NCBI GenBank assembly: GCA_025611195.1 | Contig: GCA_025611195.1_4718.1 | Direction: 5' to 3' (one strand) | DNA: 64,000 nt | Source: a phage | Shown: positions 1 to 64,000 of the stretch, one piece after another | How positions within the stretch are numbered: position 1 is the first letter of the stretch | Layout of the letters: the number at the start of each line of letters is the position of its first letter | Program-made: the position numbers and the translations under genes | The notes under the pieces: generated by a model | What the model was told of the DNA's origin: nothing | Database searches by the model: none | What the model saw: the letters and a program-made list of their open reading frames with translations, nothing else

Positions 1-472
1 GTCCTGAAGTTAACTCAACAAGTAATTGACCAACCCATACTTGGTTACCAGGTTTAGGTGTTATCGCAACATGTATCGGTGATTTGGATTTATCCAGATC
101 CGCGTCGACAATCTCGGTTTTATTGAGAAGGATACCGTACGTTGATGCTAAGACAGGTAATATCTCAGAGACCTTGGTCAGCGCGTCTAAGGTTTCGATC
201 TCGATGGGCCAGCGGTGCTGGCCACCAGACCAAATACCCAGTTTACCAAGATCAACGCGGTTATAATAGATGTCGACAGAGTTCACCAGCCCTGAACCTG
301 GTTGGGGATGCACAGTTAACTTGCTGTTACGCTTGTACCCTGTGCTTTCAGAAGCCTCACCGATAACCAGTTTATCCAGCGTTACGCCTCGAGCATCGAA
401 ATCGCTATGCTTTCGAATCAGCCGAAAGAGGATTTCTTTCGATTCTAACCCTAGGATTTCACTGTACTCCAT
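1..472 (-). CDS. hypothetical protein, N-terminal part only (gene runs past window start)
   Basis: Minus-strand ATG at 470-472 preceded by AAGGGG SD; hand translation MEYSEILGLESKEILFRLIRKHSDFDARGVTLDK... stays open to position 1. Track plus-strand ORFs 84-476 are antisense to it. Confidence 0.5.
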   Translation of the reverse strand, partial: MEYSEILGLESKEILFRLIRKHSDFDARGVTLDKLVIGEASESTGYKRNSKLTVHPQPGSGLVNSVDIYYNRVDLGKLGIWSGGQHRWPIEIETLDALTKVSEILPVLASTYGILLNKTEIVDADLDKSKSPIHVAITPKPGNQVWVGQLLVELTSG

Positions 473-487
473 TTAACACCCCTTAGG

Positions 488-1372
488 TTACGGTAGGATT
501 TCTGCGCCTGTCGGGCCTGCCTTACGAGCTTCCAACGCACCAAGGTCGTATTTCAACGTCAGCGTATCGTTGGTGGTAAATAGGTTGTGGTAAGTCGAAA
601 TCAGATCGGTAACCTGTGCGCCTACGATTTCGTTCATGTCGAAGGTAGAACCTTGACCATCTTCAGCACGAACGATTTTGTCACCAGCAGAGACCATCCC
701 AATTTCAGAAATAACCGCGTACTCTTCACCACCTTCGGTGAGTTTAGCCACATTGAGATATTCGTTAATATCCCATGGTGTCCAGACCAAAGAGACCTTA
801 CAGCTATAATCGTAGTACTCTCCGGTCGCCACCAGAATTCCTGTTGTTGGAATATCCGGTCGGGGCGGGTTGAGGTTCTTGTCGGTTGGATGCCATTCGA
901 TGGTCTGAGCAACACCATCGATGTACTTGGTATACCGCATGGAGCGGACAACGTTATCGAAATCGATACGACGACCGTAATAACAGATGTACTTTTTACC
1001 GTTTTCCAGCGTCTCAATACGACGTAACCCAAATTTAGCGCGTTCGTCTGTGGTCAAATCGTTACCAACTTCACGCATCACGAAAGGTTTGATTTTCCAT
1101 GGTGAAAGATCGCTTGCTTCGTGAGCGATCGGCATCGAGGAAGGGATGCCGTTAGCGTTGCGGATGAATTCGTGACCTTGGTTGCCGATACAGAAGTAAC
1201 GTACAGCAGGATTACCCTCGGGGTAAATCTTTGATTGAATCTGAAGCTTTTCGTTCAAGGTGCTGTGTTCTTCCCACGCATGAGGAAGACCGAGCGTAAG
1301 GTTCGTTTGTACTTGACCGCCGATAATCGTACGGACGATACGATCGGTAGCACGGATTTGTGTAGAAGCCAT
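488..1372 (-). CDS. hypothetical protein (294 aa)
   Basis: Long ORF, ATG start at 1370-1372, tight spacing with neighbours; no recognisable catalytic motif. Confidence 0.75.
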   Translation of the reverse strand: MASTQIRATDRIVRTIIGGQVQTNLTLGLPHAWEEHSTLNEKLQIQSKIYPEGNPAVRYFCIGNQGHEFIRNANGIPSSMPIAHEASDLSPWKIKPFVMREVGNDLTTDERAKFGLRRIETLENGKKYICYYGRRIDFDNVVRSMRYTKYIDGVAQTIEWHPTDKNLNPPRPDIPTTGILVATGEYYDYSCKVSLVWTPWDINEYLNVAKLTEGGEEYAVISEIGMVSAGDKIVRAEDGQGSTFDMNEIVGAQVTDLISTYHNLFTTNDTLTLKYDLGALEARKAGPTGAEILP

Positions 1373-1388
1373 GTCTTTTCCTATTTAA

Positions 1389-2240
1389 TCAGTTATATTG
1401 CATCAACAGGATACCGCCGTAGTTCGTGCAGTAATCTTGGCTAAGCGTAACGATAACAGCGTTAGCGAACGCAGGGTTAACAGGATAACCCTGTGCGATA
1501 AGTTCTGTTGTTTTACCGGTTGCGAGTACGGTAGCCCCGTAAAGGTTGTTTTCGTCTTCACGGCCGTTATAAACCCATGGGGTTGGTGCAACGTTGTTGA
1601 ATAAGCTGACCATTGCGCTTAGGTTACCACCAACCTTTAACCCGGCAAGATCGGAACGGATTGCCGTGCAGTCTATAGCGTAACTGTAGACCAATGCCTG
1701 GATACGATTTGCGGTGTAGTACGGGAAATTGAGACCGGTCATCACCGAAGTCTTCATCATCCCCGCAATATCGTGGGCACTATCGAGGAGGTAGAATGTA
1801 ACACTTCCCGTCCAAGCCAATCCGGTGTTTTTCAATTCTACGACATGAGGGAATGGGTATTCATCACCTCGTACAATCGGAGAATCGACGCAGCTATCCT
1901 GATCGATAACGATTCCGTACGTCGATTGGATCAGAGGGATAAGATCGTGCGTTGTTTTAACCCCGGCGTCGATAGCAAGCTTCGGTTCCATTCCCAAGAA
2001 GAAGTCTTGGATAGGGATACGATCGTACCACACGTAGCTGCTTTCACGGTATTGTGCTGGCGTTACTGTTGCCGAAGGCGATACCTTAGCGCGGGTGTTC
2101 CGTTTATACGCGTGGTTTCCGTTTTCAGCAGCATCCGTGATCTCAAGCGCATCGAAGTTAAAGTCGAAGTCAGGATTGGCTGCCTGAATAAGTTCGGCGA
2201 CCAGTACTTTAGGACTTTTGTTTAACAATTTCTGACTCAT
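1389..2240 (-). CDS. hypothetical protein, paralog of 2251-3198 (possibly structural)
   Basis: AAGGAA SD before ATG at 2240; shares LAWTGSV core and C-terminal DYCTNYGG-type motif with the upstream gene. Confidence 0.75.
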   Translation of the reverse strand: MSQKLLNKSPKVLVAELIQAANPDFDFNFDALEITDAAENGNHAYKRNTRAKVSPSATVTPAQYRESSYVWYDRIPIQDFFLGMEPKLAIDAGVKTTHDLIPLIQSTYGIVIDQDSCVDSPIVRGDEYPFPHVVELKNTGLAWTGSVTFYLLDSAHDIAGMMKTSVMTGLNFPYYTANRIQALVYSYAIDCTAIRSDLAGLKVGGNLSAMVSLFNNVAPTPWVYNGREDENNLYGATVLATGKTTELIAQGYPVNPAFANAVIVTLSQDYCTNYGGILLMQYN

Positions 2241-2250
2241 TGTTTATTCC

Positions 2251-3198
2251 TTAGCCTTGTTCTTCTGGAGAACGACCCTGGAGGCTTGCGGTATGTCCGT
2301 CGACGTTGTAATAGAAAATCAATGGACCGCCGACAGCAGTACAGTAGTTTTCATCCAGACTGATCTCGATACCGTATTGGTAACCCGCTCGTGCTGGAAT
2401 ACGTCCGCCTAACTCGCCGTTGAAAGCCACTTTAGCGTTATACAGGTTATACGGTGCGATGTTGTCGTCTAATACCCAACGGTCGGCGGTCATTTCAGCC
2501 AGAAGATCGGCGACCACCACATCGCTAATGACTGTACCTGTTACCAGCGAAGCCAGCTGCTCACCGTAATCGGAAGTATTGCGACTGTAACTGTAGATCT
2601 CACCGCTAGCGCGTACGCCCTGTCCGAAGAACTTAAGACCATCAAGCTCTTTGATTGCGATAATATCATCAAGATTCGGTACACGCGATTTCATCAAGAT
2701 ACGAACACTTCCCGTCCAAGCCAGGCAACTAGATACGACACGGAGCAATTGTCCGTTAACGGTATCCCAGTTAAGTTCGTCGTTGACAATTTCTTCTGCG
2801 GTAAGGCCGAGACCGAAACGTTCTTTGATGATAGGCCAGATATCACGCATCTTGGTGGCATCTGGCGCATCGATAAGAATAGGTGCTACGTTACGTAGAT
2901 ACGCACCGATGTTAATACGATCGTAATACAGCGTCGTCGAACCTTCATAATCGTCTAACTCGGTAAGCTTAGCGGTTGCTGTTGCCGTAATCTGGGTATC
3001 ACGCTCGTAGGCGCTTTGGTTGGTGGTTGGTGTCCCTAAAACCAATAATTCAGGGGTTAGAACATGTTCTCCGTTCTGAGGTGGGTTATCGTGGTTGATA
3101 AGACCATACACGAGATCGGATGAGGGTAAAGAGACGTCGACCGGGTAAAGTTCGGTGTCGTCAATAGTTGTTACCGTATCACTCACGGTGACCTCCAC
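2251..3198 (-). CDS. hypothetical protein, paralog of 1389-2240
   Basis: Track start is GTG at 3198; GGAGG then GTG at 3186 is an alternative start. Shares LAWTGSV and C-terminal ENYCTAVGG motif with 1389-2240. Confidence 0.7.
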   Translation of the reverse strand: MEVTVSDTVTTIDDTELYPVDVSLPSSDLVYGLINHDNPPQNGEHVLTPELLVLGTPTTNQSAYERDTQITATATAKLTELDDYEGSTTLYYDRINIGAYLRNVAPILIDAPDATKMRDIWPIIKERFGLGLTAEEIVNDELNWDTVNGQLLRVVSSCLAWTGSVRILMKSRVPNLDDIIAIKELDGLKFFGQGVRASGEIYSYSRNTSDYGEQLASLVTGTVISDVVVADLLAEMTADRWVLDDNIAPYNLYNAKVAFNGELGGRIPARAGYQYGIEISLDENYCTAVGGPLIFYYNVDGHTASLQGRSPEEQG

Positions 3199-3245
3199 GC
3201 CAGGAATTAATTAAAAAAGACTTTACGATTTGCTGCACTATCACG

Positions 3246-5657
3246 TTAAGCGTCCTCGATAGGCAAAGGTTTAACAATCAAACGATTGAGCGGATTCGAT
3301 AGACGCATACTGATAGGCTTATACGCAACATGATTCGTCTCACTTAGAACCGCTGACCTGAAACGACCATTCACCTGTTTGTAGATTGGTTCTATCCAAA
3401 GACCTCGAAGGTCATGTTTGCGGAAACGCTGTTCGAACGGTTTGATCGGGTTTATAGTCAGCCCATGCAACGACTCCGACAGTAAACGCTCACGAAGATC
3501 GCGTGGTGCCCGACCTGGGAACGGCGCAAGCCACAAACCATCGAGTGGGTTTTTACGGAAACGTAACGAGATAGGATCACTGACGACTTGTGCCCAATAT
3601 TGCGTACTGAATCGAACGGTTTGAGTATTCTCGTAACCGCTACAATCGCACCAGGTTGGTTTCGGAGGCGCTTCCAAACTTTCAACCGCTGATTCACGCC
3701 AGTTCGTCATCGGGTTGTTATCATGTACGAATTTGATAACTTCCGTAGCCTGGTTATCCGTATCGTGAACGTTTGCTTGCGCCCAGTCTTCCCACAGTTC
3801 TTCACTACCGCGTACTAAACTCGAACCAAGACGAACGGCGATTTTGTTTAGCGGCTTGATTGGATCGCTGTTGATTGTCTGGATAAAATGGATGGTGTAA
3901 CTGCTCAATGTCTTAAGCAGCTGCAGCATTCCGTATTGAATATCCTTAAGACTGGTGACATCTTCCAAATCTTGACCGGTGGCCTTTGTGAAGATATCGA
4001 GAGCTAGGATTCCCGCCTCTTCTTGACTGATTGCGTCAAGCTCCCAATCCATCGCTAAGAACCATTCCTTGTAAAGCTGACCGATACCGAAGTCGACACC
4101 AACATCCATGTAGAAATTTTCAACGATCGCTTCAGCCATGCCTCGAGCTTGATAATGTTCTTGGAGCTGGTACATGAACTGATGACGACGCCAGCCTTGG
4201 TAAATCTCGGTAACGACGTTGAGAAACTCTTCAGTACTGACGACCGCACGCAGCGTCACTTGCTTATCCAAACACCACCAGATCAGTTTATCGGGAATGA
4301 TAGCAGGATCGGTAATGCTGCGGAGATGGTCGAATGTCGGTAGCGTCAATACCCGGACATGGTTAGCATGTATCTTAGGTACTTCAATCAGCGTCATGCC
4401 CATCGAATAGTTAAGCAAGTACAAGAACAGCTTGTATGCATCTTTCATCGACATCGTCATGGTATCACCCGTCACCGGGTTGGTTGTCGTTAACCGTGAC
4501 TGATACATGCCTATTGCGCTAAGATGGATCCATTCATTCAGTAGGAAATCATACTTAGGATACAATTCACTGTCTGTAAGGTCTTCCGCTTCACTTTCCA
4601 ACACCTTGGTCGTTAAGGTGTTGTTGTCGTGCATCGACATCTTCTCTATTGTGCGGTTAAGCTCGGTATAATACTCTGCTTCGTTATCCCGCGCTAAAGG
4701 GAACTGTTGCTGCATCACGGTGGTGACCTTACGTCTTACCGTACCGTTGCCGACGATCTCTTGAAGGTTAAGCGGTTTACGCTCCATGTAAACTGTAGGT
4801 TTTAACGTCTGAGGTATCTCGGAAGCGTCTTGTTTGATCGAGAACGCACCGATTGGAATTCCACGTTCGGTTAATACCTTTTGAATGAGCTTATCGTAGT
4901 TTTCCGTTCTGCCCATGTTTCTTTCAACGTAAGCGATGTTACGATAGAACCAGAGCATTTGGGATTCGGTCATGTATCGCTCGAAACGATCGAGACCTTG
5001 ATGGCTTGCCAGATAACTCCAGATATGGAAGCTATGGGCATAATGGGTATGACAGTTTTCCCAACGAATACCTTTTATCATCTCAGGTATTTGTGTGAAT
5101 AGGATGGCGTATAACGCAGGCCAATGAAGCATATCGACGCTTTCATACGCCGGATGTTCCCAACGTCTAAAGTAGTCGTCGATTTCCTGCTGTAACCGTG
5201 GAATAAGGTTGGCCTCGCGCGATTCAACCTCTCGTGTATCGTACCAGAGAATCTCATGATTGCGTGCCGCAATTGCTTTCTCGATATCGATGGGGTTAAG
5301 GATACCCAAGATCAACATACGTTGTTCCGGGTACCGCGCAATTAAACGATTGAAATAATCTCCACCATACGCGTACTCCCTTGCCGTCATGCGGTGCCGT
5401 AACATGTTTTCCTTGGTGAACTCGATCTCTTCGAGCGTATCCAGGGAATTTACGGTCATCATTGTCTGACAAGGATGATACTCGCCAGCGAGATTCATGT
5501 AGTATAACCACGTGCGTGGGTCGTCCCCGACGGCCATCTGGTAGACTTCGGAAACCTTGAGGTTTAACCGTTCTGCCGTGATGTCGCTTTTAATAATCAG
5601 GGTGTCCGTTAGACGCTGCACGCTTTCCGAATAAAGCTGATAGTCAGTGTTGGACAC
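3246..5657 (-). CDS. hypothetical large protein with C-terminal RFRK-x-L-x-GLW internal repeat
   Basis: Track ORF 3246-5726 starts at TTG; in-frame GTG at 5657 follows GGAGGA SD. C-terminus has two copies of RFRK(N/H)xLxGLW(L/I)xP. Confidence 0.7.
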   Translation of the reverse strand: MSNTDYQLYSESVQRLTDTLIIKSDITAERLNLKVSEVYQMAVGDDPRTWLYYMNLAGEYHPCQTMMTVNSLDTLEEIEFTKENMLRHRMTAREYAYGGDYFNRLIARYPEQRMLILGILNPIDIEKAIAARNHEILWYDTREVESREANLIPRLQQEIDDYFRRWEHPAYESVDMLHWPALYAILFTQIPEMIKGIRWENCHTHYAHSFHIWSYLASHQGLDRFERYMTESQMLWFYRNIAYVERNMGRTENYDKLIQKVLTERGIPIGAFSIKQDASEIPQTLKPTVYMERKPLNLQEIVGNGTVRRKVTTVMQQQFPLARDNEAEYYTELNRTIEKMSMHDNNTLTTKVLESEAEDLTDSELYPKYDFLLNEWIHLSAIGMYQSRLTTTNPVTGDTMTMSMKDAYKLFLYLLNYSMGMTLIEVPKIHANHVRVLTLPTFDHLRSITDPAIIPDKLIWWCLDKQVTLRAVVSTEEFLNVVTEIYQGWRRHQFMYQLQEHYQARGMAEAIVENFYMDVGVDFGIGQLYKEWFLAMDWELDAISQEEAGILALDIFTKATGQDLEDVTSLKDIQYGMLQLLKTLSSYTIHFIQTINSDPIKPLNKIAVRLGSSLVRGSEELWEDWAQANVHDTDNQATEVIKFVHDNNPMTNWRESAVESLEAPPKPTWCDCSGYENTQTVRFSTQYWAQVVSDPISLRFRKNPLDGLWLAPFPGRAPRDLRERLLSESLHGLTINPIKPFEQRFRKHDLRGLWIEPIYKQVNGRFRSAVLSETNHVAYKPISMRLSNPLNRLIVKPLPIEDA

Positions 5658-5684
5658 GATCGGTCCTCCAAGGAGCCAGTGTAA

Positions 5685-8591
5685 ATGAACGATATAAATA
5701 AAGGGCGCGTCGCCCTCGAACGTCAAATGAGCAATAATGACGTTGCGAAGGCACTCATGAACAAATTTGTCGCTCCTGCTCCGCAGTCACGTCTTTATAA
5801 TACACGTGATGCGGAAGGAGCGAGCGGTCGTTTCGGGTTAGTTGTTCCCGACCAAATGACGATGAACACGGTTACGCGTGCGACCGCGACAAACATCGAG
5901 GATAATAAAAACATTCTCGAGCTGTTCCCTGAACTTAAACGCGTGATGCAGATCTACGTTGCCGCGTTGACGAACCCTAACGATCTTAAGACGGTCGAGA
6001 TGTTTATCGATAGCGAAGATTTCCCCGGTAGGGTCGCAGAAATCGTTCAGCCGATGATCGATACCATCGACACGCATTTTAAGAATATCTATAAAATAAA
6101 GACGCTTATCCCTCGTATCATCGAAGACGTCTTCTTTATCAAGGGCAGTTATAACTTCGTTGTTCTGCCAGAAAGCACGCTCGACCGCGCTATTAACGGT
6201 AACGGTCAACTGAAACTTGAAGAATACGGATTTAGAGACAACCACTTTGCAAGTTGGGGGCTTTTAGGTAACGATAGTCGCAAACGTCACGAAAATCAAT
6301 TACCTTCGACGGTTTCGATGGAAGATTATTTCTCAGGCGTTAATGAAACCATACCGTACGATCCCGTTGTCCGTATAGACAGCATTAAGTTTACCAATAC
6401 CCTGCTTCGTGATAAGGACGGTAAATTCATTGAAGCGAAGATCGATATTCCGGATATGGTTACGGTTGTCGATAACCCGGATATCCTCCGTATGCCTATT
6501 TTGCATCAGCGTCGAGCAGCGACAGCGGTGCAGCGTGCGTTACGCGCGAACACATTAGGAGGTAGTGGTTTGGTAACGCTGTCGGGTGATCCAACCCAAA
6601 CCGCTAACCGACGCGAGCTAACGCAAGAGCAGGTTAACGAGATTTGGAATAAACTCAACATCCAACGCCACACTAAGGTATCTCCCGTTTACGCGTTGGC
6701 AACCCCAGATACACTCGATCGTCAAAGTGTTGGTCACCCCGGCGTGATGCATGTACCGCCTGAGGCATTAGAACCAGTACATGCGCCAGGTGATCCGGAG
6801 AACCATATCGGGTATTTAGTTCAGTTGGATGAGTTTGGTTATCCGGTGCGTTTGGTTGAAGATGCGGCGTATTACAAACAGTTGGAAGGTCGGTTGTCGA
6901 AGATCACCGCGGATATCGCAGGTACTTCAAGCAACGGCATGGCGAGCGAGATGATCGGCGCGGCCAAGAACATGGTCCAAGGTACGTCATGTAATCAAGT
7001 AGACATGTCGGCCTTCGTATCGTCGTACGAATCATTGATGCAGCGCTACATTGTTGAACGTATCGTCAACGGTTATCTTGGTAGTGCGGTGGAGATCGGT
7101 GCGACATCATCGTTTTACCTATCGATGCTTGCTCGCAGTCTCGCCCACAAGCAGACTCGTGTTTTGTTTATTCCTCGTGAGATGGTGACATACATCGCTT
7201 ATGAATACAACAAATACGGTATCGGTCGTTCACTGCTTGAAAGTACGAAGATGATCTCGTCGCAACGAGCCATGCTCATGGTTCAAGAACTGATGGCGAA
7301 AATCAAAAGTTCGTTGAACTATACGACGCTAAGCGTAATGCTTGAAGACACCGACAGAAACCCGGTCGATACCGTCGAACAGGCATTACATAGTTTCGCT
7401 CGCGTCTACCAGTCTGGTTTCCCGTTGGGTGAAACTAACCCAATGGATATCATCAACGCGTACGAACGAAGCTCGATTCGATTGAAGGTTGAGGGGAATA
7501 ACCCACGCTTCCCGAAATTGAATACAGATGTCAGCGTTGAGCAGCGTAACTATCAGTCTCCTGATAACGAATTGATGGATCGTTACCGCCGTGACCATTT
7601 CATGGGTTTGGGAGTTTCTCCAGAGATTATCGATACTTCCTACCAATCTGAATTCGCGGCTTCTGTGATTACCGCCAACGCGATGCAAGAGAAGCAGTTC
7701 ACGGTTTGTCGTGAGGTTATCACGAACGGCTTAACTGATCACATCAAGAAGTACACGGCTTACAGTCCTGTATTGTTGACGTCGCTACGAAACACGGTTC
7801 GTGCGAACATGTCTAAGCTCTCCCAAGCACAATTGAAACAGCTTTTTGGTAGCGATTTCGAAAACGGCGTTATTCGTAACGTTAATGCTTATCAGGAGAT
7901 CGACGACCAGTCAGCAACAATGGACCTGGATTATTCTAAACCGGAAGTTCAGGAAGTTATTGCCGATGCTTATGTATCCATGTTCTTAAACAGTCTGCAG
8001 GTGCGTTTACCGAACAGCAATGCTCGCCGCCTTGAAGATCAGGTACGTGAATATAATCAGTACAAGGAAGCGATTACAGCGCAACTTGATGATTATTTAA
8101 CCCCTGATTACGTCATGGGTCTGGGTGGGGTTGATGAAACAACACTGCAGATGATCCGCGCATGCATTATTGGTACCGCGATGCGTACGTGGGCAAAAGA
8201 GAACAACTTCAATCAGGAGCTGGCTGATCTCTTCAGTCTTGACGATAAGAAGAATGCCGTGCAAGATTGGAAACGTGCATCCATGGAGCATATTGAAATC
8301 ATGGGTAAATGCATGGGTGATTTTGCATTGTATATTCAGAATCTGACGAAGAAGATTGAAGAGAAGATGGGGGATCAAGCACAGGACGGCAGCGTTTCAT
8401 CTGATGGTTCTTGGTCGTCTGATTCAAGTAGTGATACCGGTTCTTCTGATGACTTTGGTGGTGATGATTTCGGGGATACCGATTTCGATACCGAAACGAT
8501 GGAGGAAACCTCAACAGAGGAGACAACCACGTCTGAGGATACGACTACCGACACAACGTCAGAAGACGAGACTTCAGGTGATATTGTCTAA
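5685..8591 (+). CDS. hypothetical large protein (968 aa, portal-sized) with acidic Ser/Thr/Asp-rich C-terminal tail
   Basis: AAGGAG SD 10 nt before ATG 5685; last ~65 aa are S/D/T/E-rich low complexity. A portal role is a size- and context-based guess only. Confidence 0.8.
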   Translation: MNDINKGRVALERQMSNNDVAKALMNKFVAPAPQSRLYNTRDAEGASGRFGLVVPDQMTMNTVTRATATNIEDNKNILELFPELKRVMQIYVAALTNPNDLKTVEMFIDSEDFPGRVAEIVQPMIDTIDTHFKNIYKIKTLIPRIIEDVFFIKGSYNFVVLPESTLDRAINGNGQLKLEEYGFRDNHFASWGLLGNDSRKRHENQLPSTVSMEDYFSGVNETIPYDPVVRIDSIKFTNTLLRDKDGKFIEAKIDIPDMVTVVDNPDILRMPILHQRRAATAVQRALRANTLGGSGLVTLSGDPTQTANRRELTQEQVNEIWNKLNIQRHTKVSPVYALATPDTLDRQSVGHPGVMHVPPEALEPVHAPGDPENHIGYLVQLDEFGYPVRLVEDAAYYKQLEGRLSKITADIAGTSSNGMASEMIGAAKNMVQGTSCNQVDMSAFVSSYESLMQRYIVERIVNGYLGSAVEIGATSSFYLSMLARSLAHKQTRVLFIPREMVTYIAYEYNKYGIGRSLLESTKMISSQRAMLMVQELMAKIKSSLNYTTLSVMLEDTDRNPVDTVEQALHSFARVYQSGFPLGETNPMDIINAYERSSIRLKVEGNNPRFPKLNTDVSVEQRNYQSPDNELMDRYRRDHFMGLGVSPEIIDTSYQSEFAASVITANAMQEKQFTVCREVITNGLTDHIKKYTAYSPVLLTSLRNTVRANMSKLSQAQLKQLFGSDFENGVIRNVNAYQEIDDQSATMDLDYSKPEVQEVIADAYVSMFLNSLQVRLPNSNARRLEDQVREYNQYKEAITAQLDDYLTPDYVMGLGGVDETTLQMIRACIIGTAMRTWAKENNFNQELADLFSLDDKKNAVQDWKRASMEHIEIMGKCMGDFALYIQNLTKKIEEKMGDQAQDGSVSSDGSWSSDSSSDTGSSDDFGGDDFGDTDFDTETMEETSTEETTTSEDTTTDTTSEDETSGDIV

Positions 8592-8622
8592 ACGGATGTA
8601 AAAAAAAATAACACATAGTTAA

Positions 8623-8657
8623 CCTTCTCCCCAACCCGATGAGGGAAGGGGAGAAGG
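8623..8657. terminator. GC-rich palindromic hairpin between convergent genes
   Basis: ccttctcccc-aaccc-gatga-ggg-aa-ggggagaagg; A9 run just upstream (U-tract for minus-strand transcripts); TATG at 8660-8663. Confidence 0.55.
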
Positions 8658-8673
8658 GCTATGCGCTATTTAA

Positions 8674-8952
8674 TTATTTTCGAGAGGTTAACCACGATTC
8701 AATTGCGGTGAGGTTGCATTTCAGTTCACGCCAACTAGGGTGTGGTGGGATCACAGCACCTTTGTCGATTACGGTTAGCTGAACCTGGTACTTCTGTTGC
8801 ATACGCGCTACCGTATCGCTTACCGAGAGGAAAAGCTGGTAACGTTCGTACGCTGTCAGTTCGCGGTCCTGATAAACCGCGTAGGTGGCTAACGTAACTT
8901 CGCGTAAGTCCTTTGCGTCTACAGAGACGGTGATGAGTTTATATTGACTCAT
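8674..8952 (-). CDS. hypothetical small protein (92 aa)
   Basis: AAGGAAACC SD before ATG at 8952; flanked by hairpins 8623-8657 and 8972-8994. Confidence 0.6.
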   Translation of the reverse strand: MSQYKLITVSVDAKDLREVTLATYAVYQDRELTAYERYQLFLSVSDTVARMQQKYQVQLTVIDKGAVIPPHPSWRELKCNLTAIESWLTSRK

Positions 8953-8971
8953 ACGGTTTCCTTATCGACTA

Positions 8972-8994
8972 GGGTATTGCAAACTACAATACCC
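8972..8994. terminator. hairpin between 9015-11573 and 8674-8952
   Basis: gggtattg-caaacta-caataccc, 8-bp perfect stem. Confidence 0.4.
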
Positions 8995-9014
8995 GTCATC
9001 GGATGATAACTTAA

Positions 9015-11573
9015 TTACTGCTCTTCACGTTCCAACAGATACTCGGAAGCGGTAATACCGTTTACCGTACGTACTGCTTTCAGACGAGTATCATCACTCA
9101 GAATCACGGTAACAGACTGCAGACCTTTTACTTTGGTCTCGAAGGTCTTGAATACCTGATCCAGCATACGAGCAATGCTTGGGTTGGTTGCAGCCGATGC
9201 GTGAGTGTAACCATTCTGGTTCAGCTTCAGAATCTTGGCGTTGGTTGGTACACGAAGAACAACATGCGGACGCATTGCGAACACACTGTGGTTAAACCAG
9301 TAAGCATCGTTACTATCTTCGTCGGTGACGATGTCTGGATTAACACGCATGTCTTCGGTAGCCGCGTCTGCCAAACGACGTTCGATTTCGTCAGCATCCA
9401 GAGAGCCGTCCTTCTCCAGTTCTGCACGATACTCACTCATGGCAACCAGATGACGTTCACGATTCGCTGCAGATTTTTCGTGAGCGGCTTTCAGGTAGTC
9501 ATGCATGTTGTACAGTTCTGCTATGGAAAGACGAATGTTCCACTGACCTTCGCCGTCACGATTGCAGTAGAGACACTTCAGCATGTTGACCCAGGTGTAG
9601 TAGCAATTGGAGAACTCATCTTCAATGAACTTTTGATCCATTTTAAGATCGTGAATCAGCCAACCGGACAGTTCTCCGATATCATCAACGAAGCTAGAGA
9701 TGGTGGTTTCAGAGAAGTTCTTCGGTACGATACGTTTGATCAGCTTGTTAACGTCTTTGGTCATGCTATCGTTCAGGAAATGCCAAATACGCAGAGGGAT
9801 GACGTCACGATACTGTTGCATGATCTGACGATAAGCTTTGATATCGTCGCTACGACCTTTATCAATAGACAACGCGTCCAGGAATTCATGGATAGCATCC
9901 AGCTCTTTGTCGGTATAGGTTCCCAGATAGGAATTGACCGTGGCAAGGAATGCTAATGCGTCGTTTTGGTTGACGTCAGTGTTGGTCTGCTGAATGATCG
10001 CTACTGCAGCTTTGGTTTCAGCATCCTCAACGCTTGACGCTGCGATCGCGTCGGTAACAGTAAACAGTTTCATTTCGCGCTGTTCGCCGACAACGATCGG
10101 TTCACGTTGAATCGGTTTGTTAAGACTAACGCGAACAACTTCTGCTTGCGCGATACGATCCAGTTTTACCATTTCCTGCTCTGCCATACGACGAGCGGTT
10201 GGATCTGATTCAAGTTCGATGTATTCCACTTCTTCCTCCGTGAGGGATGTAATGTCAACAATGGTTTCATGAAGAATTCCGTTTTCGTCGATACGTGCTC
10301 GACGAGCGAAGTGTCTGAAGTCATACAACGTTGGCCAGCGACAATTCGGCGCGTAGTCTTTGGCCTTCAAACGCATCTGCATAAATTCTTCATGTTGAAC
10401 AACACGACCGTAACGCTTAGCATCTTCGGTCGCATCAATTGGATTAACGGTCTTTGTTACCGTAGCGGAACGAGCCGTACGAATGGGTTCCGGTTTAGTC
10501 TGCACAGGTTCAGGTTGAACGGATTTCTGTTGTCCGGCCTTAACATGCCATTCGGGTTCTTCGTACCGTTCAGCAAATTGCTCGGCTGCTGCAAAGATAT
10601 CATTGATGCCACCAATATCTCCTTCTGGGTTCGTCGAATATACCCGTGGTTGCGGTGCCTCATAACGCGGCGCTGCGGTAGCAGGTGCGTCATTAACGAT
10701 AGGATCGTCATCACCAACATCGTACAAACGGTTGAACGCACAATCCTTCGAATCGATATACGATGGAGCTTGTGGTTGGATAACCGTCGGTCGAGGCTGT
10801 GCGCCGTATCCCGGCATTGTTGGAGCCATACCACGCATAACTGCCGGGTTAGGTTGGTATTGTGGTTGTGGGTAGGTTCCACCATACGTGGGATATGCGG
10901 GCTGTTGCGGTTGACCGTACCCACCGCCAACCATCGCATTTGCTTGCGGCCCACGGTAAGTCATCCCCAGTTGCATTACCTGCTGCTTCAGACCACGGGA
11001 CTTCTGCGCTATTTGCGCTAGACTCCCACTTTTATTTAGCTGCGTGTACTTATTCGCGGCTTCCGGGTTAATGCGCGATAATTCAATCGCACGATAATAT
11101 TCCGGGTATTGATTGGCTTCAAAGAGCCAGGTTACGAGGTGATACAGCGCAACTGTGCTCACAGCAGCAGAGACGATCTGGTCGTTGGACGCATTCTGCG
11201 GCATCGGGTTGATGTAAGAGAATACGTTCCAACAACAGTCTTCAACAAGCGATTCCATCATCATATCGTTATTGGTGTAACGTGCGACGAACTCGGTTTG
11301 TATTTTATCCTGTTGGGCGAAGTCTTTCAGGACATTGAAGACGGCTTGACGGATTTTGACGATCGTCGCTTCTTGGGTGATGAAGTTATAGTTCTGCTGA
11401 TATGATGGTTGTTGGTACTGTGGTTGTTGATAGGTGTTATTCGGGTATGCGCCGTACGGTGGTTGCTGGTACTGTTGCTGGCGAACCTGCTCAGCCGCAT
11501 AATTAATCGTGCTCGCATAAGGGTTTTCGCTGTAGCCCATTTGCTGATACATGTTGTTACTGCCATTATACAT
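9015..11573 (-). CDS. hypothetical protein (852 aa) with Gln/Tyr/Pro-rich low-complexity segments
   Basis: AAGGA SD before ATG 11573; N-terminal ~64 aa and an internal ~58 aa stretch (GGGYGQPQQPAYPTYGGTYPQPQYQP...) are Q/Y/P/G-rich. Confidence 0.8.
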   Translation of the reverse strand: MYNGSNNMYQQMGYSENPYASTINYAAEQVRQQQYQQPPYGAYPNNTYQQPQYQQPSYQQNYNFITQEATIVKIRQAVFNVLKDFAQQDKIQTEFVARYTNNDMMMESLVEDCCWNVFSYINPMPQNASNDQIVSAAVSTVALYHLVTWLFEANQYPEYYRAIELSRINPEAANKYTQLNKSGSLAQIAQKSRGLKQQVMQLGMTYRGPQANAMVGGGYGQPQQPAYPTYGGTYPQPQYQPNPAVMRGMAPTMPGYGAQPRPTVIQPQAPSYIDSKDCAFNRLYDVGDDDPIVNDAPATAAPRYEAPQPRVYSTNPEGDIGGINDIFAAAEQFAERYEEPEWHVKAGQQKSVQPEPVQTKPEPIRTARSATVTKTVNPIDATEDAKRYGRVVQHEEFMQMRLKAKDYAPNCRWPTLYDFRHFARRARIDENGILHETIVDITSLTEEEVEYIELESDPTARRMAEQEMVKLDRIAQAEVVRVSLNKPIQREPIVVGEQREMKLFTVTDAIAASSVEDAETKAAVAIIQQTNTDVNQNDALAFLATVNSYLGTYTDKELDAIHEFLDALSIDKGRSDDIKAYRQIMQQYRDVIPLRIWHFLNDSMTKDVNKLIKRIVPKNFSETTISSFVDDIGELSGWLIHDLKMDQKFIEDEFSNCYYTWVNMLKCLYCNRDGEGQWNIRLSIAELYNMHDYLKAAHEKSAANRERHLVAMSEYRAELEKDGSLDADEIERRLADAATEDMRVNPDIVTDEDSNDAYWFNHSVFAMRPHVVLRVPTNAKILKLNQNGYTHASAATNPSIARMLDQVFKTFETKVKGLQSVTVILSDDTRLKAVRTVNGITASEYLLEREEQ
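10754..10930 (-). other. Gln/Tyr/Pro/Gly-rich low-complexity coding segment
   Basis: Encodes GGGYGQPQQPAYPTYGGTYPQPQYQPNPAVMRGMAPTMPGYGAQPRPTVIQPQAPSY within 9015-11573; a similar segment occupies the N-terminal ~64 codons (about 11380-11573). Coordinates approximate. Confidence 0.6.
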
Positions 11574-11608
11574 TTCTTACGATCCTTTTTATTTTATTCG
11601 GTTATGTG

Positions 11609-13405
11609 TCAATCGATTATGTCACGATCGTTAATTTCTACAATTTCTTCATCGAATCGACCGACGTCTTTCTTCAAGCCTGCATTTGTTGCTGCAACGT
11701 CATTTGCGATTTGTGGGGTAATGATTAACCGACCGCGTTCATCGATAGGTGCGTACATACTGAACTTCTGACGTCCGGTTGGTTCGGAGTGTGGAAGATT
11801 CAGATAGCTTGCGCAGAACGGGATGGAACCACTCACCAAACGACTCTCGTCAGCCAACGCAGCACCGCCTGCATTTTGGCTCTGGAGAACAACATGCGTG
11901 CTCACTTTGAACAGCATGCAATCGCCCGGTGACTGAATCGATGTTGCCACTTTCTCACGCTTATCACGATTGCTCTGGATATTGAGAATCGCTTCCGTTG
12001 CAACTTGATTGCGCAACGCCTTCTGTACATCGCGATTGGTCATCTCTTTACGGTTGTTCTGTCGTTTACCACGTTCCGTGGTTTTAAGATGGAACCCCAG
12101 TTTAAAGATGCTTTTACGCACATCCTCCATGACGTATTCCAACACCATCAATTCCTTACCGAACATCGTCGTGGTATCAACACGACTCATTTCGATAGTA
12201 ACGTTGTCAATCAGATACGCCATAAATTCGTAGAAGTCGTCGCAAGGAATATTTTCCTGTTTGAACTTCTTCTGTTGAATTTCATCAACGTAAAGATCGA
12301 GACTGTCGATGTGGTGGTTTACATCACGCAACAAACGCGCATCCGCATTGTTGTTATTAAAGATAATCAAACCGAGTAATGTACGCCAATGGTCTGGCGC
12401 ATTAGCGAACTCTTCAACCGGATAGTCTTCCGGGAAACGATCGTAATAACGGTCGATGAGATATAAGAACGCGCCGACAAGGCCAAGAACAATACGTTCC
12501 GTACCTCCACGTCTTACAGCGATTTGAATATCGGGATGTTTATAACGTACAGCGTTAGCGCTACGGCTTTTACCGCTTTTGCTGATACTAAAGCCTTTAG
12601 GAATAACCCCCATGGTGCGATAGATTACCCATTGGTCGCGCGGAAAATCGCGTTCAGCAAGATTCCGTCCGGTGACGGCTTCGACGCCAGCAAAACGTCG
12701 GAAACATTCACCCACCCCATACTTCGCAAAGAGATAGTGACCCAGTGTGGTTACGCTGGTGTGGTTGATGTTGTCACCGTTCACTTTACTTTGTTTGGTA
12801 AGATGATAGATTTGCGACCAGGGTAACGACAGGTAATGACGATAATCGATACCCGTTGGTGTATCATTGCTCAGGAACTGATACGGTGTACGTTTAACCG
12901 TGATTTTGTCACGCGGAAGCATGATGAACGCCATGTCTTTCGTGTAACTGATTACAGGGTCAGCGAGCACTGCACTGAGAATGAAGTTCGCACCACGTAG
13001 ACGCATTTTACCACCCTGACCTACCGCGGGCAATAGGAGAGGATGTCGGATAATGCAGTAGTCCTTTCCTGGTTCGCGGCGGTCACCTGATTCCATCGCA
13101 CCATACCAGCGGAATTCTAGCATCACCATAAACACGTCGGAAGGTGCAAGGTCGAAGGTCAGCTTACCGCTATCCTTCCCTTTGGTTTTCTTTCCTCCGC
13201 TTAAGTAGTGGAACTGTTCGCGGGCCATACAACGACGCAGGCCATGATACACCAGATCCTTAGGTAAACTATCTTTGCTGTTCCGCCAAAGACGATCAAC
13301 ATAGGACTCAACATCTTGCATCTTATCGACGACGATGTTGCGTGCTATCTTCTCGTTCATCTTCGGTGCAAGCTCAGCGACAGCTTTGCAGAATCTAGGA
13401 TCCAT
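11609..13405 (-). CDS. hypothetical protein (598 aa)
   Basis: AAAGGAG SD before ATG 13405; no P-loop or polymerase motif recognised. Confidence 0.8.
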   Translation of the reverse strand: MDPRFCKAVAELAPKMNEKIARNIVVDKMQDVESYVDRLWRNSKDSLPKDLVYHGLRRCMAREQFHYLSGGKKTKGKDSGKLTFDLAPSDVFMVMLEFRWYGAMESGDRREPGKDYCIIRHPLLLPAVGQGGKMRLRGANFILSAVLADPVISYTKDMAFIMLPRDKITVKRTPYQFLSNDTPTGIDYRHYLSLPWSQIYHLTKQSKVNGDNINHTSVTTLGHYLFAKYGVGECFRRFAGVEAVTGRNLAERDFPRDQWVIYRTMGVIPKGFSISKSGKSRSANAVRYKHPDIQIAVRRGGTERIVLGLVGAFLYLIDRYYDRFPEDYPVEEFANAPDHWRTLLGLIIFNNNNADARLLRDVNHHIDSLDLYVDEIQQKKFKQENIPCDDFYEFMAYLIDNVTIEMSRVDTTTMFGKELMVLEYVMEDVRKSIFKLGFHLKTTERGKRQNNRKEMTNRDVQKALRNQVATEAILNIQSNRDKREKVATSIQSPGDCMLFKVSTHVVLQSQNAGGAALADESRLVSGSIPFCASYLNLPHSEPTGRQKFSMYAPIDERGRLIITPQIANDVAATNAGLKKDVGRFDEEIVEINDRDIID

Positions 13406-13444
13406 TACTCACTCCTTTCAGAAAGTTGCTTAAGCAGATTAAAG

Positions 13445-14881
13445 TTACTTTTTCGATGACGTCTTCTCAAGAATCTTGAAAAAGGTCATACCTATACCGA
13501 CAACGGCCGCAGTTATACTCGCAGCGGCTTTCCAAACATCGACGTTACGTTGACGTCGCGCTTCTTCCGCTTCACGTTGTCTTTTTGCCTCTTCATCACG
13601 TCGACGTATCTCAGCAGCAAACTCGTCGTGCTTACGTTTGGCTTCTTCGTCTCGACGACGAAGTTCAGCGACGAATTCTTCATGTTTGCGTTTGGCCTCG
13701 TCATCACGACGTTTTAAATCAGCTTGATAATCTTCGTGTATTTGTCTACGTAGATCATCTTGACGTTTCATTTCGGCTTGGTGTTGTTCCATCCTACGTT
13801 TTGATTCGTCTCTAAGCTGATCGAGTTCGGCTTTGTGTTGTTCATCGCGCAGCTTTGCGTCGGCGCGATGCGCTTCGTGCATCTGTGCGATAACCGCCTT
13901 GTGTTCATCCGCCATACGCCGCATTTCAGCCATCACCCCTTTAAGGGTTTCTTCTGATGACTTACGTTCATAGCTACGCTGGTCGAAATCATTTTTGTAG
14001 GCTTCTTTTTGGATGGGGTCGCGCCAATGCAATGCCGATTCACGTGTCGGAAAAACATTATACTTCCACATCTCTTTTTCCAAATCTTCGACCGGTACGA
14101 AGACGGAGTCGTTATTCCCGAAGGTAACCAACATACCTGGCGCGCCTGCTCCATTCGTTGGTTTTATTTCGAACGCTTTCCCCAGCACGTTAACCCATAG
14201 GCTATACGGATTATGAAAGTCGGGCGGCGTCCAATGGATAGTGAGTTGCGTTCCGAGAATCCGGAAACCCTCTGTCTTTCCTGTCAAGCTCCGCGCACAT
14301 GTTGCGATGTAGGGGTGATCAATCCCTTTCGTAACATGGTCTGCGCTTTTGTATTCTCCTTTAACTTTTACGATTGCCACGTTGATTTGCGCGACATAAA
14401 TAGGTTGATTAAAGTTCAACGTGTTGAGGTCAATTTGACATATCTCATCCAGCGTATCGTACCAGTCTTGCTGGTCTAATAGACGCGGTATTTTCTCTGT
14501 GTTAACGGTGCGATGGATATGCGGTTTCCTTATCGCATAACCGGTGCCGTTTTTAACGCGGAGTATATCCCGACGTCTACCCGCGTAGACGAAGTTTCTG
14601 AATGCACCATTCGCATTAGATATGTCATGGCTGTCAACTATTACAGGACTACGAAATTTTGAACGTCGTACGATCCTGAATGTATTGCCGTCCTCAACTC
14701 TACCAGGAATGTACTGGAACATATTGTCGGAGGTGATAACCAACACGGTATGGCCGGATTCATTAATACATGCCCACCCTAATTCCAGGTCATACAACGG
14801 TTCAGCATAACCGTCAATGCGATATGCGTGCGTACCATCCCACGGTTCGAACGCGGTATCACATATTGGCATGGAGGGCAT
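13445..14881 (-). CDS. tail-anchored coiled-coil membrane protein (putative)
   Basis: Track start TTG 14887; GGAGG SD then ATG at 14881. C-terminal third is charged repeats (RRRDEEAKRKH-EF-AE) followed by a hydrophobic segment ITAAVVGIGMTFFKIL near the C-terminus. Confidence 0.75.
   Translation of the reverse strand: MPSMPICDTAFEPWDGTHAYRIDGYAEPLYDLELGWACINESGHTVLVITSDNMFQYIPGRVEDGNTFRIVRRSKFRSPVIVDSHDISNANGAFRNFVYAGRRRDILRVKNGTGYAIRKPHIHRTVNTEKIPRLLDQQDWYDTLDEICQIDLNTLNFNQPIYVAQINVAIVKVKGEYKSADHVTKGIDHPYIATCARSLTGKTEGFRILGTQLTIHWTPPDFHNPYSLWVNVLGKAFEIKPTNGAGAPGMLVTFGNNDSVFVPVEDLEKEMWKYNVFPTRESALHWRDPIQKEAYKNDFDQRSYERKSSEETLKGVMAEMRRMADEHKAVIAQMHEAHRADAKLRDEQHKAELDQLRDESKRRMEQHQAEMKRQDDLRRQIHEDYQADLKRRDDEAKRKHEEFVAELRRRDEEAKRKHDEFAAEIRRRDEEAKRQREAEEARRQRNVDVWKAAASITAAVVGIGMTFFKILEKTSSKK
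13553..13714. repeat. three degenerate tandem copies of a 54-bp unit inside the coiled-coil gene
   Basis: Units 13553-13606, 13607-13660, 13661-13714 (about two thirds identical by eye), each encoding an 18-aa RRRDEEAKRKH-EF-AE-type repeat. Confidence 0.6.
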
Positions 14882-15028
14882 CGTCAACCTCCATCAGATT
14901 GAAAACTATCACGCATAATGCATTTCCCTTTTCTTGTTCTTATCAAGCCGACAGCCGACGGTTTCAGCATCGTCCCTAGCGCGAGAACGACCTTACGTGT
15001 TGTCTATGCCTTATTAATCGCAGGCGTC

Positions 15029-15056
15029 TGTCACCTAGGTAATGTAAGCGTCAAAT
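15029..15056 (-). promoter_or_regulatory. diverged copy B of the promoter-like motif (TACATTAC variant)
   Basis: Minus strand reads ...GACGCTTACATTACCTAGGTGACAG; shares the ATTACCTAGGTGA core; upstream of gene 13445-14881. Confidence 0.35.
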
Positions 15057-15089
15057 TTTTTCTATTTATAACGATAAACGGCATAGAAA

Positions 15090-15119
15090 CCTCCCCCAAC
15101 CCTTACGGGCTGAGGGAGG
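15090..15119. terminator. GC-rich hairpin downstream of the capsid gene
   Basis: cctccc-cc-aa-ccc-ttac-ggg-ctga-gggagg; flanked by CATA (15082-15085) and TATG (15126-15129). Confidence 0.55.
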
Positions 15120-15218
15120 CTGACTTATGTATCACGGTGCCGGATGAATGTCCGGTGCAATGAAACCATCCGCAACGTTGTCGTCAAGAATATCATCCAA
15201 CGAAGCAGCTACGGTAGT

Positions 15219-17441
15219 TCAGTTAGTCTGAACCGGCAGCTTGATGTTTTCAGTGTAGACCTTACGCAGGTTCACAACGTTAATCAGACCCAGCAGCGGG
15301 CAGTTGTTAACGAAGCGGCAGCGAGGCTGAACCATGGTTTCTTTAGAAACCTGACCGTTACGGGTAACCTGAGCAACAGATACCAGTTCCGGTACATACA
15401 GGAACATACCGAAGGTCAGCGGATCCGGAGAACCCTGGATACCACGAGACAGGGTCACGAAGATCTTATCACGCAGCAGGACGTTCGGGTTATCTACAAC
15501 CACGAAGTTGAAGCTTACACCAACGGTACGGAAATCACCATCGGTCTGCAGGAACTGCGGGATGTAGTTGTCGGTTGCTACTACGCAACGCGGTTTCTCA
15601 TCAGCGTTGGAAGACAGCAGCTGCAGAGCTGGCTGATAACCAGACTCGGAGTACATGCGATATGCCATCTCACGAATCACGTTCATGATCGCAGCGGACA
15701 CTTCGGCACGACGTTCTGCAGTGGTGGTACCCTGAACAGATTTCGCCAGGTCCAGATTGATTTCTTCGAACCACGGACGGATCAGGTAACGACCGAAACC
15801 TTCGATCTGGATATCACCGAACTGACGGAAGCGAGAGGTCGCAACCGCTTTCAGTGCATCTTTGTAGCTGAACAGTTTCTCAACCATCAGGTTGTCGAAA
15901 CGTGCGTTAGCAGCTTGGATCAGAACGTCCAGGTCAGCAGCGTTTTCTTCCCAATCCAGCGGACGAGGAATAGAGAACGGAGCCAGCAGGCCGATTGCGT
16001 AACGTTCTTGCTTCATGTTGAAGTCAAGGTGTTTACCACGTTCACGACGGTTGCTGTTGTTACGGCGAATACGCAGTTCGTAACCAACCAGTTTGAAGCT
16101 CAGGTCGTCAGCCAGGTCTTTAAATTCTTGGCTCTTACGCGGCTGTTCGATGTTGTCCTGATCAACCAGGCGATACAGTTCAGCGTTAGCACCGTTAACA
16201 CGCAGACCTGCTTTCTCTACGTTGGAAGAACCGTAAACTTCGATAGCCAGCTGAGCAGCAGATTTCGCATCGATGATGTCCTGCAGCGCTTCAGCTTTCG
16301 CGCCTTTAACGTCAACGGTGTTCTCATCAACGAAGATGGAGTGGGTGTCGAACGCCAGGGTCATTTTGCGGAAGTCGCCTTCCAGGGATTTCTGGAAACC
16401 GTTGGTAATCAGACCGGATACGTCGAACGGAACGTAAGAGGTCTTGCTGTGCTTGGCTGATTTGATTTCCACCAGGATTTTGGTCAGCGTGATCTGAGCA
16501 TCCAGCGCGTCGGTGTTGTCGCTGTAACCGTTAGCCAGAATGCTATCGTCTTCAGCGATACCGATCATGTCGATCAGTTTATCAACAGCCAGGTAAGACG
16601 TTTTGTAAGTTACGCCTTTGATCTCGATGTCGCGCGGAGCAACGATAGTTTTGTCAACGAAGTACTGCGCGTTAGCATCGTCAGCACGATAGATCGGATG
16701 CAGATCGGTCACGTCGTTGGACAGAACGTCGTTGTACATGAACGCATCCAGCAGCGGACGACGTACCCAATCAGCCGGAGTACCGTCAGCGTTACGACGC
16801 AGGTGGTTGAACACCAGCGGACGACGGAAAGATACATCATAACCGATCTGGTTCGGAGCCAGAACGATGGTGTTGTACAGTTCGTTACCCATGCGGCTCA
16901 GACGAGAAGCCTTCACGTTGAACACAACGGAGTACGGCATCATGTCACGCAGTTCTTTCTGGTCGTAGGACAGCTGAACCAGTTCTTCAGATTCGCAACC
17001 GCAGGAATCAGCAGCCATCATGACGAAGTTAGAGCTGTCAACTTCACGGCCAGACGGAGTGGTGCTGATGTTCATGGAACGTGCTTGTTTAGCATATTCC
17101 ACCGGGTTGCCATGAGCCAGCATGATCAGTGCTGCTGCACGAGCCTGCTGTGCGTTCATGGTGAACAGCTGTTCTTCAATACGCTGCTTCTCTTCCGGAG
17201 TGGTGGTTTCGAAGCCCAGCATGGACAGAACCGGTTCTTCTGCTTTACGGATGTCGCTGCTGAAGCTCTTAACATCCATATCGTTAACCAGTTTGTCCAT
17301 GGATTTGAAATCAACCTTAGAAGCAGATTCCATAGACAGGAAGGTGTTCTCCAGACCTTTGTCTGCTGGTTTGCTACCATTAGCGGTCAGGAACTGGCGA
17401 GTGGCCGCGACCTGTTGGCTAAGAAGGGTTTTATCATTCAT
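15219..17441 (-). CDS. putative major capsid protein (740 aa, phiKZ-like size class)
   Basis: AAAGGA SD before ATG 17441; codon usage strikingly different from neighbours (CTG, CGT, GGT, AAC, ACC, TTC dominate), consistent with very high expression. The antisense track ORFs 15144-16460 and 16698-17444 are by-products of that bias. Confidence 0.55.
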   Translation of the reverse strand: MNDKTLLSQQVAATRQFLTANGSKPADKGLENTFLSMESASKVDFKSMDKLVNDMDVKSFSSDIRKAEEPVLSMLGFETTTPEEKQRIEEQLFTMNAQQARAAALIMLAHGNPVEYAKQARSMNISTTPSGREVDSSNFVMMAADSCGCESEELVQLSYDQKELRDMMPYSVVFNVKASRLSRMGNELYNTIVLAPNQIGYDVSFRRPLVFNHLRRNADGTPADWVRRPLLDAFMYNDVLSNDVTDLHPIYRADDANAQYFVDKTIVAPRDIEIKGVTYKTSYLAVDKLIDMIGIAEDDSILANGYSDNTDALDAQITLTKILVEIKSAKHSKTSYVPFDVSGLITNGFQKSLEGDFRKMTLAFDTHSIFVDENTVDVKGAKAEALQDIIDAKSAAQLAIEVYGSSNVEKAGLRVNGANAELYRLVDQDNIEQPRKSQEFKDLADDLSFKLVGYELRIRRNNSNRRERGKHLDFNMKQERYAIGLLAPFSIPRPLDWEENAADLDVLIQAANARFDNLMVEKLFSYKDALKAVATSRFRQFGDIQIEGFGRYLIRPWFEEINLDLAKSVQGTTTAERRAEVSAAIMNVIREMAYRMYSESGYQPALQLLSSNADEKPRCVVATDNYIPQFLQTDGDFRTVGVSFNFVVVDNPNVLLRDKIFVTLSRGIQGSPDPLTFGMFLYVPELVSVAQVTRNGQVSKETMVQPRCRFVNNCPLLGLINVVNLRKVYTENIKLPVQTN

Positions 17442-17590
17442 TGAAAGTATCCTTTACAGAATTAACTTATATAAGTCGGTCGATAGACCATAGCGTACAC
17501 GCGTGCATGCGCCACTATAGTATCAGTAAACACTTACCGTTATTGAGGTTGTGATACAACACTAAAAATGCCGCATAACTTTTCCCTACG

Positions 17591-18211
17591 TCACAAACGA
17601 CGCAGGCGATAATGGATGGAACGATTGGTGCAATATGAACGGAACAGCGGCAATTGCGCAACTTCCGCAAGACTCATATTAATTCGCAGATGTTCAATAA
17701 CGGCGCTGTAGTTATCAGCAATACGATCGCTCAATAACTCTTCTGCCAATAAAGGAAGACAATCGACAACAATCGCGATCACATCCTCATTAACATAACG
17801 CACCCGAACACTCAACGGACGTTTGTCTGGGCTGTAAGTTGGATCCGCCAAACGACGTTCAATATCACGCGGATAGCTCGTCAGTAAATGGTAATAACCA
17901 TTGTCATAACGATTGATGTACTCACACAGCACATCAACATTCTTCTCCGACGGCAAACCTGTTTCGTCATAGTGATACGCAAACATACCACCAAGTAGGT
18001 TGTTAAGATGTACCGCAGGGTTCGCTTGTTCGTGTTCTTTCGTGATGAAGAAAGGCACGTTTTGGGCTGCGAAATAAAAACCTACATCATTGGGCGATAG
18101 TATGCCGAAAAGACTTTTAGGATCCAACAGCACCTGTAAGTCATCACGCGCATTTCGAATAATCGCGTGTTCTACCCAATTCGGAACGACGAGATATCGG
18201 AGTTCCTTCAT
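17591..18211 (-). CDS. hypothetical protein (206 aa)
   Basis: AGAGG SD before ATG 18211; divergent from the helicase gene. Confidence 0.7.
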   Translation of the reverse strand: MKELRYLVVPNWVEHAIIRNARDDLQVLLDPKSLFGILSPNDVGFYFAAQNVPFFITKEHEQANPAVHLNNLLGGMFAYHYDETGLPSEKNVDVLCEYINRYDNGYYHLLTSYPRDIERRLADPTYSPDKRPLSVRVRYVNEDVIAIVVDCLPLLAEELLSDRIADNYSAVIEHLRINMSLAEVAQLPLFRSYCTNRSIHYRLRRL

Positions 18212-18250
18212 TATGATTACCTCTTTGCAAGTATCGAAAGGATTGAGTCG

Positions 18251-19861
18251 ATGGACCCAAAACAGATAGCCATTAAGATTATTACGTTACTGTTTCGTAA
18301 CGCACAATTGAACCATCCCGATCCCAGTACGATCGACCATGTTAAATCCGTCTTAGATAAAGTCGAACCCCCGAAAAACCATCTCGCTACGGACATAGAT
18401 AGAGAGGTTTTCAACAACCTGATGAATACCATTCATTGGATGCTGGAACAACCGTTATCGGAACCTTTCGACAAACAACAGTTGTTACAAAGGATACGTT
18501 TAGATTGCCTTGAGCAAAGCAATCTTTACGAGATTCTTGCCGACGGACTGTACGATATCGAAGACGATGCTCATATCAGTAAGGTCTGTTCGCTTTATTA
18601 CAACGAATTGCGTAACCTGGTTACCCGCCGTCGTGTTTTCGAAACCTTTAGAAACACGTACATGGATATCAGTAACGGGCGACTTGGGGATAAAGAATTT
18701 TTCGATGCGATGGCGAATTTGAAATTATCGCTTGATAGTATCGAAATGGATACCGAAAATCCCGAAGAGATGTCGTGTATGGTTGATGGCTTTATTGCCG
18801 ACAGCGAAGACGATATCGAGAAAGTCGAACGCATGTTCGTCAAAGCGATGGAACGTAACAGTCCTGAAGGTGGGTTTGTAACCGGCTGGCAAGGTTTTAA
18901 TAAAATGTTGGGGTCGGTCGGCGTTTTACGTCGCGGTACCTTAGGACTGATTGGTGCAATGCAGCACCGAAATAAATCGGGTGTGTTGTTAAAACTGTTC
19001 ACGCATCTGGCATTGTACAATAAACCTCATTTCTTTTTTCCGGAGCGAGCAAAGAAAGCATTACTGATTCATTTGTCAACAGAAAACGAAGTAGAAGAAA
19101 ACACGCTTCAGATATACAAGAACATGCGAGAACAGGAAACAGGCGAATATGTCGATATTCGTAAGATTGACCCTCGCGAGGCATCACGTTATGTGTTGAA
19201 GGTGTTCAACGATGCGGGTTTCTCTGTTTGTATGCGCCGTGTTGACGGGATGAGTTACAAACAACTCGCTAATCTCATCGACCATTTCGAACGCATGGGT
19301 TATGAGGTCATGGCGTTGTTCATTGACTATCTGAAAATGTTCTCATCGGAAGGGCTGGATAGAAATGGACCGACCGGCGCATGGCTACAAGAACTCTTCA
19401 ACAAAGTCCGTAACCTCTGCAGTGTTAAACGTATTTTAGGTATGACCGTACACCAGCTGTCATCCGACGCGAAGATGCGCGCACGTGATGGTAACGACGA
19501 AGAGTTTGTTGACCAGGTCGCAGGCTTAAGTTACTGGGATGGTTGTAAAGGGATTGACCGTGAGATCGATCTTGAAGTGATTGTTGATATCGTTAAGGAA
19601 CCGGGTAAACGTCAAAGCTGGCAAGTCTTTGCATTAGGGAAGGACCGTCAACCGGATAACGGTTCAACAAAACCTGAGGATAAACATTTCACAATGCCAT
19701 TCCAAACCATCGGGATGCTTCCTGATGATTACGGTAAGAAAGCAGTATACTGCCGTAAGGTTGGTGGACAACCGGTCTCCGAGGGAGGTAAAGGTCCGTG
19801 GAACAAATTCGATGAAAATGCAGCACCGAGTAATGAATTACAATTTGATTTAGAATTTTAA
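18251..19861 (+). CDS. DnaB-family (RecA-fold) replicative helicase homolog with atypical Walker A
   Basis: AAAGGA SD before ATG 18251 (track ORF starts 18167 and overlaps the divergent gene). Motifs: MALFIDYLKMF (Walker B-like), MTVHQLSSDAK (DnaB QLNR-like), GKDRQPDNG; P-loop position reads GAMQHRNKSG rather than GxxxxGK(S/T). Confidence 0.7.
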   Translation: MDPKQIAIKIITLLFRNAQLNHPDPSTIDHVKSVLDKVEPPKNHLATDIDREVFNNLMNTIHWMLEQPLSEPFDKQQLLQRIRLDCLEQSNLYEILADGLYDIEDDAHISKVCSLYYNELRNLVTRRRVFETFRNTYMDISNGRLGDKEFFDAMANLKLSLDSIEMDTENPEEMSCMVDGFIADSEDDIEKVERMFVKAMERNSPEGGFVTGWQGFNKMLGSVGVLRRGTLGLIGAMQHRNKSGVLLKLFTHLALYNKPHFFFPERAKKALLIHLSTENEVEENTLQIYKNMREQETGEYVDIRKIDPREASRYVLKVFNDAGFSVCMRRVDGMSYKQLANLIDHFERMGYEVMALFIDYLKMFSSEGLDRNGPTGAWLQELFNKVRNLCSVKRILGMTVHQLSSDAKMRARDGNDEEFVDQVAGLSYWDGCKGIDREIDLEVIVDIVKEPGKRQSWQVFALGKDRQPDNGSTKPEDKHFTMPFQTIGMLPDDYGKKAVYCRKVGGQPVSEGGKGPWNKFDENAAPSNELQFDLEF

Positions 19862-19887
19862 ACGCAAAAAAAAAAGATTGTACGGTT

Positions 19888-19919
19888 CCCTCCTCCAACC
19901 CGTAAGGGAAGGAGGAGGG
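19888..19919. terminator. GC-rich hairpin between convergent genes
   Basis: ccctcctcc-aa-ccc-gtaa-ggg-aa-ggaggaggg; A10 run 19866-19875 upstream; TATG 19921-19924. Confidence 0.6.
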
Positions 19920-19934
19920 TTATGACCGCGGTGG

Positions 19935-20261
19935 TTAACTTATCGTCATAAATTCGCTTGGTGAGAATTTCCAACCATTCTCATTGAGAAGTGTGTTGAG
20001 TTTCGCTGCGACGATAAGCCATGCATGCATAGCCGTTATGTCGTATTGGCGATTCACTCGACGTTGGTTTTCGATATTGATTTGCTCCTGTTCAGTGATG
20101 TTTGGATAGAGTGAGATAGCGCTGGGCTTACCCAACGCGCTAGTCATCACCGCAGTACATTCACTGATAATGTTGTTTAAGTGGTAGTTGTATACCGTTC
20201 CACGCATGACGCGATGACGGCATTCGATAATAGCGTCGTAAATGATTTCTCGAGTAATCAT
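19935..20261 (-). CDS. hypothetical small protein (108 aa)
   Basis: ORF between hairpin 19888-19919 and the next gene; weak SD. Confidence 0.55.
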   Translation of the reverse strand: MITREIIYDAIIECRHRVMRGTVYNYHLNNIISECTAVMTSALGKPSAISLYPNITEQEQINIENQRRVNRQYDITAMHAWLIVAAKLNTLLNENGWKFSPSEFMTIS

Positions 20262-20267
20262 GATAAC

Positions 20268-20669
20268 TTAAAACATACGTTCGTTTTTAGCACGTGCGGC
20301 CATTACCAGATCGTAGATACCCGCGGTTCGTAAACATTCGTCGTAGTAACGATGTGCGCCTTCCTCAGCCATCCATGATAACCCACGACTATCCGCAACA
20401 ATAACCAATTTGTTATTGTTGAATGCACACACAACACGGTAAGTCGCGTTGTTATTCGGATCGCGAGTGATCAGTTCATAGACACCGTTAACAGGTTTAC
20501 TGAATTCGCCATTTAACGGGACGAGTTCGGTAGTACCTTCAGCAAACGTTACGTTGATCGGAGAAGGATCTTTAGCGATAACAGTATATTCCACATTGTG
20601 TTCTTTACTGGTCATAATGCCGAAGTAAGAACTGATAGGAGAACGCGGTACACTAAGAATATTAAACAT
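20268..20669 (-). CDS. hypothetical small protein (133 aa)
   Basis: Track ORF extends to 20771; AGAGGA SD precedes in-frame ATG at 20669. Confidence 0.6.
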   Translation of the reverse strand: MFNILSVPRSPISSYFGIMTSKEHNVEYTVIAKDPSPINVTFAEGTTELVPLNGEFSKPVNGVYELITRDPNNNATYRVVCAFNNNKLVIVADSRGLSWMAEEGAHRYYDECLRTAGIYDLVMAARAKNERMF

Positions 20670-20739
20670 GAAAGTTGTCCTCTTAATTGGATATAAATTG
20701 TTGAGTTTGTGATTGGGAAATGAAAACGTTGTTTCGGTT

Positions 20740-21312
20740 TTAGACGATGAGTGACCAGGTGGTAAGCACACCGCTTGCGAATTCGAGCTTAAGACGTTTA
20801 CCGATAAGTTGTTGTTGAATCATCTTTTCAGTGATACGTCGATCTTGCTGAACCGCTTTATCAAACGCTTCTTTCGCTTCGGCTTGGTAGAAGTTCGTTT
20901 CTTCGTTGTCGTCGATCTCTTCGAGAGCGTCATCGTCGATGTCAGCAAGTTTCACTCGACCGTTTTCATCAGGTTGTTCTGCAGGCTCATTGTCATAAGG
21001 CGTGTCTTTTGTTGGTGCGACACGATGATGCAACTCGACCTGTGTTAACATGATCTCCATCTCACCATCGATAGGGATGATTTCATCGGCGCAGCCGTTT
21101 TCGGTCAGCTCTCGACTTTCCAGTAATGTCGTGGTGACAGAGAACACCTCTTCAACAGGAACCTCATCATCGTCGATAGTGTTAACCGTATTGCTGGTAA
21201 CTTCGGCAACGACCATCAAATCGAATGCGTGAGGATCACCTGGCATTTTGATTCCTGGAAGTTTGTTGAGGTACCAAGGATCGAGAATCATGATTTCTGG
21301 ATTAAACATCAT
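20740..21312 (-). CDS. hypothetical acidic protein (190 aa)
   Basis: GAAAGG SD before ATG 21312; Asp/Glu-rich. Confidence 0.65.
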   Translation of the reverse strand: MMFNPEIMILDPWYLNKLPGIKMPGDPHAFDLMVVAEVTSNTVNTIDDDEVPVEEVFSVTTTLLESRELTENGCADEIIPIDGEMEIMLTQVELHHRVAPTKDTPYDNEPAEQPDENGRVKLADIDDDALEEIDDNEETNFYQAEAKEAFDKAVQQDRRITEKMIQQQLIGKRLKLEFASGVLTTWSLIV

Positions 21313-21383
21313 TTTACCTTTCTATGTTAGGTGGATTGCGGATAGAAGAATCAATGCATAAACTAATTTAAGTTTGTTAAGGT

Positions 21384-22286
21384 TTACTTAGCCTTTGAGT
21401 TATGCGGACTAACATGCTGTTGTACTCGTTGGATTGTATCGTAGTACGGGTTAGATTGGTTGAACATGTTGTTGTGTGGGGGATAGCCATATGGCGCATT
21501 TTGCCTTGTTGGTGAGAAACCTTGTTGAGAAGGACGGTTTGAATTAACCGCGAGTACGTAGTAAACCAAATTTTGACGGTCGAATGTTCCTTCGTTTTTG
21601 AAAGTGTCGGCGTAGGCTTTTACCGCTGGAGTGAGCCTATCACCATCGGCTGTAATAATTGTACCGTCTGGGTAAACTTCCCGAACGACGCACCATGTTC
21701 CGATGAGAACATCTTTAGGTGCTGTATTACCATATCCGGTTGTAACGGTAAGGTAAGTATCGAACCCTTCAGAACAACAAGGATGACGATAGATGGGTCC
21801 TGTCATTTCCGTTCTATCGGTATCGCTACATTGTTCTATTGAGAGCGATGATGTGTCGGTTTTGAAATTGTCAAATTCTTTCTTTAAGTCGATTACGGGT
21901 TCTTTCGTATAGTACTTCTTGATTGCTTTGACGTAAAGATCAGGAACGGTTGTCAGCAATCCGTTATACCTGATTCTCAGGTTTTCGAGTAATCCAAAGA
22001 TGCTCGCGCATGCCTGTTCGCGAGGTTTTGTAAGATAAGAGATCCCCTCAGGAACGCTGGGATCTTTGAGAAAGAAGATTGCGTTATTGTCGTTGTGCGA
22101 TGCGTTGAAGAAAACGATTGATTCGATATATACGGAGCATAGGCTGTCATTGGCGTCGTCAGATAACACCCAGATGCACTCATCGGTCGTCTTGTTTAAA
22201 AGTTCTGTTTTGTCGACCAAACGTTGTTTCATTGCGAGGAAATGTGCCTGTTGTTCAGCAGTTAATTCACGATAAATAGTGGTCAT
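21384..22286 (-). CDS. hypothetical protein, Cys-containing paralog of 22372-23145
   Basis: AAGGAG SD before ATG 22286 (track start 22364). Shares (G/K)PIY(R/I)HP(C/E)C...YL(T/T)(V/I)T.G...REVYPDG(T/R)I with the upstream gene. Confidence 0.7.
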   Translation of the reverse strand: MTTIYRELTAEQQAHFLAMKQRLVDKTELLNKTTDECIWVLSDDANDSLCSVYIESIVFFNASHNDNNAIFFLKDPSVPEGISYLTKPREQACASIFGLLENLRIRYNGLLTTVPDLYVKAIKKYYTKEPVIDLKKEFDNFKTDTSSLSIEQCSDTDRTEMTGPIYRHPCCSEGFDTYLTVTTGYGNTAPKDVLIGTWCVVREVYPDGTIITADGDRLTPAVKAYADTFKNEGTFDRQNLVYYVLAVNSNRPSQQGFSPTRQNAPYGYPPHNNMFNQSNPYYDTIQRVQQHVSPHNSKAK

Positions 22287-22331
22287 GTTGGGCTCCTTGA
22301 TTACGATAAGGATGATTGCGGTTTTGTGGGT

Positions 22332-22364
22332 TTGGTAGGGCCCTAAACAAAGGAACCCTACCAA
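22332..22364. terminator. hairpin between the two Cys-containing paralogs
   Basis: ttggtaggg-(15-nt loop)-ccctaccaa, 9-bp stem. Confidence 0.4.
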
Positions 22365-22371
22365 TATTAGG

Positions 22372-23145
22372 TTAATCAGGATCGGCGTAGAAATGGTGAG
22401 GATAGCCGGAGTACGATCCTGCGTTACCGGCTATGGATTCTTTCTGGGAATCGACGACGAGCGCATAGAACTGTCGGGAATTTGTTAGCGTTGAGAAATA
22501 AGCGGAAAGGACTTTTTCATTCAATGCATCACAAGGTAGGCAGGTGCGACCGCAAAACGTCACGATACGGCCGTCAGGATAGATCTCACGAATCATTCTC
22601 CACTCACCGATATCCACTGGTGATGGCGCTGCTACACCACCTGTTATCGTTAAGTAACGATCGTACGTGGTATGGCATTCAGGATGAATATAGATCGGCT
22701 TGTTCGTTTCGACAGGTTCCGAAGTATCTCGACGACTAAGAAGCTCAACGACTTCAAGATAAATCGTTGGTAGATCGCGGAGAATACCGGTGCTACGACG
22801 TTTCTTTGTGATTCGCGGACGAATCTCGTTGAGAGCGTATTCGAGCTTACGTTCAGCTTCGTACGCATCGAGTTTTATCAAGCGACCCGGTTCATCGGAA
22901 TGATCCTGAGTTACGTAAACGAAATACGTGTCGCCTTTTGCAGCGTGAAAGATTCGAGCGACCTTAAATGTTTCTACGGTACGATAACCAAGGCGCGATT
23001 GATTTTCCACAGGAGAAAATATCCAATGCCGTCCTTCGTCAGCCTCAACAATTTCGTTGAAACTATCTGTCTGTTCTGGGACCTGGTAGTCAGCCAGTAA
23101 TGTGTCGAGAGCATCATCAGCCAGTTTGATGTAAATATCTGTCAT
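22372..23145 (-). CDS. hypothetical protein, Cys-containing paralog of 21384-22286
   Basis: GAGGA SD before ATG 23145; C-terminal KPIYIHPECHTTYDRYLTITGG...IREIYPDGRIVTFCGRTCLPC. Confidence 0.75.
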   Translation of the reverse strand: MTDIYIKLADDALDTLLADYQVPEQTDSFNEIVEADEGRHWIFSPVENQSRLGYRTVETFKVARIFHAAKGDTYFVYVTQDHSDEPGRLIKLDAYEAERKLEYALNEIRPRITKKRRSTGILRDLPTIYLEVVELLSRRDTSEPVETNKPIYIHPECHTTYDRYLTITGGVAAPSPVDIGEWRMIREIYPDGRIVTFCGRTCLPCDALNEKVLSAYFSTLTNSRQFYALVVDSQKESIAGNAGSYSGYPHHFYADPD

Positions 23146-23178
23146 GTTTGTATCCTCGGTTATTAAGAGAAATTTACA

Positions 23179-23204
23179 GTGATAACAGTAAGCGTTGTTA
23201 TCAC
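23179..23204 (-). promoter_or_regulatory. hairpin overlapping the 3' end of motif copy A
   Basis: gtgataaca-gtaagcgt-tgttatcac, 9-bp stem. Confidence 0.4.
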
Positions 23205-23230
23205 CTAGGTAATATAGTCGCGAAATAAAC
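23199..23230 (-). promoter_or_regulatory. conserved promoter-like motif, copy A (contains TATATTAC on minus strand)
   Basis: Minus strand reads AGTTTATTTCGCGACTATATTACCTAGGTGATAA; about 65 nt upstream of ATG 23145. Confidence 0.5.
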
Positions 23231-23259
23231 TGGAGTAATGCGCTTAAGACAGCATAAAC

Positions 23260-23291
23260 CCCTCTCCCAACCCGTCAGGGAAGGGAGAGGG
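23260..23291. terminator. GC-rich hairpin (CCCTCTCCC family)
   Basis: ccctctccc-aa-ccc-gtca-ggg-aa-gggagaggg; immediately after the stop of 23296-24663. Confidence 0.6.
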
Positions 23292-23295
23292 AATA

Positions 23296-24663
23296 TTAAA
23301 CGGTTGGACGAACGGTATTGTCTTTTTCTGGTGCGATCCATAACGTGACCGTACCATGGCATGTCCACTGTGGTTCACGTACAGAAGAACCCGCCATCGT
23401 TACAGCGCAATCGGTACGCATGATGACCCCATATGCTTCGCAGAGGTTGTTATCCTGCATCCACACAACTTTAGCGGGCATACCGGGATACAACAGATCC
23501 ATGTTTGCGTATTCCCACACCAACTGCATTGTTCTACCGCGTAATCCAGCAGTATTGCTTATTTCACGCCATCGGTTATCGGTTACGCGTCCCATCCCTT
23601 TCGCCACCTTCACGTTATCGCTACGCTCTTCAGTTACGTACTCGCTAACGTTTACGGTACGACTGATTATGGTATCGCCCCCCTTTGATAATGTCATCCC
23701 CTGACTCATCTGACTTGCCGAAACAAAACGCCCACCCGCATTACCTAACAACGAAGCCGCGTTATTGACGTCGCTTACCGACGCCCCTCTCGTACATGCA
23801 ATTTCCACGTATTTGTCGCGATTGATCCAGGTCTTGTCCATACCCGGAAACATATCGGCAGGATAGTTGTAAAAGATAGCTGTACGTCGACCGTCAGAGA
23901 AACGGGTTTCGTCGTATAAGGGGTAGATATACAGATACGGGGATTGATAATAACAACCGACATCTGCTGAATAAATACCAACCTGGTTCTGGATTTTATC
24001 TACGAGATCCATCGCATTGGTACCGTGTGGAAGAATAAGCAACTTGAATGGGTTGTCGTTATTCGGTGCAACGATATCCACACCCTGCATTTTGAATCCG
24101 GTGTCAGCTTCAACCGCAGAAAGTATCTTGCTGAATTCAAGGCGCAACACATCCAGCACTTTCGATCCAGTATAGTTCTCACCGGTTTCTGATTGCATGA
24201 AGCTTTCAAGAACAGGATCGAACAGTTGAAATTGAAGATCGACCATTTGTTCGTAGTCTTTCTTCGAAGAATCGGTTGCGGTACGTTCGTCGGTAGCAGA
24301 CATACGACTGTCTACGGTTGTTAAACAGACCGCCCGGTAGACATAAGCCTGTGCGGCATCGTCTACGGTTTGGCGTTGTCCGCGCATCAGGCTGTACGCC
24401 TGCACGATGATGCGCATTTTAAGTTGTTGTTGGTACGGTAGAATGTATTTTCCGTAACTGCCTGGTGGAAACTTTACAGAGATATAAAGTTCATCCCCTG
24501 CGTTACGTTCATAGTCTCGATACGTGTGGACTTGAGTCACTAAAGGAACAGACACCGTCATTGACGGCGTGATTAATTCCGCGGTGACTTTATACGCAAC
24601 AGCAACAGCTTCCTGCGCAAACGTACCGATATACCGTCCTAACGGCGTCTGTTTGTAATCCAT
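23296..24663 (-). CDS. hypothetical protein (455 aa), first visible gene of a six-gene operon, possibly structural
   Basis: Long ORF; 3-nt gap to the next gene; no catalytic motif. Confidence 0.8.
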   Translation of the reverse strand: MDYKQTPLGRYIGTFAQEAVAVAYKVTAELITPSMTVSVPLVTQVHTYRDYERNAGDELYISVKFPPGSYGKYILPYQQQLKMRIIVQAYSLMRGQRQTVDDAAQAYVYRAVCLTTVDSRMSATDERTATDSSKKDYEQMVDLQFQLFDPVLESFMQSETGENYTGSKVLDVLRLEFSKILSAVEADTGFKMQGVDIVAPNNDNPFKLLILPHGTNAMDLVDKIQNQVGIYSADVGCYYQSPYLYIYPLYDETRFSDGRRTAIFYNYPADMFPGMDKTWINRDKYVEIACTRGASVSDVNNAASLLGNAGGRFVSASQMSQGMTLSKGGDTIISRTVNVSEYVTEERSDNVKVAKGMGRVTDNRWREISNTAGLRGRTMQLVWEYANMDLLYPGMPAKVVWMQDNNLCEAYGVIMRTDCAVTMAGSSVREPQWTCHGTVTLWIAPEKDNTVRPTV

Positions 24664-24665
24664 GT

Positions 24666-25271
24666 TTAACGACCCCGTTGCTGTTGTTGAATGATGAATT
24701 CTTCGATCTTCGTGCCACGGAATTCGCTGTGACGAACTGCTTGCAGCTGCTCTTCAACGGTTGGACCAGCGTGGAGACCACCACGACGTGCACGGTTGAT
24801 GCCGATGCGACGACGTTGACCGATTTCACGCAAACGTGAAGATAATCCGCTCATTTCGGTTGGGTCTTTAATACGACCGCGTGCAACGTTCCACAGACCA
24901 CCCATGAACTCTTCGAGAATACGACTGGCTTCGAGAGATGGTACGCGTGCGTTAGGATCGTTTTCGAGATTGTATTTAACGTATTCCGTGTGTTCCAGAA
25001 GAAGCATGAACATCTTCATGGCGTTCACGTCAGGATTTGCAATACGCATAGGGACACCACGAGAATGCTTCTCAGCAGCCTGCGGTACGGTGAGCTGTGC
25101 GGGCACCTCTTCGTTCATGGTCATATCGTCGATTTCTGCAACCCCTGAAGAGTAGACACCGCTGACCTCATTGGTGTAATTGTCCACCATGAATTTACGG
25201 GGAATCCAGAATTCGAATTTACGTTCAAATAGACGTTTGGTTGGAGTATCTTTAACGTGTTGTAGACTCAT
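24666..25271 (-). CDS. hypothetical protein (201 aa)
   Basis: 4-nt overlap with the upstream gene (translational coupling). Confidence 0.7.
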   Translation of the reverse strand: MSLQHVKDTPTKRLFERKFEFWIPRKFMVDNYTNEVSGVYSSGVAEIDDMTMNEEVPAQLTVPQAAEKHSRGVPMRIANPDVNAMKMFMLLLEHTEYVKYNLENDPNARVPSLEASRILEEFMGGLWNVARGRIKDPTEMSGLSSRLREIGQRRRIGINRARRGGLHAGPTVEEQLQAVRHSEFRGTKIEEFIIQQQQRGR

Positions 25272-26584
25272 GGCTCAATAGCTCCTGCTCGTAACAGCAT
25301 AATAACGAACGGTGTGAAATAATAACGGTCCAGCGGAGAAAGCAACGGTAATGCGTCAACCATCTGTTTCAGTGCTGGGTGACTGATCGCTTTCTCATCG
25401 ACCATATCACGCACCATACTCTCAATGATTGTCATTGGGGCTTGGTTGCGATAGAAAGCCTCTGTGAAAACATAGTACGGATCGTCTGCTACCGATGGAA
25501 ATAACGGAACGTCGTCATACTCCATCGATGTATGATTGGTCACCAATGGGTTTGTCGGCGGTGTGTTTTCAGGCACAGCCAACTCTTTACCTACGTCTTC
25601 ACCGAGCGACGTGGTCGCAGGCCACATACAGAATCGCGCCCCGCTAAAACGAATCCCACCTGCAGCTGGGTACTGATAGAAACGCTTTGTTGACAACAGT
25701 GTGAATTTCACCGTCAACCGCGCCTCGTCTTCCCGACGTCCGTCCATGACCCATTCAAAGACAGAAATCGCGTTCGCTTCCTGGCTATCATCTACATTAA
25801 GACGTCCGAAGTTCCATGAGGGTTTTCCTTCAAGCGACGACCATAATTTCGTAAACGCGTTAACACACCAGGGGTCGTAGGTTGCAGCATCTTGACCAGG
25901 AACAAGCAGCGTGTTTAATTCACGGCTGTAAAATTCGTGGTAATACGCGTGACAAAGTCCCAGCGCACGACGGAGATAATCATACTTACGATTGTATTTC
26001 TCCGTTGCCATTACGGGATGTTTTCCGTGCTTTAACTGGTCTTGGTCGTACAGTGTATCCTCAACGATTTTCGCTTCCAGTTCGATAAGCTGTTTTTCGT
26101 CAAGAATACGCTGGAAGGAAATATCGCATTCGTAAGCCGGTGCTAAGCTGATGTTCTTCGGTGTGATTCTGGTGATAGTGTACACCGCGATACGATGATC
26201 GAGACCGGAGATTAACAGCATGTTACCTAAAAGAGGAACCGATACTGCCGGAAGTATACACGTACCCTCGGATTGAAAACGTGCGGTACCGTTGTCGTAC
26301 GACGGCGTCAATGACGACATTAACTTGATAGGGTAATGTCTGATACGACGGTACTGTTGTTCGGCGATATCGCGGTTAGCTTGAAAACTGCTTTGTTCAT
26401 CATCACGACCGAGAATCTGTTCGTAATAATCACATTCTACGGAATAACCGGATGCGTAATTCACCAGTCCGATTTGACTATTGTATTGCTCATCCACCAC
26501 CGCAGAACGATAAACATCGTCGCGAGCCTTCGCAGGCTGTTGGGGGTTGATGATGGGTTTCGCGGGCTTCTTAGCGAGCGCCAT
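25268..26584 (-). CDS. hypothetical protein (438 aa)
   Basis: GGAG SD before ATG 26584; overlaps neighbours by a few nt. Confidence 0.8.
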   Translation of the reverse strand: MALAKKPAKPIINPQQPAKARDDVYRSAVVDEQYNSQIGLVNYASGYSVECDYYEQILGRDDEQSSFQANRDIAEQQYRRIRHYPIKLMSSLTPSYDNGTARFQSEGTCILPAVSVPLLGNMLLISGLDHRIAVYTITRITPKNISLAPAYECDISFQRILDEKQLIELEAKIVEDTLYDQDQLKHGKHPVMATEKYNRKYDYLRRALGLCHAYYHEFYSRELNTLLVPGQDAATYDPWCVNAFTKLWSSLEGKPSWNFGRLNVDDSQEANAISVFEWVMDGRREDEARLTVKFTLLSTKRFYQYPAAGGIRFSGARFCMWPATTSLGEDVGKELAVPENTPPTNPLVTNHTSMEYDDVPLFPSVADDPYYVFTEAFYRNQAPMTIIESMVRDMVDEKAISHPALKQMVDALPLLSPLDRYYFTPFVIMLLRAGAIEP

Positions 26585-28136
26585 AGCGTTTCACTCCTAC
26601 GATGGTACCGACAAGAATTCTCGGTACGAATAAACTACGATGTTTGAACCATGAAGCGGTTGTTGGGATACGTTTGATGGCTTCGATAAGCCCGATTAGC
26701 GTATAACATCCCCGGCTGTTCTTCTTAGGCCAGTACTTTTTATCTAAACCTAATACCGCAAACAGTTCATCCACCAGATTGGGATAACAACACAACGCTT
26801 CAAGCGTCTCAACCTGTAACTGACTTAAATCTAACAGTATCGCCAGACGAACGTGGTAATCACTCCGTAAGTCTAACTGATCTTTCGCTTCAAGATCACC
26901 AACGTCGGTTAATGTCCACGCGTCTCTTGCGTAGCGGTATTTACCCTTCCAAACCTCAAGGAAAAAAGGAGATTGGTAATGGCATTTTGACCATTCTGGG
27001 TACTCGCGGAACCACCGAACAAGATCGGGATGGAATTCACCTTCTTCGGCTAACGCGTCCAACGTCACCAACAGGTTAGGTTGTTCAGGATCGATAGCGA
27101 GTAGCGCGGTGAAAAGCGTGCTTGATGGAAGCTCGGTCTCCACGCTCGATGGTGGCAGCCATTCATCCAAATCGGGATACCGATACGCTTGAATCGATGC
27201 ACCCTGTTCCGGCAAGAACGAATCACGAAGAATGTCCTGATACTGCACCACCATACCACCACGACGTGCACGGGATTTATCACGCACCGAGAGGCTCGGT
27301 TTGTAAAGGTACTCTTCGGGGAGTATCTGTTGGTGTACTTGAACCGGATACCGTGCTACGATGTGTGTTGGTGTGTCGTACGTGTAACGGTAAGAGAATG
27401 TAGCGTTGTACGAAGAACTGTTCTCATTCTTCTCTGGCTTCGGAGCGTCAGTGAAATCAAATTGACCAGAGATCTCTTCTTGCATTTCCCTGATAACCAA
27501 TTTAACGCTCTTACCGTCACCTGCGACTGTCGTCATGGTGGTTGCACGGTTGTCGAACCCGTCTCTAAGGTATTCGCTGAACTTATCCTTGTAACCCGCT
27601 ATTGCTTCTCGGTGTGTGTGAATAACTTTTAACAGCATGAGAAACTGTGTAGGGATCGCATAGCTGTATTCAGCACTGAGAAACGCGGCAACATGCTGAC
27701 TTGTGAGCAAACGTTTCATGTCGTACCACCAACGTTCGGCGGTGACCTGATCCTCGAACCGTTTGGTGATCTGCATGGTCGCAACCATCGTACTGTAAAC
27801 AGGTACTAGCGATACGCCAAGGTTACGGTCTTCAAATACTGGAAGACTGTTTCGTTTGTAAACGGTATCGTACATGGACGCCTGTTCTTCAGGAACAACG
27901 TTAAGCTCGATTTGGATAAACCCGTCAGCAGGCCCTTTTACATCCTGATCAACAACTTGCGGCGGTTGCTCGTTCGCAGCGCTCATTTTAGCGTGAAGAG
28001 CTTCCCCTCGAAAAAGAATATTCTCGCGATTGTAATCCCACCCGCAAAGCTCGCTGATCTGCCGTAATACCGCGATTGCAACTGGACGTGTTACCGTCGC
28101 GTATACGTCATTGATTTTTCGATCAAGTTTAGGCAT
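26571..28136 (-). CDS. hypothetical protein (about 521 aa)
   Basis: Track start GTG 28163; GAGGA SD then ATG 28136, overlapping the stop of the upstream gene (ATGCCTAA). Confidence 0.8.
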   Translation of the reverse strand: MPKLDRKINDVYATVTRPVAIAVLRQISELCGWDYNRENILFRGEALHAKMSAANEQPPQVVDQDVKGPADGFIQIELNVVPEEQASMYDTVYKRNSLPVFEDRNLGVSLVPVYSTMVATMQITKRFEDQVTAERWWYDMKRLLTSQHVAAFLSAEYSYAIPTQFLMLLKVIHTHREAIAGYKDKFSEYLRDGFDNRATTMTTVAGDGKSVKLVIREMQEEISGQFDFTDAPKPEKNENSSSYNATFSYRYTYDTPTHIVARYPVQVHQQILPEEYLYKPSLSVRDKSRARRGGMVVQYQDILRDSFLPEQGASIQAYRYPDLDEWLPPSSVETELPSSTLFTALLAIDPEQPNLLVTLDALAEEGEFHPDLVRWFREYPEWSKCHYQSPFFLEVWKGKYRYARDAWTLTDVGDLEAKDQLDLRSDYHVRLAILLDLSQLQVETLEALCCYPNLVDELFAVLGLDKKYWPKKNSRGCYTLIGLIEAIKRIPTTASWFKHRSLFVPRILVGTIVGVKRYGAR

Positions 28137-28512
28137 CGATGTCATCCTCGCTAATTTCACCATATCCTTGTTGTCGATATCCGGTATAATGAATCAGACT
28201 GCTCTGTAGAAGCTCTTTAACGAGCCCTAGACGCGTTTTATCTGCTTCATTGGACGTTTCCATTAATGTTTCTATTTCGTTGTTTAAAACAGCGTATAGC
28301 GCTTCTAACGGCAATCCTTGGATGATTGGTTTGCTGGTGCCTTCTGGCAATGCCGCAACAGGAATCTGCACGACGGTTTCATGCGCAGTATGCGGGTTAA
28401 TACGACAAATATACATACCTGGTACTGAATGTCGCGGGCACGCCGCTACCAAGCATGTCTGTTGTTGCGCACCGTTAAGTGCGAGTGGTAGAAATTTTGC
28501 TTCACGTCTCAT
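28129..28512 (-). CDS. hypothetical small protein (127 aa)
   Basis: ATG 28512 lies about 47 nt downstream of hairpin 28564-28585 and a TATG. Confidence 0.65.
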   Translation of the reverse strand: MRREAKFLPLALNGAQQQTCLVAACPRHSVPGMYICRINPHTAHETVVQIPVAALPEGTSKPIIQGLPLEALYAVLNNEIETLMETSNEADKTRLGLVKELLQSSLIHYTGYRQQGYGEISEDDIDA

Positions 28513-28563
28513 CGCAGATTCCTGTTTGAAAGATAAGATATCACATGATGGTCGACAGCATAA

Positions 28564-28585
28564 AGCCCACCCCGAAGGGCGGGCT
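28564..28585. terminator. imperfect GC-rich hairpin
   Basis: agcccacccc-gaa-gggcgggct with one A.C mismatch; CATA 28559-28562 and TATG 28589-28592 flank it. Confidence 0.45.
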
Positions 28586-28600
28586 GTTTATGCGCACGGA

Positions 28601-31600
28601 TTACTTGTAGGCACCGCAGTGTGCTTTGATGAGGAAAAGCACCGCTTGCATCGGTTTATTGAACTGTTGCCATAACGTCAATGCCGGATGGAACAACCAA
28701 TCTTCCAGGCCAAGAACAATACCGTAGTTAACGACATTATTAACATCGTTCTCAACGTTGAGTTCGCTATCCAGGAATTTATCGATTGAACGCAGGGCCT
28801 GCATGGCGTTGTCAGCAATAAGCCACGCTTCATGCGCTTCACGAGCCGCACGGAGCAATGCTTCCAGTTCGCTGGTGCTGGCTACCGGTAACTCCTCACT
28901 GGTGAGGTCGTCAGAAACCGTAAACTGGCGATTGATACCGGTGTAGATCCACTGCATCAGTTTCGCCGCTTCCTCGTTCGGGTTGTTACGTGTTGTCGCA
29001 TAGGTCGCGCTCATCTTCACGATATGCGTTTCACCAAGATACGCTTTGGACCCAACGCCTTTACGATCGCTGTCTTTCCACGGCTGTACGGTAGCGACCA
29101 TGAGCTTATCCCATTTCTGAATAGGAATACGCTTCAGACCAACAACCGATCCGGCGGATGTTTCGGACTGGTTGCTCTTCCGCACTTCGCCGAGTTCACG
29201 ATCGATAGCAACGATTAATTCACGCGTCATGTTACCAAGCATTTTGATTTCACCCAACGCAGCGATAAGCTTCTTCACATCGGTAATCGGTTCACCACCG
29301 ATGGTAAGATGACGGATGAAACGTTTCAGAATAATCCGTTCTGCTGCTGGGTTACCGCGACGCGCTTTAGCCAACGCTTGCTGTGTTTCGGCGAACAGCT
29401 TATCCCATGGAGCCGTAGCGGCGGTATAGTAACGGTGGTTGGTTTCAATCCAGTTACCGATACGGTTGACCGCACTCTTAACGGTATCCATGAATCCTTC
29501 CATCGCAATTTCGGTAGCTTCGACGTTACCCTGGAAGTTATCAGGACCGATCTCGCGTGCCGCTACCAGAATACCTTCCACCGCACTCACCGCATGCCGA
29601 CCGATAGCCAGATTTCGCTGTGCTTCTTCAGCACGCTCAACGAATTCCACCACTGCAGGATCGTCAACGATTTCCGCCTCGACAACAACACGTGTACCCG
29701 CATCACCTTCCAATGTCTCGATAGTGACAACCGGATCGTTTTCACCAGCAACATCCTGGTACTCTTCCTGTTTGAGTTCGCCGTTATCGGCCGCTGCGAC
29801 AGCGGTGAGTATACGGACGGTAACATCACCGAGTTCTTTCGCAGCGAATCCGTAGACGGTGCATGCTGTTGTCGCAAAGTTCATCAGTGCGCGTGTGCGT
29901 TTAACGATGTAGCCAACGCCGTAGTCACTACCGTTCTTATCGAGGTCGCGGATTAACCGTTCAGCTGTCTCCTGAAGTTGTGTAGCTGCTTTCAGAAGGT
30001 CTTCGTTAAACAGTTTCGTTGACGCATCGATCAGCATATCAACGCTAACGTTAGACGGTACGGCATCATCCTGCTGTTTCATGGCGCTAAGTTCGTCGCG
30101 GAACTTACGGATACCGTCTAAAGCGGCGTCGGCACTATGTCCGAACGCGGCCACGCCAGACATTGTTGTTGCTGTCAGCATGTCCGTATCAGCGTTTGGA
30201 CTTTCGCCTTCTTTAAGATCCTTCAGCTGGTCGAAGAACTTACGGGATGCTTCAGCGATACGTTTGCTGTCTTTTACCGCGTTTACGATTTTATCGACGG
30301 ATTTAGCATCGTTCGCAAGCAGCGTATCGAGTTTGTTCCATTCGACGTTGACTTTCTTTTCATCCGAAGTATTACTCGGTGGAGGAAGCAGTTTCATCAC
30401 CGGTGCTGTGCGTTGTTCTTTGGTCAGCTTGTTGGCCTTCCCTTCGATTTTTTTCTTATTAACACCAAAGAGATTTTTCAAACGCGCCACGAGGGCTTTT
30501 AAGAACTTCGCGACCGCTTCGTAAACCGATTTCAGAATCTGTTTAAAGCGACCCGGCTGCTTTTCCCCGTCTTCCAGATTAAGATCGCTGTTCAGCGCGA
30601 CATCAAGCTGTTTGTACGATTCCATGATGTATTCGTCTTTGATTTCAGGACGAATCTCGAAGCTTTCCATCGGACCTTCAGCCGGACGGAATTCCATTTT
30701 CAGTTCGCCTTGCAGAGTAGGGTCGACAATGGCGATCGCTTCACCCTGACCATCAGCGTTAAAGCGTTCAGCGTAACGAGTACGACGAACAATAACACTC
30801 TTATCCCCATCAAGACGACGTACCACCATGGTGCCAGGAATGTACGGTTGTTCTGTTTCAATGACGGTAACATCTGTCTCACCTTCACCGAGAATAACCG
30901 ATGCGCGCTGTTCAACAACAGGAACATCTAATACACCACGGGCTTCCAGCTCTTGATGAATTTCGAACGACTCTTGTTTCAGATCTTTATCTTCTTCGTT
31001 TTCGTCGTCTTCATCGTCACCTTTGGTGTTTTCATCACCCTCGGTGGTTTTGGTGTCGGCAGCATCAGCATCGGCGTCTGCGTTGGTGGGTTCTTCGGAC
31101 GCAGGTTCGGCGGTGCCGTCCTCGGTAGGCGTTTCATCAGCGTTATCGACATCAACATCGCCTTGCAGTTCTGTTTCCTGAGCAACTGCTTCGGCTTTCT
31201 GCTCGCCGGTATTACCGTCATTAGCGTCGACAGCAGGTTGTTCGTCAGCGACGGTATCTTCAACCTTTTCTACTTTCTCTACGACACGTTTAATCACAGT
31301 GACTTTGATGGGTTCTTCCGTTGTTTTGGTTTCTGGTACCGCATCGGCTACCGCAGGTGCTGTTTCAACAACAGGTTCTGCTTCTTCCGGTTCGACGACA
31401 CTACCTTTAACACCCTCGGTAGTTTCCGCAGGTTGTGCTGCCTGTTCGATTTGTGTTGGGTTGGTTGGATCGATGGCGTTAGCCGCATCCTGAATCTTGT
31501 TCTTCAGGTTATCGCGGTCAGCGTTAACGGTCGGGTCATTGGTCACTTTCGGTGCCGGTGTTTCGGTCGGTGCGTTTGCCGGATACGGGTTCTTCGGCTC

Positions 31601-31984
31601 TTCACCAGGTGCGGTTGGTACCGCGATCAGAACGAACGGTTGAACATCGTTACCGTCTTCCATGGTCACGCCACCGTTGCTCGGTGTGAAACGAATTCGT
31701 AAACTACCATCGATAGGACGGGTCACAATAACAGCACGCACGACATCCTCACCGTTTTCATCCGTGCTACGAATCACACGAACGGCGTCATCAACAGTAG
31801 CCCCTTCCTCGAGCGTATCTGATTCGATCGTCGCTTCGATGCTGTCTGGCCGTGCCGCTGTAGGTAATGCGATCACTTGCTCTTCTTTATCGGTAGAAAG
31901 CGTTGCTTTGACTTCGATGGGTGTATCGCCGCTTTCCAGGTTAAGATGCGACTTACGCATCAGATCAGCTAACGATTTTTTCAT
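28601..31984 (-). CDS. large head-type protein (1127 aa) with acidic low-complexity region; member of the paralogous inner-body-like family
   Basis: AAGAGGA SD before ATG 31984; ~180 aa Asp/Glu/Thr/Ala-rich segment; carries the family helix (PMESFEIRPEIKDEY...RFKQILKSVYEAVAKFLKAL). Confidence 0.8.
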   Translation of the reverse strand: MKKSLADLMRKSHLNLESGDTPIEVKATLSTDKEEQVIALPTAARPDSIEATIESDTLEEGATVDDAVRVIRSTDENGEDVVRAVIVTRPIDGSLRIRFTPSNGGVTMEDGNDVQPFVLIAVPTAPGEEPKNPYPANAPTETPAPKVTNDPTVNADRDNLKNKIQDAANAIDPTNPTQIEQAAQPAETTEGVKGSVVEPEEAEPVVETAPAVADAVPETKTTEEPIKVTVIKRVVEKVEKVEDTVADEQPAVDANDGNTGEQKAEAVAQETELQGDVDVDNADETPTEDGTAEPASEEPTNADADADAADTKTTEGDENTKGDDEDDENEEDKDLKQESFEIHQELEARGVLDVPVVEQRASVILGEGETDVTVIETEQPYIPGTMVVRRLDGDKSVIVRRTRYAERFNADGQGEAIAIVDPTLQGELKMEFRPAEGPMESFEIRPEIKDEYIMESYKQLDVALNSDLNLEDGEKQPGRFKQILKSVYEAVAKFLKALVARLKNLFGVNKKKIEGKANKLTKEQRTAPVMKLLPPPSNTSDEKKVNVEWNKLDTLLANDAKSVDKIVNAVKDSKRIAEASRKFFDQLKDLKEGESPNADTDMLTATTMSGVAAFGHSADAALDGIRKFRDELSAMKQQDDAVPSNVSVDMLIDASTKLFNEDLLKAATQLQETAERLIRDLDKNGSDYGVGYIVKRTRALMNFATTACTVYGFAAKELGDVTVRILTAVAAADNGELKQEEYQDVAGENDPVVTIETLEGDAGTRVVVEAEIVDDPAVVEFVERAEEAQRNLAIGRHAVSAVEGILVAAREIGPDNFQGNVEATEIAMEGFMDTVKSAVNRIGNWIETNHRYYTAATAPWDKLFAETQQALAKARRGNPAAERIILKRFIRHLTIGGEPITDVKKLIAALGEIKMLGNMTRELIVAIDRELGEVRKSNQSETSAGSVVGLKRIPIQKWDKLMVATVQPWKDSDRKGVGSKAYLGETHIVKMSATYATTRNNPNEEAAKLMQWIYTGINRQFTVSDDLTSEELPVASTSELEALLRAAREAHEAWLIADNAMQALRSIDKFLDSELNVENDVNNVVNYGIVLGLEDWLFHPALTLWQQFNKPMQAVLFLIKAHCGAYK

Positions 31985-31999
31985 AAAGCGTTATTCCTC

Positions 32000-33106
32000 T
32001 TAAAAGTAATATTTCAGCGCCTCGCGAGAGACCTCAAGCATAGCCGCCGTTGAATTCGTAAAGAACTCGGCATAGCCCACAAGCGGCACCTTGATCCACG
32101 CGGTATACGCTGTAAGGTATCGAGAAAGGGCTACCATAGCATCATCAGAAGCAGTAGTAACTGACAACTGACCTTGTTGACGATAAACGTCGTTAAGTTT
32201 TGCTTGTAGATTCCCTGCAATTTCGAGTAACTCACTGGCGTACTTTTTACGATGGTAACTAACCAGTAAATCAACACCCGTATTCACAGACTCGAGCAGA
32301 ATACCAACTTGTTCTAATGTTGGCATTGTAACCACCATATCCCGTTCAACGGACGGTACGTCCTGGACTTCAAACCGTGCGGATTGAATGGCGAGGGACT
32401 GTTGAATTGATCCGGAACCTGAGGCGGTAACCTGATCGAGTCGCAGCATACGGTTGCCCAGTAACGTTACGTTGACGAGTCTCGATTCGTTCAGCGTACT
32501 GTAGACTTTATGCAATAACGTATACGCATCGCGATTAATCACATCGATTAATGCGGTATCCGTCTGTTTTAAGATAATGTCGAGCGCTCTATCTAACGTA
32601 TTAGCGAACTGCTTGAAATCATCACGGAACGACGAAGACAAGAGATATTCAGCGATTGCCAAATTCTGTTTGTATAATGTATTCCCGGTCGTGAAATCGA
32701 ACCCAAAACTGTTCCCATACCGTAGATGTGGTGCCAGCATTGTCGAAGCTTCGAAGCTTTGCGCGATGGGTTTACGACCAACGGCTTTTGTGTAGTGGCG
32801 ACGGATGTTACTGAGTTCGAGTTGTAGTGCGCGACTACGATCGATAAACCGTGCGATAAACGCAGTAATGTTCCGCAACGTTGTCCAGATTGCATCGATG
32901 ATGGCTTTGATGATTTTCATCGCAAGCTGATTGTACGATTCCATCGTGAGGAGATCAGCACTTTCTGTGGTATAGCTGGTCGGCAGCATACCGCCCGCTT
33001 GTTGATAAATAAGCTGGTGAATTTGTCGTTGCGTTGCTGTCTCTGGCACAGGTAATGTCTTTAACAAGCTTAACGCTTGAATCTGTCCATCATAGGTCTG
33101 CAGCAT
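32000..33106 (-). CDS. inner-body-like paralog (putative head protein)
   Basis: Track start 33169; GAGGAAA SD then ATG 33106, overlapping the upstream stop. Motif MESYNQLAMKIIKAIIDAIWTTL. Confidence 0.7.
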   Translation of the reverse strand: MLQTYDGQIQALSLLKTLPVPETATQRQIHQLIYQQAGGMLPTSYTTESADLLTMESYNQLAMKIIKAIIDAIWTTLRNITAFIARFIDRSRALQLELSNIRRHYTKAVGRKPIAQSFEASTMLAPHLRYGNSFGFDFTTGNTLYKQNLAIAEYLLSSSFRDDFKQFANTLDRALDIILKQTDTALIDVINRDAYTLLHKVYSTLNESRLVNVTLLGNRMLRLDQVTASGSGSIQQSLAIQSARFEVQDVPSVERDMVVTMPTLEQVGILLESVNTGVDLLVSYHRKKYASELLEIAGNLQAKLNDVYRQQGQLSVTTASDDAMVALSRYLTAYTAWIKVPLVGYAEFFTNSTAAMLEVSREALKYYF

Positions 33107-34391
33107 TGCCGGTTTCCTCAAGTTCGAGATGTGCATCAAGATAATCATTAAGACCGTCGATGACGTCACAGACAGTTAACAGGAATCGGGCAAAAGCGAC
33201 CGCCTGGAAACCGACGACGTTACGCGCGATACCCACACGCTGAACGATAGCGGATGAAGCGGTATCGTTGTTGTCCATCTGTTGTAGCAAACGTTCATAA
33301 GGCTGAATCCATTCGTCCTGGTCGGCAAGGCTTGCTTCAAGACACCGTTTAAATTCCAACTGTCGTAGCGTAGACCATAACGTACTTAATGCGTTGATAA
33401 TCGCGTTGGTTCCGTCGATAACATCGTTCAACGGCAAGAAACGGAATCCGTCTTTTGCTGATTGGAAAGATACGGCTTCCCACACAACGCTGAATTGCGT
33501 TCCTGTTGCGTCTTCGATGTCGTGTACTTTAAGATAGGAAGCACCAACAGGTACGTCAACGACGATATCGTCTGTTCCGGTAGGCTTTAACGGCTTCTCG
33601 CATAACGCATCGTTGATGGCCTCGAGAATATTCTCCCAACAGGCTTCGTTTTCTGCAGCGATACCTTCTTTGTTATCCGCTGATGGTGCTTTTAGTAGCT
33701 GCATTAATAACGGATCGAGTTGACGATGCCATGCTGCGAGGATCCCTGTGTTCGTTACGATGTTTTCTGCGGTTTGCCGTAAATCAGCAATACTGCTTAC
33801 CGCACCGCCTTTCGGATGAAGATATCGCCAGTTGTAGGGAAAGTTCTCCCAGAATGCGTTATCTTCATTAACATCGTATTCGGAAATAGTTTTCAACGCA
33901 GCCGCTTTCTTTAATAACGGCTTCACCTGACGAACGAATCGACGATAACAACGATTACAGATATCGATCGCGTAGCGGTATAACTCGTTCATGTAAAGCC
34001 ATAATGCACGGGTTGCTTCTTTTGAGGTCTTGTCAAAACTTTCCATGTTCAAGCTCATCCCGCTGGAAGTTTCCTCTTCCAGACCCTCGATGATTTGGTT
34101 TGGGTCCATTCCCATTCCGGCTGCTGCGGTTGTTGCGATATGTTTGATCGTGCTGATATCGCGTTCTTCAACTTCAGTCATGTTTGGGACAATATCCAGC
34201 CGGAGTTTATTTAATGTTTGAAGGTGTTGTTCACCTTCTTTCATCACCGTGTTTGTTTCGTCGATTGAGTGAAACTGATTCTCAATATTACTGGCATCGA
34301 GAATATTGCCAGCGATACCGAACGATTCTACAGGTTCATCATCAATCCCTTGAAACAACGATGTCATGGGTTGTTGTAACACGTTTTCCAT
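33090..34391 (-). CDS. inner-body-like paralog (putative head protein)
   Basis: ATG 34391; motif MESFDKTSKEATRALWLYMNELY. Confidence 0.75.
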   Translation of the reverse strand: MENVLQQPMTSLFQGIDDEPVESFGIAGNILDASNIENQFHSIDETNTVMKEGEQHLQTLNKLRLDIVPNMTEVEERDISTIKHIATTAAAGMGMDPNQIIEGLEEETSSGMSLNMESFDKTSKEATRALWLYMNELYRYAIDICNRCYRRFVRQVKPLLKKAAALKTISEYDVNEDNAFWENFPYNWRYLHPKGGAVSSIADLRQTAENIVTNTGILAAWHRQLDPLLMQLLKAPSADNKEGIAAENEACWENILEAINDALCEKPLKPTGTDDIVVDVPVGASYLKVHDIEDATGTQFSVVWEAVSFQSAKDGFRFLPLNDVIDGTNAIINALSTLWSTLRQLEFKRCLEASLADQDEWIQPYERLLQQMDNNDTASSAIVQRVGIARNVVGFQAVAFARFLLTVCDVIDGLNDYLDAHLELEETGNAADL

Positions 34392-34443
34392 TTGGGACTC
34401 CTACGTAGGAAAATCTTGGCGGGTGATCATGTCCGCCATTTAC

Positions 34444-34466
34444 CTTCTGAACCGTTGATTCAGAAG
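34444..34466. other. hairpin in the 5' leader of gene 33090-34391
   Basis: cttctgaa-ccgttga-ttcagaag, 8-bp perfect stem. Confidence 0.4.
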
Positions 34467-34497
34467 TCAAAAGATAACCGGATACCAACGCCATAAA

Positions 34498-34529
34498 CCT
34501 TCCTCCAACCCAACAGGGAAGGAGGAAGG
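34498..34529. terminator. GC-rich hairpin (CCCTCTCCC family)
   Basis: ccttcctcc-aa-ccc-aaca-ggg-aa-ggaggaagg; after the stop of 34540-35829. Confidence 0.6.
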
Positions 34530-34539
34530 GATATAGTGG

Positions 34540-35829
34540 TTATGCTTTTTCGGTCACGGCGTTAAAGTATTTCGCTGCAGCAAATACGGCATCCGCATAT
34601 TGACGTATCGAAGCGCGAAGAATCTTGGTTGACAGTACCGTACTTAAACGCGCCATTTCAGAAACCGCGCCTACATAAGGACGGATGGTTTCACGATCGG
34701 CTTCAGGCAACTTGTCGAGCATATCACCCCACTTCGTTTTGATTTTCATACCGTTGAGTTTAGCGGTACGCTCCACAGAACCAGCCAAAGCTTCAACCAT
34801 GTGAAAATAAGAGGGGTCGATCGTACGGAACACGTTAAGATAGGAAGTTAACGCACCCTTCAGTTCGTTATCGTCTTTGAAAATGTTTGCGTTCTCTATC
34901 TCACCGGCCACCGTCATCTCGGCTTCAACCCGAATATTTTTCACCAACGTATAGGCTTTAATCGCGTCACGTTCGTTTTCAACAGCATCGAGACCTTGAA
35001 TAACGAATTCCTTCCCACCGCTCTCTGGAAAAACAACTTTATTCAGCGCGGATTTGATCGCCAGCAGGTATTTGTCTAAGATAGACGGAAGTAGAGTTAG
35101 GTCGGTGAGGTCTGCGACCTTTTTATTGATATCAGCTACTTGCTTAAACAGTGAATCTACCCCGCTTGCGCTTGCAGCGAGTTGTTCGATATGCTTGCTT
35201 GCAAACATGGCATTCGCTGACTTCGCGTTAGGGAACATATTGACCATATTTTCAGTGGGTTTATCCAGTTGTTTGATATGGCGTTCACCTTTATTCACGG
35301 CGGTTGCGATGCCGACAATTTTGTTGTATGCGATGACCAGGTTCTTGAACAGCATCTGGAGCAGTTTGAACAGCTGCTCAGCGATATTTGCAATGATTAC
35401 CCAGACAGCATATAACGCTTGTGCTGCGCGTTCTTTAAAGCCTTCCAATACAATAGCTTGCCCTTCCACTAACTTATCATTAGCCTGGAACATGTCTTCA
35501 TCGGACATCCCCAGGTTAGCCGCTGATGTCGAAGCGATCTGACGGATAAGTGCGACGTCGCTCGCACGTGCTTCCAAGATCGTTGGTGCGATCATGTATG
35601 CTGTATCTTCCAGCGTTGCTGAGGTACGCACTGCAATTTCAGCCAGTTCGCTGGATTCATCGATTGTCTCGTCGGTACGTTGAATCACCAACTCAACTTC
35701 ACCCTCTTCAATTTCTGCGTTAGGATCGTGCTGCTCCGCCGGAATCGTCGCGAGAAGATCTTCGGCGCTCAATAGAGAGAGTTCGAATGCGTTTTTATTG
35801 ACGTTATCAAAAAGAGAAATACGTGCCAT
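34540..35829 (-). CDS. inner-body-like paralog (putative head protein)
   Basis: AAGGAA SD before ATG 35829; N-terminal AxE-rich propeptide; motif QAIVLEGFKERAAQALYAVWVIIANIAEQLF. Confidence 0.8.
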   Translation of the reverse strand: MARISLFDNVNKNAFELSLLSAEDLLATIPAEQHDPNAEIEEGEVELVIQRTDETIDESSELAEIAVRTSATLEDTAYMIAPTILEARASDVALIRQIASTSAANLGMSDEDMFQANDKLVEGQAIVLEGFKERAAQALYAVWVIIANIAEQLFKLLQMLFKNLVIAYNKIVGIATAVNKGERHIKQLDKPTENMVNMFPNAKSANAMFASKHIEQLAASASGVDSLFKQVADINKKVADLTDLTLLPSILDKYLLAIKSALNKVVFPESGGKEFVIQGLDAVENERDAIKAYTLVKNIRVEAEMTVAGEIENANIFKDDNELKGALTSYLNVFRTIDPSYFHMVEALAGSVERTAKLNGMKIKTKWGDMLDKLPEADRETIRPYVGAVSEMARLSTVLSTKILRASIRQYADAVFAAAKYFNAVTEKA

Positions 35830-35838
35830 GTTAGTTCC

Positions 35839-37155
35839 TTAACCTTTGGTATAGGCTTTAACGAGAGTGTTGATAAATGAAGTCAGTGCGCGAAGATATT
35901 GGTAAGCGAATTGGTTTTCAATACGGTTCTCTTTACCGCAAAGCAGAATCGCGCGCTTAACGAGTTTAGGGTAGATCTCGACGTACGGTTGGTAGCTCGC
36001 ATCAAAATTCTGCTCGTTGAAGCGTTTCATGGTGATTTCCTGGATGCGCTCCATGGTGCGAATTTTATTGCGAGAGAACATCTCAGAGAAAGCGTGTCCG
36101 CGTTTTGTTACCATCAACAGATCTTTCGCGAACGTCAGCTGTCGAACGCTACGCAAATCGTCAGGTGTTGGTAGGACGTACGTTTCCGGTTCACTATCCC
36201 ATTCAACATCTTCAACGATAATATCCAAGTCGAGGTAACGTTTAACCGCATCGATGATGTTGTCTTTTGACGCATCGAATTCTTTCAAGAAGACTGCGCC
36301 GTTGATGTAGCGGATACGTTTTCCGGAAACCGTTGGGGTGATAACGTCAGCACCTTCCACAGAACCACGATTTTCCAGCGTTGATTTGACAGCGTGCAAG
36401 AAAGACAGATAATCAACGGGAAGTTTTTCGACCTTATCTAAATGGAAGTCGAAGATGTTTAATCCTAAACCATCAATAACTGAATAGCCGTCCGATTTAA
36501 GGAACATCTGATTGAAGGTATCGATGTTGCTTTTCAGTGTGTCTACACCACCAACTTTGTTACGGTTAGGGAAAAGTGCCCACCATTCAGGTTTAAACGC
36601 AACCTCTTTATTTTCCGTGTATTTGCCTTTGGGCATTTGTTCGAGGTTCGCAACGGCTTTCTGAAAATTGCGTGTTTCGTCGTAAACAAGACGGGTGAGC
36701 TTCTCGAAGGCTGCTGCCAGAGTCAGGGCAATATCAACGATGATATCCCAGATCTTTTTCATGGCTTTTACAACGGTGTCCTTAAACCCCTCAACAACCA
36801 AAGCTTCTCCAACCTCAACACGATCGGTTGGAGTCAGCAACGCTTCGGAGGGCAGACCCAGAGCAATCGATGCGGATTCTTGAACGTTACGAACTAATGC
36901 AACGTCACAGTAGTTAGCCGATTCGATAGTCGGAGCAACATCAAAACTGATTTCCCGCAGTGCAGCAACAGCAGGGAAAGCACGATCGAGTGCATCTTCA
37001 TGTTCGTCGATTGTCGCCAAACGTAATTCAACACCATCGGCATCGATGACTTCAGCGGTAGGCTCCACAGCAAGCGCTTCAGCAACAATAGGATCTTTTT
37101 CAAACGCCTCAAGGCTGATATCGCCTTGTGTCGTAAATAGTGGTATGTGTACCAT
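35839..37155 (-). CDS. inner-body-like paralog (putative head protein)
   Basis: Track start TTG 37179; GGAGA SD then ATG 37155. Motif EALVVEGFKDTVVKAMKKIWDIIVDIAL. Confidence 0.8.
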   Translation of the reverse strand: MVHIPLFTTQGDISLEAFEKDPIVAEALAVEPTAEVIDADGVELRLATIDEHEDALDRAFPAVAALREISFDVAPTIESANYCDVALVRNVQESASIALGLPSEALLTPTDRVEVGEALVVEGFKDTVVKAMKKIWDIIVDIALTLAAAFEKLTRLVYDETRNFQKAVANLEQMPKGKYTENKEVAFKPEWWALFPNRNKVGGVDTLKSNIDTFNQMFLKSDGYSVIDGLGLNIFDFHLDKVEKLPVDYLSFLHAVKSTLENRGSVEGADVITPTVSGKRIRYINGAVFLKEFDASKDNIIDAVKRYLDLDIIVEDVEWDSEPETYVLPTPDDLRSVRQLTFAKDLLMVTKRGHAFSEMFSRNKIRTMERIQEITMKRFNEQNFDASYQPYVEIYPKLVKRAILLCGKENRIENQFAYQYLRALTSFINTLVKAYTKG

Positions 37156-37203
37156 GTGTTGTCTCCAGTAATGATTCAAAAGATAAACCTGGACGGCATA
37201 TAA

Positions 37204-37235
37204 CCCTCTCCCAACCCGTAAGGGAAGGGAGAGGG
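37204..37235. terminator. GC-rich hairpin downstream of the highly expressed 37258-38583 gene
   Basis: ccctctccc-aa-ccc-gtaa-ggg-aa-gggagaggg; minus-strand TATATG follows (plus 37197-37202), 42 nt before ATG 37155. Confidence 0.65.
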
Positions 37236-37257
37236 AATATATCAGTCTATTAACTGA

Positions 37258-38583
37258 TTACTGCTGTGCTGCGTCAGCCGGTTTCTCAGCCGCCTGGCCG
37301 CCGTACTCTTTCAGCATTTTAGCAGCGCCGTCCAGGACAGCGTTACCTGCCTGAACACCGTATTTCATCAGACCAGTCTGCGGGTTCACGTAGCAGGAAC
37401 GTGCGTCTTTCAGTGCAGACAGTACAGCTTGAACACGCTGTTTTTCCTGAGCGGAAACTTCGCCTTTCTTAGACAGATCAGCTTCCATATCGTCACCGAA
37501 TTTAACAGCGTCTTTGAAGCCCTGGGATTTCTTACCGATGTTGCCTTTCAGCGCCAGCAGTTTGTCAGCCAGTACTTCAACACCGCTAACCGCAGCGGCC
37601 AGCTGATTCAGGGACAGGACGGTAGCTTCAACTTCTTTTGCTTCACCGGAGCGTTCCCAGGTTACTTTACCGTCGTTGGTTTTGAAACCCCAACCTGCCG
37701 GGCCAGCAACATCTGCGATTGCCGGTGCGTTCAGTTTATCAGCGTACTCGGTGTGAGATTTAGCAACAACGGTGTTGACGAATTTATCAGCACGGTCGTC
37801 AGCAGCCTTCATTGCTTTCTCGAAGGTGTCAGCGATTTTGGTCGCACCGGTAACCAGATCGTCGCCACCGATGTAACCTGAAATGCCGCTACCCAGGGTA
37901 ACTTTGGCATTTTTAGCAGCGCCTTTACGTTTGGCAATCATTTCTTTCAGTTTAGCAGCGCGTGCTTTCAGTTTGGTTGCGCCGTCGAAGATACGATCCA
38001 TGAACTTCACGAAGGTTTCCCAGGAAGTTTTCAGGAAGTTCTTGATGGTTGCCCACAGTTTCTGCCACCATTTTTGTTCTTCCAGGAAGATCATGTTGGT
38101 TGCGTCGTAACGGGAAGCGGAACCACCGAAGCTTTCGAAGGACGGCATGGTTTCCGGCAGTTTGAAACCGATAGTACCACACAGGCGTTTCAGGTTACGC
38201 ATGTGTTCCTGAGCGGTTTGTGCAGACATACCACCGTCTTTTAGGTAGCTTTCGGTTGCAACAACGGTTTCCGTCAGTTCGTCCATGGCTTCGTCCATGG
38301 CTTCTGCGGTTTCGTCGTCTTTTGCAATTTCGATAACAACAGCATCAACCTGCTCGATATCGCCACGAACTTCGATAGCCAGTTCGGTTTCAGCTGCGGT
38401 ATCTTCAGCGATTTCAGCGCGTTCGGTCAGTTCAGCTACAACGGTTTCATCTGCTGCTGCTGCGGCATCAGCTGCCGGTTCTGCTTCAACGGTTGCCGCT
38501 GCATCTGGATCGATCTCAGCAGCCAGTTGAACCAGCTGTGCGTTAGATGGATTTGCGACAAGACGATCAAAAATAGAAGGCAT
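37258..38583 (-). CDS. inner-body-like paralog, highly expressed (host-optimised codons)
   Basis: AAAGGAAAC SD before ATG 38583; Ala/Glu-rich N-terminal ~150 aa with many A-x-E sites; codon usage like the capsid gene; motif ESFGGSASRYDATNMIFLEEQKWWQKLWATIKNFL. Confidence 0.8.
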   Translation of the reverse strand: MPSIFDRLVANPSNAQLVQLAAEIDPDAAATVEAEPAADAAAAADETVVAELTERAEIAEDTAAETELAIEVRGDIEQVDAVVIEIAKDDETAEAMDEAMDELTETVVATESYLKDGGMSAQTAQEHMRNLKRLCGTIGFKLPETMPSFESFGGSASRYDATNMIFLEEQKWWQKLWATIKNFLKTSWETFVKFMDRIFDGATKLKARAAKLKEMIAKRKGAAKNAKVTLGSGISGYIGGDDLVTGATKIADTFEKAMKAADDRADKFVNTVVAKSHTEYADKLNAPAIADVAGPAGWGFKTNDGKVTWERSGEAKEVEATVLSLNQLAAAVSGVEVLADKLLALKGNIGKKSQGFKDAVKFGDDMEADLSKKGEVSAQEKQRVQAVLSALKDARSCYVNPQTGLMKYGVQAGNAVLDGAAKMLKEYGGQAAEKPADAAQQ

Positions 38584-38608
38584 AATTTGTTTCCTTTACA
38601 ATAAATTG

Positions 38609-38651
38609 CACATTAGCTAATGTGGCTTAAGTGGACCGTTAGCCCACTTAA
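38609..38651. other. two adjacent hairpins upstream of the highly expressed 37258-38583 gene
   Basis: cacattagctaatgtg (perfect 16-nt palindrome) and ttaagtgg-accgttagc-ccacttaa. Confidence 0.4.
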
Positions 38652-39178
38652 AAGCCCTTAAAACCCGGTGCCATAGGTTGCCCAAACACCGCATTCAAAG
38701 TACATATGATGTCCTGGATGCCATTGTCCCAATGGAGCCAAGTACGCACCATCTCTTCGTCTGACAACGTGATATAACTCATAAGTTTACCGCTGCTTTC
38801 CAGACGTTGGTGTGAACTTAGCGACTGACGATCTGACCAGTTATCAATCAATTGACCGGCAATCTGAACGTTCGTGTCTCGTCTACCCGTGTGAATGAAC
38901 CGCAGTGTATCACGGATAAACTCCAGACTGGTGAAATTCAGATTTGGGTTATGGCTGTTCATTTCCACCCAATCGGTGATGGGGTACATCAAACGATAAA
39001 GGGTAGAAAGAACCTGACGTTCATATTTCCAGTCGTCGAGAGGGGTACCGTCGACCAAACGCTGATACAAACTAACAACGTCACGATCGTAGTTCTCCTG
39101 GCGTTTTACACCGTTAACCGGAAATCCAAAGAACCCGGTACCGTATAACGTTAAAGGGACGTCACGAAGTGCACTCAT
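38648..39178 (-). CDS. hypothetical protein (about 176 aa)
   Basis: Track start 39310 lies inside the upstream gene; ATG 39178 overlaps the upstream stop (ATGA) with GAGG SD. Confidence 0.65.
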   Translation of the reverse strand: MSALRDVPLTLYGTGFFGFPVNGVKRQENYDRDVVSLYQRLVDGTPLDDWKYERQVLSTLYRLMYPITDWVEMNSHNPNLNFTSLEFIRDTLRFIHTGRRDTNVQIAGQLIDNWSDRQSLSSHQRLESSGKLMSYITLSDEEMVRTWLHWDNGIQDIICTLNAVFGQPMAPGFKGF

Positions 39179-40077
39179 ACAGCCGCCTCTTCTTTTCGTT
39201 TGATGTCGTAACGAAGTTTCTTCAGTCGCTCTTCGTGATATTCGATCTGCTGCTGGATTTTTGGATCGTTGCCCGCATTCTGTTGCTTTTGCTTCAGTGA
39301 CAAAATCCAATACTCCAGTGCTTGGGCTTCTTCTTTGGCCGCTTGCAATGATGCTTCTTCACGTTCGCTGCGCCAGATACGGAAACGGTAAACGAGCGTG
39401 TCGGTTACATCACCGTTAGCCCACGAACCCATACGCATCGGGTCAGTATTACCCGCGTTGTACAACCCATTACCAACACCGTCTTCATCAGAAACCACGA
39501 CATCCGGGATTTTATCCAACCCAGCAAGGATCTGTTGTTTCTGTCCACACAGCACTTCGGTGGCAATGGCGAAACCGTACATATTGGCGGTCAGGTAAGC
39601 AATCTCGTTTTTGGTGAAGAACTCACCAAGTGCTTTATCACCACCTGGCATGCTTTCGCAGATGACCGTCGCACGAAGCAGTGTACGAGCGTAGCTAACG
39701 TAGAAGCCCAAGGACTCAACAAGACGTACCAGAGCGGCTTCTTTGAAACTTAGACCGTCGGCAGCAACATCGATTTCCAGGTTTTTGTTAACACGTTTAA
39801 CAATTTCTGGAATCAGGTCAACAGCATTACGTAACGCTAAGTGAACGTTTTCTACCCAGCTTCCAGATCGAACGCGGGTTAAACGCTGGTGCAGATCCTT
39901 GTCAGCGAGTTTCCATAATGCGCTTTCTCCCTTTTGGAGAAGCGAAGCGGATGTCTCGTAGTAAGGAATCGCGGTGTTGTTGATTTCGTCACGGATTGAT
40001 TCAAGTGCGTCAGCAACACCGGTGCGTTTAAAAAGCGGCTTCAAACCGCGAATGAATTCTTTAAAATCGATTGCCAT
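39175..40077 (-). CDS. hypothetical protein (300 aa)
   Basis: AGGTG SD before ATG 40077. Confidence 0.75.
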   Translation of the reverse strand: MAIDFKEFIRGLKPLFKRTGVADALESIRDEINNTAIPYYETSASLLQKGESALWKLADKDLHQRLTRVRSGSWVENVHLALRNAVDLIPEIVKRVNKNLEIDVAADGLSFKEAALVRLVESLGFYVSYARTLLRATVICESMPGGDKALGEFFTKNEIAYLTANMYGFAIATEVLCGQKQQILAGLDKIPDVVVSDEDGVGNGLYNAGNTDPMRMGSWANGDVTDTLVYRFRIWRSEREEASLQAAKEEAQALEYWILSLKQKQQNAGNDPKIQQQIEYHEERLKKLRYDIKRKEEAAV

Positions 40078-40116
40078 GAGTGAGCACCTATGCTATTTCG
40101 AAACAGGTTACGTGTA

Positions 40117-41223
40117 TTAACGAATCTGTGGGACGTTTCCGGTACGGAGCGCCTGGAGGATCGTCAGAAGATCGGAACCCGAGGTTGACGAACTGTTGGA
40201 TTTTTCCAGCTGCTTGAAGCTTACGGTGGTCCCTTGATCCAAGCTGTGGAAATAGAAGGTCACCATCTCTTCAGCTTCGTCGATGATGATCAACTGCATT
40301 GCAAGGGCTTCAGCCATGACTTTCTGACGTGTGTTATAGTCAGATAAACGACGTCCGATCTTACGCTCGATGGCTTCCTGGTTAGCCTTAGAGATGATAT
40401 AGGTGGAGGCGATTGCTCCAGAAGAAGGGATCTTTGTGCTCGCTGCTGCTTTTGCGGCATTGATGCGCGCAGCATTAACAGCCTTGCGGATACCCTCTTT
40501 ATCCATGCGTGAGATTCGTTTATGTTCACGAACCAGATCGCTAAGCAGGATCATATCGCTCCAGAAAGATAGCTCACCGGCCATCATGCGATGCCAACGT
40601 GCTCGCCAGGTGTTCTGTGGACCGCCAATCGCTAAAATCGCTGCAAGCACTTCCGCTGGCGAACTCGCGATACGCATGCTGATGTTCAACGGCATTTTCA
40701 TCGTTGCCTGACCATCGGTCAGCGTTACGGTTAAGAACTTGCCGGTAACCGCGTTCGCATCTTTGTTCAGCAATTCGATCGCAGCGTCGCTGGCTCCAAC
40801 ATCGGCGATGTTTTTTTGTTTCCCCTGCAGGTTGAATCCTTTGTCATCAAGGAAAACAAGGCTTTTGCTATCCGCACTTTCCAGTGCTAATTTAACAGCC
40901 TTATCCATCAGGTTAGCGTTACGGTTTGGGTTCACACGACCCAGCGTTTTATCGACACTGATATTACCCACCTGCATGATGGTGTTCAACGCCAGTAAAT
41001 AGAACCCGGTATACATGTTTTCAGCGGTGCGCATGCAGTTGCCTAACGCATTGCGTGCGTCGCTATAATACAACTCACGTTCAAAAATCAACGGCGCGAT
41101 AACGCGTGAAGGTTGTGAGAGTTCAACCAGCGAACCTGGCTGGATAAGTTTATTAACTTCGTAGACTTTAGCGATACCGGACGCAACAACGTTAACAGCG
41201 TCGGCAATTTCTGATGCTACCAT
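40117..41223 (-). CDS. hypothetical protein (368 aa)
   Basis: AAGGA SD before ATG 41223; divergent from the 41258 gene with only 34 nt between starts. Confidence 0.8.
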   Translation of the reverse strand: MVASEIADAVNVVASGIAKVYEVNKLIQPGSLVELSQPSRVIAPLIFERELYYSDARNALGNCMRTAENMYTGFYLLALNTIMQVGNISVDKTLGRVNPNRNANLMDKAVKLALESADSKSLVFLDDKGFNLQGKQKNIADVGASDAAIELLNKDANAVTGKFLTVTLTDGQATMKMPLNISMRIASSPAEVLAAILAIGGPQNTWRARWHRMMAGELSFWSDMILLSDLVREHKRISRMDKEGIRKAVNAARINAAKAAASTKIPSSGAIASTYIISKANQEAIERKIGRRLSDYNTRQKVMAEALAMQLIIIDEAEEMVTFYFHSLDQGTTVSFKQLEKSNSSSTSGSDLLTILQALRTGNVPQIR

Positions 41224-41257
41224 ATTGAAATCCTTATTTACAAATAAAGGAAAGAAA

Positions 41258-42463
41258 ATGTCTAATTACTACGACCAAGCTATTCAAACCATTCAGGAGA
41301 ATAATGCGTCGTTAACACCCGAAGCTGTGGAGGCAGCGGGCAATGCGGTGTTATTCACTGATTCGGATTGGGCAATAGCGCGGAAGAATATTCGTACCAG
41401 TGTCGGTCAAGGGACATACGAGGACAGTATCGCCAGACGGTATCGGAATGTGTCACCTATTCCAGGTAACAGCCCGATTCCGATTAACCGCGATCATGCC
41501 GGTATTACCTTCTTCACACGACCTAATTTACATCTTACCGACGCGAACTTAAAACGAGATCGACGTTTGTGGTCGTTACGCACGGATAACCCTAACAGTA
41601 TTCAGGCTGTTGTCCGCGACTACTTGGACCCTGTGGGTGCCAGAAAGCGGAACCATCGAGGACGTGCCATCGTCGATGAGCGCAATCCATTCATAAGTAT
41701 ACTGACGGACAACCTAACGGATATCAGTGGCTTCAACGACATGGAAATGCAGGTTTACCAGGGTAAACCGGGATTACGTCAAGAAACCGTTGTGATGGCT
41801 GACGGTTCAGTGGATATGTTCCAGCCCTATAACCTGAACGCGACGTTCAAGAACATCATGGGTAACCCCATCATGTTCCTTCATTATATTTGGTTGATTT
41901 ACATCGCAGGCGTGCATAATGGCGAACTGACGCCAAGCCCTCAGGCCATCATTGATAATGAAATGGATTACTGGACAAGATGCTATCGTATCATCTTGGA
42001 TCCGACTGGGATGTATGTTCGTTATATCTTCGCACCGACCGCGATGTTTCCTGTCGGGTTACCGATCGGTAATATGGCTAACTACAGCGTCGATAAACCC
42101 TTCACGCAAGATAACGAACGTATCACTATCCCATACCAAGCGGTTGGTAACAACGCATTCGATGAAATTCTGAAGGATGAATTCAATCGCCTTGTTCTGA
42201 TGTTCTATTACGGTGAGAACGATACCCGTACGTTCCTTGAAGATGAGGAGTTGGTACCTATCTCACCCTACGAGCGTCGAATCATGTCGTATCGTGTCGA
42301 TATGTATCCATTTATTCATCCGTTGACCTCAGAGCTTCTTTGGTTCGTACCCGCTGATGCTTACAACGAATTCTATCTGGATCTTGAGCCATCGGCGTTA
42401 CCACCGGATACGTTCAGTCGCGATCTTGTCCGTACCACCATTCCGCAAAATTACGAGGGATAA
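41258..42463 (+). CDS. hypothetical protein (401 aa)
   Basis: Track start is TTG 41225; AAAGGAAAG SD precedes ATG 41258. Confidence 0.75.
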   Translation: MSNYYDQAIQTIQENNASLTPEAVEAAGNAVLFTDSDWAIARKNIRTSVGQGTYEDSIARRYRNVSPIPGNSPIPINRDHAGITFFTRPNLHLTDANLKRDRRLWSLRTDNPNSIQAVVRDYLDPVGARKRNHRGRAIVDERNPFISILTDNLTDISGFNDMEMQVYQGKPGLRQETVVMADGSVDMFQPYNLNATFKNIMGNPIMFLHYIWLIYIAGVHNGELTPSPQAIIDNEMDYWTRCYRIILDPTGMYVRYIFAPTAMFPVGLPIGNMANYSVDKPFTQDNERITIPYQAVGNNAFDEILKDEFNRLVLMFYYGENDTRTFLEDEELVPISPYERRIMSYRVDMYPFIHPLTSELLWFVPADAYNEFYLDLEPSALPPDTFSRDLVRTTIPQNYEG

Positions 42464-42466
42464 TAA

Positions 42467-45460
42467 ATGAGCGTAACCAACAAAGATCTTGCTGAACAGC
42501 TCAATCGCTATATGCTTTCACCTATTGAGATGCAGGCTGTTGCAAGCGATATGATCCGTTTGGCTTCTGATGGTGAATTAACCCTGGTTGACCCCAGCTG
42601 TCCGTTTGTTTATCTGCTGGAGGTTGCAACGGCGACGGCTGCGAACCAGAACGCACGGGATGAGTCCCGTGTTCGCGAACTGTATCCAAAACTTGCAACG
42701 AACTGGAATCAGCTCTATCGTTGGATGTATGATGAGTCGTACGTCGGACGTTTCGCAATGCCGGGTAAAACGGAAATCATTTATTCGTTAGGGTATCAGG
42801 AAATCCTCGATCGCGCTGTAGAAATTCCAAACACCGCTTCCTCCGATGATTTAAGCCGTTCTTACAGCCGTAAGTTAGTGATACCACGTACGACGGCGTT
42901 TACGGTAGCCGGAATGGATTTCGGGTTGCATTATCCCATCGAAATCCAAGTGCAGGCGCACGACCAGATACGCGTTGTTTATAACACGGATAACATCAGC
43001 CCGTTGCAAACCTTGGAGAGTAACCAAGTTGAGTATGGGGTTGTTCGTGTAAAAGCGGGCAAAGTGTTGGTGATGCGTATCCCGCTGTTCCAGTTTAAAA
43101 CGCTGGTAAAAGATGTGCCGTTTAACAGCGTTCACGGGATGAACAGCAGCATTACCTTCGAAGATCAGTTTTACCATTGTCGTGCGTACATGTCGTCGGA
43201 TAACGATACCTGGACGGAGATAGCGACAACCCACAGTCAACAGATCTACGATCCGTTAACACCGACCATCGCGTTACAAGTAGAAGGGAACAAACTTAAC
43301 TGGCGTGTTCCTGAAATTTATTTGTCTCAAGGTACGATGGATAAAAGCACCATTCGACTTGAGGTGTTGACGACGAAAGGGAAAATCAGCGTCGACCCGT
43401 CTGATTACGACGTGACCGATTGGAAAGATAACTACATCGATTTGTCACCAAAAGCCGAACAGAAATACAGTGCGCCGCTAAGTGCGTTCAACATTAAAGG
43501 GATTTATAGTGAAGGGGCGTTGTCGGGCGGACGATCCGCATTAACGTTCGAGGAGCAACGTGAACGCGTTATGGCAGGCGTGAACAAAACCAAGGTACCG
43601 ATCACGGGAACACAGGTAGAGCTGGTGCTTCAAGATGCGGGTTATGGGATGGTAACCACTATCGACAACGTAACAAATCGTTCGTTCCTGGCAACCCGAG
43701 ATTTACCGCAATTGAGCGACAGCGTGCCGCAGGCCGGTTCGTTGATGGGGTCTTTCTATACGTCAGCCGCAGCATTGGTGAAAAGTAAGTTTGTCGCCGA
43801 TAACGGCGATCGTATCACGATTAAACCTGACTGCCTGTATCGTGACAGTAACGGAAGTATCGCGCTGTTGTCAGACGATGAAATTGATCGTATTAATGCA
43901 GGCGACTCCGATGCGAAGTTGAACGCAGTAAACAACGCCATGTTGTTTTACAGCCCGTTTCATTACGTGTTGGATGCGACAAGCGATTTCGACATTCATG
44001 CTTATTACCTGGATGCTCCTAAGATCGGCACACAAGCATTCCTCGACGCGAACGAGACAATCCCGTTAACCGCTATGGTGACCGGATACCGTCTGGACCG
44101 TATCGCTGAAGGATATCGTCTAAGCCTCATCGTCGAAGGTAACGACGCATGGAAAGCGCTCGACGATAAAAACGTGCATGTGCAACTGGGATTCAATCCG
44201 CGGGGTGAGGGTGATTACGCAACGATGTTAGCATCGCCTACAACCGATGATGAAGGTCGTCGTTTGTTCACCTTCGATATCACCACGAATTATGATTTTA
44301 CACGAATCCTGGCTGATGATTCCACAGCGTATGAACCGTATATCGCACTGACGTCCTTCTCGATGTATGAATCCACACCACGCGATTACTGGGCGTCATT
44401 ACAACAGTACCTGGAAATCTTCCATGTGGTGACGGATTACGCGCCGGAAGATGTCGACGGTATTTTACACAGCGCTTCCGATAATTACCTGGTTAAGAAA
44501 CTTACGCTTCAAAATGGGTATTGTTTCTACCGTGAACGTCTCACCGCAACCTTTGGTTATGATCTGGATGGTCTTTGGATGCGCTCTCGTACGGTAGCCT
44601 CGGAGATTACGTATAAACGTTACACCGAGAACATTCCGTGGGTGTATGAAGAAGATATTCCAGCGACGGATGAGACCGGTTCGGTTATCATTGAGCAAGG
44701 TGAAGACGGTACGTTGTCGGTTAAATACCTGCATCGTAAAGGTGACCCGAAATTAAACAGTGATGGAAGCCAAGCCTATCGTTATCTGAAAGGCGACATC
44801 ATGAAAGATAATTACGGTAATCCGATTCCTGTCGATGAACGTGAAGTTCTGCGTAACCTGGACATGTTCTTTATCGATGCGTCGTATCTGCTAGCGAACG
44901 ATACTGACGTGATTGACTATCGTAATGCGATTCCTACGCAGCTTATCGAGTGGATCAAGAACGATATCATCACGTTCAGGAATTTCTGTTATGAGGAAAC
45001 GGAAATTTCACTGTATCCTAAACAATCGTTGGGGTATGTGGACGTTATTGTGGAGAACGGATTGGAAACGACGCTTCCTGCTGCCCTATCGTTTAACGTA
45101 ACGCTGTACTTACCGGCTAAGCAATACGCGGATTTGGATCTACGTCAAGTCCTTCAAGCGATGGTATCGAAAGTCATCAATAAATGCTTAACATCCCGTA
45201 CAGTGGCTAAAGCAGAAATGATCGCGATGATTCGTGAGGAAGGTGGCGACGACATCCTTAACGTTGAAATCGATGATTTTGGACCAGGTAAGAACCTCAG
45301 TGTTTATACCGCGAAGAACGACGGTGTTCGTTGTGCGGTGAAGAAAGAGCTTTATGTGAAAGCGGATGGTATCTTGTCCGTACGTGAAGCGATCGATGTA
45401 AGTTTTGTGAAACATGCACAAAGCAACAGTTCGGCATTAGCGCAAGGCCTTCGTGTCTAA
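42467..45460 (+). CDS. hypothetical large protein (997 aa), possibly structural
   Basis: Starts 4 nt after the previous stop; ends before hairpin 45482-45513. Confidence 0.8.
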   Translation: MSVTNKDLAEQLNRYMLSPIEMQAVASDMIRLASDGELTLVDPSCPFVYLLEVATATAANQNARDESRVRELYPKLATNWNQLYRWMYDESYVGRFAMPGKTEIIYSLGYQEILDRAVEIPNTASSDDLSRSYSRKLVIPRTTAFTVAGMDFGLHYPIEIQVQAHDQIRVVYNTDNISPLQTLESNQVEYGVVRVKAGKVLVMRIPLFQFKTLVKDVPFNSVHGMNSSITFEDQFYHCRAYMSSDNDTWTEIATTHSQQIYDPLTPTIALQVEGNKLNWRVPEIYLSQGTMDKSTIRLEVLTTKGKISVDPSDYDVTDWKDNYIDLSPKAEQKYSAPLSAFNIKGIYSEGALSGGRSALTFEEQRERVMAGVNKTKVPITGTQVELVLQDAGYGMVTTIDNVTNRSFLATRDLPQLSDSVPQAGSLMGSFYTSAAALVKSKFVADNGDRITIKPDCLYRDSNGSIALLSDDEIDRINAGDSDAKLNAVNNAMLFYSPFHYVLDATSDFDIHAYYLDAPKIGTQAFLDANETIPLTAMVTGYRLDRIAEGYRLSLIVEGNDAWKALDDKNVHVQLGFNPRGEGDYATMLASPTTDDEGRRLFTFDITTNYDFTRILADDSTAYEPYIALTSFSMYESTPRDYWASLQQYLEIFHVVTDYAPEDVDGILHSASDNYLVKKLTLQNGYCFYRERLTATFGYDLDGLWMRSRTVASEITYKRYTENIPWVYEEDIPATDETGSVIIEQGEDGTLSVKYLHRKGDPKLNSDGSQAYRYLKGDIMKDNYGNPIPVDEREVLRNLDMFFIDASYLLANDTDVIDYRNAIPTQLIEWIKNDIITFRNFCYEETEISLYPKQSLGYVDVIVENGLETTLPAALSFNVTLYLPAKQYADLDLRQVLQAMVSKVINKCLTSRTVAKAEMIAMIREEGGDDILNVEIDDFGPGKNLSVYTAKNDGVRCAVKKELYVKADGILSVREAIDVSFVKHAQSNSSALAQGLRV

Positions 45461-45481
45461 AACAAAATAGCATGAGCATAA

Positions 45482-45513
45482 CCCTCCTCCAACCCAACAG
45501 GGAAGGAGGAGGG
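45482..45513. terminator. GC-rich hairpin between convergent genes
   Basis: ccctcctcc-aa-ccc-aaca-ggg-aa-ggaggaggg; CATA 45477-45480 and TATG 45516-45519. Confidence 0.6.
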
Positions 45514-45522
45514 AATATGTTG

Positions 45523-48315
45523 TTATCTTACGTTGCTGCTATTCTGCTGTTCGCTGAACCAACAGTACACCTTGAGATCGGTACCGTATTTCAATGCGAT
45601 ATACGCATTCAGTGCGGCACAGAACAAAGACGCGAATGCCCATATCAGCGAAGGATCAACATCTTCCGTTACTACCGGGGGAGTATTATCCGGTTCCCAT
45701 GATGGAGAACTGTCCATGAACGTCGTGTACCATTCCCGCCGTTGTTCTTCAGTGGTAAAGTCGCTATGAGGTTCCAACGCTTCTTTTGCCAGACGTCGAT
45801 ATTCGAACATATGCGTTGCTAAAGCCGATGAGTTACCAGATTCGCCTTCATAGTTCGGATCCACCGCATAACAGAGTTCTGTGGAATTTAACAAAGCAAT
45901 CGCTTGTATGATGCTGTCGGCAGTGCCTGCACTATAGAGCTCGATAGACCGCGAAAGCTTTTCACAGAACGTATTTAACGCGGCAGGATTGGACACCTGA
46001 AGGTCGAGGCCTAATGTCCACGGATAGTTACTGAACACGCCCGTAAACCGCGGCATAACACCCAACAGATGTTGTCCGATTACGGCACGGTTATAAACAG
46101 CCCGGTTATAGACTTGAAACGCAGCCTCCAAGGCTTGGTTATAATGACGACGAAGTTCATCACGCGAGTTGCGGAATCTGTTTGCCGCAAGACTTGTGGC
46201 TGCGACGCTACAAACATCGTAATCGGTGGACGAGAGCACAGTTTCGTTAAGATCGAACGCTTCCTGTTTCAACGTTCCGCTAACAGCCGCTGCTTCGCTG
46301 TTTGCTTTATCGACAACTGTACTCAAAGCGTTGATGTAACGCTTAGCTCGGACCTCCAACCATTGTGCGATGCCGAGAATATCCACCGCAGCTTTAGCAA
46401 GGTCGCGTGCGTTCACGATTTCGTTCTTCAACGCACCTAAACCTTTATTCTCAGGCGATGAGGCTTGTTGACGAATCATGCTGTTCAACATGGTAAGCAG
46501 ATTATCCAACTCGTGTCCGCTGACCTTGTTACGCGCATCGGTAACTGGCCCTTGCAGGAATTTACGGCAACCATCGTTGTATCGAATCAGTTTATCCACA
46601 TCGATCGATTCGTTCGTGGATTCCTTGAACTGATCCTTCAATTCTTCACGGTAGTCATGGATTTCACTTGCGAGATTATCGATAGTGATACCATCGTGTC
46701 CAAGAAGAACTTTATTGAAGTTACCTTTCTCGAATGCAAGAGCAAGACCTTCACGAATCTTAGCGAGTTTATCCTGATCGAGTTCACGACCGTTCGATAG
46801 CTCTTTCACTTCCGAGCTGATTAATGCCGAAACGTTACCCAGATTGTCGGTAACCCCTTTGAACGCTCCCGACCAAATCGTTCCTGCTTCAGCGTATTTC
46901 GCAATGGTCTGAATACCGACGGTGTGCAGCGATGCTAAACGTTTCTTCGTGCCTTCGGTAAGCAATGCGTCTTTAGCTCGCGTAAGTTGACTGTTATTAG
47001 CTTCCGCCTGCTGAATCGCTGCTTTCGCACTTCCATTACGCCAGCTCTTAACCAGCCAATCAACCAAACGTTTTAGGATATTGACGGTGTATTCCATTGT
47101 CCGCCGTAACGTTTCCCACGCGCTTTCTGCGGTATAGATGCCGTACCCTTCCATCTTCGTTGGGTCAAAGAAACCTTCCTGCACGAGATCGGTACGTGTG
47201 TAGCCATCAGCAGCTTCTACTTCCGCCTGGGTTTTATCCCAGAAGTCGTCACTCTTTGCAGCAATCGCTGTATCTTTAACGTCCAGGATGATCTGACCAA
47301 CCGTTTGTGCAAACAGCAAGGCCGCACGTACCGATTGTGCGAACATCCGCTGATATTTGATTCGAACGCATTGCATCTGGGTTAGCAGATTCAGTTGTGC
47401 GATCCCATCCAAGGTGCTATCCTGAGCAAGCCCTTCGGCTTTAGCGATAACCTGTTTTACACGTTCAGCGACATCACCGTACTGCTGGCAAACATCCCGC
47501 AGAATACGTACCGCGAAGACCCCGGTACCGATATAGTTCAATAGGTCTTTTAACGACCATTCGGTCGGACAATCGGTCGGCGCAATAGGGAGTAAGCAAC
47601 CATCACCGTCCATGAATCTCTCTAATGCGTTAATATCCTGATTTTCTACGCTCATGGGGATATCGACATCAGCCGCTTGCAGATCCAGCATCTGTTGTAG
47701 GATGTTGGTATCGGCTTGTACAAGCGTCGCAAGCGCTTGGCTGTGTGCGATTATTGGTAACGCAGGCGACCATACTGCAGCAAGCTTGTCGACGTGACGT
47801 TGAATGGCATACCCCATATCCTCGATCACATCGGGATGCTCGATAACCCCCTGAAGCGTTTGATGTAGCTCACCGAGTTGCTGAGACAGATCGACCATCA
47901 TGGTGTTGAAGGTTTCGCCATCCTCTTTGTGGTTGTCCAGACGCTCGAGTTCATGTCGAAGCAATGTAACGAGCTGTCCGTTGCCTTCTTGCTTCAGCTT
48001 GCTTTCCATTAACGTAATGGCTTTATCGACGATCTGACACGCTTCACGAAAACCGGTTGTGGAAGGAAGCTCTGTCCATAACGCCAGCGGTTTACCGTCA
48101 AGGGCTTCCGGCATCGATAACGAAAGCATAGACAGTTGTTGACGTGATACTTGCTGTTCACGGTGTAATGTTTCTTTTAACGCCAGGAGATCGTCAAGAA
48201 ACGCGCCGTTAAGGGTGGTCGTACGCGGTGTTGAATTAATACCGTCAGTTAACGATTCAAGCACCAGGAGACCGTTATCAGCTGAAGAGAGTCCCGCGGC
48301 AAGATATTTGTTCAT
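45523..48315 (-). CDS. large inner-body-like family member (930 aa)
   Basis: GGAGTG SD before ATG 48315; contains DLVQEGFFDP...WETLRRTMEYTVNILKRLVDWLV matching the family helix. Confidence 0.75.
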   Translation of the reverse strand: MNKYLAAGLSSADNGLLVLESLTDGINSTPRTTTLNGAFLDDLLALKETLHREQQVSRQQLSMLSLSMPEALDGKPLALWTELPSTTGFREACQIVDKAITLMESKLKQEGNGQLVTLLRHELERLDNHKEDGETFNTMMVDLSQQLGELHQTLQGVIEHPDVIEDMGYAIQRHVDKLAAVWSPALPIIAHSQALATLVQADTNILQQMLDLQAADVDIPMSVENQDINALERFMDGDGCLLPIAPTDCPTEWSLKDLLNYIGTGVFAVRILRDVCQQYGDVAERVKQVIAKAEGLAQDSTLDGIAQLNLLTQMQCVRIKYQRMFAQSVRAALLFAQTVGQIILDVKDTAIAAKSDDFWDKTQAEVEAADGYTRTDLVQEGFFDPTKMEGYGIYTAESAWETLRRTMEYTVNILKRLVDWLVKSWRNGSAKAAIQQAEANNSQLTRAKDALLTEGTKKRLASLHTVGIQTIAKYAEAGTIWSGAFKGVTDNLGNVSALISSEVKELSNGRELDQDKLAKIREGLALAFEKGNFNKVLLGHDGITIDNLASEIHDYREELKDQFKESTNESIDVDKLIRYNDGCRKFLQGPVTDARNKVSGHELDNLLTMLNSMIRQQASSPENKGLGALKNEIVNARDLAKAAVDILGIAQWLEVRAKRYINALSTVVDKANSEAAAVSGTLKQEAFDLNETVLSSTDYDVCSVAATSLAANRFRNSRDELRRHYNQALEAAFQVYNRAVYNRAVIGQHLLGVMPRFTGVFSNYPWTLGLDLQVSNPAALNTFCEKLSRSIELYSAGTADSIIQAIALLNSTELCYAVDPNYEGESGNSSALATHMFEYRRLAKEALEPHSDFTTEEQRREWYTTFMDSSPSWEPDNTPPVVTEDVDPSLIWAFASLFCAALNAYIALKYGTDLKVYCWFSEQQNSSNVR

Positions 48316-48330
48316 AAAACACTCCGTTGG

Positions 48331-48361
48331 CCTAGGGGAAGGTTTTCAGCCTTCCCCTAGG
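48331..48361. terminator. 12-bp perfect-stem hairpin between 48375-51179 and 45523-48315
   Basis: cctaggggaagg-ttttcag-ccttcccctagg. Confidence 0.55.
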
Positions 48362-48374
48362 GTTATAAACACAA

Positions 48375-51179
48375 TTAAGCTAATTTACCGAAACCGGCTT
48401 TCTGTAGTTTCTCGTTGATGATTTTCGCTTCAGCGAAGACGTAATCGCGGTAGGCGGTCACTAACGCATCCACACGTGAACGCAAGGCTTCTTCGAAGCT
48501 ATACCACGCTGCGATTTCACGAATCTGTGCGTTGATATAATCAACGGTTGAGCGAAGCTCGGTTGCGTTTTCTTGCGGGATGGCTTTCACCTGGCGAGCA
48601 ACGTCATTTAAACGACGGAACTGTGTTTCGATTTCTTTAAACTTACTGTCGGCAAGTTTGCTGAATTCGTCACCGGAACGGGTAAATAACAGATAGCTGT
48701 TGCCGTCAAGTGCGGTCGCTAACTGCTGAAGTACGTTGGTGTCCGGATACACAGGAGTACCGCTTTGCAATACTTTCTCACCGAATTCCGCGAAGTCCTT
48801 CGGCGGTAAGTGTGCAGACGTTGTCAACTCGTTGAAACGGAAAGTCAGCGAATTATCATAAAGCATCCGGTACGCTTCCATACCCTGTTTCATGGTACCA
48901 GCCAGGTTAGCCAGACGCGGAGCAATCTCACCTTCTTTAGCGCGTTTCTGATCTTCTAACGCCCCTTCGAGTTCTTTACACTGGTCATTCAGATACACGA
49001 TACGATCGGGACGCAGACGACGCATCTCACGAAGAATAGTATCCAGCTTACCTTCCTGGAAATAACCTAACGTTAAAGACGTACACGCTTGCTGAAGACG
49101 ATCGAACACCGGTAAGGTCACCATCTCTTTACGGATACCATCAACAATCGCAGAAACAGCCGAAAGTTTCTGTTCGGTGGTTAATGGAGCGTCAGAGACC
49201 GACTTGCTGGGCGCGCCAACAACGTTACGCATTGCGTCGGTATCCTCGGTTTTATCAACCTCTTTACGAACGTTCTCATCAGGAACATAAACGTTCGCGT
49301 TACGTTTCGCCTGCTTGATGGCGTCGTTGGCTGCTTTTTCGGTGGCCGCTACACTATCGGCACGTTTCTTCAAGAGTTCAATAATCCAGAGCAACAGACG
49401 ACGAATCGCTGTATAGGCTGTCGTGATGATGACACCGATAACAGCCATCTTCATGATACCGAACGATTCCATGGTCGGCTCTAACGCCCGGTCTGGCATA
49501 TACCGTTCACGCAGTTCCAGATAGATCTGCTCATCTGGTTTGCTGATCTCACCACGATGCGAAGTCCGATAGATGGCTTCGTCAATCTCAACAAGATCTT
49601 TACGTGCTTGACGGTCTGTTTCGGTCAAATAAGCGCAGCCGGATACGTCGTCTTCAAAACTTTCGAACTTAAAGAAATCGACAACCATCTTGGCAAGCGC
49701 CTCTTTCTTAGCAGGATCGAGCGTCTTCGCATCCTCTTTTTGCTTATCCATTTTTTCCTTGAATTTCTCTTTATAGTCATTCAAGGGTTTTACCGCTCTT
49801 GCCTTCAACGCGTTATAGATAGCTTTCCACTCATCGTCACGTTCGAGGACAATGAAATGGTTCTTGAGTTCGAAAGCACGATAGCGTGCAACGAGCTGTT
49901 CTACCTGAATGTGAGCGAGTTGGATATCCATTAACCAACGCGACATCGCCGAGATCAAACGGCTATAAGCGAACAACGTTTGGTAGGTTAACTTCATGTA
50001 TGTTTCATACAGCTCAATATCGCCGCTCTGAATATTGGCTGTTGGATTCATTTCCTTTGTTGCCCTGAAGACCTGTTCTGCTTCTCTCAGCGTCTTTTCG
50101 AACTTAACGTCATTAAACGCAGTGAATGGTTCAGCCAACTCATGCATTTTATCGTGGAGTTCGCGGATCCAAGATTCCTTGCTGTCGCGGATGGTGTTTT
50201 CATCATGGAGCGCAGTCTGATGTTTTCGTACCCATTCTTCCACGATATCAGCAGCTGCAACCACCTGGACACGATCTGAAATCAATGGGACAATCGCGTG
50301 AAGTGCCCCAACACATTCTGGCGTGTCCCAGTGTTTCTGGAGGTCACCACGGAAACGGTCGATGTCTTTTAAGGTGGTACCTAAGTCAAGGAAAGTGCCG
50401 CCATTATGACTCATTTGTGCGACAAGATCGGCAAATACCTTTTGTTTTTCGATGACAAAAGGAACCATCCGCATAAGCCATTCAGCAGTTGCTTTAGCCT
50501 TTTCTTTCAGATTTTTGTCGGCGATTTCTTTAAGGTTAATCGCGCTACTGTATCCTGCAAGTTCGTTGTAGACGTCGTTAACCGTCATCTCTTTATCCAA
50601 CATTTCTTTGAAACGTGGATAATCTGCACCTAACGCGTCGATGACTTCTTGGATGATGTCGTCTGTGGTGGCGATAAATTTATTTGTGCCACCGTAATGT
50701 TTCCAGATTTTCTGTAGCATCTTCTTAAAGAATTCGAAGACGAATGTCCAGATACGCTTGATGAGTTCCCAGACTTTCTTCGCGCCATCGACAAACAGTT
50801 TAGAGACCTTGGCAACGAATCCTTCCTGTACCAACTCAACGCCGTTACGTGATGGGATTTCCGTGAAGAAAGCATCTGGCAGTTGTTTCGGGAACGCATC
50901 GCCAAGACGCATACGTAGTTCAGGTACATCGGCACGAGAGATACCGCGTGTTACTAACTGTTCGTGAAGACGAACATTTTCTTCACCAGAGGCTACGAAT
51001 TCGTTAACGTCAAATGAAACCAGTTCTTGATCTTCGGTGGTGACGACGCTTGAACCATCACTGGTTTGGATGTCTTCGTCAGGGAACGCCATCAGCATAC
51101 CGTGACGCATTTCAACCACTCCGTAATCGGTTGCTAAACCGAATTCGTTGTGATCGGGAGTAATAACTGGGATACTCAT
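48375..51179 (-). CDS. large inner-body-like family member (934 aa) with one hydrophobic helix
   Basis: ATG 51179 overlaps upstream stop; motif VELVQEGFVAKVSKLFVDGAKKVWELIKRIW; hydrophobic segment MAVIGVIITTAYTAI. Confidence 0.75.
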   Translation of the reverse strand: MSIPVITPDHNEFGLATDYGVVEMRHGMLMAFPDEDIQTSDGSSVVTTEDQELVSFDVNEFVASGEENVRLHEQLVTRGISRADVPELRMRLGDAFPKQLPDAFFTEIPSRNGVELVQEGFVAKVSKLFVDGAKKVWELIKRIWTFVFEFFKKMLQKIWKHYGGTNKFIATTDDIIQEVIDALGADYPRFKEMLDKEMTVNDVYNELAGYSSAINLKEIADKNLKEKAKATAEWLMRMVPFVIEKQKVFADLVAQMSHNGGTFLDLGTTLKDIDRFRGDLQKHWDTPECVGALHAIVPLISDRVQVVAAADIVEEWVRKHQTALHDENTIRDSKESWIRELHDKMHELAEPFTAFNDVKFEKTLREAEQVFRATKEMNPTANIQSGDIELYETYMKLTYQTLFAYSRLISAMSRWLMDIQLAHIQVEQLVARYRAFELKNHFIVLERDDEWKAIYNALKARAVKPLNDYKEKFKEKMDKQKEDAKTLDPAKKEALAKMVVDFFKFESFEDDVSGCAYLTETDRQARKDLVEIDEAIYRTSHRGEISKPDEQIYLELRERYMPDRALEPTMESFGIMKMAVIGVIITTAYTAIRRLLLWIIELLKKRADSVAATEKAANDAIKQAKRNANVYVPDENVRKEVDKTEDTDAMRNVVGAPSKSVSDAPLTTEQKLSAVSAIVDGIRKEMVTLPVFDRLQQACTSLTLGYFQEGKLDTILREMRRLRPDRIVYLNDQCKELEGALEDQKRAKEGEIAPRLANLAGTMKQGMEAYRMLYDNSLTFRFNELTTSAHLPPKDFAEFGEKVLQSGTPVYPDTNVLQQLATALDGNSYLLFTRSGDEFSKLADSKFKEIETQFRRLNDVARQVKAIPQENATELRSTVDYINAQIREIAAWYSFEEALRSRVDALVTAYRDYVFAEAKIINEKLQKAGFGKLA

Positions 51180-51616
51180 GCATTCTCTCCTTGCAGTGCG
51201 TTAGCGAAAGCTGTTGCAAGTTGCGCAACCAGTTTCGGATCAACGCCTTCGATAACGTCGGGCAGCCCCGCGGTTTCTTGGTCACGAACAGCAGCTGCTA
51301 ATAACAGCATGGTTTCAGGTGCTGTCGGCTCATGCACCATGCGGTAACGCAGGCACCAGAAGTAGCGGGCAACGTCTAACGCATCAGCCAACCCAATAAC
51401 CAGCACCTTGTTCAGCTTATCCAGCCCTTCACGGATTTTAGGGAGATGTTCACGAACGAAAATGCTATCTGCGGTCAGATCTTCTTTTTCAGCGAATACC
51501 GGCATGCTGTAACCAGCGATGTAACCTGCGGCAATACTCAATGCACGGGTCTGTTGTTCGGCCGGGAAATCACGTACCAGGTCTTTCAGCTGAACGGCGA
51601 AATCAGAAATATTCAT
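51176..51616 (-). CDS. hypothetical protein (146 aa)
   Basis: Coupled (ATGA overlap) to the downstream gene. Confidence 0.65.
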   Translation of the reverse strand: MNISDFAVQLKDLVRDFPAEQQTRALSIAAGYIAGYSMPVFAEKEDLTADSIFVREHLPKIREGLDKLNKVLVIGLADALDVARYFWCLRYRMVHEPTAPETMLLLAAAVRDQETAGLPDVIEGVDPKLVAQLATAFANALQGENA

Positions 51617-51645
51617 GTTAAATTCCTTTATAGTGAGGTTAAAGA

Positions 51646-52965
51646 TTAGGCGACAATAGAGTCAAGTGTTGCTGCCGTTTTAAACAGATCGTTGTTGATA
51701 ACCGTAGACAGTGTTTTCTGAACCTGCTCCTGCTTCACGGCTTGCTGAACATCAGAACGCAACGCGATGGTAATGAGCTCCATAACGGTACGATTATCGT
51801 TGACCGTTTTCAAGATCTTGTCGATTTCTTTTATCGCGTCTAGTGTCGAAACGCGGATATCCTGAGGTAAATCACGATCTTTAAGACGTCCAACCAACTC
51901 TTGTTTTAATTTCGCAACACGATCCTTGTCGCTGGTGTACGTGGAATAGGTAAAGTCGTATAGTGTTATTGTTTTCAGGTTGACGAAAAGAGCTACCGTA
52001 CTCATTGTACCCAGGATTGGGTTAATTAACGATAAACCAACGATTGCGCCAATAACGGACAATGAACATACAGCATATTGCGTCCAAATACTATTGCGAT
52101 CCCTTACTGATATTTTTCCGAGACGTTTGTAAATTTTTGCTAGCGCGTCTGCCATTGCAGCTCCGCCGCCATGACGGGTGACGAATTGATCGGCGACAAA
52201 TTCCGCTGAAGTATCGGAATAGCGACCCATGTGCGTTGCGACACGTGTCTGCTCTTCTTTATTGCTTATATACACGGTGTACCAGGTGGCAACATCGCTT
52301 GATTCCGCAATGACGTTGACGTCAACCGTTGTACCCATCGCATCGTTTAATGATTTCGCGAGCGTGATCTTTTTCTCTTTATCTGTTGTTTGTAGTAATT
52401 CGCGTGCGGCGGTTGCGAGAGAAAAATCCGTCTTAGCGGATTCGGCGATAAATTCCAGGAAAGTAAAAGCGTGCCCAACTTCGTGCAATACAAACGCTGC
52501 TTTGTTTTCCGGAGTGAATTCCGTATCACGAATAAATCCGTCGGTTACAAATACGCGGATAACGATTTTCTCGAACGCACCTTTCACCCTACCATTGACA
52601 AGATCGACCACACCGACGATTTCATCGATATTCTTACTTAACTGTTTAAAATCTCTGTTTCGATAGAACTGTTTACGCCATTCTTCAATAAGCACATTGT
52701 TTTTTGTAATGTCTGGAGTAATACAGGAACAGTTAATTTCACTCATGTTCGGTATTACTTCTGTCTGGATGGTCAACCCAGTGTGTTTGCGTATTAAATC
52801 GGATAGTGGCTTACCACTGATATATTTTACCTTTTCTTCATAGCTGGTAAGATTATCCATTGTTTTGAATAACTCGGTCATTTCCTTGAACAAGGAACCA
52901 TCTTGAAACTTGATGGCCTCCATCGTTAATTCGTCATGACCATACACGCGTTGTAGTAATGACAT
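51646..52965 (-). CDS. putative membrane-associated Zn metallopeptidase (HExxH)
   Basis: GAGAG SD before ATG 52965; motif AFVLHEVGHAFTFLEFIAE (HExxH plus downstream Glu); ~40-residue hydrophobic stretch YAVCSLSVIGAIVGLSLINPILGTMSTVALFV. Confidence 0.5.
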   Translation of the reverse strand: MSLLQRVYGHDELTMEAIKFQDGSLFKEMTELFKTMDNLTSYEEKVKYISGKPLSDLIRKHTGLTIQTEVIPNMSEINCSCITPDITKNNVLIEEWRKQFYRNRDFKQLSKNIDEIVGVVDLVNGRVKGAFEKIVIRVFVTDGFIRDTEFTPENKAAFVLHEVGHAFTFLEFIAESAKTDFSLATAARELLQTTDKEKKITLAKSLNDAMGTTVDVNVIAESSDVATWYTVYISNKEEQTRVATHMGRYSDTSAEFVADQFVTRHGGGAAMADALAKIYKRLGKISVRDRNSIWTQYAVCSLSVIGAIVGLSLINPILGTMSTVALFVNLKTITLYDFTYSTYTSDKDRVAKLKQELVGRLKDRDLPQDIRVSTLDAIKEIDKILKTVNDNRTVMELITIALRSDVQQAVKQEQVQKTLSTVINNDLFKTAATLDSIVA

Positions 52966-52977
52966 TGTACACTCTCT

Positions 52978-52993
52978 AAATTTACGTAAATTT
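52978..52993. promoter_or_regulatory. perfect 16-bp palindrome in divergent intergenic region (candidate operator)
   Basis: aaatttacgtaaattt equals its own reverse complement; centred about 20 nt upstream of the metallopeptidase start codon. Confidence 0.35.
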
Positions 52994-53186
52994 AAGGGCT
53001 AATGGATCGGCTGGCCGCACCAATCACAATGTGTTCGTTGCTATGCAACGGCATTCATAGAAATACCTTTTGACGGTAACATCACCGTTCATACCCCAAG
53101 CGATAAGAGTGGTCGGTTAAAAACAACAGAACGTGGGGATGATATAGAAAATCACCTTTTAACACTTATTACGAGTTTAGCAAGCC

Positions 53187-54938
53187 ATGAGCGAACAAGA
53201 ACGAAAACCTAAGAAGAAACTGCTCGGTATTCAATGTCGACACATCAGCTATAACGAAGCGAACGATGGTAGTAAGAACGACCTCATGATCGCAAAAGAG
53301 ATCATGTTCTTCGATGATAATACGCAAGCGACGAACCTTCGCTTCTTCGAGAATTACAAACGTCCGTTTTGGGTGACGGTAGAGAGTAAACGCAAGAACA
53401 AATATAAAAAGGAAAGCGAGAAGCTCTCGCACGTGCGACGCTACGATGTCCGTCAAAGTGAGCTGGTTGAAAAGATCAGCTCGGTGCTTTATAAAAGACG
53501 TGCTGACGATAACACCCGTTTACAGCAGCTTGCACGGAGTCCCTACCTCTATGGCACGGACGTTAGCGCCAGCTGTTATTTAAAAACCCAATACAATACA
53601 AAATGGCCGGAATACGTCGATAAATTACCCGCGTCTATCGCATGTTTCGATATCGAAACCGATGTTGTCCACGGACACGGTAAGATCGTCTGTATGTCTA
53701 TTACAATGGGATACAATGCGATCCTTTGCTATACCAAGGACTTCGTTGGTCATATTCCGAATGCGATTGAGAAAACCCATGAGAAGATTCGATATTACCT
53801 GGCCGAACGTCTGAACACCAAAGAAGATCCTCATGCGTTCGAAAAATATCAGTACGATGTTCGAATCGTAGAAAGCCCAGCACAAGCGGTCATCCAATGC
53901 ATGCAGAAGGTTCACGAATGGCAGCCGGATTATCTCCTTGGCTGGAATATCGCGTTCGATATTCCGCGTATGCTCCAGGCACTGAACGAGGAAGGGTATC
54001 GTCCCGAGGATGTTTTCTCCGATCCTCGTGTACCACCTAAGTATCGTATTGCTCGCTGGGTACCACCGAAGACCGACAAGGTATCTGCTTCAGGTCGTAA
54101 AACCAACCTTACCCTTGAGCAAACCTGGCCGATGTTTTATACGATGGCCACGTATCAGGTTATGGATGCGATGTGTGGTTATAAGTTCGTTCGTTTAGGA
54201 AGACCGGATGAGGGGAGATACTCACTCGATGCGGTGTTAGAGCGAAATAAATGTCATACGAAATTAAAAGCAATTCCTGGTACAGAGGGGTTCACGGAGC
54301 TTGCGTGGCACGAAGAGATGCAAACGAACCATCAAATCGACTACGGCGTATATAACCTTTGGGATAACCAGGGTATCGAGGCGTTGGACCAGAAAACAAA
54401 AGACTATTCGATGACCATCCCTATTCGTTTGGCAGCATCGGATTTGAAAGATTTCAGTTCTAACCCTAAACGTATCTGCGATAAACTTTTCTTCGTTTAT
54501 CTTAACCGTGGGGAAGTCATGGGATGCACCGCCGACGACATGACCCAGGAAGAAGATAAGTGGGTTATCTCACGAACCGGACATATCGTCACATTGCCAT
54601 GCGATCTCATGGCGGACAACGGCATCCATCTCTTCTGGGATATGCCGAACCTGAGAAGTTATATCCGTCTATTCGTTGCAGACCTCGACATTAGCAGTTC
54701 ATACCCGAATGGGCAGATCCTGTTGAATCTATCCAGAGCATGTGTTTTTCGTGAGCTCTCACGCATTGAAGGCGTCTCTGACTATCAGTTCAGGAAGTTA
54801 GGTATCAACTTTATTACCGGAGGTAAAACGAACGCTGTAGACTTCTGTAGAATCGTTTATAAAGCACCATCGATGTTCGAACTCTTAGAACATTTCGATG
54901 CAACGCGTCCAAAAGGGGAAGCGCGGACCATCGAATGA
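53187..54938 (+). CDS. family-B DNA polymerase, N-terminal fragment (3'-5' exonuclease domain plus motif A)
   Basis: Exo I ACFDIETD, Exo II GWNIAFDIP, Exo III YGVYNLWD, motif A DLDISSSYPN; ORF stops ~75 aa later with no motif B (KxxxNSxYG) or motif C (YGDTDS). Confidence 0.75.
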   Translation: MSEQERKPKKKLLGIQCRHISYNEANDGSKNDLMIAKEIMFFDDNTQATNLRFFENYKRPFWVTVESKRKNKYKKESEKLSHVRRYDVRQSELVEKISSVLYKRRADDNTRLQQLARSPYLYGTDVSASCYLKTQYNTKWPEYVDKLPASIACFDIETDVVHGHGKIVCMSITMGYNAILCYTKDFVGHIPNAIEKTHEKIRYYLAERLNTKEDPHAFEKYQYDVRIVESPAQAVIQCMQKVHEWQPDYLLGWNIAFDIPRMLQALNEEGYRPEDVFSDPRVPPKYRIARWVPPKTDKVSASGRKTNLTLEQTWPMFYTMATYQVMDAMCGYKFVRLGRPDEGRYSLDAVLERNKCHTKLKAIPGTEGFTELAWHEEMQTNHQIDYGVYNLWDNQGIEALDQKTKDYSMTIPIRLAASDLKDFSSNPKRICDKLFFVYLNRGEVMGCTADDMTQEEDKWVISRTGHIVTLPCDLMADNGIHLFWDMPNLRSYIRLFVADLDISSSYPNGQILLNLSRACVFRELSRIEGVSDYQFRKLGINFITGGKTNAVDFCRIVYKAPSMFELLEHFDATRPKGEARTIE

Positions 54939-54985
54939 ATCAAGTATGTTGATCCTCGTTTAACAAAAAGAAAACGCATGCGAAG

Positions 54986-55017
54986 CCCCTCCCCCTGGCG
55001 GAAGCCGGAGGGAGGGG
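54986..55017. terminator. GC-rich hairpin between the DNA polymerase fragment and the small-paralog operon
   Basis: cccctccc-cct-ggc-ggaa-gcc-gga-gggagggg; A-rich upstream, U-rich plus TATG (55027-55030) downstream. Confidence 0.55.
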
Positions 55018-55035
55018 TGGAAGTTTTATGTGTTT

Positions 55036-55485
55036 TTAATTATTGTTGATGGGGTTATCGTCCGGCTTATATTCGATGCCGTAGGCGACGTAACGGTCTG
55101 TCGTATGGACGACAAGCGAGATGGGGAAATCATAATGCGTGGTTTTGTCTCGGACGAGCTGAGTAAAGAGATCCATATAACGTATTAAGTCTTCACTGGT
55201 GTAATCAGAAGGGAAGAAGACGTCGATGGTTATTGAATCTTCATAGAGGCGTATAACCAACTTATCCAGAAGGTCGGCATATTGGTTAGCCGGGGTGACG
55301 TCCAGCTCACAGATATCACGATCTCCTTCGTCTCGTGATACCCACATCATGGTATCCTGTAATGAGGTTTCAAGGATCTCGAAAATGCATTTTGCTGTAA
55401 GTTTTAGTTTATTTGTTACGTCATGGTTAGGTGAATAATGGTCACGGATGTTTTTCACTGCGTCTTTGATAGAGAAAGTCATCAT
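55036..55485 (-). CDS. small paralog family member 1 (149 aa)
   Basis: C-terminal DFPISLVVHTTDRYVAYGIEYKPDDN matches the family FP(I/L)xL...(E/H)YxPD signature. Confidence 0.7.
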   Translation of the reverse strand: MMTFSIKDAVKNIRDHYSPNHDVTNKLKLTAKCIFEILETSLQDTMMWVSRDEGDRDICELDVTPANQYADLLDKLVIRLYEDSITIDVFFPSDYTSEDLIRYMDLFTQLVRDKTTHYDFPISLVVHTTDRYVAYGIEYKPDDNPINNN

Positions 55486-55495
55486 TGATGCTCCT

Positions 55496-56005
55496 TCAAA
55501 TGAAATTAATACGTGCGGCTGTCGAAACGAGTTCGCTTGTAAAGCAATGCTTACCGTCGGTGTTTACCGTGTATGTAAGTTTACAAACCTTAGCGGCAGG
55601 GTTAGCACCGATAACAAGGACGGTCGTCATATCGAACAGTTCCACACGTTGAAGAAATGCCGTATCGGCTACCTTCTGTAAACCGGTTGCTTCAAAATCG
55701 ATGTGGTCGTTAAGAGGCACCAATTGGATTTCAATGCGTTCTTTGAAAAGTTTAAACGTTACTGAAAACCGATGAGGTTCGGTATTAAGCCATAAAGGTC
55801 CACGTTGGAAGTGCTGATATGCTTCATTCGCGGTGTTCTCGAAAACCCAGCAGTCGTGGACAAGAGAAGCCTCTTGTAACGATGATTCCAGGTAGTCAAA
55901 TACCTTGTTTATCGTTTTCTCAAGCATAGGCGCTAGTGAACCAGGGTATCCGGCAAATGCTGCTTCGGCAATCGATTTTATTGATACGATGTTGTTCTGA
56001 CTCAT
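55496..56005 (-). CDS. small paralog family member 2 (about 169 aa)
   Basis: AAGGAA SD then ATG 56005 (track start 56032); architecture resembles neighbours but divergent. Confidence 0.6.
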   Translation of the reverse strand: MSQNNIVSIKSIAEAAFAGYPGSLAPMLEKTINKVFDYLESSLQEASLVHDCWVFENTANEAYQHFQRGPLWLNTEPHRFSVTFKLFKERIEIQLVPLNDHIDFEATGLQKVADTAFLQRVELFDMTTVLVIGANPAAKVCKLTYTVNTDGKHCFTSELVSTAARINFI

Positions 56006-56009
56006 TTCT

Positions 56010-56462
56010 TTATTCCTTGTTGGCTTCTTCAATGTGCTTGGTGTCGTAAGACAAATGCTGAATTAATTTTCTAGGTTCGATGAAAATACGACATGTGATA
56101 AACACATCAGGGTTGTATTGTTCCACGCAACGTCCGAAGGCTCGTTTTGCGGACTGACGCATCAATGTTAATTCCTGATCGTTCATCTCATCATCAAATT
56201 CGATGTGTATCGTGATTTTATCGGGAAATAAATAGATAGAGTAGTCGCTACCGATATCACCGTCGTCAAAACGATAATCGTTGTGGTAATGGTGGAGTTT
56301 ACCTTCGTGTATCGTCTGGTACCACCCAACGATACTATCAAGACCCATACCCAGGCGTCCGAATGCTTGAGTAATAACATCCTCAACGACGGATGCGGGC
56401 GTGGGACCATTGAATAGACGATCTAAGCGCTTTTTCATTGATTTGTCGGTTTTCATGTTCAT
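56010..56462 (-). CDS. small paralog family member 3 (about 150 aa)
   Basis: Track start TTG 56492 lies inside hairpin 56493-56522; AGGAAAAG SD then ATG 56462. C-terminal AKRAFGRCVEQYNPD. Confidence 0.65.
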   Translation of the reverse strand: MNMKTDKSMKKRLDRLFNGPTPASVVEDVITQAFGRLGMGLDSIVGWYQTIHEGKLHHYHNDYRFDDGDIGSDYSIYLFPDKITIHIEFDDEMNDQELTLMRQSAKRAFGRCVEQYNPDVFITCRIFIEPRKLIQHLSYDTKHIEEANKE

Positions 56463-56492
56463 TGTTTCTTTTCCTGTGTAGTCGGTATACAA

Positions 56493-56522
56493 CCCTTCCC
56501 CGGCCTGATGGCTAGGGAAGGG
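56493..56522. terminator. GC-rich hairpin inside the small-paralog operon
   Basis: cccttccc-cggcc-tgat-ggcta-gggaaggg; TATG 56525-56528. Confidence 0.5.
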
Positions 56523-56536
56523 GCTATGCTACGTTG

Positions 56537-56935
56537 TTATGCTTCGCAATCAGCTGAAGACGTCGCGCCTTTCTTACCAGCGATACGCCAAATCCGACAC
56601 GCTGGATAATGGTTAACCTCTAGAGAGCAAGGAATGTTATATTTCTCTTCCAGCGCATAAAGACATTTCGTTAGCTGCTCCAGCGCGTTCTCGTCGTGTC
56701 GTAACGCGTGGTGGCCTAATCGATGTTGGTCGTTCTTTATATACGCCTCGAAGAGAACATGTTGGCGATGTACGCTGACGTTTACAGCCTCGAGTATAGC
56801 TTGGTCGAGCATACGACTAAAGCACATCAACGAGTCAGATACGTTTTCTCGCTTAACCAGATCGATCATGGCGGGAATATACGAATGGTCGATGTTATCG
56901 ATGACCGCTTTAGCGACGGAATCAGCAACGTTCAT
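56537..56935 (-). CDS. small paralog family member 4 (about 132 aa)
   Basis: Track start GTG 56965; AGGGA SD then ATG 56935. Close paralog of 56972-57367 (VAKAVIDNIDH..., EEKYNIPCSLEVN). Confidence 0.7.
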   Translation of the reverse strand: MNVADSVAKAVIDNIDHSYIPAMIDLVKRENVSDSLMCFSRMLDQAILEAVNVSVHRQHVLFEAYIKNDQHRLGHHALRHDENALEQLTKCLYALEEKYNIPCSLEVNHYPACRIWRIAGKKGATSSADCEA

Positions 56936-56971
56936 CTTTTTAATCCCTAGTTTGTTATTGATCACGTATAT

Positions 56972-57367
56972 TTACTCTTTGACGTCAGTTGTCGTTTCGA
57001 CATGCTTCTCACTACTGACGTACCAGAGCAGGTACGCTGGGAAAAGATTGACCTCTAAGCTAAATGGGATATTGTATTTCTCTTCCATTTTACAGAGATG
57101 TTCTTTAATTAAATTTCTCGCGTCTCTGTCACCACGAACAGAGTGCCAGTCTAGTTCTTTGTTCTCCTTTACCAGGACCTCTACGATGATACGTTGCTCG
57201 TGAACCTCGGTTTTCACAGTGAAAAGTAAATCGCTGCTATCAAAACGGGTAAAACGAATGTATGAACCAGGTGTTTTTTCTTGTTTAATAATATCGATCA
57301 TGGTAGAAATGCGCGGATGATCGATGTTGTCGTTAACAGCTTTAACGATGGATTCTACAATGCTCAT
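56972..57367 (-). CDS. small paralog family member 5 (131 aa)
   Basis: IVKAVNDNIDHPRISTMIDIIKQE and EEKYNIPFSLEVN mirror member 4. Confidence 0.7.
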   Translation of the reverse strand: MSIVESIVKAVNDNIDHPRISTMIDIIKQEKTPGSYIRFTRFDSSDLLFTVKTEVHEQRIIVEVLVKENKELDWHSVRGDRDARNLIKEHLCKMEEKYNIPFSLEVNLFPAYLLWYVSSEKHVETTTDVKE

Positions 57368-57399
57368 TTTTTATCCTTAATGTTATCGATTTGGAAATA

Positions 57400-58167
57400 T
57401 TACTTATTTTTGCTTTCTTTATAGACAGTTGTTACCCACGATGGGAAAGCCGGATGGAAACAGAGCGTGAACGTAACTGTCGTATCGTATTTAAACGCGC
57501 AGTTCACTAACCGGGTATCGAACGTTTTCCTTAGACCATCATCATCGTTATCGATGACAGCCATATCTCTTAATATCCCAAGCACGTTAACGCCGTCGAG
57601 TGTCTGGGTTACGACAAGTCGTCGTAATGGCCCGCATGTATAGTCACGTACAAATCCTTTCTTCGGGTCCGATACCCTGTTTAACGCATCGTGATTTTTG
57701 ATGAATTCATCGGCGATACAATAGGTTTGTTCCCTTGCTTTATCGGGATCGTATTCTGCTAATAGTTCCTTCGTGTCGAACGTTATCATGTTATTATCAT
57801 TCGATTCAGAAGGGAAACATAAAACTAAACGAACAGGGTATTCGTATTGATCTGTTCTTGTTTCGAAAGCATTAGCTAGACACGGCTTGTATGCCTTTGC
57901 GTCGACATTGTCCAAACATGGATGCAATAATGCATGAATAACGGCACCATCGTCAGTTAAACCGAATTCCAGAAATTGTACTTTATCAGTATCCGCTACG
58001 GTTTTCTGAAGATACGCTTTACCGTTTACGATATCGGTATCCCACATATCGTCGTTTAACGATTCTTCAAACTTATCGAATATATGGTTTACGAGATTGA
58101 CGAGTTCATCAATACGGCACTGTTGGTTGAATTCGATTAATCGCTGAACTTTATCTTTGATAGACAT
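57400..58167 (-). CDS. small paralog family member 6 (255 aa, apparently two-domain)
   Basis: YEYPVRLVLCFPS...EYDPD signature plus a second VTFTLCFHP strand. Confidence 0.7.
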   Translation of the reverse strand: MSIKDKVQRLIEFNQQCRIDELVNLVNHIFDKFEESLNDDMWDTDIVNGKAYLQKTVADTDKVQFLEFGLTDDGAVIHALLHPCLDNVDAKAYKPCLANAFETRTDQYEYPVRLVLCFPSESNDNNMITFDTKELLAEYDPDKAREQTYCIADEFIKNHDALNRVSDPKKGFVRDYTCGPLRRLVVTQTLDGVNVLGILRDMAVIDNDDDGLRKTFDTRLVNCAFKYDTTVTFTLCFHPAFPSWVTTVYKESKNK

Positions 58168-58169
58168 GA

Positions 58170-58628
58170 TTACCCCTTAGTTTCTTCTTCGTCTGGAGAG
58201 TACTCCATTGTGTAGAATTCATAACCATCGGAAAACTTGAGTGTTAATGTAATAGGGAAATCGCACGGCATAGCTGATTTCGTAAACGCGTTATTAGCAA
58301 CATCAGCCAACCGACGTATAGCATCAGTCCCGCTGACGCTGAACGGTAGTTGTATGTTGATAAGGATGCGGTGCTTGTAAACATGGAAAACAACGGTACT
58401 GTCAAGATAAACGCTATGGAACGGTATTGTTGGGATGCGTTCCACGATGGTAAAATACGTCCCGTCATTATCGCTATGTCCCATCGACCAAATATCGGAT
58501 TTGCGTAGATTTTGTTTGAGGGATTCGATACTTCGAGTGACGGTATCAACAACAGGCGTGACGTAAGTGTCTTTATGCGAGTCGAAAAGTTCGTTGACGT
58601 TAGATTCGAATGAATACATTGTTGCCAT
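58170..58628 (-). CDS. small paralog family member 7 (152 aa)
   Basis: QLPFSVSGTDAIRRLADVANNAF...CDFPITLTLKFSDGYEFYTMEYSPDEE; start ATG overlaps upstream stop (TAATG). Confidence 0.75.
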   Translation of the reverse strand: MATMYSFESNVNELFDSHKDTYVTPVVDTVTRSIESLKQNLRKSDIWSMGHSDNDGTYFTIVERIPTIPFHSVYLDSTVVFHVYKHRILINIQLPFSVSGTDAIRRLADVANNAFTKSAMPCDFPITLTLKFSDGYEFYTMEYSPDEEETKG

Positions 58629-59089
58629 TATTCTACCTCTTTCTTCATCTTCATCGGAACAGAGAGTGCTGTTATCTCTGTTCCATTATCCGGTTCATAC
58701 TCCAATGTAACGAGATTGCAGCCATCCGATAATTCATAATCGATCGCTAGGGGGAACGAGACACCGTGCGACTTTATGCATTTACCAAATGTCTCGTTGG
58801 CTGTATACATTAGAAGTTGCTTTGCGGCAAGCCCGTTTACGCTGAAAGGTAATCGTGCTGTCGCAGCGATACGATTATTGTAAACTCTGATATCGGTGAT
58901 ATCTACAATCGTAGCATTGCCGTGTTGTGTCGTTGGAACGGATAGGCTGTAGAAGTAAGGTTCGGAGTCGGAATCGGGCTCGTTAAATAATTCCCAGCAC
59001 CCGTCCTCCTGCAATCTTACTTCGAGTATTTCAAAGCTTTTAATTATCGATTCTACCAGCTGCTCACCGTAAGAATCCCATGTCGTCAT
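58628..59089 (-). CDS. small paralog family member 8 (about 153 aa)
   Basis: Track start GTG 59107; AAGGTG SD then ATG 59089. RLPFSVNGLAAKQLL...VSFPLAIDYELSDGCNLVTLEYEPDNG. Confidence 0.7.
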   Translation of the reverse strand: MTTWDSYGEQLVESIIKSFEILEVRLQEDGCWELFNEPDSDSEPYFYSLSVPTTQHGNATIVDITDIRVYNNRIAATARLPFSVNGLAAKQLLMYTANETFGKCIKSHGVSFPLAIDYELSDGCNLVTLEYEPDNGTEITALSVPMKMKKEVE

Positions 59090-59159
59090 TTTTAACACCT
59101 TCGACACCTTTTAACCGATGCGTGCCCCACCTAACAAGGGACACGATATCGTTGATTAA

Positions 59160-59654
59160 TTACTCTTCTGTGTTTTCATTGTCAGGATCGTAATGGAATT
59201 CGAACAGCCCTGAACCGTCATGTCCGTTGATTGTTAGTATAACGGGCATATCGAATCCTCGGACGCGCGAATGAAAACACTGTGCTAATTTTAGTTTGGC
59301 GTATGCCGCTATTTCATTGACGGCAATACACGACTCACCTGTTATACTCAGTATAACGTCGATACTAACAACGTTGTCGTGCAACGCAAAACGCCAGCGA
59401 TCGATACGATTATTATCTTTAGCAGCTGTCTCGTTTACGAGATAGACTTTATCGTCAACTGACAAAGCAGGGCTCCAGCAACGTTCGTTTATTAAATTCG
59501 CCTGGAGTTTTAGTATCGTCTGATCAATAATATCCCAACACGCAACCAGTGTGGTGTCGGGCACTGAACAGAGAAGGGCGAGCACTTTATCCTTTATTTT
59601 AAGTGCTTCCACAGAGCGTCCGCAAATACCATGCATTTCAACCTTCTTATTCAT
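59160..59654 (-). CDS. small paralog family member 9 (about 164 aa)
   Basis: Track start GTG 59660; AGAGGTG SD then ATG 59654. ...FDMPVILTINGHDGSGLFEFHYDPDNE. Confidence 0.7.
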   Translation of the reverse strand: MNKKVEMHGICGRSVEALKIKDKVLALLCSVPDTTLVACWDIIDQTILKLQANLINERCWSPALSVDDKVYLVNETAAKDNNRIDRWRFALHDNVVSIDVILSITGESCIAVNEIAAYAKLKLAQCFHSRVRGFDMPVILTINGHDGSGLFEFHYDPDNENTEE

Positions 59655-59697
59655 ATTCACCTCTTTCTTAATCTAAATGTTAGTTGGGGTGGGATGC

Positions 59698-60300
59698 TTA
59701 CATGCTTTCTAGCATATTGACGATCATGGAACCCATACCGAAACTCGGTCTCTCGCCAATGTACTCAGCAAGCTGACGATGAACGTCTTTTGGATTCCCT
59801 TCTTCACCGTCGGCGTCGATGTAAACCGAAAAAGAAAATGAATCGCAATCCACGCTGATAACCAGACGACGCTCATTGCGTTCCTTGAGTGTGTCGACAA
59901 TAGCTGCTTTCAGTACTGCGATCGCGTTCATCGCGTGCAAGATATCTCCATCGGGTTTCGGCAGATCGATCTTTTCTTTCAGGTCGATATTGATGTTGGT
60001 TACAATTGGATTGAGGTCGACCTTGACATAATCGTTAGGGTACATGCGAATAATCGCACGATCGATATCTGAACCGTAAAAGTCAACACGCGGCTTTAAC
60101 ACTTCTTTGTTTGGATCCATGTTTTCATCCATACCCGCCTGTAGAAAGCGTTCTACGTTATCCAGTTCACGATAGATTGACGCTTCGATTTCTTTCAGAT
60201 AGTTGGCTGCGGTTTCATGTTCTTTACGCAGCTCGTCTTTAAGGAGCTGTACGGTGGTTTCACTGGAACGAATGCTGTTTGCGAACTGGGTAATTGACAT
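59698..60300 (-). CDS. hypothetical small protein (200 aa)
   Basis: Track ORF extends to 60390 across terminator 60357-60377; AAGGAA SD then ATG 60300. Confidence 0.65.
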   Translation of the reverse strand: MSITQFANSIRSSETTVQLLKDELRKEHETAANYLKEIEASIYRELDNVERFLQAGMDENMDPNKEVLKPRVDFYGSDIDRAIIRMYPNDYVKVDLNPIVTNINIDLKEKIDLPKPDGDILHAMNAIAVLKAAIVDTLKERNERRLVISVDCDSFSFSVYIDADGEEGNPKDVHRQLAEYIGERPSFGMGSMIVNMLESM

Positions 60301-60349
60301 ATCGAATTCCTTAAATTCTCTTGAGTTCAATTGATGATGAAAAGCTGTT

Positions 60350-60377
60350 AAAAAAATGGTGGGGTTCTCCCCCACCA
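60350..60377 (-). terminator. canonical intrinsic terminator (minus strand): hairpin plus U7
   Basis: Minus-strand RNA would read GGUGGGG-gagaa-CCCCACC followed by UUUUUUU (plus 60350-60356). Confidence 0.65.
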
Positions 60378-60400
60378 AAACGTCAGACACACGCAGAAAA

Positions 60401-60823
60401 TCAATTCAGTGATGCATACAACGCATAACGACTGTAGATTTCAACCGCTGGTCCATTATGCGTTAACAGACCATCTCGGTTGTAGTATTGGAAAAATGAA
60501 TAACGTTTGTCGAAGTGATAAACGAAAGCAATGTCTTTGCCAAGACCTGTGATGTGCGGTCTGTTTTTATCTAGCAATGCTTTGACTTTTAACAGTGTTG
60601 CCGCACGCGCTTTAACATTAGGGATTAATCCATCACAGTCGATATAAATCGTGTAACCTGTTTCTGATGCTGCGACAGTTGTATTGCGATTGACGCGAAA
60701 GATTTTTGTTTTGTATGTATCATCTTCAAGGATTGGGTTTTGTTTTTCGTATTTTCGTTTACGCAGAAATTCTACAACGGTAATATAGTTAGCGGTAATA
60801 TGTCCGGTTATAGCTTGTAACAT
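60401..60823 (-). CDS. hypothetical small protein (140 aa)
   Basis: ATG 60823 is about 65-95 nt downstream of conserved promoter-like motif 60889-60918; followed by a canonical terminator. Confidence 0.65.
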   Translation of the reverse strand: MLQAITGHITANYITVVEFLRKRKYEKQNPILEDDTYKTKIFRVNRNTTVAASETGYTIYIDCDGLIPNVKARAATLLKVKALLDKNRPHITGLGKDIAFVYHFDKRYSFFQYYNRDGLLTHNGPAVEIYSRYALYASLN

Positions 60824-60867
60824 CTTGACATCCTCTTATATTGGATTGATTACAGTTATCTTAAATA

Positions 60868-60895
60868 GGTGATAAGATATCTTGCTCTTATCACC
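60868..60895 (-). promoter_or_regulatory. hairpin overlapping the 3' end of motif copy C
   Basis: ggtgataaga-tatcttgc-tcttatcacc, 10-bp stem; stem differs from copy A by paired substitutions. Confidence 0.4.
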
Positions 60896-60918
60896 TTAGT
60901 AATATAGTCGTGAAATAG
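60889..60918 (-). promoter_or_regulatory. conserved promoter-like motif, copy C (contains TATATTAC on minus strand)
   Basis: Minus strand reads AGTCTATTTCACGACTATATTACTAAGGTGATAA, about 29 of 33 positions identical to copy A; upstream of ATG 60823. Confidence 0.5.
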
Positions 60919-60951
60919 ACTGCGTTAACAAGAAATAAAAACAGCATAAAA

Positions 60952-60989
60952 CCTCCTCCCCCATCCTTCAAGAGGACGGTGGGAAGAGG
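60952..60989. terminator. imperfect GC-rich hairpin
   Basis: cctcctccc-ccatcc-ttcaaga-ggacgg-t-gggaagagg with mismatches; minus-strand side followed by UUUUAUG and U-rich sequence. Confidence 0.4.
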
Positions 60990-60997
60990 GAGAGAGA

Positions 60998-61399
60998 TTA
61001 AATGTCGTGGACGGCAATGCCGTTTAACCAGCAATACAGCTTAACGCGACACGGATATCGCTTCGTTGCAGCAGCCATTTCATCGCGTAAACGCTGGTAG
61101 ATTTCATCCTGGTGTTCACGTTCAATGGGGTAATCAGCCCAACATTCGATCATGACGTCACCATTAGTCAAAATCGTCGTACGCATCCTGTCCTGGACAC
61201 GACGATCTTTCCCAGCATTAGGGAAATACATTCCTTCAGTACGAATAAGGTCGCCACAGGGCATGACTAACCATTCGTTCGTTTTGCTGGTATTCTTATA
61301 ATCCAATACAGCTTGCATTGCGGTGTCAACGCTAAAAGAAACATAATTCCAAACGGGGGTCCAACGATAGATTGCAGGTTGTTCAAGTGTTTCGTTCAT
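60998..61399 (-). CDS. hypothetical small protein (133 aa)
   Basis: AGGAAAAG SD before ATG 61399; TATG 49 nt upstream; bounded by hairpins on both sides. Confidence 0.65.
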   Translation of the reverse strand: MNETLEQPAIYRWTPVWNYVSFSVDTAMQAVLDYKNTSKTNEWLVMPCGDLIRTEGMYFPNAGKDRRVQDRMRTTILTNGDVMIECWADYPIEREHQDEIYQRLRDEMAAATKRYPCRVKLYCWLNGIAVHDI

Positions 61400-61456
61400 G
61401 AGGCGCTTTTCCTATTTTTTATTTTCTGCACAGGATAAATTCAACGGCATAAAGCC

Positions 61457-61484
61457 CTTCCCTGCCCTTATATGGGGCGGGAAG
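61457..61484. terminator. GC-rich hairpin with bulges
   Basis: cttccctgccc-ttatat-ggggcgggaag; CATA 61448-61451 and TATG 61488-61491. Confidence 0.45.
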
Positions 61485-61614
61485 AGTTTATGACCGCAAT
61501 GAGAATCTCTCACGACAAGCTCACGACGATTATCGCATCACCCCGCGAGTGAGGGAGATCAGGATCACCTCCTACGTCGTAATGACAGCAATCCTGTTAA
61601 CGTCGCCTTAGGCA

Positions 61615-62253
61615 TTATGCAAAGCGACGCATGTAACCTGCCAGATAGTTACGCGTATCGAAGTAGGCGATTTCAGGAATTGCGATATTAAGGTCGATAG
61701 CGCGGATTTCAACTTGGCGACGGCTTTCATCATAGATCGCATCCATCAGACGCAGTACTGTCAGGAAAGCCATGCGGGTATGGTAGTCCAGCGGCATGTT
61801 ATCGATACCGCGATACAGATAACGGTTTGCGTTAAACGCCCCTTCACTGTTATCTTTCCAGATCTTCAGAATATCAGCAAAAGCGGCGCGGAAAACCTCA
61901 GGATTATCCACATCCAGTAACGCACGGAAGGCAGACATCAAAGATCGCTGATGACGGATCAAGGACTGCGGCGTTTGCGGCATGGTCGGACCCATTTCTT
62001 CCGCATATTTCTGGAACGGGGCGACCAGGGTTGCGGCACGAGAAGCAACGATAGAAACAGCAGGCGATTCTTTCACCGCTGGTTTCGCAGGCTTTTCTTC
62101 AACGGTGGTTTCCTTCTTCTCAACAGCAACCGTTTCCGGTTGTGCTACAACGTTGTTGGTCGGAGCAGCAGTCGCACCATTTTCCACGGCGGTCTCTACT
62201 GCTGTAATCTTTTCTTCCATTTGTGCGGAACGTTGGTCTTTATTCTTGCTCAT
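61615..62253 (-). CDS. hypothetical protein (212 aa) immediately downstream of the RNAP beta-prime fragment
   Basis: Ala/Glu/Val-rich N-terminus then a helical domain; no recognised motif. Confidence 0.7.
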   Translation of the reverse strand: MSKNKDQRSAQMEEKITAVETAVENGATAAPTNNVVAQPETVAVEKKETTVEEKPAKPAVKESPAVSIVASRAATLVAPFQKYAEEMGPTMPQTPQSLIRHQRSLMSAFRALLDVDNPEVFRAAFADILKIWKDNSEGAFNANRYLYRGIDNMPLDYHTRMAFLTVLRLMDAIYDESRRQVEIRAIDLNIAIPEIAYFDTRNYLAGYMRRFA

Positions 62254-62278
62254 GTCTATTTCCTTTCATTTAACAAGG

Positions 62279-63580
62279 TTAACTAATATAAAGTTCAGGA
62301 TCGTAAGGCGCTAATGATACACTGGCGTTATGCATTGCTTTCATCATAGTGTTCATGAAAACGTTGTTTACACCGGTGATCTCTGCCCCGATCGCGTCTG
62401 GGGTTGGAGCCATCGCGTTACCGCAACAGGTAGCACAGTATTCCAATGGACCTGCTTTACAGCGCTGAGGATCGCGTAACTTGATGGTTTGTCCTTCCAA
62501 GGAAGCGAGTAATTCAGCATCAATAAGTTTAAGCGCTGCGCCGTCGATCATGTAACGGCCGACAAGTAGCTTATCTTTGATGTGGTCGCGGTTTACCGTG
62601 AACAGAATATGTTCTTGGGTGCCGCAGTCGTCCATCGTGATTTTAAGGTTCTGTGTTGCGCGTTGTGATTCTTTAGCCGTTTGTCCAGCTAAAGCGGTCA
62701 ACGCACCACGTGAGAACGAACCAGCACGTGCACTGTTGTTGTACTCCGCCCAATGGTCGACACGCATCCCTTCAGCCAGGCTGTGTGTGATAACGTTACG
62801 TTTACCAGGGTCAACGAAGTCAGCCTCAACCCCCATCATGATGTGCGTTTTCTTTCGAGTATTACCGAAACTCTTGCCAGGGTTAATATAGAACCCTTCC
62901 GATTCATCGCCCTTAAAGGATTCCTTATCCATTTTGGTTAGCGTGGCTTCGAGTTTGATCAGTTCTTCAGGCGTGAACTTACCTTCCTCTTGCAAACGCG
63001 CTAACTCTTTATCACGATAGGCAATAATATCATCGTCGACCGTTAACGCTTTATCGCTCATCGATGGCACAATCAAACGGTTGATAGCGGTTAATGCGCT
63101 GATATTGTTGGTGAATTTCTTCACTTCGCTTGCGTATAGCGGGCCAATCGGACGTTCGTTAGGATCGGGTATTCCCTCTTCAGGGTCGTCTGCTACGCGT
63201 GGCGCAATCAGTGATTCTAGTGTACCGCTGGTCAACCGTCCTGCCTGATATTCAATCTGAATACCGAAAGCATCATAAAGGACGTACATATTGAACAACG
63301 CTTCACCGAAGGTTGTGGCGGTTGTGTTCTTAACCGACGGTAGATCACCAGGTGCAAGCTCCAACGGCTCCCAGAAATTCAACAAGGGTTTTGTTGGTTC
63401 TGTTTCCCATTGGTGTTCTTCACCGTCGATGGTAACCGTAACGATGTTACCTTGACGACGTAATTTAGGCTGATACTTCTCAGCACCGCCTTCCGTAAAA
63501 GCAAATGCGTCGTTAATCCATTCAAGATAACGGTAGTGCCCTTCACGCAACGCGTAAAGGAAATAATCACGAGGTGTCAT
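62279..63580 (-). CDS. multisubunit RNA polymerase beta-prime homolog, C-terminal fragment (bridge helix to trigger loop)
   Basis: AAAAGGAG SD before ATG 63580. GALTALAGQTAKES...MDDCGTQEHILF resembles the bacterial bridge helix plus DDCGT; CATCCGN...AIGAEITGVNNVFMNTMMKAMH resembles the trigger-loop region. No NADFDGD motif, so the catalytic N-terminal half is encoded elsewhere. Confidence 0.7.
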   Translation of the reverse strand: MTPRDYFLYALREGHYRYLEWINDAFAFTEGGAEKYQPKLRRQGNIVTVTIDGEEHQWETEPTKPLLNFWEPLELAPGDLPSVKNTTATTFGEALFNMYVLYDAFGIQIEYQAGRLTSGTLESLIAPRVADDPEEGIPDPNERPIGPLYASEVKKFTNNISALTAINRLIVPSMSDKALTVDDDIIAYRDKELARLQEEGKFTPEELIKLEATLTKMDKESFKGDESEGFYINPGKSFGNTRKKTHIMMGVEADFVDPGKRNVITHSLAEGMRVDHWAEYNNSARAGSFSRGALTALAGQTAKESQRATQNLKITMDDCGTQEHILFTVNRDHIKDKLLVGRYMIDGAALKLIDAELLASLEGQTIKLRDPQRCKAGPLEYCATCCGNAMAPTPDAIGAEITGVNNVFMNTMMKAMHNASVSLAPYDPELYIS

Positions 63581-63593
63581 GTAACAACTCCTT

Positions 63594-64000
63594 TTAAACG
63601 TGGGTCAGGTCACCGTGACGTGAAACGAACTCTGATAACGCTCGGGTTGCTTCTTTGGATTCTTCAACCATCGGGAAGTTTGTGGTAACAAGTTCTCGTA
63701 GGACAGGAATGATTTCATTATCTTCGAGATCGGAAGCTAACGCGAATGCGATCAGTTCTTGGGCGTACGCATACGGCTGCTGACGTAATGCGGCAAGCTG
63801 ATTCCGACACTGCGACATTAGCAGGTCCAGTGGAACCGCTATTGTACCCCCTTCATCAATATACTGACCGAATACCGGTGGGAACGCATCGCTGATTACA
63901 CGAATTCGTCGACGGATGCGATCAGGAATCTGGACGTTTTCTTCGTCGGCGATATTTTCGCTGTCTTTCTCCAGCTTCTTGGTTAACACCTGCTGGATAC
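63594..64000 (-). CDS. hypothetical protein, C-terminal part only (N-terminus beyond window end)
   Basis: Frame stays open upstream of the track start (GTG 63989) to the window edge. Confidence 0.5.
   Translation of the reverse strand, partial: IQQVLTKKLEKDSENIADEENVQIPDRIRRRIRVISDAFPPVFGQYIDEGGTIAVPLDLLMSQCRNQLAALRQQPYAYAQELIAFALASDLEDNEIIPVLRELVTTNFPMVEESKEATRALSEFVSRHGDLTHV

Follow-up and report, generated by a model that had tools for sequence, protein, structure and literature searches.

Three related AT-rich blocks precede minus-strand genes in a 64,000-nucleotide stretch of phage DNA (contig GCA_025611195.1_4718.1; hereafter the window), raising the question of whether these blocks are promoters and, if so, which RNA polymerase reads them. 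The window originates from a Goslar-like jumbo phage of the Chimalliviridae (~95% identity to Escherichia phage Goslar) and has a G+C content of 47%. A reading made from the sequence alone had likened the blocks to the early promoters of the phage phiKZ. Our analysis indicates that they are very probably phiKZ-type (Chimalliviridae) early promoters, with the virion RNA polymerase as their reader.

Three Copies of a 40-Nucleotide Block

Each of the three minus-strand copies lies where the sequence-only reading had placed it, and the conserved block extends over ~40 nt. Promoter A (TTACTCCAGTTTATTTCGCGAC-TATATTAC-CTAGGTGATA; positions 23199–23238, core 23209–23216) and promoter B (TTAACGCAGTCTATTTCACGAC-TATATTAC-TAAGGTGATA; positions 60889–60928, core 60899–60906) are nearly identical, as had been claimed, with AGTTTATTTCGCGACTATATTACCTAGGTGATAA in A and AGTCTATTTCACGACTATATTACTAAGGTGATAA in B agreeing at 30 of 34 positions. 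Promoter C (TAAATAGAAAAAATTTGACGCT-TACATTAC-CTAGGTGACA; positions 15029–15068, core 15039–15046) carries TACATTACCTAGGTGA at 15031–15046, and its core is TACATTAC where that of sites A and B is TATATTAC. All three belong to one sequence family with the layout TTTNA-N4-TAYATTAC-N5-TGA, with or without an A-tract, and TTTNA precedes the core by exactly 9 nt at every window site, at 11 of the 13 strong Goslar copies, and at 20 phiKZ sites. Copy C had been called diverged; a more apt description is that it represents the A-tract flavour of the family, closest to the phiKZ promoters of chimallin and RNA polymerase genes, and a phiKZ class II matrix gives its distal A-tract a score beyond the 99th percentile of the null.

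Taken alone, the 8-mer TATATTAC is not significant in the window (three matches versus 1.5 expected), and the match at 60780–60787, which lies inside an ORF, was set aside as a chance occurrence. The full block was scored with a 40-column matrix built on the 13 Goslar copies, with 20 Markov-shuffled genomes as the null. Sites A, C, and B score 47.4, 44.6, and 40.8 bits, respectively (null maximum, 13.7 bits), and no further match of 6 bits or more occurs on either strand of the window, such that by this matrix the three copies first noticed form the complete set. The promoter A block is conserved in seven Goslar-like genomes. In Goslar itself, the minus strand carries every copy, 13 strong and one weak, and each is co-oriented with the downstream gene. 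These copies lie 25–160 nt before the start codon in intergenic sequence, the exceptions being slight overlaps at the 3′ ends of gp183 and gp213 and one overlap with a doubtful gp047 CDS; among them are the sites preceding the chimallin gene gp246, behind which lies gp247 for an RNA polymerase subunit, and gp165, which also encodes such a subunit.

Genomic Placement and Upstream Terminators

All three window sites are intergenic and point in the same direction as the downstream gene. No copy in the window lies antisense to or within a gene; equally frequent antisense copies inside coding regions had been named by the sequence-only reading as grounds for abandoning its proposal. The ATG follows the last C of the core by 64, 76, and 158 nt at sites A, B, and C, and the foot of the upstream terminator hairpin lies 41–45 nt from TAYATTAC and ~20 nt from the start of the conserved block, both roughly as first described. 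The start codons downstream of all three sites carry a Shine-Dalgarno sequence.

The minus-strand hairpins upstream of promoter A (23259–23292; CCCTCTCCCTTCCCTGACGGGTTGGGAGAGGG then GTTTATGCTGT), of promoter B (60952–60989; tail TTTTATGCTGT), and between the major capsid gene and promoter C (15088–15121) all have the form of phiKZ-type intrinsic terminators, in which a C-rich/G-rich hairpin is followed by TTATG-YYGT. The terminator motif reported for phiKZ is BCCYCCCCHWWDGGGRRGGBYTTATKYYGT (PMC10914365), and at least four other minus-strand sites in the window also fit it. The hairpin at 15088–15121 reads as a terminator on the plus strand too. A terminator just before each promoter would insulate it from same-strand structural-gene transcripts arriving from upstream.

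Correspondence with phiKZ Early Promoters

The early promoters of phiKZ, described by Ceyssens et al. (2014) and refined since (PMC8244752, PMC10914365), number 28–32. The virion RNA polymerase reads them, and their sequence combines an AT-rich element centred near −10 with, upstream of −19, a T-rich one (PMC8244752, PMC7598289, PMC10914365). The phiKZ sequence itself bears out the likeness: 20 plus-strand sites combine TTTNANNNN with a downstream TATATTAC, among them sites upstream of gp54, gp68, and gp121, whereas the minus strand has none, and the pair is confined to the gene strand. The window sites have the same two parts, an AT-rich core centred near −10 and, in fixed register, a T-rich element upstream of approximately −19. 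A matrix built on phiKZ alone was run over 128,000 window positions with 50 nulls and ranks the three window sites first to third (B, 7.2 bits; A, 1.4 bits; C, −2.7 bits), with the next window match at −9.2 bits and null maxima averaging −4.5 bits; these absolute scores are low, and site B alone exceeds all 50 null maxima. When applied to Goslar, the same matrix gives its top score, 24.5 bits, to the chimallin promoter.

Synteny and gene content point in the same direction. Site C adjoins the capsid-gene terminator on one side and the operon of a phiKZ gp123 homologue on the other, and an A-tract/TAYATTAC/N5/TGA promoter is syntenic with it in phiKZ, PhiPA3, and Erwinia PhiEaH1; Salmonella SPLA5c and Ralstonia RSF1 have a promoter with variant cores at this position. 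Members of the family precede known early genes, both at site C and at the Goslar gp246/gp247 and gp165 copies.

The promoters of Goslar-like phages and of phiKZ share the core TATATTAC, TTTNA nine bases upstream, and N5-TGA downstream; the A-tract flavour at the chimallin and RNA polymerase operons; the syntenic site after the capsid gene; and strand and intergenic placement, often right after a CCYCCC...GGGRGG-TTATG terminator. On the Goslar-like side, by contrast, the phage infects E. coli and has a higher genomic G+C content (47% in the window), core position 3 may be C (TACATTAC), and the proximal spacer is G+C-rich (CACGGC or CGCGAC, as opposed to AAACAG or AGATC in phiKZ). In addition, ~14 copies were found per genome in Goslar versus the 28–32 reported for phiKZ, and the phiKZ distal element TTCAAAC is common to only two to three Goslar copies and is not present at window sites A and B.

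More distant systems offer partial parallels. The early consensus of the Bacillus jumbo phage AR9, AAATATATATTAT-6N-G(+1) (PMC5312081), resembles the window sites in its AT-rich TATATTAY core, six-base spacing, and G start, and AR9 likewise injects a multisubunit RNA polymerase; however, AR9 falls outside the chimalliviruses, carries uracil-containing DNA, and has a core that ends in T and lacks the TTTNA and A-tract register of the window sites. In 201phi2-1, six early promoters have been mapped with an AT-rich motif ~10 bp upstream of the start, and the likeness, by description only, extends to conserved −10, −20, and −30 regions and to a position before small hypothetical genes (PMC11512511). 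By transfer of the AR9 consensus and of the “−10-centred” description of phiKZ promoters, transcription is predicted to begin with the G in the conserved TGA, 7 nt past the core, namely at G 23202 (plus or minus 2), 60892, and 15032. Promoters of N4-type virion RNA polymerases are defined by a conserved short hairpin (5–7 bp stem, 3-nt loop) upstream of the start. This promoter type (see also PMC4496689) was rejected for the window sites, as the conserved block has no inverted repeat; only sites A and B have repeats, and these come after the predicted start.

Predicted Transcription Units and Leaders

The predicted early unit A (19935–23145, minus strand) comprises five ORFs of 257, 326, 190, ~133–167, and 108 aa and ends at a terminator composed of a G+C-rich hairpin then 10 T (19867–19919, minus strand; −30.8 kcal/mol). 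Its first two ORFs (21384–23145) are absent from Goslar, and the unit A ORFs have no match in Pfam, PHROG, NCBIfam, or PDB. The cargo region behind promoter A is variable. Homology between relatives breaks at both sides of the terminator–promoter A module; relatives in which the cargo protein is only 48–67% identical still keep the module, and homology among them can stop ~6 nt past the predicted start.

The sole gene of unit B encodes a 140-aa orthologue of Goslar gp075 (60401–60823, minus strand). An intrinsic terminator (GGTGGGGGAGAACCCCACC then T7; 60350–60376, minus strand) follows it directly, and unit B is thus a promoter-gene-terminator cassette; the Goslar annotation places a terminator at the orthologous position. 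The predicted early unit C (8674–14881, minus strand) encodes a 478-aa protein, the beta-N subunit of the non-virion RNA polymerase, and 852-aa and 92-aa proteins, and ends at a G+C-rich hairpin then 9 T (8600–8657, minus strand; −40.1 kcal/mol). The beta-N subunit gene (11609–13405) is a homologue of phiKZ gp123 (E = 1e-56; phrog_2943, E = 7e-120), an early gene product that forms part of the non-virion RNA polymerase as a subunit (PMC4666361). The 151-nt leader of unit C (14882–15032, minus strand) is strongly conserved across Goslar-like genomes, a comparison that yields only one compensatory pair.

Transcripts A and B are each predicted to open with a stem-loop. That of transcript A (GAUAACA-8 nt loop-UGUUAUC; 23181–23202, minus strand) begins at the predicted +1 and folds at −6.7 kcal/mol (z = −4.36; equalled by none of 200 shuffles), and that of transcript B (GAUAAGA-8 nt loop-UCUUAUC; 60871–60892, minus strand) folds at −7.6 kcal/mol (z = −3.19; equalled by 2 of 200 shuffles). 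The two stems differ by a C/G change that is compensated on the opposite arm, and in relatives the stem of A is kept while the loop varies. Goslar, unlike phiKZ, shows an enrichment of such 5′-terminal stems. In this genome, the inverted repeat after A and B reaches 2–4 bp upstream of the predicted start; the true start may therefore lie a few bases earlier, or the repeat may act as DNA. Stem-loops at the 5′ terminus stabilise mRNA in the E. coli ompA leader and the T7 phi10 leader. The predicted hairpins of transcripts A and B resemble these in beginning at the first base with no single-stranded 5′ tail, although here the start site is itself a prediction, and the absence of a free tail may slow decay that depends on the 5′ end.

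The Proposed Reading Polymerase and Competing Explanations

The phage encodes a virion-packaged multisubunit RNA polymerase. The gene at 62279–63580 (minus strand) is an orthologue of Goslar gp78 and a homologue of phiKZ gp80 (E = 1e-50), and gp78 is one of five virion RNA polymerase subunits detected in Goslar virions by mass spectrometry (bioRxiv 10.64898/2026.04.21.720040). We propose that the enzyme to which this gp80 homologue belongs is the reader of promoters A–C. The virion-packed polymerase would enter with the injected DNA and bind a bipartite element, consisting of TTTNA and/or an A-tract ~20–33 nt upstream of the start and the AT-rich TAYATTAC at approximately −14 to −7. Transcription would proceed without host RNA polymerase and without new protein synthesis, driving five small genes from A, one 140-aa gene from B, and from C the operon with the non-virion RNA polymerase subunit; this second, non-virion RNA polymerase would take over later transcription. 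In the literature that we searched, Goslar-like phages have neither mapped transcript 5′ ends nor a time course nor results with rifampicin or chloramphenicol, and the early timing proposed here follows the phiKZ likeness.

It is improbable that the sites are instead promoters of the non-virion RNA polymerase (middle or late), or dual-class promoters, with genes that are not strictly early. Both an early and a middle start site are present at phiKZ gp54 (PMC8244752), continuously expressed AR9 genes carry early and late promoters (PMC7598289), and TATG, the phiKZ late start motif, occurs within the terminator tail 35–40 nt upstream. The conserved block, however, is unlike the phiKZ middle (TACT plus A-rich, approximately −22) and late (TATG at the start) motifs (PMC8244752, PMC7598289) and matches the early class in register with the phiKZ-only matrix, and the non-virion polymerase does not use the early P54E template in vitro (PMC4666361).

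We give very little credence to the notion that the block functions mainly at the DNA level, as a regulator operator or a recombination “socket,” with the palindrome GGTGATAA...TTATCACC serving as a dimer site and not as an RNA stem. The upstream reach of the A and B repeats and the breaks in homology flanking the terminator–promoter A module would be in keeping with such an element, but the Goslar orthologue of B lacks the upstream extension, the palindrome is missing at site C and at many Goslar copies, and its sequence differs from copy to copy with the pairing kept. What is conserved is an asymmetric block upstream of the start, held in common with phiKZ promoters, and a socket role would add to promoter function, not replace it. 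Least credible are ordinary host sigma-70 promoters transcribed by E. coli RNA polymerase: TATATT is a good −10 hexamer, site B has a weak 9/12 match (TTAACG, 16 nt, TATATT), and TTAAYNC lies at a −35-like distance in several Goslar copies, but sites A and C have no match (TTGACA-like and TATAAT-like hexamers 16–18 nt apart), site C and three Goslar copies have the poorer −10 TACATT in the core, conservation is strongest where sigma-70 does not read (ATTAC, N5-TGA, and the fixed-register TTTNA), and the phiKZ version of the motif is active under host RNA polymerase block (PMC4666361, PMC7598289).

Implications

The Pseudomonas phage phiKZ already provides examples of early promoters read by a virion RNA polymerase; the finding is sound and unsurprising, and it leaves the current picture of transcription in these phages unchanged. 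Goslar serves as the model of a nucleus-forming jumbo phage in E. coli, and the searched literature contains no promoter map for it; the consensus TTTNA-N4-TAYATTAC-N5-TGA, with ~14 Goslar sites and three window sites, supplies a testable list of early transcription units. The phiKZ early-promoter and terminator codes hold across genera with only ~25–30% protein identity. The consensus early promoter of phiKZ has already driven a selectable gene in phiKZ (PMC12676376), and a code shared across genera is of practical use for phage engineering. The small genes behind sites A and B are candidates for host-takeover or anti-defence roles.

A more speculative proposal, which we put forward tentatively and regard as rather doubtful, is that in Goslar-like phages the ~120-bp module of terminator and early promoter is a fixed socket behind which accessory early genes are exchanged, and that early promoters also come in two old flavours. 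The A-tract flavour would have persisted at core genes (chimallin and the operon of RNA polymerase beta-N) in phages of hosts ranging from Pseudomonas to E. coli, and the non-A-tract flavour would stand before small accessory genes, whose transcripts in the Goslar lineage would bear a protective 5′-terminal stem-loop. If this is true, promoter flavour and leader structure would set separate core and accessory early expression programmes inside the early infection vesicle.

Identification of the probable promoter block in the window and in Goslar

Three copies of a roughly 30-nt motif had been noted on the minus strand, and the window sequence bears them out at 23199..23238 (site A), 60889..60928 (site B), and 15029..15068 (site C). 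Copies A (23199–23232) and B (60889–60922), described as nearly identical, agree at 30 of 34 positions, and the diverged copy C does retain TACATTACCTAGGTGA (15031–15046). At sites A and B the TAYATTAC core of the block reads TATATTAC (TGTGTTAC is an altered version of this core, for mutant design only). On its own, the 8-mer TATATTAC is not significantly enriched in the 64-kb window (3 matches versus 1.5 expected); the third match, on the minus strand at 60780–60787 inside a 140-aa ORF, is a chance match, having none of the flanking elements and a score under 6 bits. The long block, unlike the bare 8-mer, is significant. Scored with a matrix of 40 columns derived from 13 Goslar copies, the three sites reach 47.4 (A), 44.6 (C), and 40.8 bits (B), the maximum in 20 Markov-shuffled genomes is 13.7 bits, and a search of both strands of the window confirmed that nothing besides the three sites reaches at least 6 bits.

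At ~94–97% identity, the window matches two IMG/VR contigs and the nucleus-forming jumbo phage Escherichia phage vB_EcoM_Goslar (NC_048170; Chimalliviridae), with window position 1 at about Goslar 28,220. The window differs from all of these and is a distinct Goslar-like genome, with 95–97% identity to its nearest relatives. A scan of the whole Goslar genome gave 13 strong copies of the block and one weak copy, all on the minus (main coding) strand, with the consensus TTTCACGRC-TAYATTAC-YTNNGTGA and, in a subset, an A-tract upstream (ATTGAAAAAAATTTCAGGGT...). In Goslar, too, the copies all lie between genes, 25–160 nt before a start codon, except that two run slightly into the 3′ ends of gp183 and gp213. 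One copy overlaps the annotated 62-aa gp047, a CDS (Goslar 49584–49772) that covers the conserved promoter and its 5′ stem-loop; the ORF from the conserved ATG at this locus has only 24 codons, and the gp047 annotation is probably a mis-call. Another copy lies upstream of the chimallin gene gp246, behind which comes gp247, an RNA polymerase subunit gene; a weaker one lies upstream of gp165, which also encodes an RNA polymerase subunit. Goslar also has no annotated gene for ~850 bp (14972–15825), an unusual length, upstream of the putative early promoter at 15050–15089.

Comparison with phiKZ early promoters

In phiKZ, 28–32 early promoters have been described; an AT-rich element is centered near −10, a T-rich one lies upstream of −19, and their reader is the injected virion RNA polymerase (PMC8244752, PMC7598289, PMC10914365); P54E is the early promoter of phiKZ chimallin (PMC4666361). 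Our phiKZ promoter set was taken from the phiKZ genome sequence itself, in which TTTNANNNN followed by TATATTAC occurs at 20 plus-strand sites and 0 minus-strand sites. These precede gp5, gp6, gp36, gp54 (chimallin), gp68, gp76, gp121, and others, in agreement with the published description. The register is identical in phiKZ, Goslar, and the window, TAYATTAC coming four bases after TTTNA and five bases before TGA. When the matrix is built from phiKZ alone (these 20 sites), the three window sites take ranks 1–3 (7.2 bits for B, 1.4 for A, and −2.7 for C, with the next window match at −9.2), and the chimallin promoter comes first in Goslar (24.5 bits). The much higher AT content of phiKZ keeps the absolute scores in the window low; across 50 shuffled windows the maximum score averages −4.5 bits, with a top value of 3.4. 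The informative part of this test is the coincidence of ranks.

The sequence-only reading had pointed to a phiKZ element recognized by the virion polymerase. Register, phiKZ-matrix ranks, and synteny agree with that proposal, and the three elements are very probably phiKZ-type early promoters in a Goslar-like phage. A literature search for a Goslar promoter or start-site paper found none. That the sites serve the non-virion polymerase as middle or late promoters is very unlikely, as the published middle and late motifs are unlike the block (PMC7598289, PMC8244752) and the non-virion polymerase does not use an early template in vitro (PMC4666361).

Synteny of site C and the RNA polymerase genes

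Site C is flanked by the major capsid gene's terminator on one side and a four-gene operon on the other; the second gene of this operon (11609–13405, minus strand) encodes a homologue of phiKZ gp123 (E = 1e-56; phrog_2943). In phiKZ, gp123 is the β-N subunit of the non-virion RNA polymerase and an early gene product (PMC4666361). The equivalent place in phiKZ, between the capsid gene gp120 and gp121–gp123, carries TATATTAC with an A-tract. We compared the locus in four more genera: PhiPA3 and Erwinia PhiEaH1 have a terminator, an A-rich tract, TATATTAC, N5, and TGA; at the equivalent place the sequence reads GATATTAT in Salmonella SPLA5c and TATATCAT in Ralstonia RSF1. Because the same locus bears a like element in phiKZ and these other genera, site C appears to be an old promoter kept in synteny. 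The 478-aa protein encoded at this locus has no detectable similarity to phiKZ gp122. The 151-nt leader C (14882–15032, minus strand), which separates promoter C from the first gene of the operon, is almost invariant across seven Goslar-like genomes; their alignment varies little and shows one compensatory pair.

The gene at 62279–63580 (minus strand) encodes a homologue of phiKZ gp80, a subunit of the virion RNA polymerase, the enzyme proposed to read the promoters; its Goslar orthologue, gp78, is present in virions (bioRxiv 10.64898/2026.04.21.720040). Both phage RNA polymerases are represented in the window by one subunit, the non-virion enzyme by β-N and the virion enzyme by the gp80-type protein.

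The A-tract that forms the distal element of the phiKZ gp54, gp68, and gp121 promoters is also found at the Goslar chimallin, gp200, gp214, and gp040 promoters and at window site C, every one of these exceeding the 99th percentile of the null. This flavour (ATTGAAAAAAATTT...) shares one register at Goslar 172961–173000, 226678–226717, 201927–201966, and 43249–43288, at window 15029–15068, and at phiKZ 45568, 57984, 120657, and others, and marks the chimallin and RNA polymerase operons in Goslar and phiKZ alike. We rejected a TTCAAAC distal element common to phiKZ and all non-A-tract Goslar promoters, since only 2–3 Goslar copies fit it; it does not fit at window sites A and B. With TTCAAAC so limited, only the A-tract flavour is firmly conserved across genera, the non-A-tract flavour being less so.

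Terminators, predicted transcription units, and 5′-terminal stem-loops

The boundary hairpin reported upstream of each site is present and of the phiKZ terminator type, its foot 41–45 nt before the core. It consists of a C-rich arm and a G-rich arm followed by TTATGYYGT, and it fits the motif described for 61 phiKZ terminators (PMC10914365). Terminators fitting this motif (CCYCCC...GGGRGG, then TTATGYYGT) lie near 15082, 23253, 28559, 34492, 37197, 60945, and 61448 on the minus strand and near 15129, 55030, and 61492 on the plus strand; two pairs, 15082/15129 and 61448/61492, look bidirectional. Like the promoter code, the terminator code is common to the window and phiKZ. The terminator tail includes TATG, the motif of phiKZ late start sites.

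By analogy with the early consensus of phage AR9, TATATTAT-6N-G with the G as +1 (PMC5312081), and with the −10-centered description of phiKZ, transcription is predicted to start at G residues 23202 (A), 60892 (B), and 15032 (C). The resulting leaders of 57 (A), 69 (B), and 151 nt (C) end in a GAGGA or GGAGG Shine-Dalgarno sequence. Strong terminators close all three predicted minus-strand units, with unit A ending at ~19867 (five ORFs), unit B at ~60350 (a single 140-aa gene), and unit C at ~8600 (four ORFs); with one gene only, unit B would be a promoter–gene–terminator cassette. An Rfam scan of the whole window matched no family, and the genes behind A and B have no match in Pfam, PHROGs, NCBIfam, or PDB sequence searches.

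Transcripts A and B are predicted to fold from their very first base into a 7-bp stem (z = −4.36 and −3.19, respectively), and the stems differ from each other by one C/G change, which is compensated on the opposite arm. No such stem is predicted for transcript C. Of 14 predicted Goslar transcripts, 6 carry a 5′-terminal stem, compared with 11% of control positions (p = 0.003), the signal being strongest at the predicted start itself and at offset −1. The stem as a general chimallivirus feature was rejected, as its frequency in phiKZ (3/20) equals the control there; we hold with moderate confidence that it is a lineage-specific secondary feature, which likely shields transcripts from 5′-end-dependent decay.

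Variable cargo behind putative promoter A

Directly behind promoter A lie genes for 326- and 257-aa proteins (21384–23145, minus strand) that have no detectable family and that Goslar lacks. In Goslar and in IMG/VR contig 3300011560, the same start codon opens just a 24-codon remnant. Homologues of the 257-aa protein (47–95% identity) are found on ~240-kb contigs in E. coli, Salmonella, and Shigella assemblies. At the loci of four such relatives, the terminator–promoter A module and promoter C are kept, and the gene sets flanking module A differ on both sides. Cargo in other relatives comprises 271+286+291, 260+295, or 134+254+277 aa, and some Goslar-like genomes have an extra 236-aa gene before the module. 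In two loci (L143 and L144), homology ends ~6 nt past predicted start A, which would mark the downstream edge of the promoter. The locus behind promoter A is a variable site for predicted early cargo, and the comparison suggests that the terminator–promoter module is a junction for exchange of early cargo.

Such mosaic breakpoints, together with palindromes, hint that the block is an operator or recombination site. We consider this very unlikely as well: the palindromes do not occur at every copy and vary in sequence, and either role would supplement promoter function rather than supplant it. Host sigma-70 promoters, likewise very unlikely, were rejected, as that reading fails at two of three sites and leaves conserved positions unexplained.

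A homology search that took the RNA polymerase subunit as query recovered just three genomes, all nearly identical, and a loose, illustrative motif scan of viral contigs returned, among the matches listed, many contigs of 200–320 kb along with chance matches. Goslar-like contigs of ~236–244 kb occur in Salmonella, Shigella, and E. coli isolate assemblies (GCA_009290805.1, GCA_021016215.1, GCA_961210045.1), indicating that the group is wider than a single named phage. Not surprising in itself, the promoter set would be useful for annotating and engineering the E. coli model chimallivirus.

What the first reader, a model, noticed from the sequence alone, without database searches (positions are those of the whole stretch)
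17441..61491. Hairpins sit inside a larger dyad (CATA ... TATG), with TATG 42-49 nt upstream of several start codons
Many hairpins are flanked by CATA(A) on one side and (T)TATG on the other, so either strand reads hairpin-then-UAUG. For minus-strand genes the TATG G lies 42 nt (ATG 37155), 47 nt (ATG 28512), 49 nt (ATG 61399) and 48 nt (capsid ATG 17441, TATG at plus 17489-17492) from the start codon. As far as I recall, late promoters in phiKZ were reported as a short TATG element, so these could be combined terminator and late-promoter modules. The same dyad also occurs between convergent genes (8623, 45482), where no downstream gene exists, so the flank may instead be part of the terminator.
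Basis: partly seen in the sequence, partly recalled or inferred. Interest (0 to 1): 0.5.

Follow-up and report, generated by a model that had tools for sequence, protein, structure and literature searches.

The report
Phage terminator hairpins with TATG tails
In this giant E. coli phage (a close relative of Goslar), the RNA hairpins that end genes are nearly always followed by the four letters TATG, the same short signal that related phages use to start late transcription; the pattern is real and shared across the phage family, but it tracks where transcription stops rather than where the next gene starts.

Summary
The window is a Goslar-like chimallivirus (94-97% identical to Escherichia phage Goslar). 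Of 13 strong intergenic hairpins, 16 of 26 stem feet carry TATG within 7 nt (about 1.2 expected, P=1e-15), and the four cited distances (42, 47, 49, 48 nt) are exact.

Across the whole Goslar genome, TATG follows the stem in 40/62 tails that lie downstream of a same-strand gene end, against 6/36 other tails (p=6e-6). A gene downstream makes no difference (19/30 vs 21/32). The same CATAA-hairpin-TTTATG(Y)YGT architecture occurs in phiKZ, 201phi2-1 and Xoo-sp14, most often at convergent gene pairs (20/23). 

TATG is therefore primarily part of the family's terminator; the dyad is what a two-way terminator looks like. A second role as a restart promoter remains plausible:
- TATG is the validated phiKZ late-promoter core.
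- It is among the most avoided 4-mers inside genes.
- Tails followed by a gene more often read TATG-C-Y-G (15/19 vs 5/21).
- At four window sites it is the only promoter-like element before the next gene.

There is no sharp 40-50 nt peak genome-wide. No TSS data exist for this phage. This is a known kind of element, with a testable link between termination and initiation.

The parts
8623..8657 (.). Hairpin 1, between convergent genes 5685..8591(+) and 8674..8952(-). TATG on both feet: plus 8660-8663, minus-strand TATG = plus 8614-8617.
   Evidence: identical in Goslar
15086..15124 (-). Hairpin 2, just downstream of the major capsid gene. Minus-strand tail is TTTCTATGCCGT (TATG = 15082-15085); plus-strand TATG at 15126-15129. 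The fold is far more stable as minus-strand RNA (-29.7 vs -18.5 kcal/mol).
   Evidence: the same position after the phiKZ capsid gene gp120 reads GACATAGGCCCTCCCTTCGGGGAGGGCTTTATGTTGT
19888..19919 (.). Hairpin 3, between convergent helicase (+) and 19935..20261(-). TATG only on the plus foot (19921-19924); the minus foot has a T-run further out.
23260..23291 (-). Hairpin 4. Minus tail is GTTTATGCTGT (TATG = 23253-23256). An early-promoter-like motif lies between it and the next gene start at 23145.
28564..28585 (-). Hairpin 5 (annotated as a putative terminator in the Goslar record). Minus tail is TTTATGCTGT (TATG = 28559-28562; G is 47 nt before ATG 28512). Plus-strand TATG at 28589-28592, giving the full dyad GCATAAA...TTTATGC.
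34498..34529 (-). Hairpin 6. Minus tail is TTTATGGCGT (TATG = 34492-34495), 101 nt before start 34391. The plus foot reads GATATAG (no TATG).
37204..37235 (-). Hairpin 7. Minus tail is TTATATGCCGT (TATG = 37197-37200; G is 42 nt before ATG 37155). In Goslar the spacer differs (TTCTATGCCGC) but TATG is kept.
45482..45513 (.). Hairpin 8, between convergent genes 42467..45460(+) and 45523..48315(-). TATG on both feet: plus 45516-45519, minus-strand TATG = plus 45477-45480.
48331..48361 (-). Hairpin 9. No TATG on either foot. The stem ends 15 nt before the start codon of 45523..48315.
54986..55017 (.). Hairpin 10, between convergent DNA polymerase (+) and 55036..55485(-). Plus-strand TATG only at 9 nt from the stem (55027-55030); the minus foot has CATG.
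56493..56523 (-). Hairpin 11. No TATG on the transcribed (minus) foot in the window (Goslar has TATATG there). Plus-foot TATG at 56525-56528.
60952..60989 (-). Hairpin 12. Minus tail is TTTTATGCTGT (TATG = 60945-60948). An early-promoter-like motif lies between it and start 60823.
61455..61486 (-). Hairpin 13. Minus tail is CTTTATGCCGT (TATG = 61448-61451; G is 49 nt before ATG 61399). Plus-strand TATG at 61489-61492, giving the full dyad CGGCATAAAG...CTTTATGACCG.
17489..17492 (-). Hairpin-less TATG (GCTATGGTCT), 48 nt upstream of the capsid start. A second TATG (TTATGCGGC) lies about 133 nt upstream. These are candidate late promoters comparable in spacing to phiKZ P119L (G is 47 nt before the gp119 ATG).
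21357..21360 (-). Hairpin-less TTTATGC, 45 nt upstream of the start of 20740..21312.
11609..13405 (-). Gene for the homologue of phiKZ GP123, the nvRNAP beta-like subunit whose pocket binds non-template TATG in phiKZ.
   Evidence: BLASTP 24% identity, E=1e-56. Of 7 polar pocket residues, only S144, S334 and Q466 are identical.

Best explanation
The hairpins are factor-independent terminators of the phage's own multisubunit RNA polymerases, of the type shared by nucleus-forming jumbo phages (Chimalliviridae). The TATG belongs to their conserved 3' tail, consensus (U)UUAUG(C)YGU.

Proposed mechanism; only the anatomy is shown, the steps are inferred:
- The GC-rich stem, often with a conserved 2x2 U.U internal loop, folds in the nascent RNA.
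- The polymerase then sits on the weak, A/U-rich UUUAU hybrid.
- It pauses at the U|G step, which is pyrimidine at -1 and G at +1, as in the consensus pause of bacterial-type RNAPs.
- The transcript is released a few nucleotides past the stem. The G lies a median of 6 nt beyond the stem end.

Where two genes converge, the terminator must work in both directions, so the same tail is present on both strands. That is the CATA...TATG dyad.

The tail also contains the nvRNAP late-promoter core, with its G at about the release point. At same-direction gene pairs it probably doubles as a restart point for the next operon, especially in the extended form TATGCYGT. I rate this second role at about even odds for window sites 28559, 34492, 37197 and 61448. 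It is not the reason the motif exists.
For: Shown:
(1) All 13 window hairpins and 51 of 63 strong Goslar hairpins are intergenic and sit 4-30 nt after stop codons. Several are annotated as putative terminators in the Goslar record.
(2) At one-way sites the transcribed-strand RNA folds 1.7 kcal/mol better than the complement (27/34 sites, p=0.005). This indicates an RNA-level structure with G.U pairs.
(3) TATG within 7 nt of the stem occurs in 40/62 terminator-direction tails vs 6/36 others (p=6e-6), with no dependence on a downstream gene (19/30 vs 21/32).
(4) The same architecture occurs in phiKZ (16/64 tails vs 2.4 expected), 201phi2-1 (12/54 vs 1.4) and Xoo-sp14 (10/102 vs 0.8), with the highest frequency at convergent sites (20/23).
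(5) Between the window and Goslar, TATG is kept in 9 of 10 transcribed-strand tails, while the 1-4 nt spacer and the loops mutate.
(6) 201phi2-1 terminators carrying the conserved motifs terminate strongly in vivo (PMC11512511).

For the secondary promoter role: TATG is a validated late-promoter core in phiKZ. CATA/TATG is the 2nd-8th most under-represented of 136 4-mer classes in six chimallivirus sequences, vs rank 27 in T4. TATG[CG][CT]G occurs in 15/19 tails with a gene downstream vs 5/21 without (p=0.0012).
Against: - The tail is a poor canonical U-tract (3-4 U). A standard hairpin-plus-T-run scan did not pick these sites up, so termination by this tail is inferred, not shown.
- In phiKZ and 201phi2-1 the CATAAA complement is also frequent on the 5' side of one-way terminators (12/28 tails with neither role). 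A pure 3'-tail model does not explain this; it may reflect stem extension or two-way termination.
- SPN3US, another family member, uses plain T-runs and no TATG (1/114), so TATG is not required for termination in all relatives.
- Hairpins 9 and 11 in the window lack the tail.
- No 3'-end or 5'-end mapping exists for this phage.
Confidence: 0.6

Rival explanations
1. This is the first reader's main reading: the hairpin-TATG units are selected as combined terminator plus late-promoter modules. The upstream transcript ends at the hairpin, and nvRNAP initiates at the G of TATG to express the next operon.
For: - TATG with G=+1 is the phiKZ late-promoter core, necessary in vitro.
- A GP123 homologue is encoded in the window.
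- TATG is avoided inside genes, most strongly on the antisense strand (O/E 0.50, second lowest 4-mer; synonymous-shuffle z=-4.1 and -5.8).
- The extended TATG-C-Y-G is enriched where a gene follows.
- At window sites 5, 6, 7 and 13 it is the only promoter-like element between terminator and start codon.
- The spacing of 42-49 nt equals that of phiKZ P119L (47 nt).
- About half of all TATGCYGT copies in Goslar (19-21 of 40) sit directly after a hairpin.
Against: - TATG is equally frequent where no gene follows (21/32) and is commonest at convergent sites in three relatives (20/23), where initiation would only make antisense RNA.
- It is also present before genes that have their own early-promoter motif (window sites 2, 4, 12).
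- There is no sharp distance peak genome-wide.
- In phiKZ the extended YYGT also occurs at convergent sites.
- TATG alone is known to be insufficient for promoter activity.
Confidence: 0.3
2. TATG in the tail is a sequence-specific pause or release signal, read during elongation by the same beta-lobe pocket of nvRNAP that reads promoter TATG on the non-template strand. One protein-DNA contact would then serve both ends of the transcription cycle, leaving the enzyme poised to reinitiate.
For: - The G after UAU is specifically conserved rather than a longer U-run (about 80% G after TAT in terminator tails).
- The distance from stem to G is tightly limited (median 6 nt).
- The motif is lineage-specific (absent in SPN3US).
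- The phiKZ pocket binds single-stranded non-template TATG and belongs to the core enzyme rather than a detachable factor.
Against: This is entirely inferential. The pocket residues are only partly conserved in the window protein (3 of 7). SPN3US also shows TATG depletion yet has no TATG tails. Published 201phi2-1 terminators work with host RNAP in vivo, so no phage-specific reader is needed for termination as such.
Confidence: 0.2
3. The dyads act at the DNA level, either as cruciform-forming or protein-binding palindromes (for example helping strand opening at TATG, as with the hairpin promoters of phage N4 virion RNAP), or as copies of a spreading repeat whose flanks hitch-hike.
For: Seven window hairpins are near-identical (CCCTCYYCC-AA-CCC-loop-GGG-AA-GGRGRAGGG). 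What gives late promoters their specificity beyond TATG is an open question.
Against: - Fold stability is strand-asymmetric in the direction of transcription.
- TATG accompanies unrelated stems (sites 5, 12, 13 and many in Goslar), so it is not carried by one repeat.
- One-way sites usually lack the second half of the dyad in Goslar (6/34).
- P119L works without any hairpin on linear DNA.
Confidence: 0.05

Closest known systems
phiKZ late promoters (5'-TATG-3', G = +1), recognised by the non-virion RNAP (Ceyssens 2014 as cited in PMC7598289; Yakunina 2015 PMC4666361; de Martin Garrido 2026 PMC12809450)
   Same: The four-base element is identical. A homologous polymerase subunit is encoded in the window. 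The spacing to the start codon at four window sites (42-49 nt) resembles P119L (47 nt). TATG is avoided elsewhere in the genome.
   Different: P119L has no hairpin upstream. Here most intergenic TATGs abut a terminator stem and occur equally where no gene follows. No TSS has been mapped in Goslar-like phages.
Conserved terminator motifs of phiKZ (61 terminators, Putzeys 2024 PMC10914365) and 201phi2-1 (motifs A-E, with A+B lengthening the stem; PMC11512511)
   Same: My own scan of phiKZ and 201phi2-1 DNA shows the same CATAA(A)-GC hairpin-TTTATG(Y)YGT architecture. Stem-lengthening flanks and bidirectional terminators are described in those papers.
   Different: The published logos are figures I could not read, so identity with them is inferred. 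In the passages I read, those papers do not link the tail to the TATG promoter core. In Goslar-like phages the 5' half of the dyad is mostly confined to convergent sites.
Bacterial bidirectional intrinsic terminators (A-tract, hairpin, U-tract)
   Same: A GC hairpin after the stop codon, symmetric A/U-rich flanks at convergent genes, and RNA-level folding.
   Different: The U-tract is only UUUAU followed by an invariant G and often CYGU. A standard terminator scan misses these sites.
Consensus elemental pause of multisubunit RNAPs (G-10, Y-1, G+1; from my own knowledge of the E. coli literature)
   Same: GGG...UUUAU|G places a pyrimidine at -1, G at +1 and a G about 10 nt upstream.
   Different: Never tested for jumbo-phage RNAPs. 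The resemblance is a lead only.

Membership tests
Intrinsic (factor-independent) terminator | Stable GC-rich stem-loop shortly after a stop codon | tested here: met
   13 window hairpins, dG -21 to -30 kcal/mol, all intergenic and 4-30 nt after stop codons
Intrinsic (factor-independent) terminator | U-rich tract of about 7-9 nt directly after the stem | tested here: inconclusive
   The tail is (U)UUAUG(C)YGU, with 3-4 consecutive U at most. The consensus scan (>=5 T in 8) did not report these sites.
Intrinsic (factor-independent) terminator | Structure selected at the RNA level in the direction of transcription | tested here: met
   The transcribed strand folds 1.7 kcal/mol better at 27/34 one-way sites, p=0.005. 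Loops vary but stems are kept between the window and Goslar.
Intrinsic (factor-independent) terminator | Transcript 3' ends map just downstream of the stem | not testable with these tools
   No 3'-end data for Goslar-like phages. Supplements of relevant papers are not held.
phiKZ-type nvRNAP late promoter | TATG on the non-template strand with G as the transcription start | not testable with these tools
   The motif is present, but no TSS map was found.
phiKZ-type nvRNAP late promoter | Phage encodes the nvRNAP subunit that reads TATG (GP123 homologue) with its pocket | tested here: inconclusive
   The homologue is present (E=1e-56). 3 of 7 polar pocket residues are identical at 24% overall identity.
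phiKZ-type nvRNAP late promoter | Located upstream of (late) genes rather than elsewhere | tested here: not met
   TATG at stem feet is as frequent without a downstream gene (21/32) as with one (19/30). In relatives it is 20/23 vs 9/25. This applies to the set as a whole; a subset may still be promoters.
phiKZ-type nvRNAP late promoter | Motif avoided where initiation is unwanted | tested here: met
   Antisense O/E 0.50 (2nd lowest 4-mer), sense 0.72; synonymous shuffles z=-4.1 and -5.8. Rank 2-8 of 136 in six chimallivirus sequences vs rank 27 in T4.
Chimalliviridae conserved terminator motif | Same hairpin-plus-flank architecture in other family members | tested here: met
   phiKZ, 201phi2-1 and Xoo-sp14 all show it. 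SPN3US does not.

The most novel reading that the evidence does not exclude
The four-base TATG is a dual-use signal for the jumbo-phage non-virion RNA polymerase. [quoted passage not shown] With the bubble still open and the active site at the G, it also lets the same enzyme restart the next transcript. Termination and initiation would thus be physically coupled at operon boundaries. This would also supply part of the missing specificity of late promoters, namely a hairpin-adjacent context plus +2 to +4 CYG.
Probability: 0.15. Interest if true: 0.75.

Novelty: new member of a known kind. Interest (0 to 1): 0.42.

Why it matters
How the chimallivirus non-virion RNA polymerase picks its late promoters from a four-base TATG, and how it terminates, are both open questions. 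This analysis shows that TATG is built into the terminator tail in four distant lineages and is avoided inside genes. That gives concrete, cheap tests. Published phiKZ and 201phi2-1 TSS/TTS tables can be re-read for coincidence at hairpin-foot TATGs, and named positions in Goslar can be tested. For annotation, hairpin plus TATG is a reliable operon-boundary mark in Goslar-like genomes.

Tried and rejected
- The sigma-70 and canonical terminator scan did not report these hairpins because the tails are not T-runs.
- A strict Watson-Crick inverted-repeat search missed the main family because of its conserved 2x2 internal loop. I replaced it with RNAfold windows.
- My first automatic stem-end definitions mis-registered tails. 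I replaced them with folding in which TATG and CATA are kept unpaired.
- Mini-ORF idea (ATG after a purine-rich, Shine-Dalgarno-like arm): ORF lengths from these ATGs are as expected by chance (median 17 codons), so it is rejected.
- Fixed 40-50 nt spacing genome-wide is not supported.
- Hairpin-less TATGs upstream of genes show no common extended motif.
- GP123 pocket conservation is inconclusive.
- Looking for intermediate relatives for footprinting, the phage collection has only Goslar and then relatives at <=34% capsid identity. IMG/VR gave only 99-100% relatives.
- Literature: Ceyssens 2014 is not held. Supplementary TSS/TTS tables of the phiKZ, 201phi2-1 and Goslar RNA-seq papers are not held. 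I found no paper on nvRNAP termination.
Full report
**What the window is.** The window matches Escherichia phage vB_EcoM_Goslar (Chimalliviridae, Goslarvirus). Identity is 97.1% over the capsid region and 89-96% in other aligned blocks. An IMG/VR contig of 237.5 kb has a 100% identical capsid. Gene order around the capsid is the same as in phiKZ: helicase, gp119-like gene, major capsid (15219..17441, minus), two genes, then the homologue of phiKZ GP123 (11609..13405; E=1e-56). Nearly all genes are on the minus strand.

**Checking the observation.** On the minus strand the G of TATG lies 42, 47, 49 and 48 nt from the start codons at 37155, 28512, 61399 and 17441.

RNAfold windows find 13 hairpins that fold strongly on both strands, and all are intergenic. 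With TATG and CATA kept unpaired to fix the stem end objectively, TATG begins within 7 nt of the stem on 16 of 26 stem feet. From the intergenic TATG density about 1.2 are expected, P=1.3e-15.

Seven hairpins are near-copies of one another, CCCTCYYCC-UU-CCC-loop-GGG-UU-GGRGRAGGG as transcribed RNA. They share a conserved 2x2 internal loop, which is why a strict inverted-repeat search missed them.

The capsid TATG is not beside a real hairpin. The 42-49 nt spacing holds for these four cases only; other hairpin-linked TATGs in the window are 101-196 nt from the next start.

**What is known.** In phiKZ, late promoters are TATG with G as +1. Each base is needed in vitro, but TATG is not sufficient, and sequences downstream of +1 matter (PMC4666361). 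The non-template TATG is held in a pocket of the beta-like subunit GP123, and what provides the remaining specificity is unknown (PMC12809450; PMC7598289). Conserved terminator motifs and bidirectional terminators have been reported for phiKZ and 201phi2-1, and motif pairs that lengthen the stem terminate more strongly in vivo. I found no TSS map for Goslar. Supplementary TSS/TTS tables are not held.

**Genome-wide test in Goslar.** I assembled the full Goslar genome with its 247 annotated CDS and found 51 strong intergenic hairpins. Each of 98 stem feet at 49 of these sites (two atypical sites left out) was classed two ways: whether a same-strand gene ends just upstream (terminator direction), and whether a same-strand gene starts downstream (promoter-eligible). 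TATG within 7 nt of the stem was counted in each class:

| Class of stem foot | TATG within 7 nt |
|---|---|
| Terminator direction and promoter-eligible | 19/30 |
| Terminator direction only | 21/32 |
| Neither | 6/34 |
| Promoter-eligible only | 0/2 |

Terminator direction matters strongly (40/62 vs 6/36, p=6e-6). A downstream gene does not (p=1.0). The G lies a median of 6 nt beyond the stem.

At one-way sites the transcribed-strand RNA is on average 1.7 kcal/mol more stable than the complement (27/34 sites, p=0.005). The structure is therefore selected as RNA.

Between the window and Goslar, loops and the 1-4 nt spacer before TATG change at several sites (GTTTATG/CTTATG, TTTATG/TTTTATG, TTATATG/TTCTATG, TTTTATG/TTCTATG). 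TATG itself is retained in 9 of 10 transcribed-strand tails.

**Relatives.** phiKZ shows the same arrangement. After its capsid gene the sequence reads GACATAGGCCCTCCCTTCGGGGAGGGCTTTATGTTGT, and after gp097 it reads CATAACGGGGAGCC...GGCTCCCTTTTATGCTGT. The counts of tails with TATG in the first 11 nt are:

| Phage | Tails with TATG | Expected |
|---|---|---|
| phiKZ | 16/64 | 2.4 |
| 201phi2-1 | 12/54 | 1.4 |
| Xoo-sp14 | 10/102 | 0.8 |
| SPN3US | 1/114 | 1.75 |

SPN3US uses long T-runs instead. In the first three phages the consensus extends to a long dyad, ACRGCATAAA-stem-TTTATGCYGT. Classified by context, TATG is commonest at convergent sites (20/23). It is less common where a gene follows (9/25) or where neither role applies (12/28).

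The validated late promoter P119L is a hairpin-less TATG whose G is 47 nt before the gp119 start.

**Evidence that TATG is also read as a promoter signal in this phage.**
- Inside the window's genes TATG is depleted. On the antisense strand O/E is 0.50, the second lowest of all 4-mers after CTAG; on the sense strand it is 0.72. Against synonymous-codon shuffles z is -4.1 and -5.8.
- CATA/TATG ranks 2nd to 8th lowest of 136 4-mer classes in the window, Goslar, phiKZ, 201phi2-1, Xoo-sp14 and SPN3US, against rank 27 in a T4 control.
- Aligned at TATG, tails followed by a gene read TATG-[C/G]-[C/T]-G in 15/19 cases against 5/21 at tails with no gene downstream (p=0.0012).
- Of 40 TATGCYGT copies in Goslar, 19-21 lie directly after a hairpin. 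The rest are scattered in coding sequence at about the chance level.
- In the window, hairpins 5, 6, 7 and 13 are followed by no other promoter-like element before the next start codon. Hairpins 2, 4 and 12 are followed by a separate, strongly conserved motif that I read as the early (virion RNAP) promoter.

Several points weaken the promoter reading:
- The extended YYGT also occurs at convergent sites in phiKZ.
- The five Goslar exceptions are all plus-strand tails reading into the ends of minus-strand genes.
- Hairpins 9 and 11 are followed by genes with no TATG at all, so read-through must occur.
- Genome-wide there is only a broad, modest excess of sense-strand TATG 31-55 nt before starts (41 vs 27, P=0.007) and none specifically at 40-50 nt.

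**Conclusion.** The feature is the family-typical terminator. Its 3' tail contains TATG, and the dyad is what results when termination is needed in both directions.

**Mechanism.** The mechanism I propose is inferred from the anatomy and from general knowledge of bacterial-type RNAPs: hairpin folding, a weak UUUAU hybrid, a pause at U|G, and release about 5-9 nt past the stem. The more novel possibility is that the nvRNAP pocket that reads promoter TATG also reads it at terminators and couples release to restart. This is compatible with the data but untested. Conservation of the pocket residues in the window protein is inconclusive (3 of 7).

**Rejected ideas.**
- Mini-ORFs starting at the ATG are ruled out.
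- A single spreading repeat carrying its flanks is ruled out, because TATG accompanies unrelated stems.
- A DNA-level palindrome is unlikely given the strand asymmetry of folding and the hairpin-less P119L.

Noticed in passing
window 15032-15046, 23202-23216, 60892-60906 (all minus strand): A second, much longer conserved intergenic motif, TTTCACG(G/A)C-TA(T/C)ATTAC-YTAGGTGA, lies between a terminator hairpin and the next gene. In Goslar the strict pattern occurs 8 times, all intergenic and all on the minus strand, including about 80 nt upstream of the nuclear shell gene chmA (an early gene). The core TATATTAC sits in the same kind of context in phiKZ (for example after the gp120 terminator) and 201phi2-1. 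It is probably the early (virion RNAP) promoter.
   Followed up: partly
window 21361-23140: About 1.8 kb with two ORFs (21384..22364, 22372..23145) has no counterpart in Goslar, which has only about 90 nt there. It sits directly behind the early-promoter-like motif at 23216 and a terminator hairpin, like an inserted promoter-plus-genes cassette.
   Followed up: partly
window 53187-54938 (+): The DNA polymerase gene is uninterrupted here (583 aa). In Goslar the same protein is split (residues 1-499 and 499-583) by a 1.76 kb insertion carrying the NUMOD1/HNH endonuclease gene gp069. The window phage is therefore the insertion-free (intron-less) allele.
   Followed up: partly
window hairpins at 8623, 19888, 23260, 34498, 37204, 45482 (and Goslar copies): This near-identical hairpin family has a pyrimidine 5' arm and a purine 3' arm on both strands, plus a conserved 2x2 internal loop (U.U/U.U in the minus-strand RNA, A.A/A.A in the plus). 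The tetraloop varies between the window and Goslar (TGAC/TTAC, TGTT/TTAC, TTAC/TCAC) while the stems stay fixed. The reason for the conserved internal loop is unexplained.
   Followed up: no
window 25298-25301 (minus strand): A TATGCTGT without a hairpin lies inside the 3' end of gene 25268..26584, 27 nt upstream of the start of 24666..25271. It is conserved at the same place in Goslar (G at 51814) and is a possible internal promoter.
   Followed up: no
window 48331-48361 and 56493-56523: Two strong hairpins abut the next gene's start (about 15-25 nt) with no TATG or other promoter-like motif on the transcribed strand. The downstream genes must be expressed by read-through, or these hairpins have another role such as 3'-end protection. 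In Goslar the second site does carry TATATG.
   Followed up: no
window 55031-59181: This block of small minus-strand genes is only patchily similar to Goslar (89-92% in short stretches, none in between), unlike the 94-96% elsewhere. It is a variable region.
   Followed up: no
whole window; loci L003, L008, L009, L010: Besides CATA/TATG, the palindromes CTAG (O/E 0.50), GATC (0.70), TATA (0.70) and GGCC (0.75) are the most under-represented 4-mers. SPN3US shows GATC at 0.43. Salmonella phage SPN3US ends its genes with hairpins followed by long T-runs and lacks TATG tails, although TATG is equally depleted in its genome.
   Followed up: no

Follow-up and report, generated by a model that had tools for sequence, protein, structure and literature searches.

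Why should two phage genes be written in the codons of the most heavily translated genes of the host, when none of their neighbours is? The question arises from a 64,000-nucleotide stretch of Goslar-like jumbo-phage DNA (the window), 95-97% identical to Escherichia phage Goslar, in which an earlier note had singled out a putative capsid gene and a second gene as sharply host-optimised; the boundaries that it gave for both are exact (Table 1). The capsid assignment is borne out by: (i) the PF25620 (PhiKZ_MCP) profile, matched over positions 2-635 of 635 (1.6e-217, 724 bits, cut-off 27), (ii) PDB matches that are solved major capsid protein chains, including phiKZ gp120 (8y6v, 3e-55), and (iii) 97.5% nucleotide identity to Goslar gp041, which is annotated as major head protein. 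With a full-length profile match above the curated cut-off and a likeness to solved capsids, the protein is a member of PF25620; it also matches phrog_3231.

The second gene encodes an internal head ('inner body' or ejection) protein and is 96% identical in nucleotides to Goslar gp058. Its product matches PF12699 over positions 6-385 of 387 (64.1 bits, cut-off 27) and the phrog_5750 internal head protein at 4e-8, and a PDB search returned no relative. A PF25618 (PhiKZ_gp91) gene at 38648-39310 directly adjoins it, the neighbours of Goslar gp058 are annotated as similar to phiKZ ORF087-089, and the gene sits in a head-gene block syntenic with phiKZ gp87-gp97, as stated for Goslar (bioRxiv 10.64898/2026.04.21.720040). 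Goslar gp58 is packaged at ~2,150 copies and injected into the host (bioRxiv 10.64898/2026.04.21.720040); its 96% identical counterpart here is presumably packaged and injected as well.

Table 1. Coordinates of the genes, gene starts, leaders and antisense open reading frames (ORFs) considered in the window.
Feature	Position	Strand	Remarks
Major capsid protein gene (Goslar gp041 orthologue)	15219-17441	-	740-aa ORF
Internal head protein gene (Goslar gp058 orthologue)	37258-38583	-	441-aa ORF, PF12699
Capsid gene codons 2-16, unoptimised	17394..17438	-	Local CAI 0.38; two of the gene's three CTT
Internal head gene codons 2-16, unoptimised	38536..38580	-	Local CAI 0.42
TGTAAAGGA, with Shine-Dalgarno-like AAGGA	17450..17458	-	8 nt upstream of capsid start codon
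TGTAAAGGA	38592..38600	-	8 nt upstream of internal head protein start codon
Spurious antisense ORF opposite capsid gene	15144..16460	+	438 aa; codon-aligned antisense frame, offset 0
Second spurious antisense ORF opposite capsid gene	16698..17444	+	248 aa; codon-aligned antisense frame
Spurious antisense ORF opposite internal head gene	37429..37881	+	150 aa; codon-aligned antisense frame
Second most abundant PF12699 paralogue gene (Goslar gp053 orthologue)	28601..31984	-	CAI 0.51, ~330 copies
Vertex-binding-complex protein gene (Goslar gp066 orthologue)	51176..51616	-	CAI 0.53
Capsid decorator gene (Goslar gp077 orthologue)	61615..62253	-	CAI 0.57; role and LFQ abundance from Table S4

Codon adaptation (CAI) was scored with weights from 30 E. 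coli K-12 genes (ribosomal-protein genes, tufA and fusA; 4,894 codons). The capsid and internal head genes reach CAI 0.800 and 0.772 (robust z 6.1 and 5.6), compared with a median of 0.39 and a range of 0.26-0.57 for the other 50 genes of the window; thus, the two genes do depart from the average as the earlier note had claimed. The reference E. coli genes, when scored against themselves, span 0.56-0.84, and both phage genes lie above their median of 0.68. Nc is 30.3 (capsid) and 30.4 (internal head) against about 41-59 (~50) in the neighbours, and the synonymous codon tables differ from the rest of the window in G-tests (p = 9e-81 for the capsid gene, 5e-36 for the internal head gene), with no difference between the two genes (p = 0.05). 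The RSCU values of the two genes correlate with those of E. coli ribosomal-protein genes at r = 0.967, versus 0.651 for the other 50 genes, and every amino-acid family is moved toward the host optimum. CTG makes up 96% (capsid) and 94% (internal head) of the Leu codons and TTC has a share of 97% and 93%, respectively, while GGA/GGG, AGA/AGG/CGA/CGG, ATA, TTA/TTG/CTC, AGT/TCG, ACA and CCC are absent from both genes. The earlier wording that the favoured codons are used almost exclusively is accurate for CTG and TTC and too strong for CGT, GGT, AAC, ACC and GAA, whose shares are 62-93% and which give way almost solely to the second-best codon (CGC, GGC, ACT). The two genes are indeed unlike every neighbour, although the neighbours form a graded series, in which the homologues of gp077, gp066, gp053 and gp038 hold intermediate CAI values of 0.50-0.57.

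Such a preference could be mimicked without codon selection, by mutational bias, by bias associated with strand or transcription or by amino-acid composition, given that heavy transcription can leave mutation signatures and composition can inflate CAI. The CAI, Nc and G-test comparisons, however, are made within synonymous families, and when the amino-acid sequence was kept and codons were resampled from phage-average usage, a CAI of 0.388 +/- 0.017 was expected for the capsid gene and one of 0.434 +/- 0.022 for the internal head gene, which places the observed values at z = 24.6 and 15.5. GC3 is likewise not the cause, because that of the internal head gene (0.482) equals the window average and GC3 alone predicts an Nc of 59-60 for the two genes, versus the ~30 observed. 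The bias is, thus, explained by neither amino-acid composition nor GC3. Same-strand neighbours are free of it, and no single mutational direction fits preferred codons that end in G (CTG, CCG, CAG), T (CGT, GGT, GCT, GTT, TCT), C (AAC, TTC, ATC, ACC, TAC) and A (GAA, AAA). Synonymous divergence, considered below, is also lowered rather than raised, and a mutational or compositional origin of the pattern is very improbable.

The level of adaptation follows the abundance of the proteins, as measured in the orthologous phage. Label-free mass spectrometry of Goslar virions yielded 1,615 copies of gp41 and ~2,150 of gp58, where copy numbers are rough (+/- 50% according to the authors; bioRxiv 10.64898/2026.04.21.720040) and describe the virion of Goslar, whose orthologues are 96-98% identical, not that of the phage studied here. 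By residues per virion, gp41 and gp58 rank first and second and together comprise ~38% of the listed virion protein, which supports, through the Goslar orthologues, the proposal that the two genes encode the two most abundant virion proteins; in terms of copies only, gp23 (~2,144 copies, 180 aa, CAI 0.72, encoded outside the window) equals gp58. When codon adaptation was compared with virion abundance, as the earlier note had advised, CAI tracked LFQ abundance with a Spearman coefficient of 0.60 (105 Goslar proteins, p = 2e-11) and copies x length with one of 0.56 (Goslar virion proteins). The top five CAI values among all 247 Goslar genes belong to gp041, gp058, gp214, gp023 and chimallin; four of these products belong to the six virion proteins of highest abundance; the fifth, chimallin (CAI 0.69), is the non-virion protein of the nuclear shell, so that the bias is not restricted to virion proteins. 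A similar gradation is evident within one family: of six PF12699 paralogues, only the ~2,150-copy gp58 is strongly biased, while gp53 (~330 copies) has a CAI of 0.51 and gp54-57 (50-70 copies) have values of 0.30-0.47. Exceptions to the trend include gp158 (~926 copies, CAI 0.42) and gp208 (~384 copies, CAI 0.37).

Synonymous sites of the two genes are still under purifying selection. Compared with Goslar, the two genes have 78 synonymous differences where 134.6 are expected (7.0% vs 12.1%, Fisher p = 8e-8). Families with the strongest preference show the largest deficit, foremost Leu (1/98 in the two genes vs 204/1414, or 14.4%) and also Thr, Pro, Asn and Gln, and the synonymous changes that did occur are mostly between co-preferred codons. 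This signal rests on two genes and the contrast among amino acids in one pairwise comparison (window versus Goslar); over the full set of genes, CAI and third-position divergence are uncorrelated (Spearman 0.13, p = 0.43). Divergence differs among genes for other reasons too, such as mosaicism.

Phage genomes are mosaic, several nearby genes differ sharply from Goslar, and the two genes have a slightly higher GC (0.51 vs about 0.47), all of which would suit their recent acquisition, by horizontal transfer, from the host or a phage of other codon usage. Both are, however, core chimallivirus genes with phiKZ-family domains (PF25620 and PF12699), the block is syntenic with homologues of phiKZ ORF087-089, and the capsid protein is ~25-31% identical to any non-Goslar relative, none of which is a host gene. 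The average GC3 of the internal head gene likewise speaks against foreign origin, as does the recurrence of the bias in the orthologues of the Salmonella phage SPN3US. Since the bias is graded by abundance genome-wide rather than block-like, the two genes do not form a horizontally acquired compositional island, and a foreign origin is highly unlikely.

Translational selection on very abundant proteins is, by contrast, very probably the cause of the codon bias in the two genes. No tRNA genes were found in the window (ARAGORN) and there are none in Goslar; therefore, all phage proteins would be made from the host tRNA pool. Together with the capsid protein, the dominant internal head protein would account for about two fifths of the amino-acid residues of the virion. 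Codons read by abundant E. coli tRNAs (such as CTG, CGT/CGC, GGT/GGC, ACC/ACT, AAC, TTC, GAA, CCG and ATC) may shorten ribosome occupancy and reduce errors in such heavily translated genes, and because these genes are heavily translated, selection at their synonymous sites could be strong enough to prevail over mutation and drift, which it would not be in low-copy genes. The predicted outcome is a codon adaptation graded by protein abundance, in which the capsid and internal head genes rank highest. The match of preferred codons to abundant tRNAs is established knowledge for E. coli (Ikemura 1981; Sharp and Li 1987). We infer that the trait under selection is the efficiency and/or the accuracy of elongation, acting through tRNA abundance.

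A different target of selection would be the mRNA itself, with codons that tune its stability, structure or RNase resistance late in infection and a match to the host codons that is partly incidental or arises through codon-optimality-dependent mRNA decay. Efficiency, accuracy and mRNA-level effects are inseparable from sequence alone, and the unoptimised first ~15 codons of both genes indicate that local constraints on the mRNA do act; the first ~15 codons of highly expressed bacterial genes are likewise unoptimised. The two genes also have a leader in common: the 9-mer TGTAAAGGA has just two matches in the window, where 0.38 are expected, and other genes for abundant proteins have a generic AAAGGA/AAGGA Shine-Dalgarno only. 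Two matches were reached in 4/100 shuffles, and this weakly unusual leader is not claimed as a specific element. Scans around both genes for sigma-70 promoters and intrinsic terminators gave nothing above shuffled expectation, although these phages use their own RNA polymerases and a sigma-70 scan says little; an Rfam search of the window returned no RNA families. The account based on mRNA is countered by the even course of the bias past the 5' end of both genes (sliding CAI 0.69-0.89), by the shift of every amino-acid family to the ribosomal-protein codon set and by the use of that same set in unrelated SPN3US sequences, a pattern that tRNA matching predicts and that a model of structure or stability does not require. 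Selection at the level of the mRNA is, thus, an improbable main cause.

The long ORFs opposite the two genes appear to be a by-product of this selection. In the codon-aligned antisense frame, only TTA, CTA and TCA would be read as stops; all three are non-preferred and would be nearly purged by selection for the favoured codons, leaving the antisense strand open. The three codons together occur once in the capsid gene (of 740 codons) and twice in the internal head gene, and the ORFs are long because these codons are nearly missing from the sense genes. The longest one ends at the reverse complement of the sole TCA of the capsid gene (codon 328), which forms the single antisense stop at 16458-16460, and the ORF opposite the internal head gene is likewise terminated by a TCA read in reverse complement (codon 235). 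Were the ORFs real overlapping genes, their coding needs could shape the sense codon usage, and the two opposite the capsid gene do far exceed what phage-average codon usage generates (longest open run of 107 codons on average and 267 at most in 1,000 simulations). The codon usage of the capsid gene itself, however, simulates still longer runs (mean 601 codons). In the capsid gene, the sense frame counts 41 synonymous and 11 non-synonymous substitutions relative to Goslar and the antisense frame 5 and 47; therefore, the antisense frame is not coding. The sole antisense stop opposite the capsid gene is at codon 413 here and at codon 611 in Goslar, a Pfam search of the three ORFs gave no matches, and the ORFs opposite the capsid gene are without annotation in the Goslar RefSeq record. 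Neither purifying selection nor the keeping of ORF boundaries is seen, and an overlapping gene is extremely unlikely. The proposal that the bias generates long spurious antisense ORFs is, thus, confirmed by the codon depletion, the simulated lengths and the substitution pattern. The ORFs are like the 'shadow' antisense ORFs known opposite strongly biased genes, in the codon-aligned frame and in the depletion of TTA, CTA and TCA, with no difference, and the capsid gene, with one such codon in its full length, is a clean case.

Comparison with known systems places the two genes within a familiar class. A tblastn search of the phage collection with the internal head protein matched only Goslar and, weakly, one Pseudomonas phage; therefore, the annotated internal head proteins of SPN3US were used for comparison. 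The top three CAI values among 46 SPN3US genes are those of the major capsid protein gp75 (0.77), gp53 (0.74) and gp54 (0.71), which are also the three proteins most plentiful in its virion (PMC5694885). In this distant phage as in the window, the ranking is, thus, headed by the same two protein families, and the pattern has recurred independently, since the capsid proteins are only ~26% identical. Both of the PF12699 paralogues that co-dominate in SPN3US are optimised, whereas in the Goslar lineage a single paralogue dominates and it alone is optimised.

That host-preferred codons are raised in phage structural genes is an established general phenomenon (Lucks et al. 2008, PMC2266997, which cites earlier observations on lambda and T7). 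That study shares with the present analysis the higher CAI of high-copy structural genes against a host set, the control for amino-acid sequence and GC3, translational selection as explanation and host inference as a proposed use. It differs in treating structural and non-structural genes as two classes in 74 smaller phages, whereas the bias described here falls on very few genes of a 237-kb-class jumbo phage, is comparable with measured per-virion copy numbers and extends to the non-virion chimallin. A literature search found no paper on codon bias specifically in Goslar or chimalliviruses. The codon bias of the genes for ribosomal proteins and elongation factors in E. coli, reportedly described by Ikemura in 1981 and by Sharp and Li in 1987, involves identical preferred codons, a like strength (0.56-0.84, compared with 0.77-0.80 in the phage genes) and an unoptimised start. 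Those are cellular genes selected through the growth rate of the cell; the genes considered here are viral and expressed only late in infection, and burst size or speed would be the trait in question.

The direction of the bias also bears on the host. Of 79 ribosomal-protein references (Enterobacterales, Orbales and Pasteurellales), those of Raoultella, E. coli, Kosakonia, Kluyvera, Salmonella and Citrobacter fitted best, and codon usage cannot separate these genera. The closest relative of the phage, Goslar, infects E. coli. The E. coli/Salmonella-like host suggested earlier is, thus, upheld at the level of the family (Enterobacteriaceae) and not at that of the species. Hosts are not told apart by the other 50 genes, whose correlation with the host set is only r ~0.65; a few jumbo-phage genes carry almost the entire host-specific codon signal, and host prediction for metagenomic phage contigs should therefore focus on those for the capsid and internal head proteins.

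Real as it is, the finding is an ordinary one: it is a textbook signature of translational selection, a clean quantitative example of a known phenomenon more than a discovery, and it raises no new biological question. For annotation, it warns that long ORFs opposite strongly biased genes are artefacts. For the biology of the phage, the codon bias singles out the abundant member among several paralogues and merely confirms a heavy investment in one PF12699 protein. Whether the pattern extends to nucleus-forming jumbo phages in general, with extreme optimisation limited to the few genes whose products exceed ~850 copies per virion and to the gene of the nuclear-shell protein, and with CAI as a predictor of abundance, is about an even bet. 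If so, CAI would serve as a sequence-only pointer to the dominant paralogue and to abundant uncharacterised proteins, for which Goslar gp214 and gp23 and the non-virion gp097, gp024, gp045 and gp174 would be candidates, and it could indicate the host family of uncultured chimalliviruses. The presence of one optimised and five unoptimised PF12699 paralogues would then reflect a lineage-specific turn to one internal head protein as the dominant one.

Codon usage in the capsid gene and the internal head gene is sharply host-optimised amid a genome of average codons, as an earlier note had claimed. Scored against 30 ribosomal-protein, tufA and fusA genes of E. coli K-12 (4,894 codons), the two genes have a codon adaptation index (CAI) of 0.800 and 0.772, respectively, compared to a median of 0.39 (range 0.26-0.57) for the other 50 of the 52 window genes scored. 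These values exceed the median of the host reference genes scored on themselves (0.68, range 0.56-0.84) and lie far above ordinary E. coli genes of the same locus (0.22-0.53). With amino acids fixed and phage-average codons, the expected CAI is 0.388 ± 0.017 (capsid gene) and 0.434 ± 0.022 (internal head gene), and the two genes are clearly off the genome average by this resampling (z = 24.6 and 15.5). Nc is 30.3 and 30.4, compared to ~41-59 in the neighbours, and RSCU of the two genes combined correlates with the E. coli ribosomal-protein set at r = 0.967 (other 50, r = 0.651). The synonymous codon tables differ from the remaining window (G-test p = 9e-81, capsid gene; 5e-36, internal head gene) and are indistinguishable from one another (p = 0.05). 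CTG supplies 94-96% of Leu codons, compared to 22% in the remaining window, and GGA/GGG, AGA/AGG/CGA/CGG, ATA, TTA/TTG/CTC, AGT/TCG, ACA and CCC are absent from both genes. The claim that preferred codons are used 'almost exclusively' holds exactly for CTG and TTC and is somewhat generous for CGT, GGT, AAC, ACC and GAA, which make up 62-93% of their families, the rest being second-best codons. Since the GC3 of the internal head gene (0.482) equals the window average and the Nc predicted from GC3 is 59-60, the bias is not explained by GC3. Codons 2-16 are unoptimised in both genes (local CAI 0.38, capsid gene, and 0.42, internal head gene; elsewhere 0.69-0.89), which matches highly expressed bacterial genes, where codon optimisation is relaxed or counter-selected at the 5' end. 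An identical leader, TGTAAAGGA, also lies 8 nt upstream of the ATG in both genes. It has no further copies in the window and is only weakly unusual (two matches were reached in 4 of 100 shuffles); similar Shine-Dalgarno regions of the form (T)AAAGGA(A/T) precede other genes for abundant proteins.

The only megablast match of both genes is Escherichia phage vB_EcoM_Goslar (NC_048170.1, host E. coli), with full-length identities of 97.5% (capsid gene) and 96.1% (internal head gene). Goslar ~28.2-90 kb is collinear with the window at a typical identity of 94-97% (gene-by-gene blastn), and the window therefore derives from a close but distinct Goslar relative, a nucleus-forming jumbo phage of the Chimalliviridae. 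The capsid gene is orthologous to Goslar gp041 ('major head protein'), and its product, the major capsid protein (MCP), is also similar to major capsid protein chains of known structure and to phiKZ gp120 (8y6v). In one PDB entry the chain of a near-identical capsid protein begins at residue 158 and has 583 residues, which suggests that residues 1 to ~157 form an N-terminal propeptide cleaved on maturation; codon bias is equally strong in this region, the first ~15 codons excepted. The internal head gene is orthologous to Goslar gp058 and adjoins homologues of phiKZ ORF087-089 and a gene for a vertex-binding protein (PF25618, PhiKZ_gp91). Its product matches PF12699 at 64 bits (cut-off 27 bits; profile positions 6-385 of 387) and has an acidic, Ala/Glu-rich N-terminal region; none of its relatives has a structure in the PDB.

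Coordinates of features in the window and in Goslar
Feature	Genome	Position	Strand	Description
Capsid gene	window	15219-17441	-	740 aa; PF25620 (PhiKZ major capsid protein), 1.6e-217, whole profile; phrog_3231
Internal head gene	window	37258-38583	-	441 aa; PF12699 ('phiKZ-like phage internal head proteins'); phrog_5750 'internal head protein'
Leader, capsid gene	window	17450-17458	-	
Leader, internal head gene	window	38592-38600	-	
Antisense ORF	window	15144-16460	+	codon-aligned antisense frame
Antisense ORF	window	16698-17444	+	codon-aligned antisense frame
Antisense ORF	window	37429-37881	+	codon-aligned antisense frame
Intergenic region	window	14888-15218		~330 nt, downstream of capsid gene
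32-nt element	window	19888-19919		
32-nt element, example copy	Goslar	27746-27777		
32-nt element, example copy	Goslar	71990-72021		
Indel region	window	~21361-23141		
ORF	window	21384-22364	-	326 aa
ORF	window	22372-23145	-	257 aa
gp056 homologue	window	34540-35829	-	low-copy PF12699 paralogue
gp067 homologue	window	51646-52965	-	phrog_2767
DNA polymerase ORF	window	53187-54938	+	continuous, 583 aa
Polymerase junction	window	near 54682-54702		
Polymerase insertion	Goslar	81186-82966		~1.78 kb; NUMOD1/HNH endonuclease gp069
Polymerase similarity resumes	Goslar	82967-83293		
Small-gene cluster	window	55036-59107	-	
Cluster gene	window	55036-55485	-	no blastn match in Goslar
Cluster gene	window	55496-56032	-	no blastn match in Goslar
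Cluster gene	window	56537-56965	-	no blastn match in Goslar
Cluster gene	window	56972-57367	-	no blastn match in Goslar
Cluster gene	window	57400-58167	-	no blastn match in Goslar
Cluster gene	window	58628-59107	-	no blastn match in Goslar
gp214	Goslar	201334-201813		outside window; CAI near 0.7
gp023	Goslar	16862-17404		outside window; CAI near 0.7
gp246	Goslar	171003-172898		outside window; CAI near 0.7

The Goslar virion is described by a cryoEM model and by quantitative label-free mass spectrometry, with 1,615 copies of gp41 (MCP), ~2,150 of gp58, ~2,140 of gp23, ~865 of gp214, ~330 of gp53 and 50-70 each of gp54-57 (2026 preprint, bioRxiv 10.64898/2026.04.21.720040). The Goslar genome was rebuilt from six annotated stretches, and all 247 annotated CDS were intact ORFs and were scored. 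The five highest CAI values are those of gp041 (0.80), gp058 (0.78), gp214 (0.72), gp023 (0.72) and the nuclear-shell protein chimallin, gp246 (0.69), followed by a gap to 0.57. Among 105 Goslar proteins transcribed from Table S4, CAI correlates with LFQ abundance (Spearman 0.60, p = 2e-11). The earlier note had assigned the bias to the two most abundant virion proteins, and this holds by residues per virion (modelled copy numbers used where known), in which MCP ranks first (~21% of the listed total) and gp58 second (~17%). Strong optimisation among the window's six PF12699 paralogues is confined to the abundant one (gp053 homologue, 0.51; gp054-057 homologues, 0.30-0.47). An exception to the trend is Goslar gp158 (~926 copies, CAI 0.42). 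Goslar gp097 (CAI 0.56), gp045 (0.50) and gp174 (0.49) are absent among the Table S4 virion rows transcribed, and gp024 (0.57) has only ~76 copies there; these four may be abundant non-virion proteins.

Synonymous codons at conserved amino acids were compared between the window and Goslar. The two genes differ at 7.0% of such codons, compared to 12.1% in 40 other genes, and 78 synonymous differences are observed versus 134.6 expected by per-amino-acid rates (Fisher p = 8e-8). The deficit is strongest where preference is near absolute (two genes versus others: Leu, 1/98 versus 14.4%; Thr, 4.9% versus 15.4%; Pro, 5.3% versus 20.5%; Asn, 1.7% versus 9.1%). There is no deficit at Asp, Gly, Arg and Ser, the families with two acceptable codons, and the changes are mostly GAC/GAT, GGT/GGC, CGT/CGC, TCT/TCC and among GCN codons. 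The within-gene contrast among amino acids controls for gene-to-gene differences in divergence, which otherwise mask any genome-wide trend. The reduced synonymous divergence is evidence for ongoing selection.

Long antisense ORFs in the two genes are artefacts of the bias, as proposed beforehand. Stops in the codon-aligned antisense frame arise only from sense TTA, CTA and TCA, and there is one such codon in the capsid gene (TCA, codon 328) and two in the internal head gene, compared to ~3.2 per 100 codons in typical genes. The longest open run simulated with phage-average codons averages 107 codons, with a maximum of 267 over 1,000 simulations; when the gene's own codons are drawn instead, the average is 601, and 412 are observed. 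Real antisense genes are contradicted by the capsid gene changes relative to Goslar, which are 41 synonymous and 11 non-synonymous in the sense frame and 5 and 47 in the antisense frame, by the lone antisense stop, which is at a different codon position in Goslar, and by the lack of Pfam matches and of Goslar RefSeq annotation on the antisense strand.

The codons of the two genes were also scored under the ribosomal-protein codon frequencies of possible hosts (80 ribosomal-protein operon loci retrieved from Enterobacterales, Orbales and Pasteurellales, 79 ranked; distant hosts such as Pseudomonas lie outside this panel). The codons fit best with Raoultella, E. coli (ranked second of 79), Kosakonia, Kluyvera, Salmonella and Citrobacter (r 0.96-0.97, mean log-likelihood -0.715 to -0.73); the fit falls through Erwiniaceae, Pectobacteriaceae and Yersiniaceae, and r is 0.70-0.84 for Morganellaceae and 0.25-0.58 for Pasteurellaceae and Orbaceae. 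Almost no host-discriminating signal is present in the other 50 genes (r 0.41-0.81, top values in AT-rich taxa). Thus, the suggested E. coli/Salmonella-like host stands at the level of Enterobacteriaceae, to which the signal points, while E. coli is not separable from its sister genera.

Several further loci are of note in the comparison with Goslar. The polymerase ORF is split in Goslar by a segment that resembles an inserted intron or homing endonuclease, absent from the window; in that case gp068 of Goslar (499 aa) probably represents just the first exon. The two ORFs of the indel region have no Goslar counterpart and no Pfam or PHROG matches; Goslar has only ~90 bp between the flanking homologous segments. 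The gp056 homologue is a local divergence hot spot or allele exchange, with 76% nucleotide identity to Goslar (third-position difference 0.40, first/second-position 0.15) between flanking genes that are ~95% identical. A second divergent allele is the homologue of gp067, a virion protein of ~48 copies in Goslar, which is 96-97% identical only over the first ~100 nt and ~76% over the 3' ~270 nt, the middle having no nucleotide-level alignment. The small-gene cluster, with the lowest CAI in the window (0.26-0.44), is a variable accessory region. Downstream of the capsid gene, the intergenic region shares 98% identity with Goslar, more than the local average; a simple scan found no terminator-like hairpin and Rfam gave no match. 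The 32-nt element belongs to a repeated terminator-like family, with identical copies at several positions in Goslar that carry the annotation of a putative transcriptional terminator.

The pattern recurs in a distant relative, Salmonella phage SPN3US, in which MCP is only ~26% identical. Of 46 genes in its 38-88 kb region, the top three by CAI are MCP (0.77) and two annotated internal head proteins (0.74 and 0.71), the same families as in the window. These proteins, gp75 (MCP), gp53 and gp54, are reported to be the three most abundant of the SPN3US virion (PMC5694885). High CAI in MCP and internal head genes is therefore recurrent in enterobacterial chimalliviruses and no peculiarity of the window.

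What the earlier note observed is borne out with high significance, and its reading is essentially right; classical translational selection is the best-supported explanation. Specific tests contradict each of the rivals horizontal acquisition, mutational or strand bias and amino-acid composition. The window and Goslar both lack tRNA genes, and decoding therefore relies entirely on host tRNAs. The most heavily translated genes would use codons of abundant host tRNAs, which would save ribosome time and reduce errors. An mRNA-level component may also be present, and sequence would not decide which of speed, accuracy and mRNA-level effects dominates. Translational selection on phage structural genes was established by Lucks et al. 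2008 (PMC2266997), and a literature search found no paper on codon bias of this kind in Goslar or chimalliviruses specifically. The phenomenon is well known and the genes are already characterised; the two genes provide a new and very clean instance of it.
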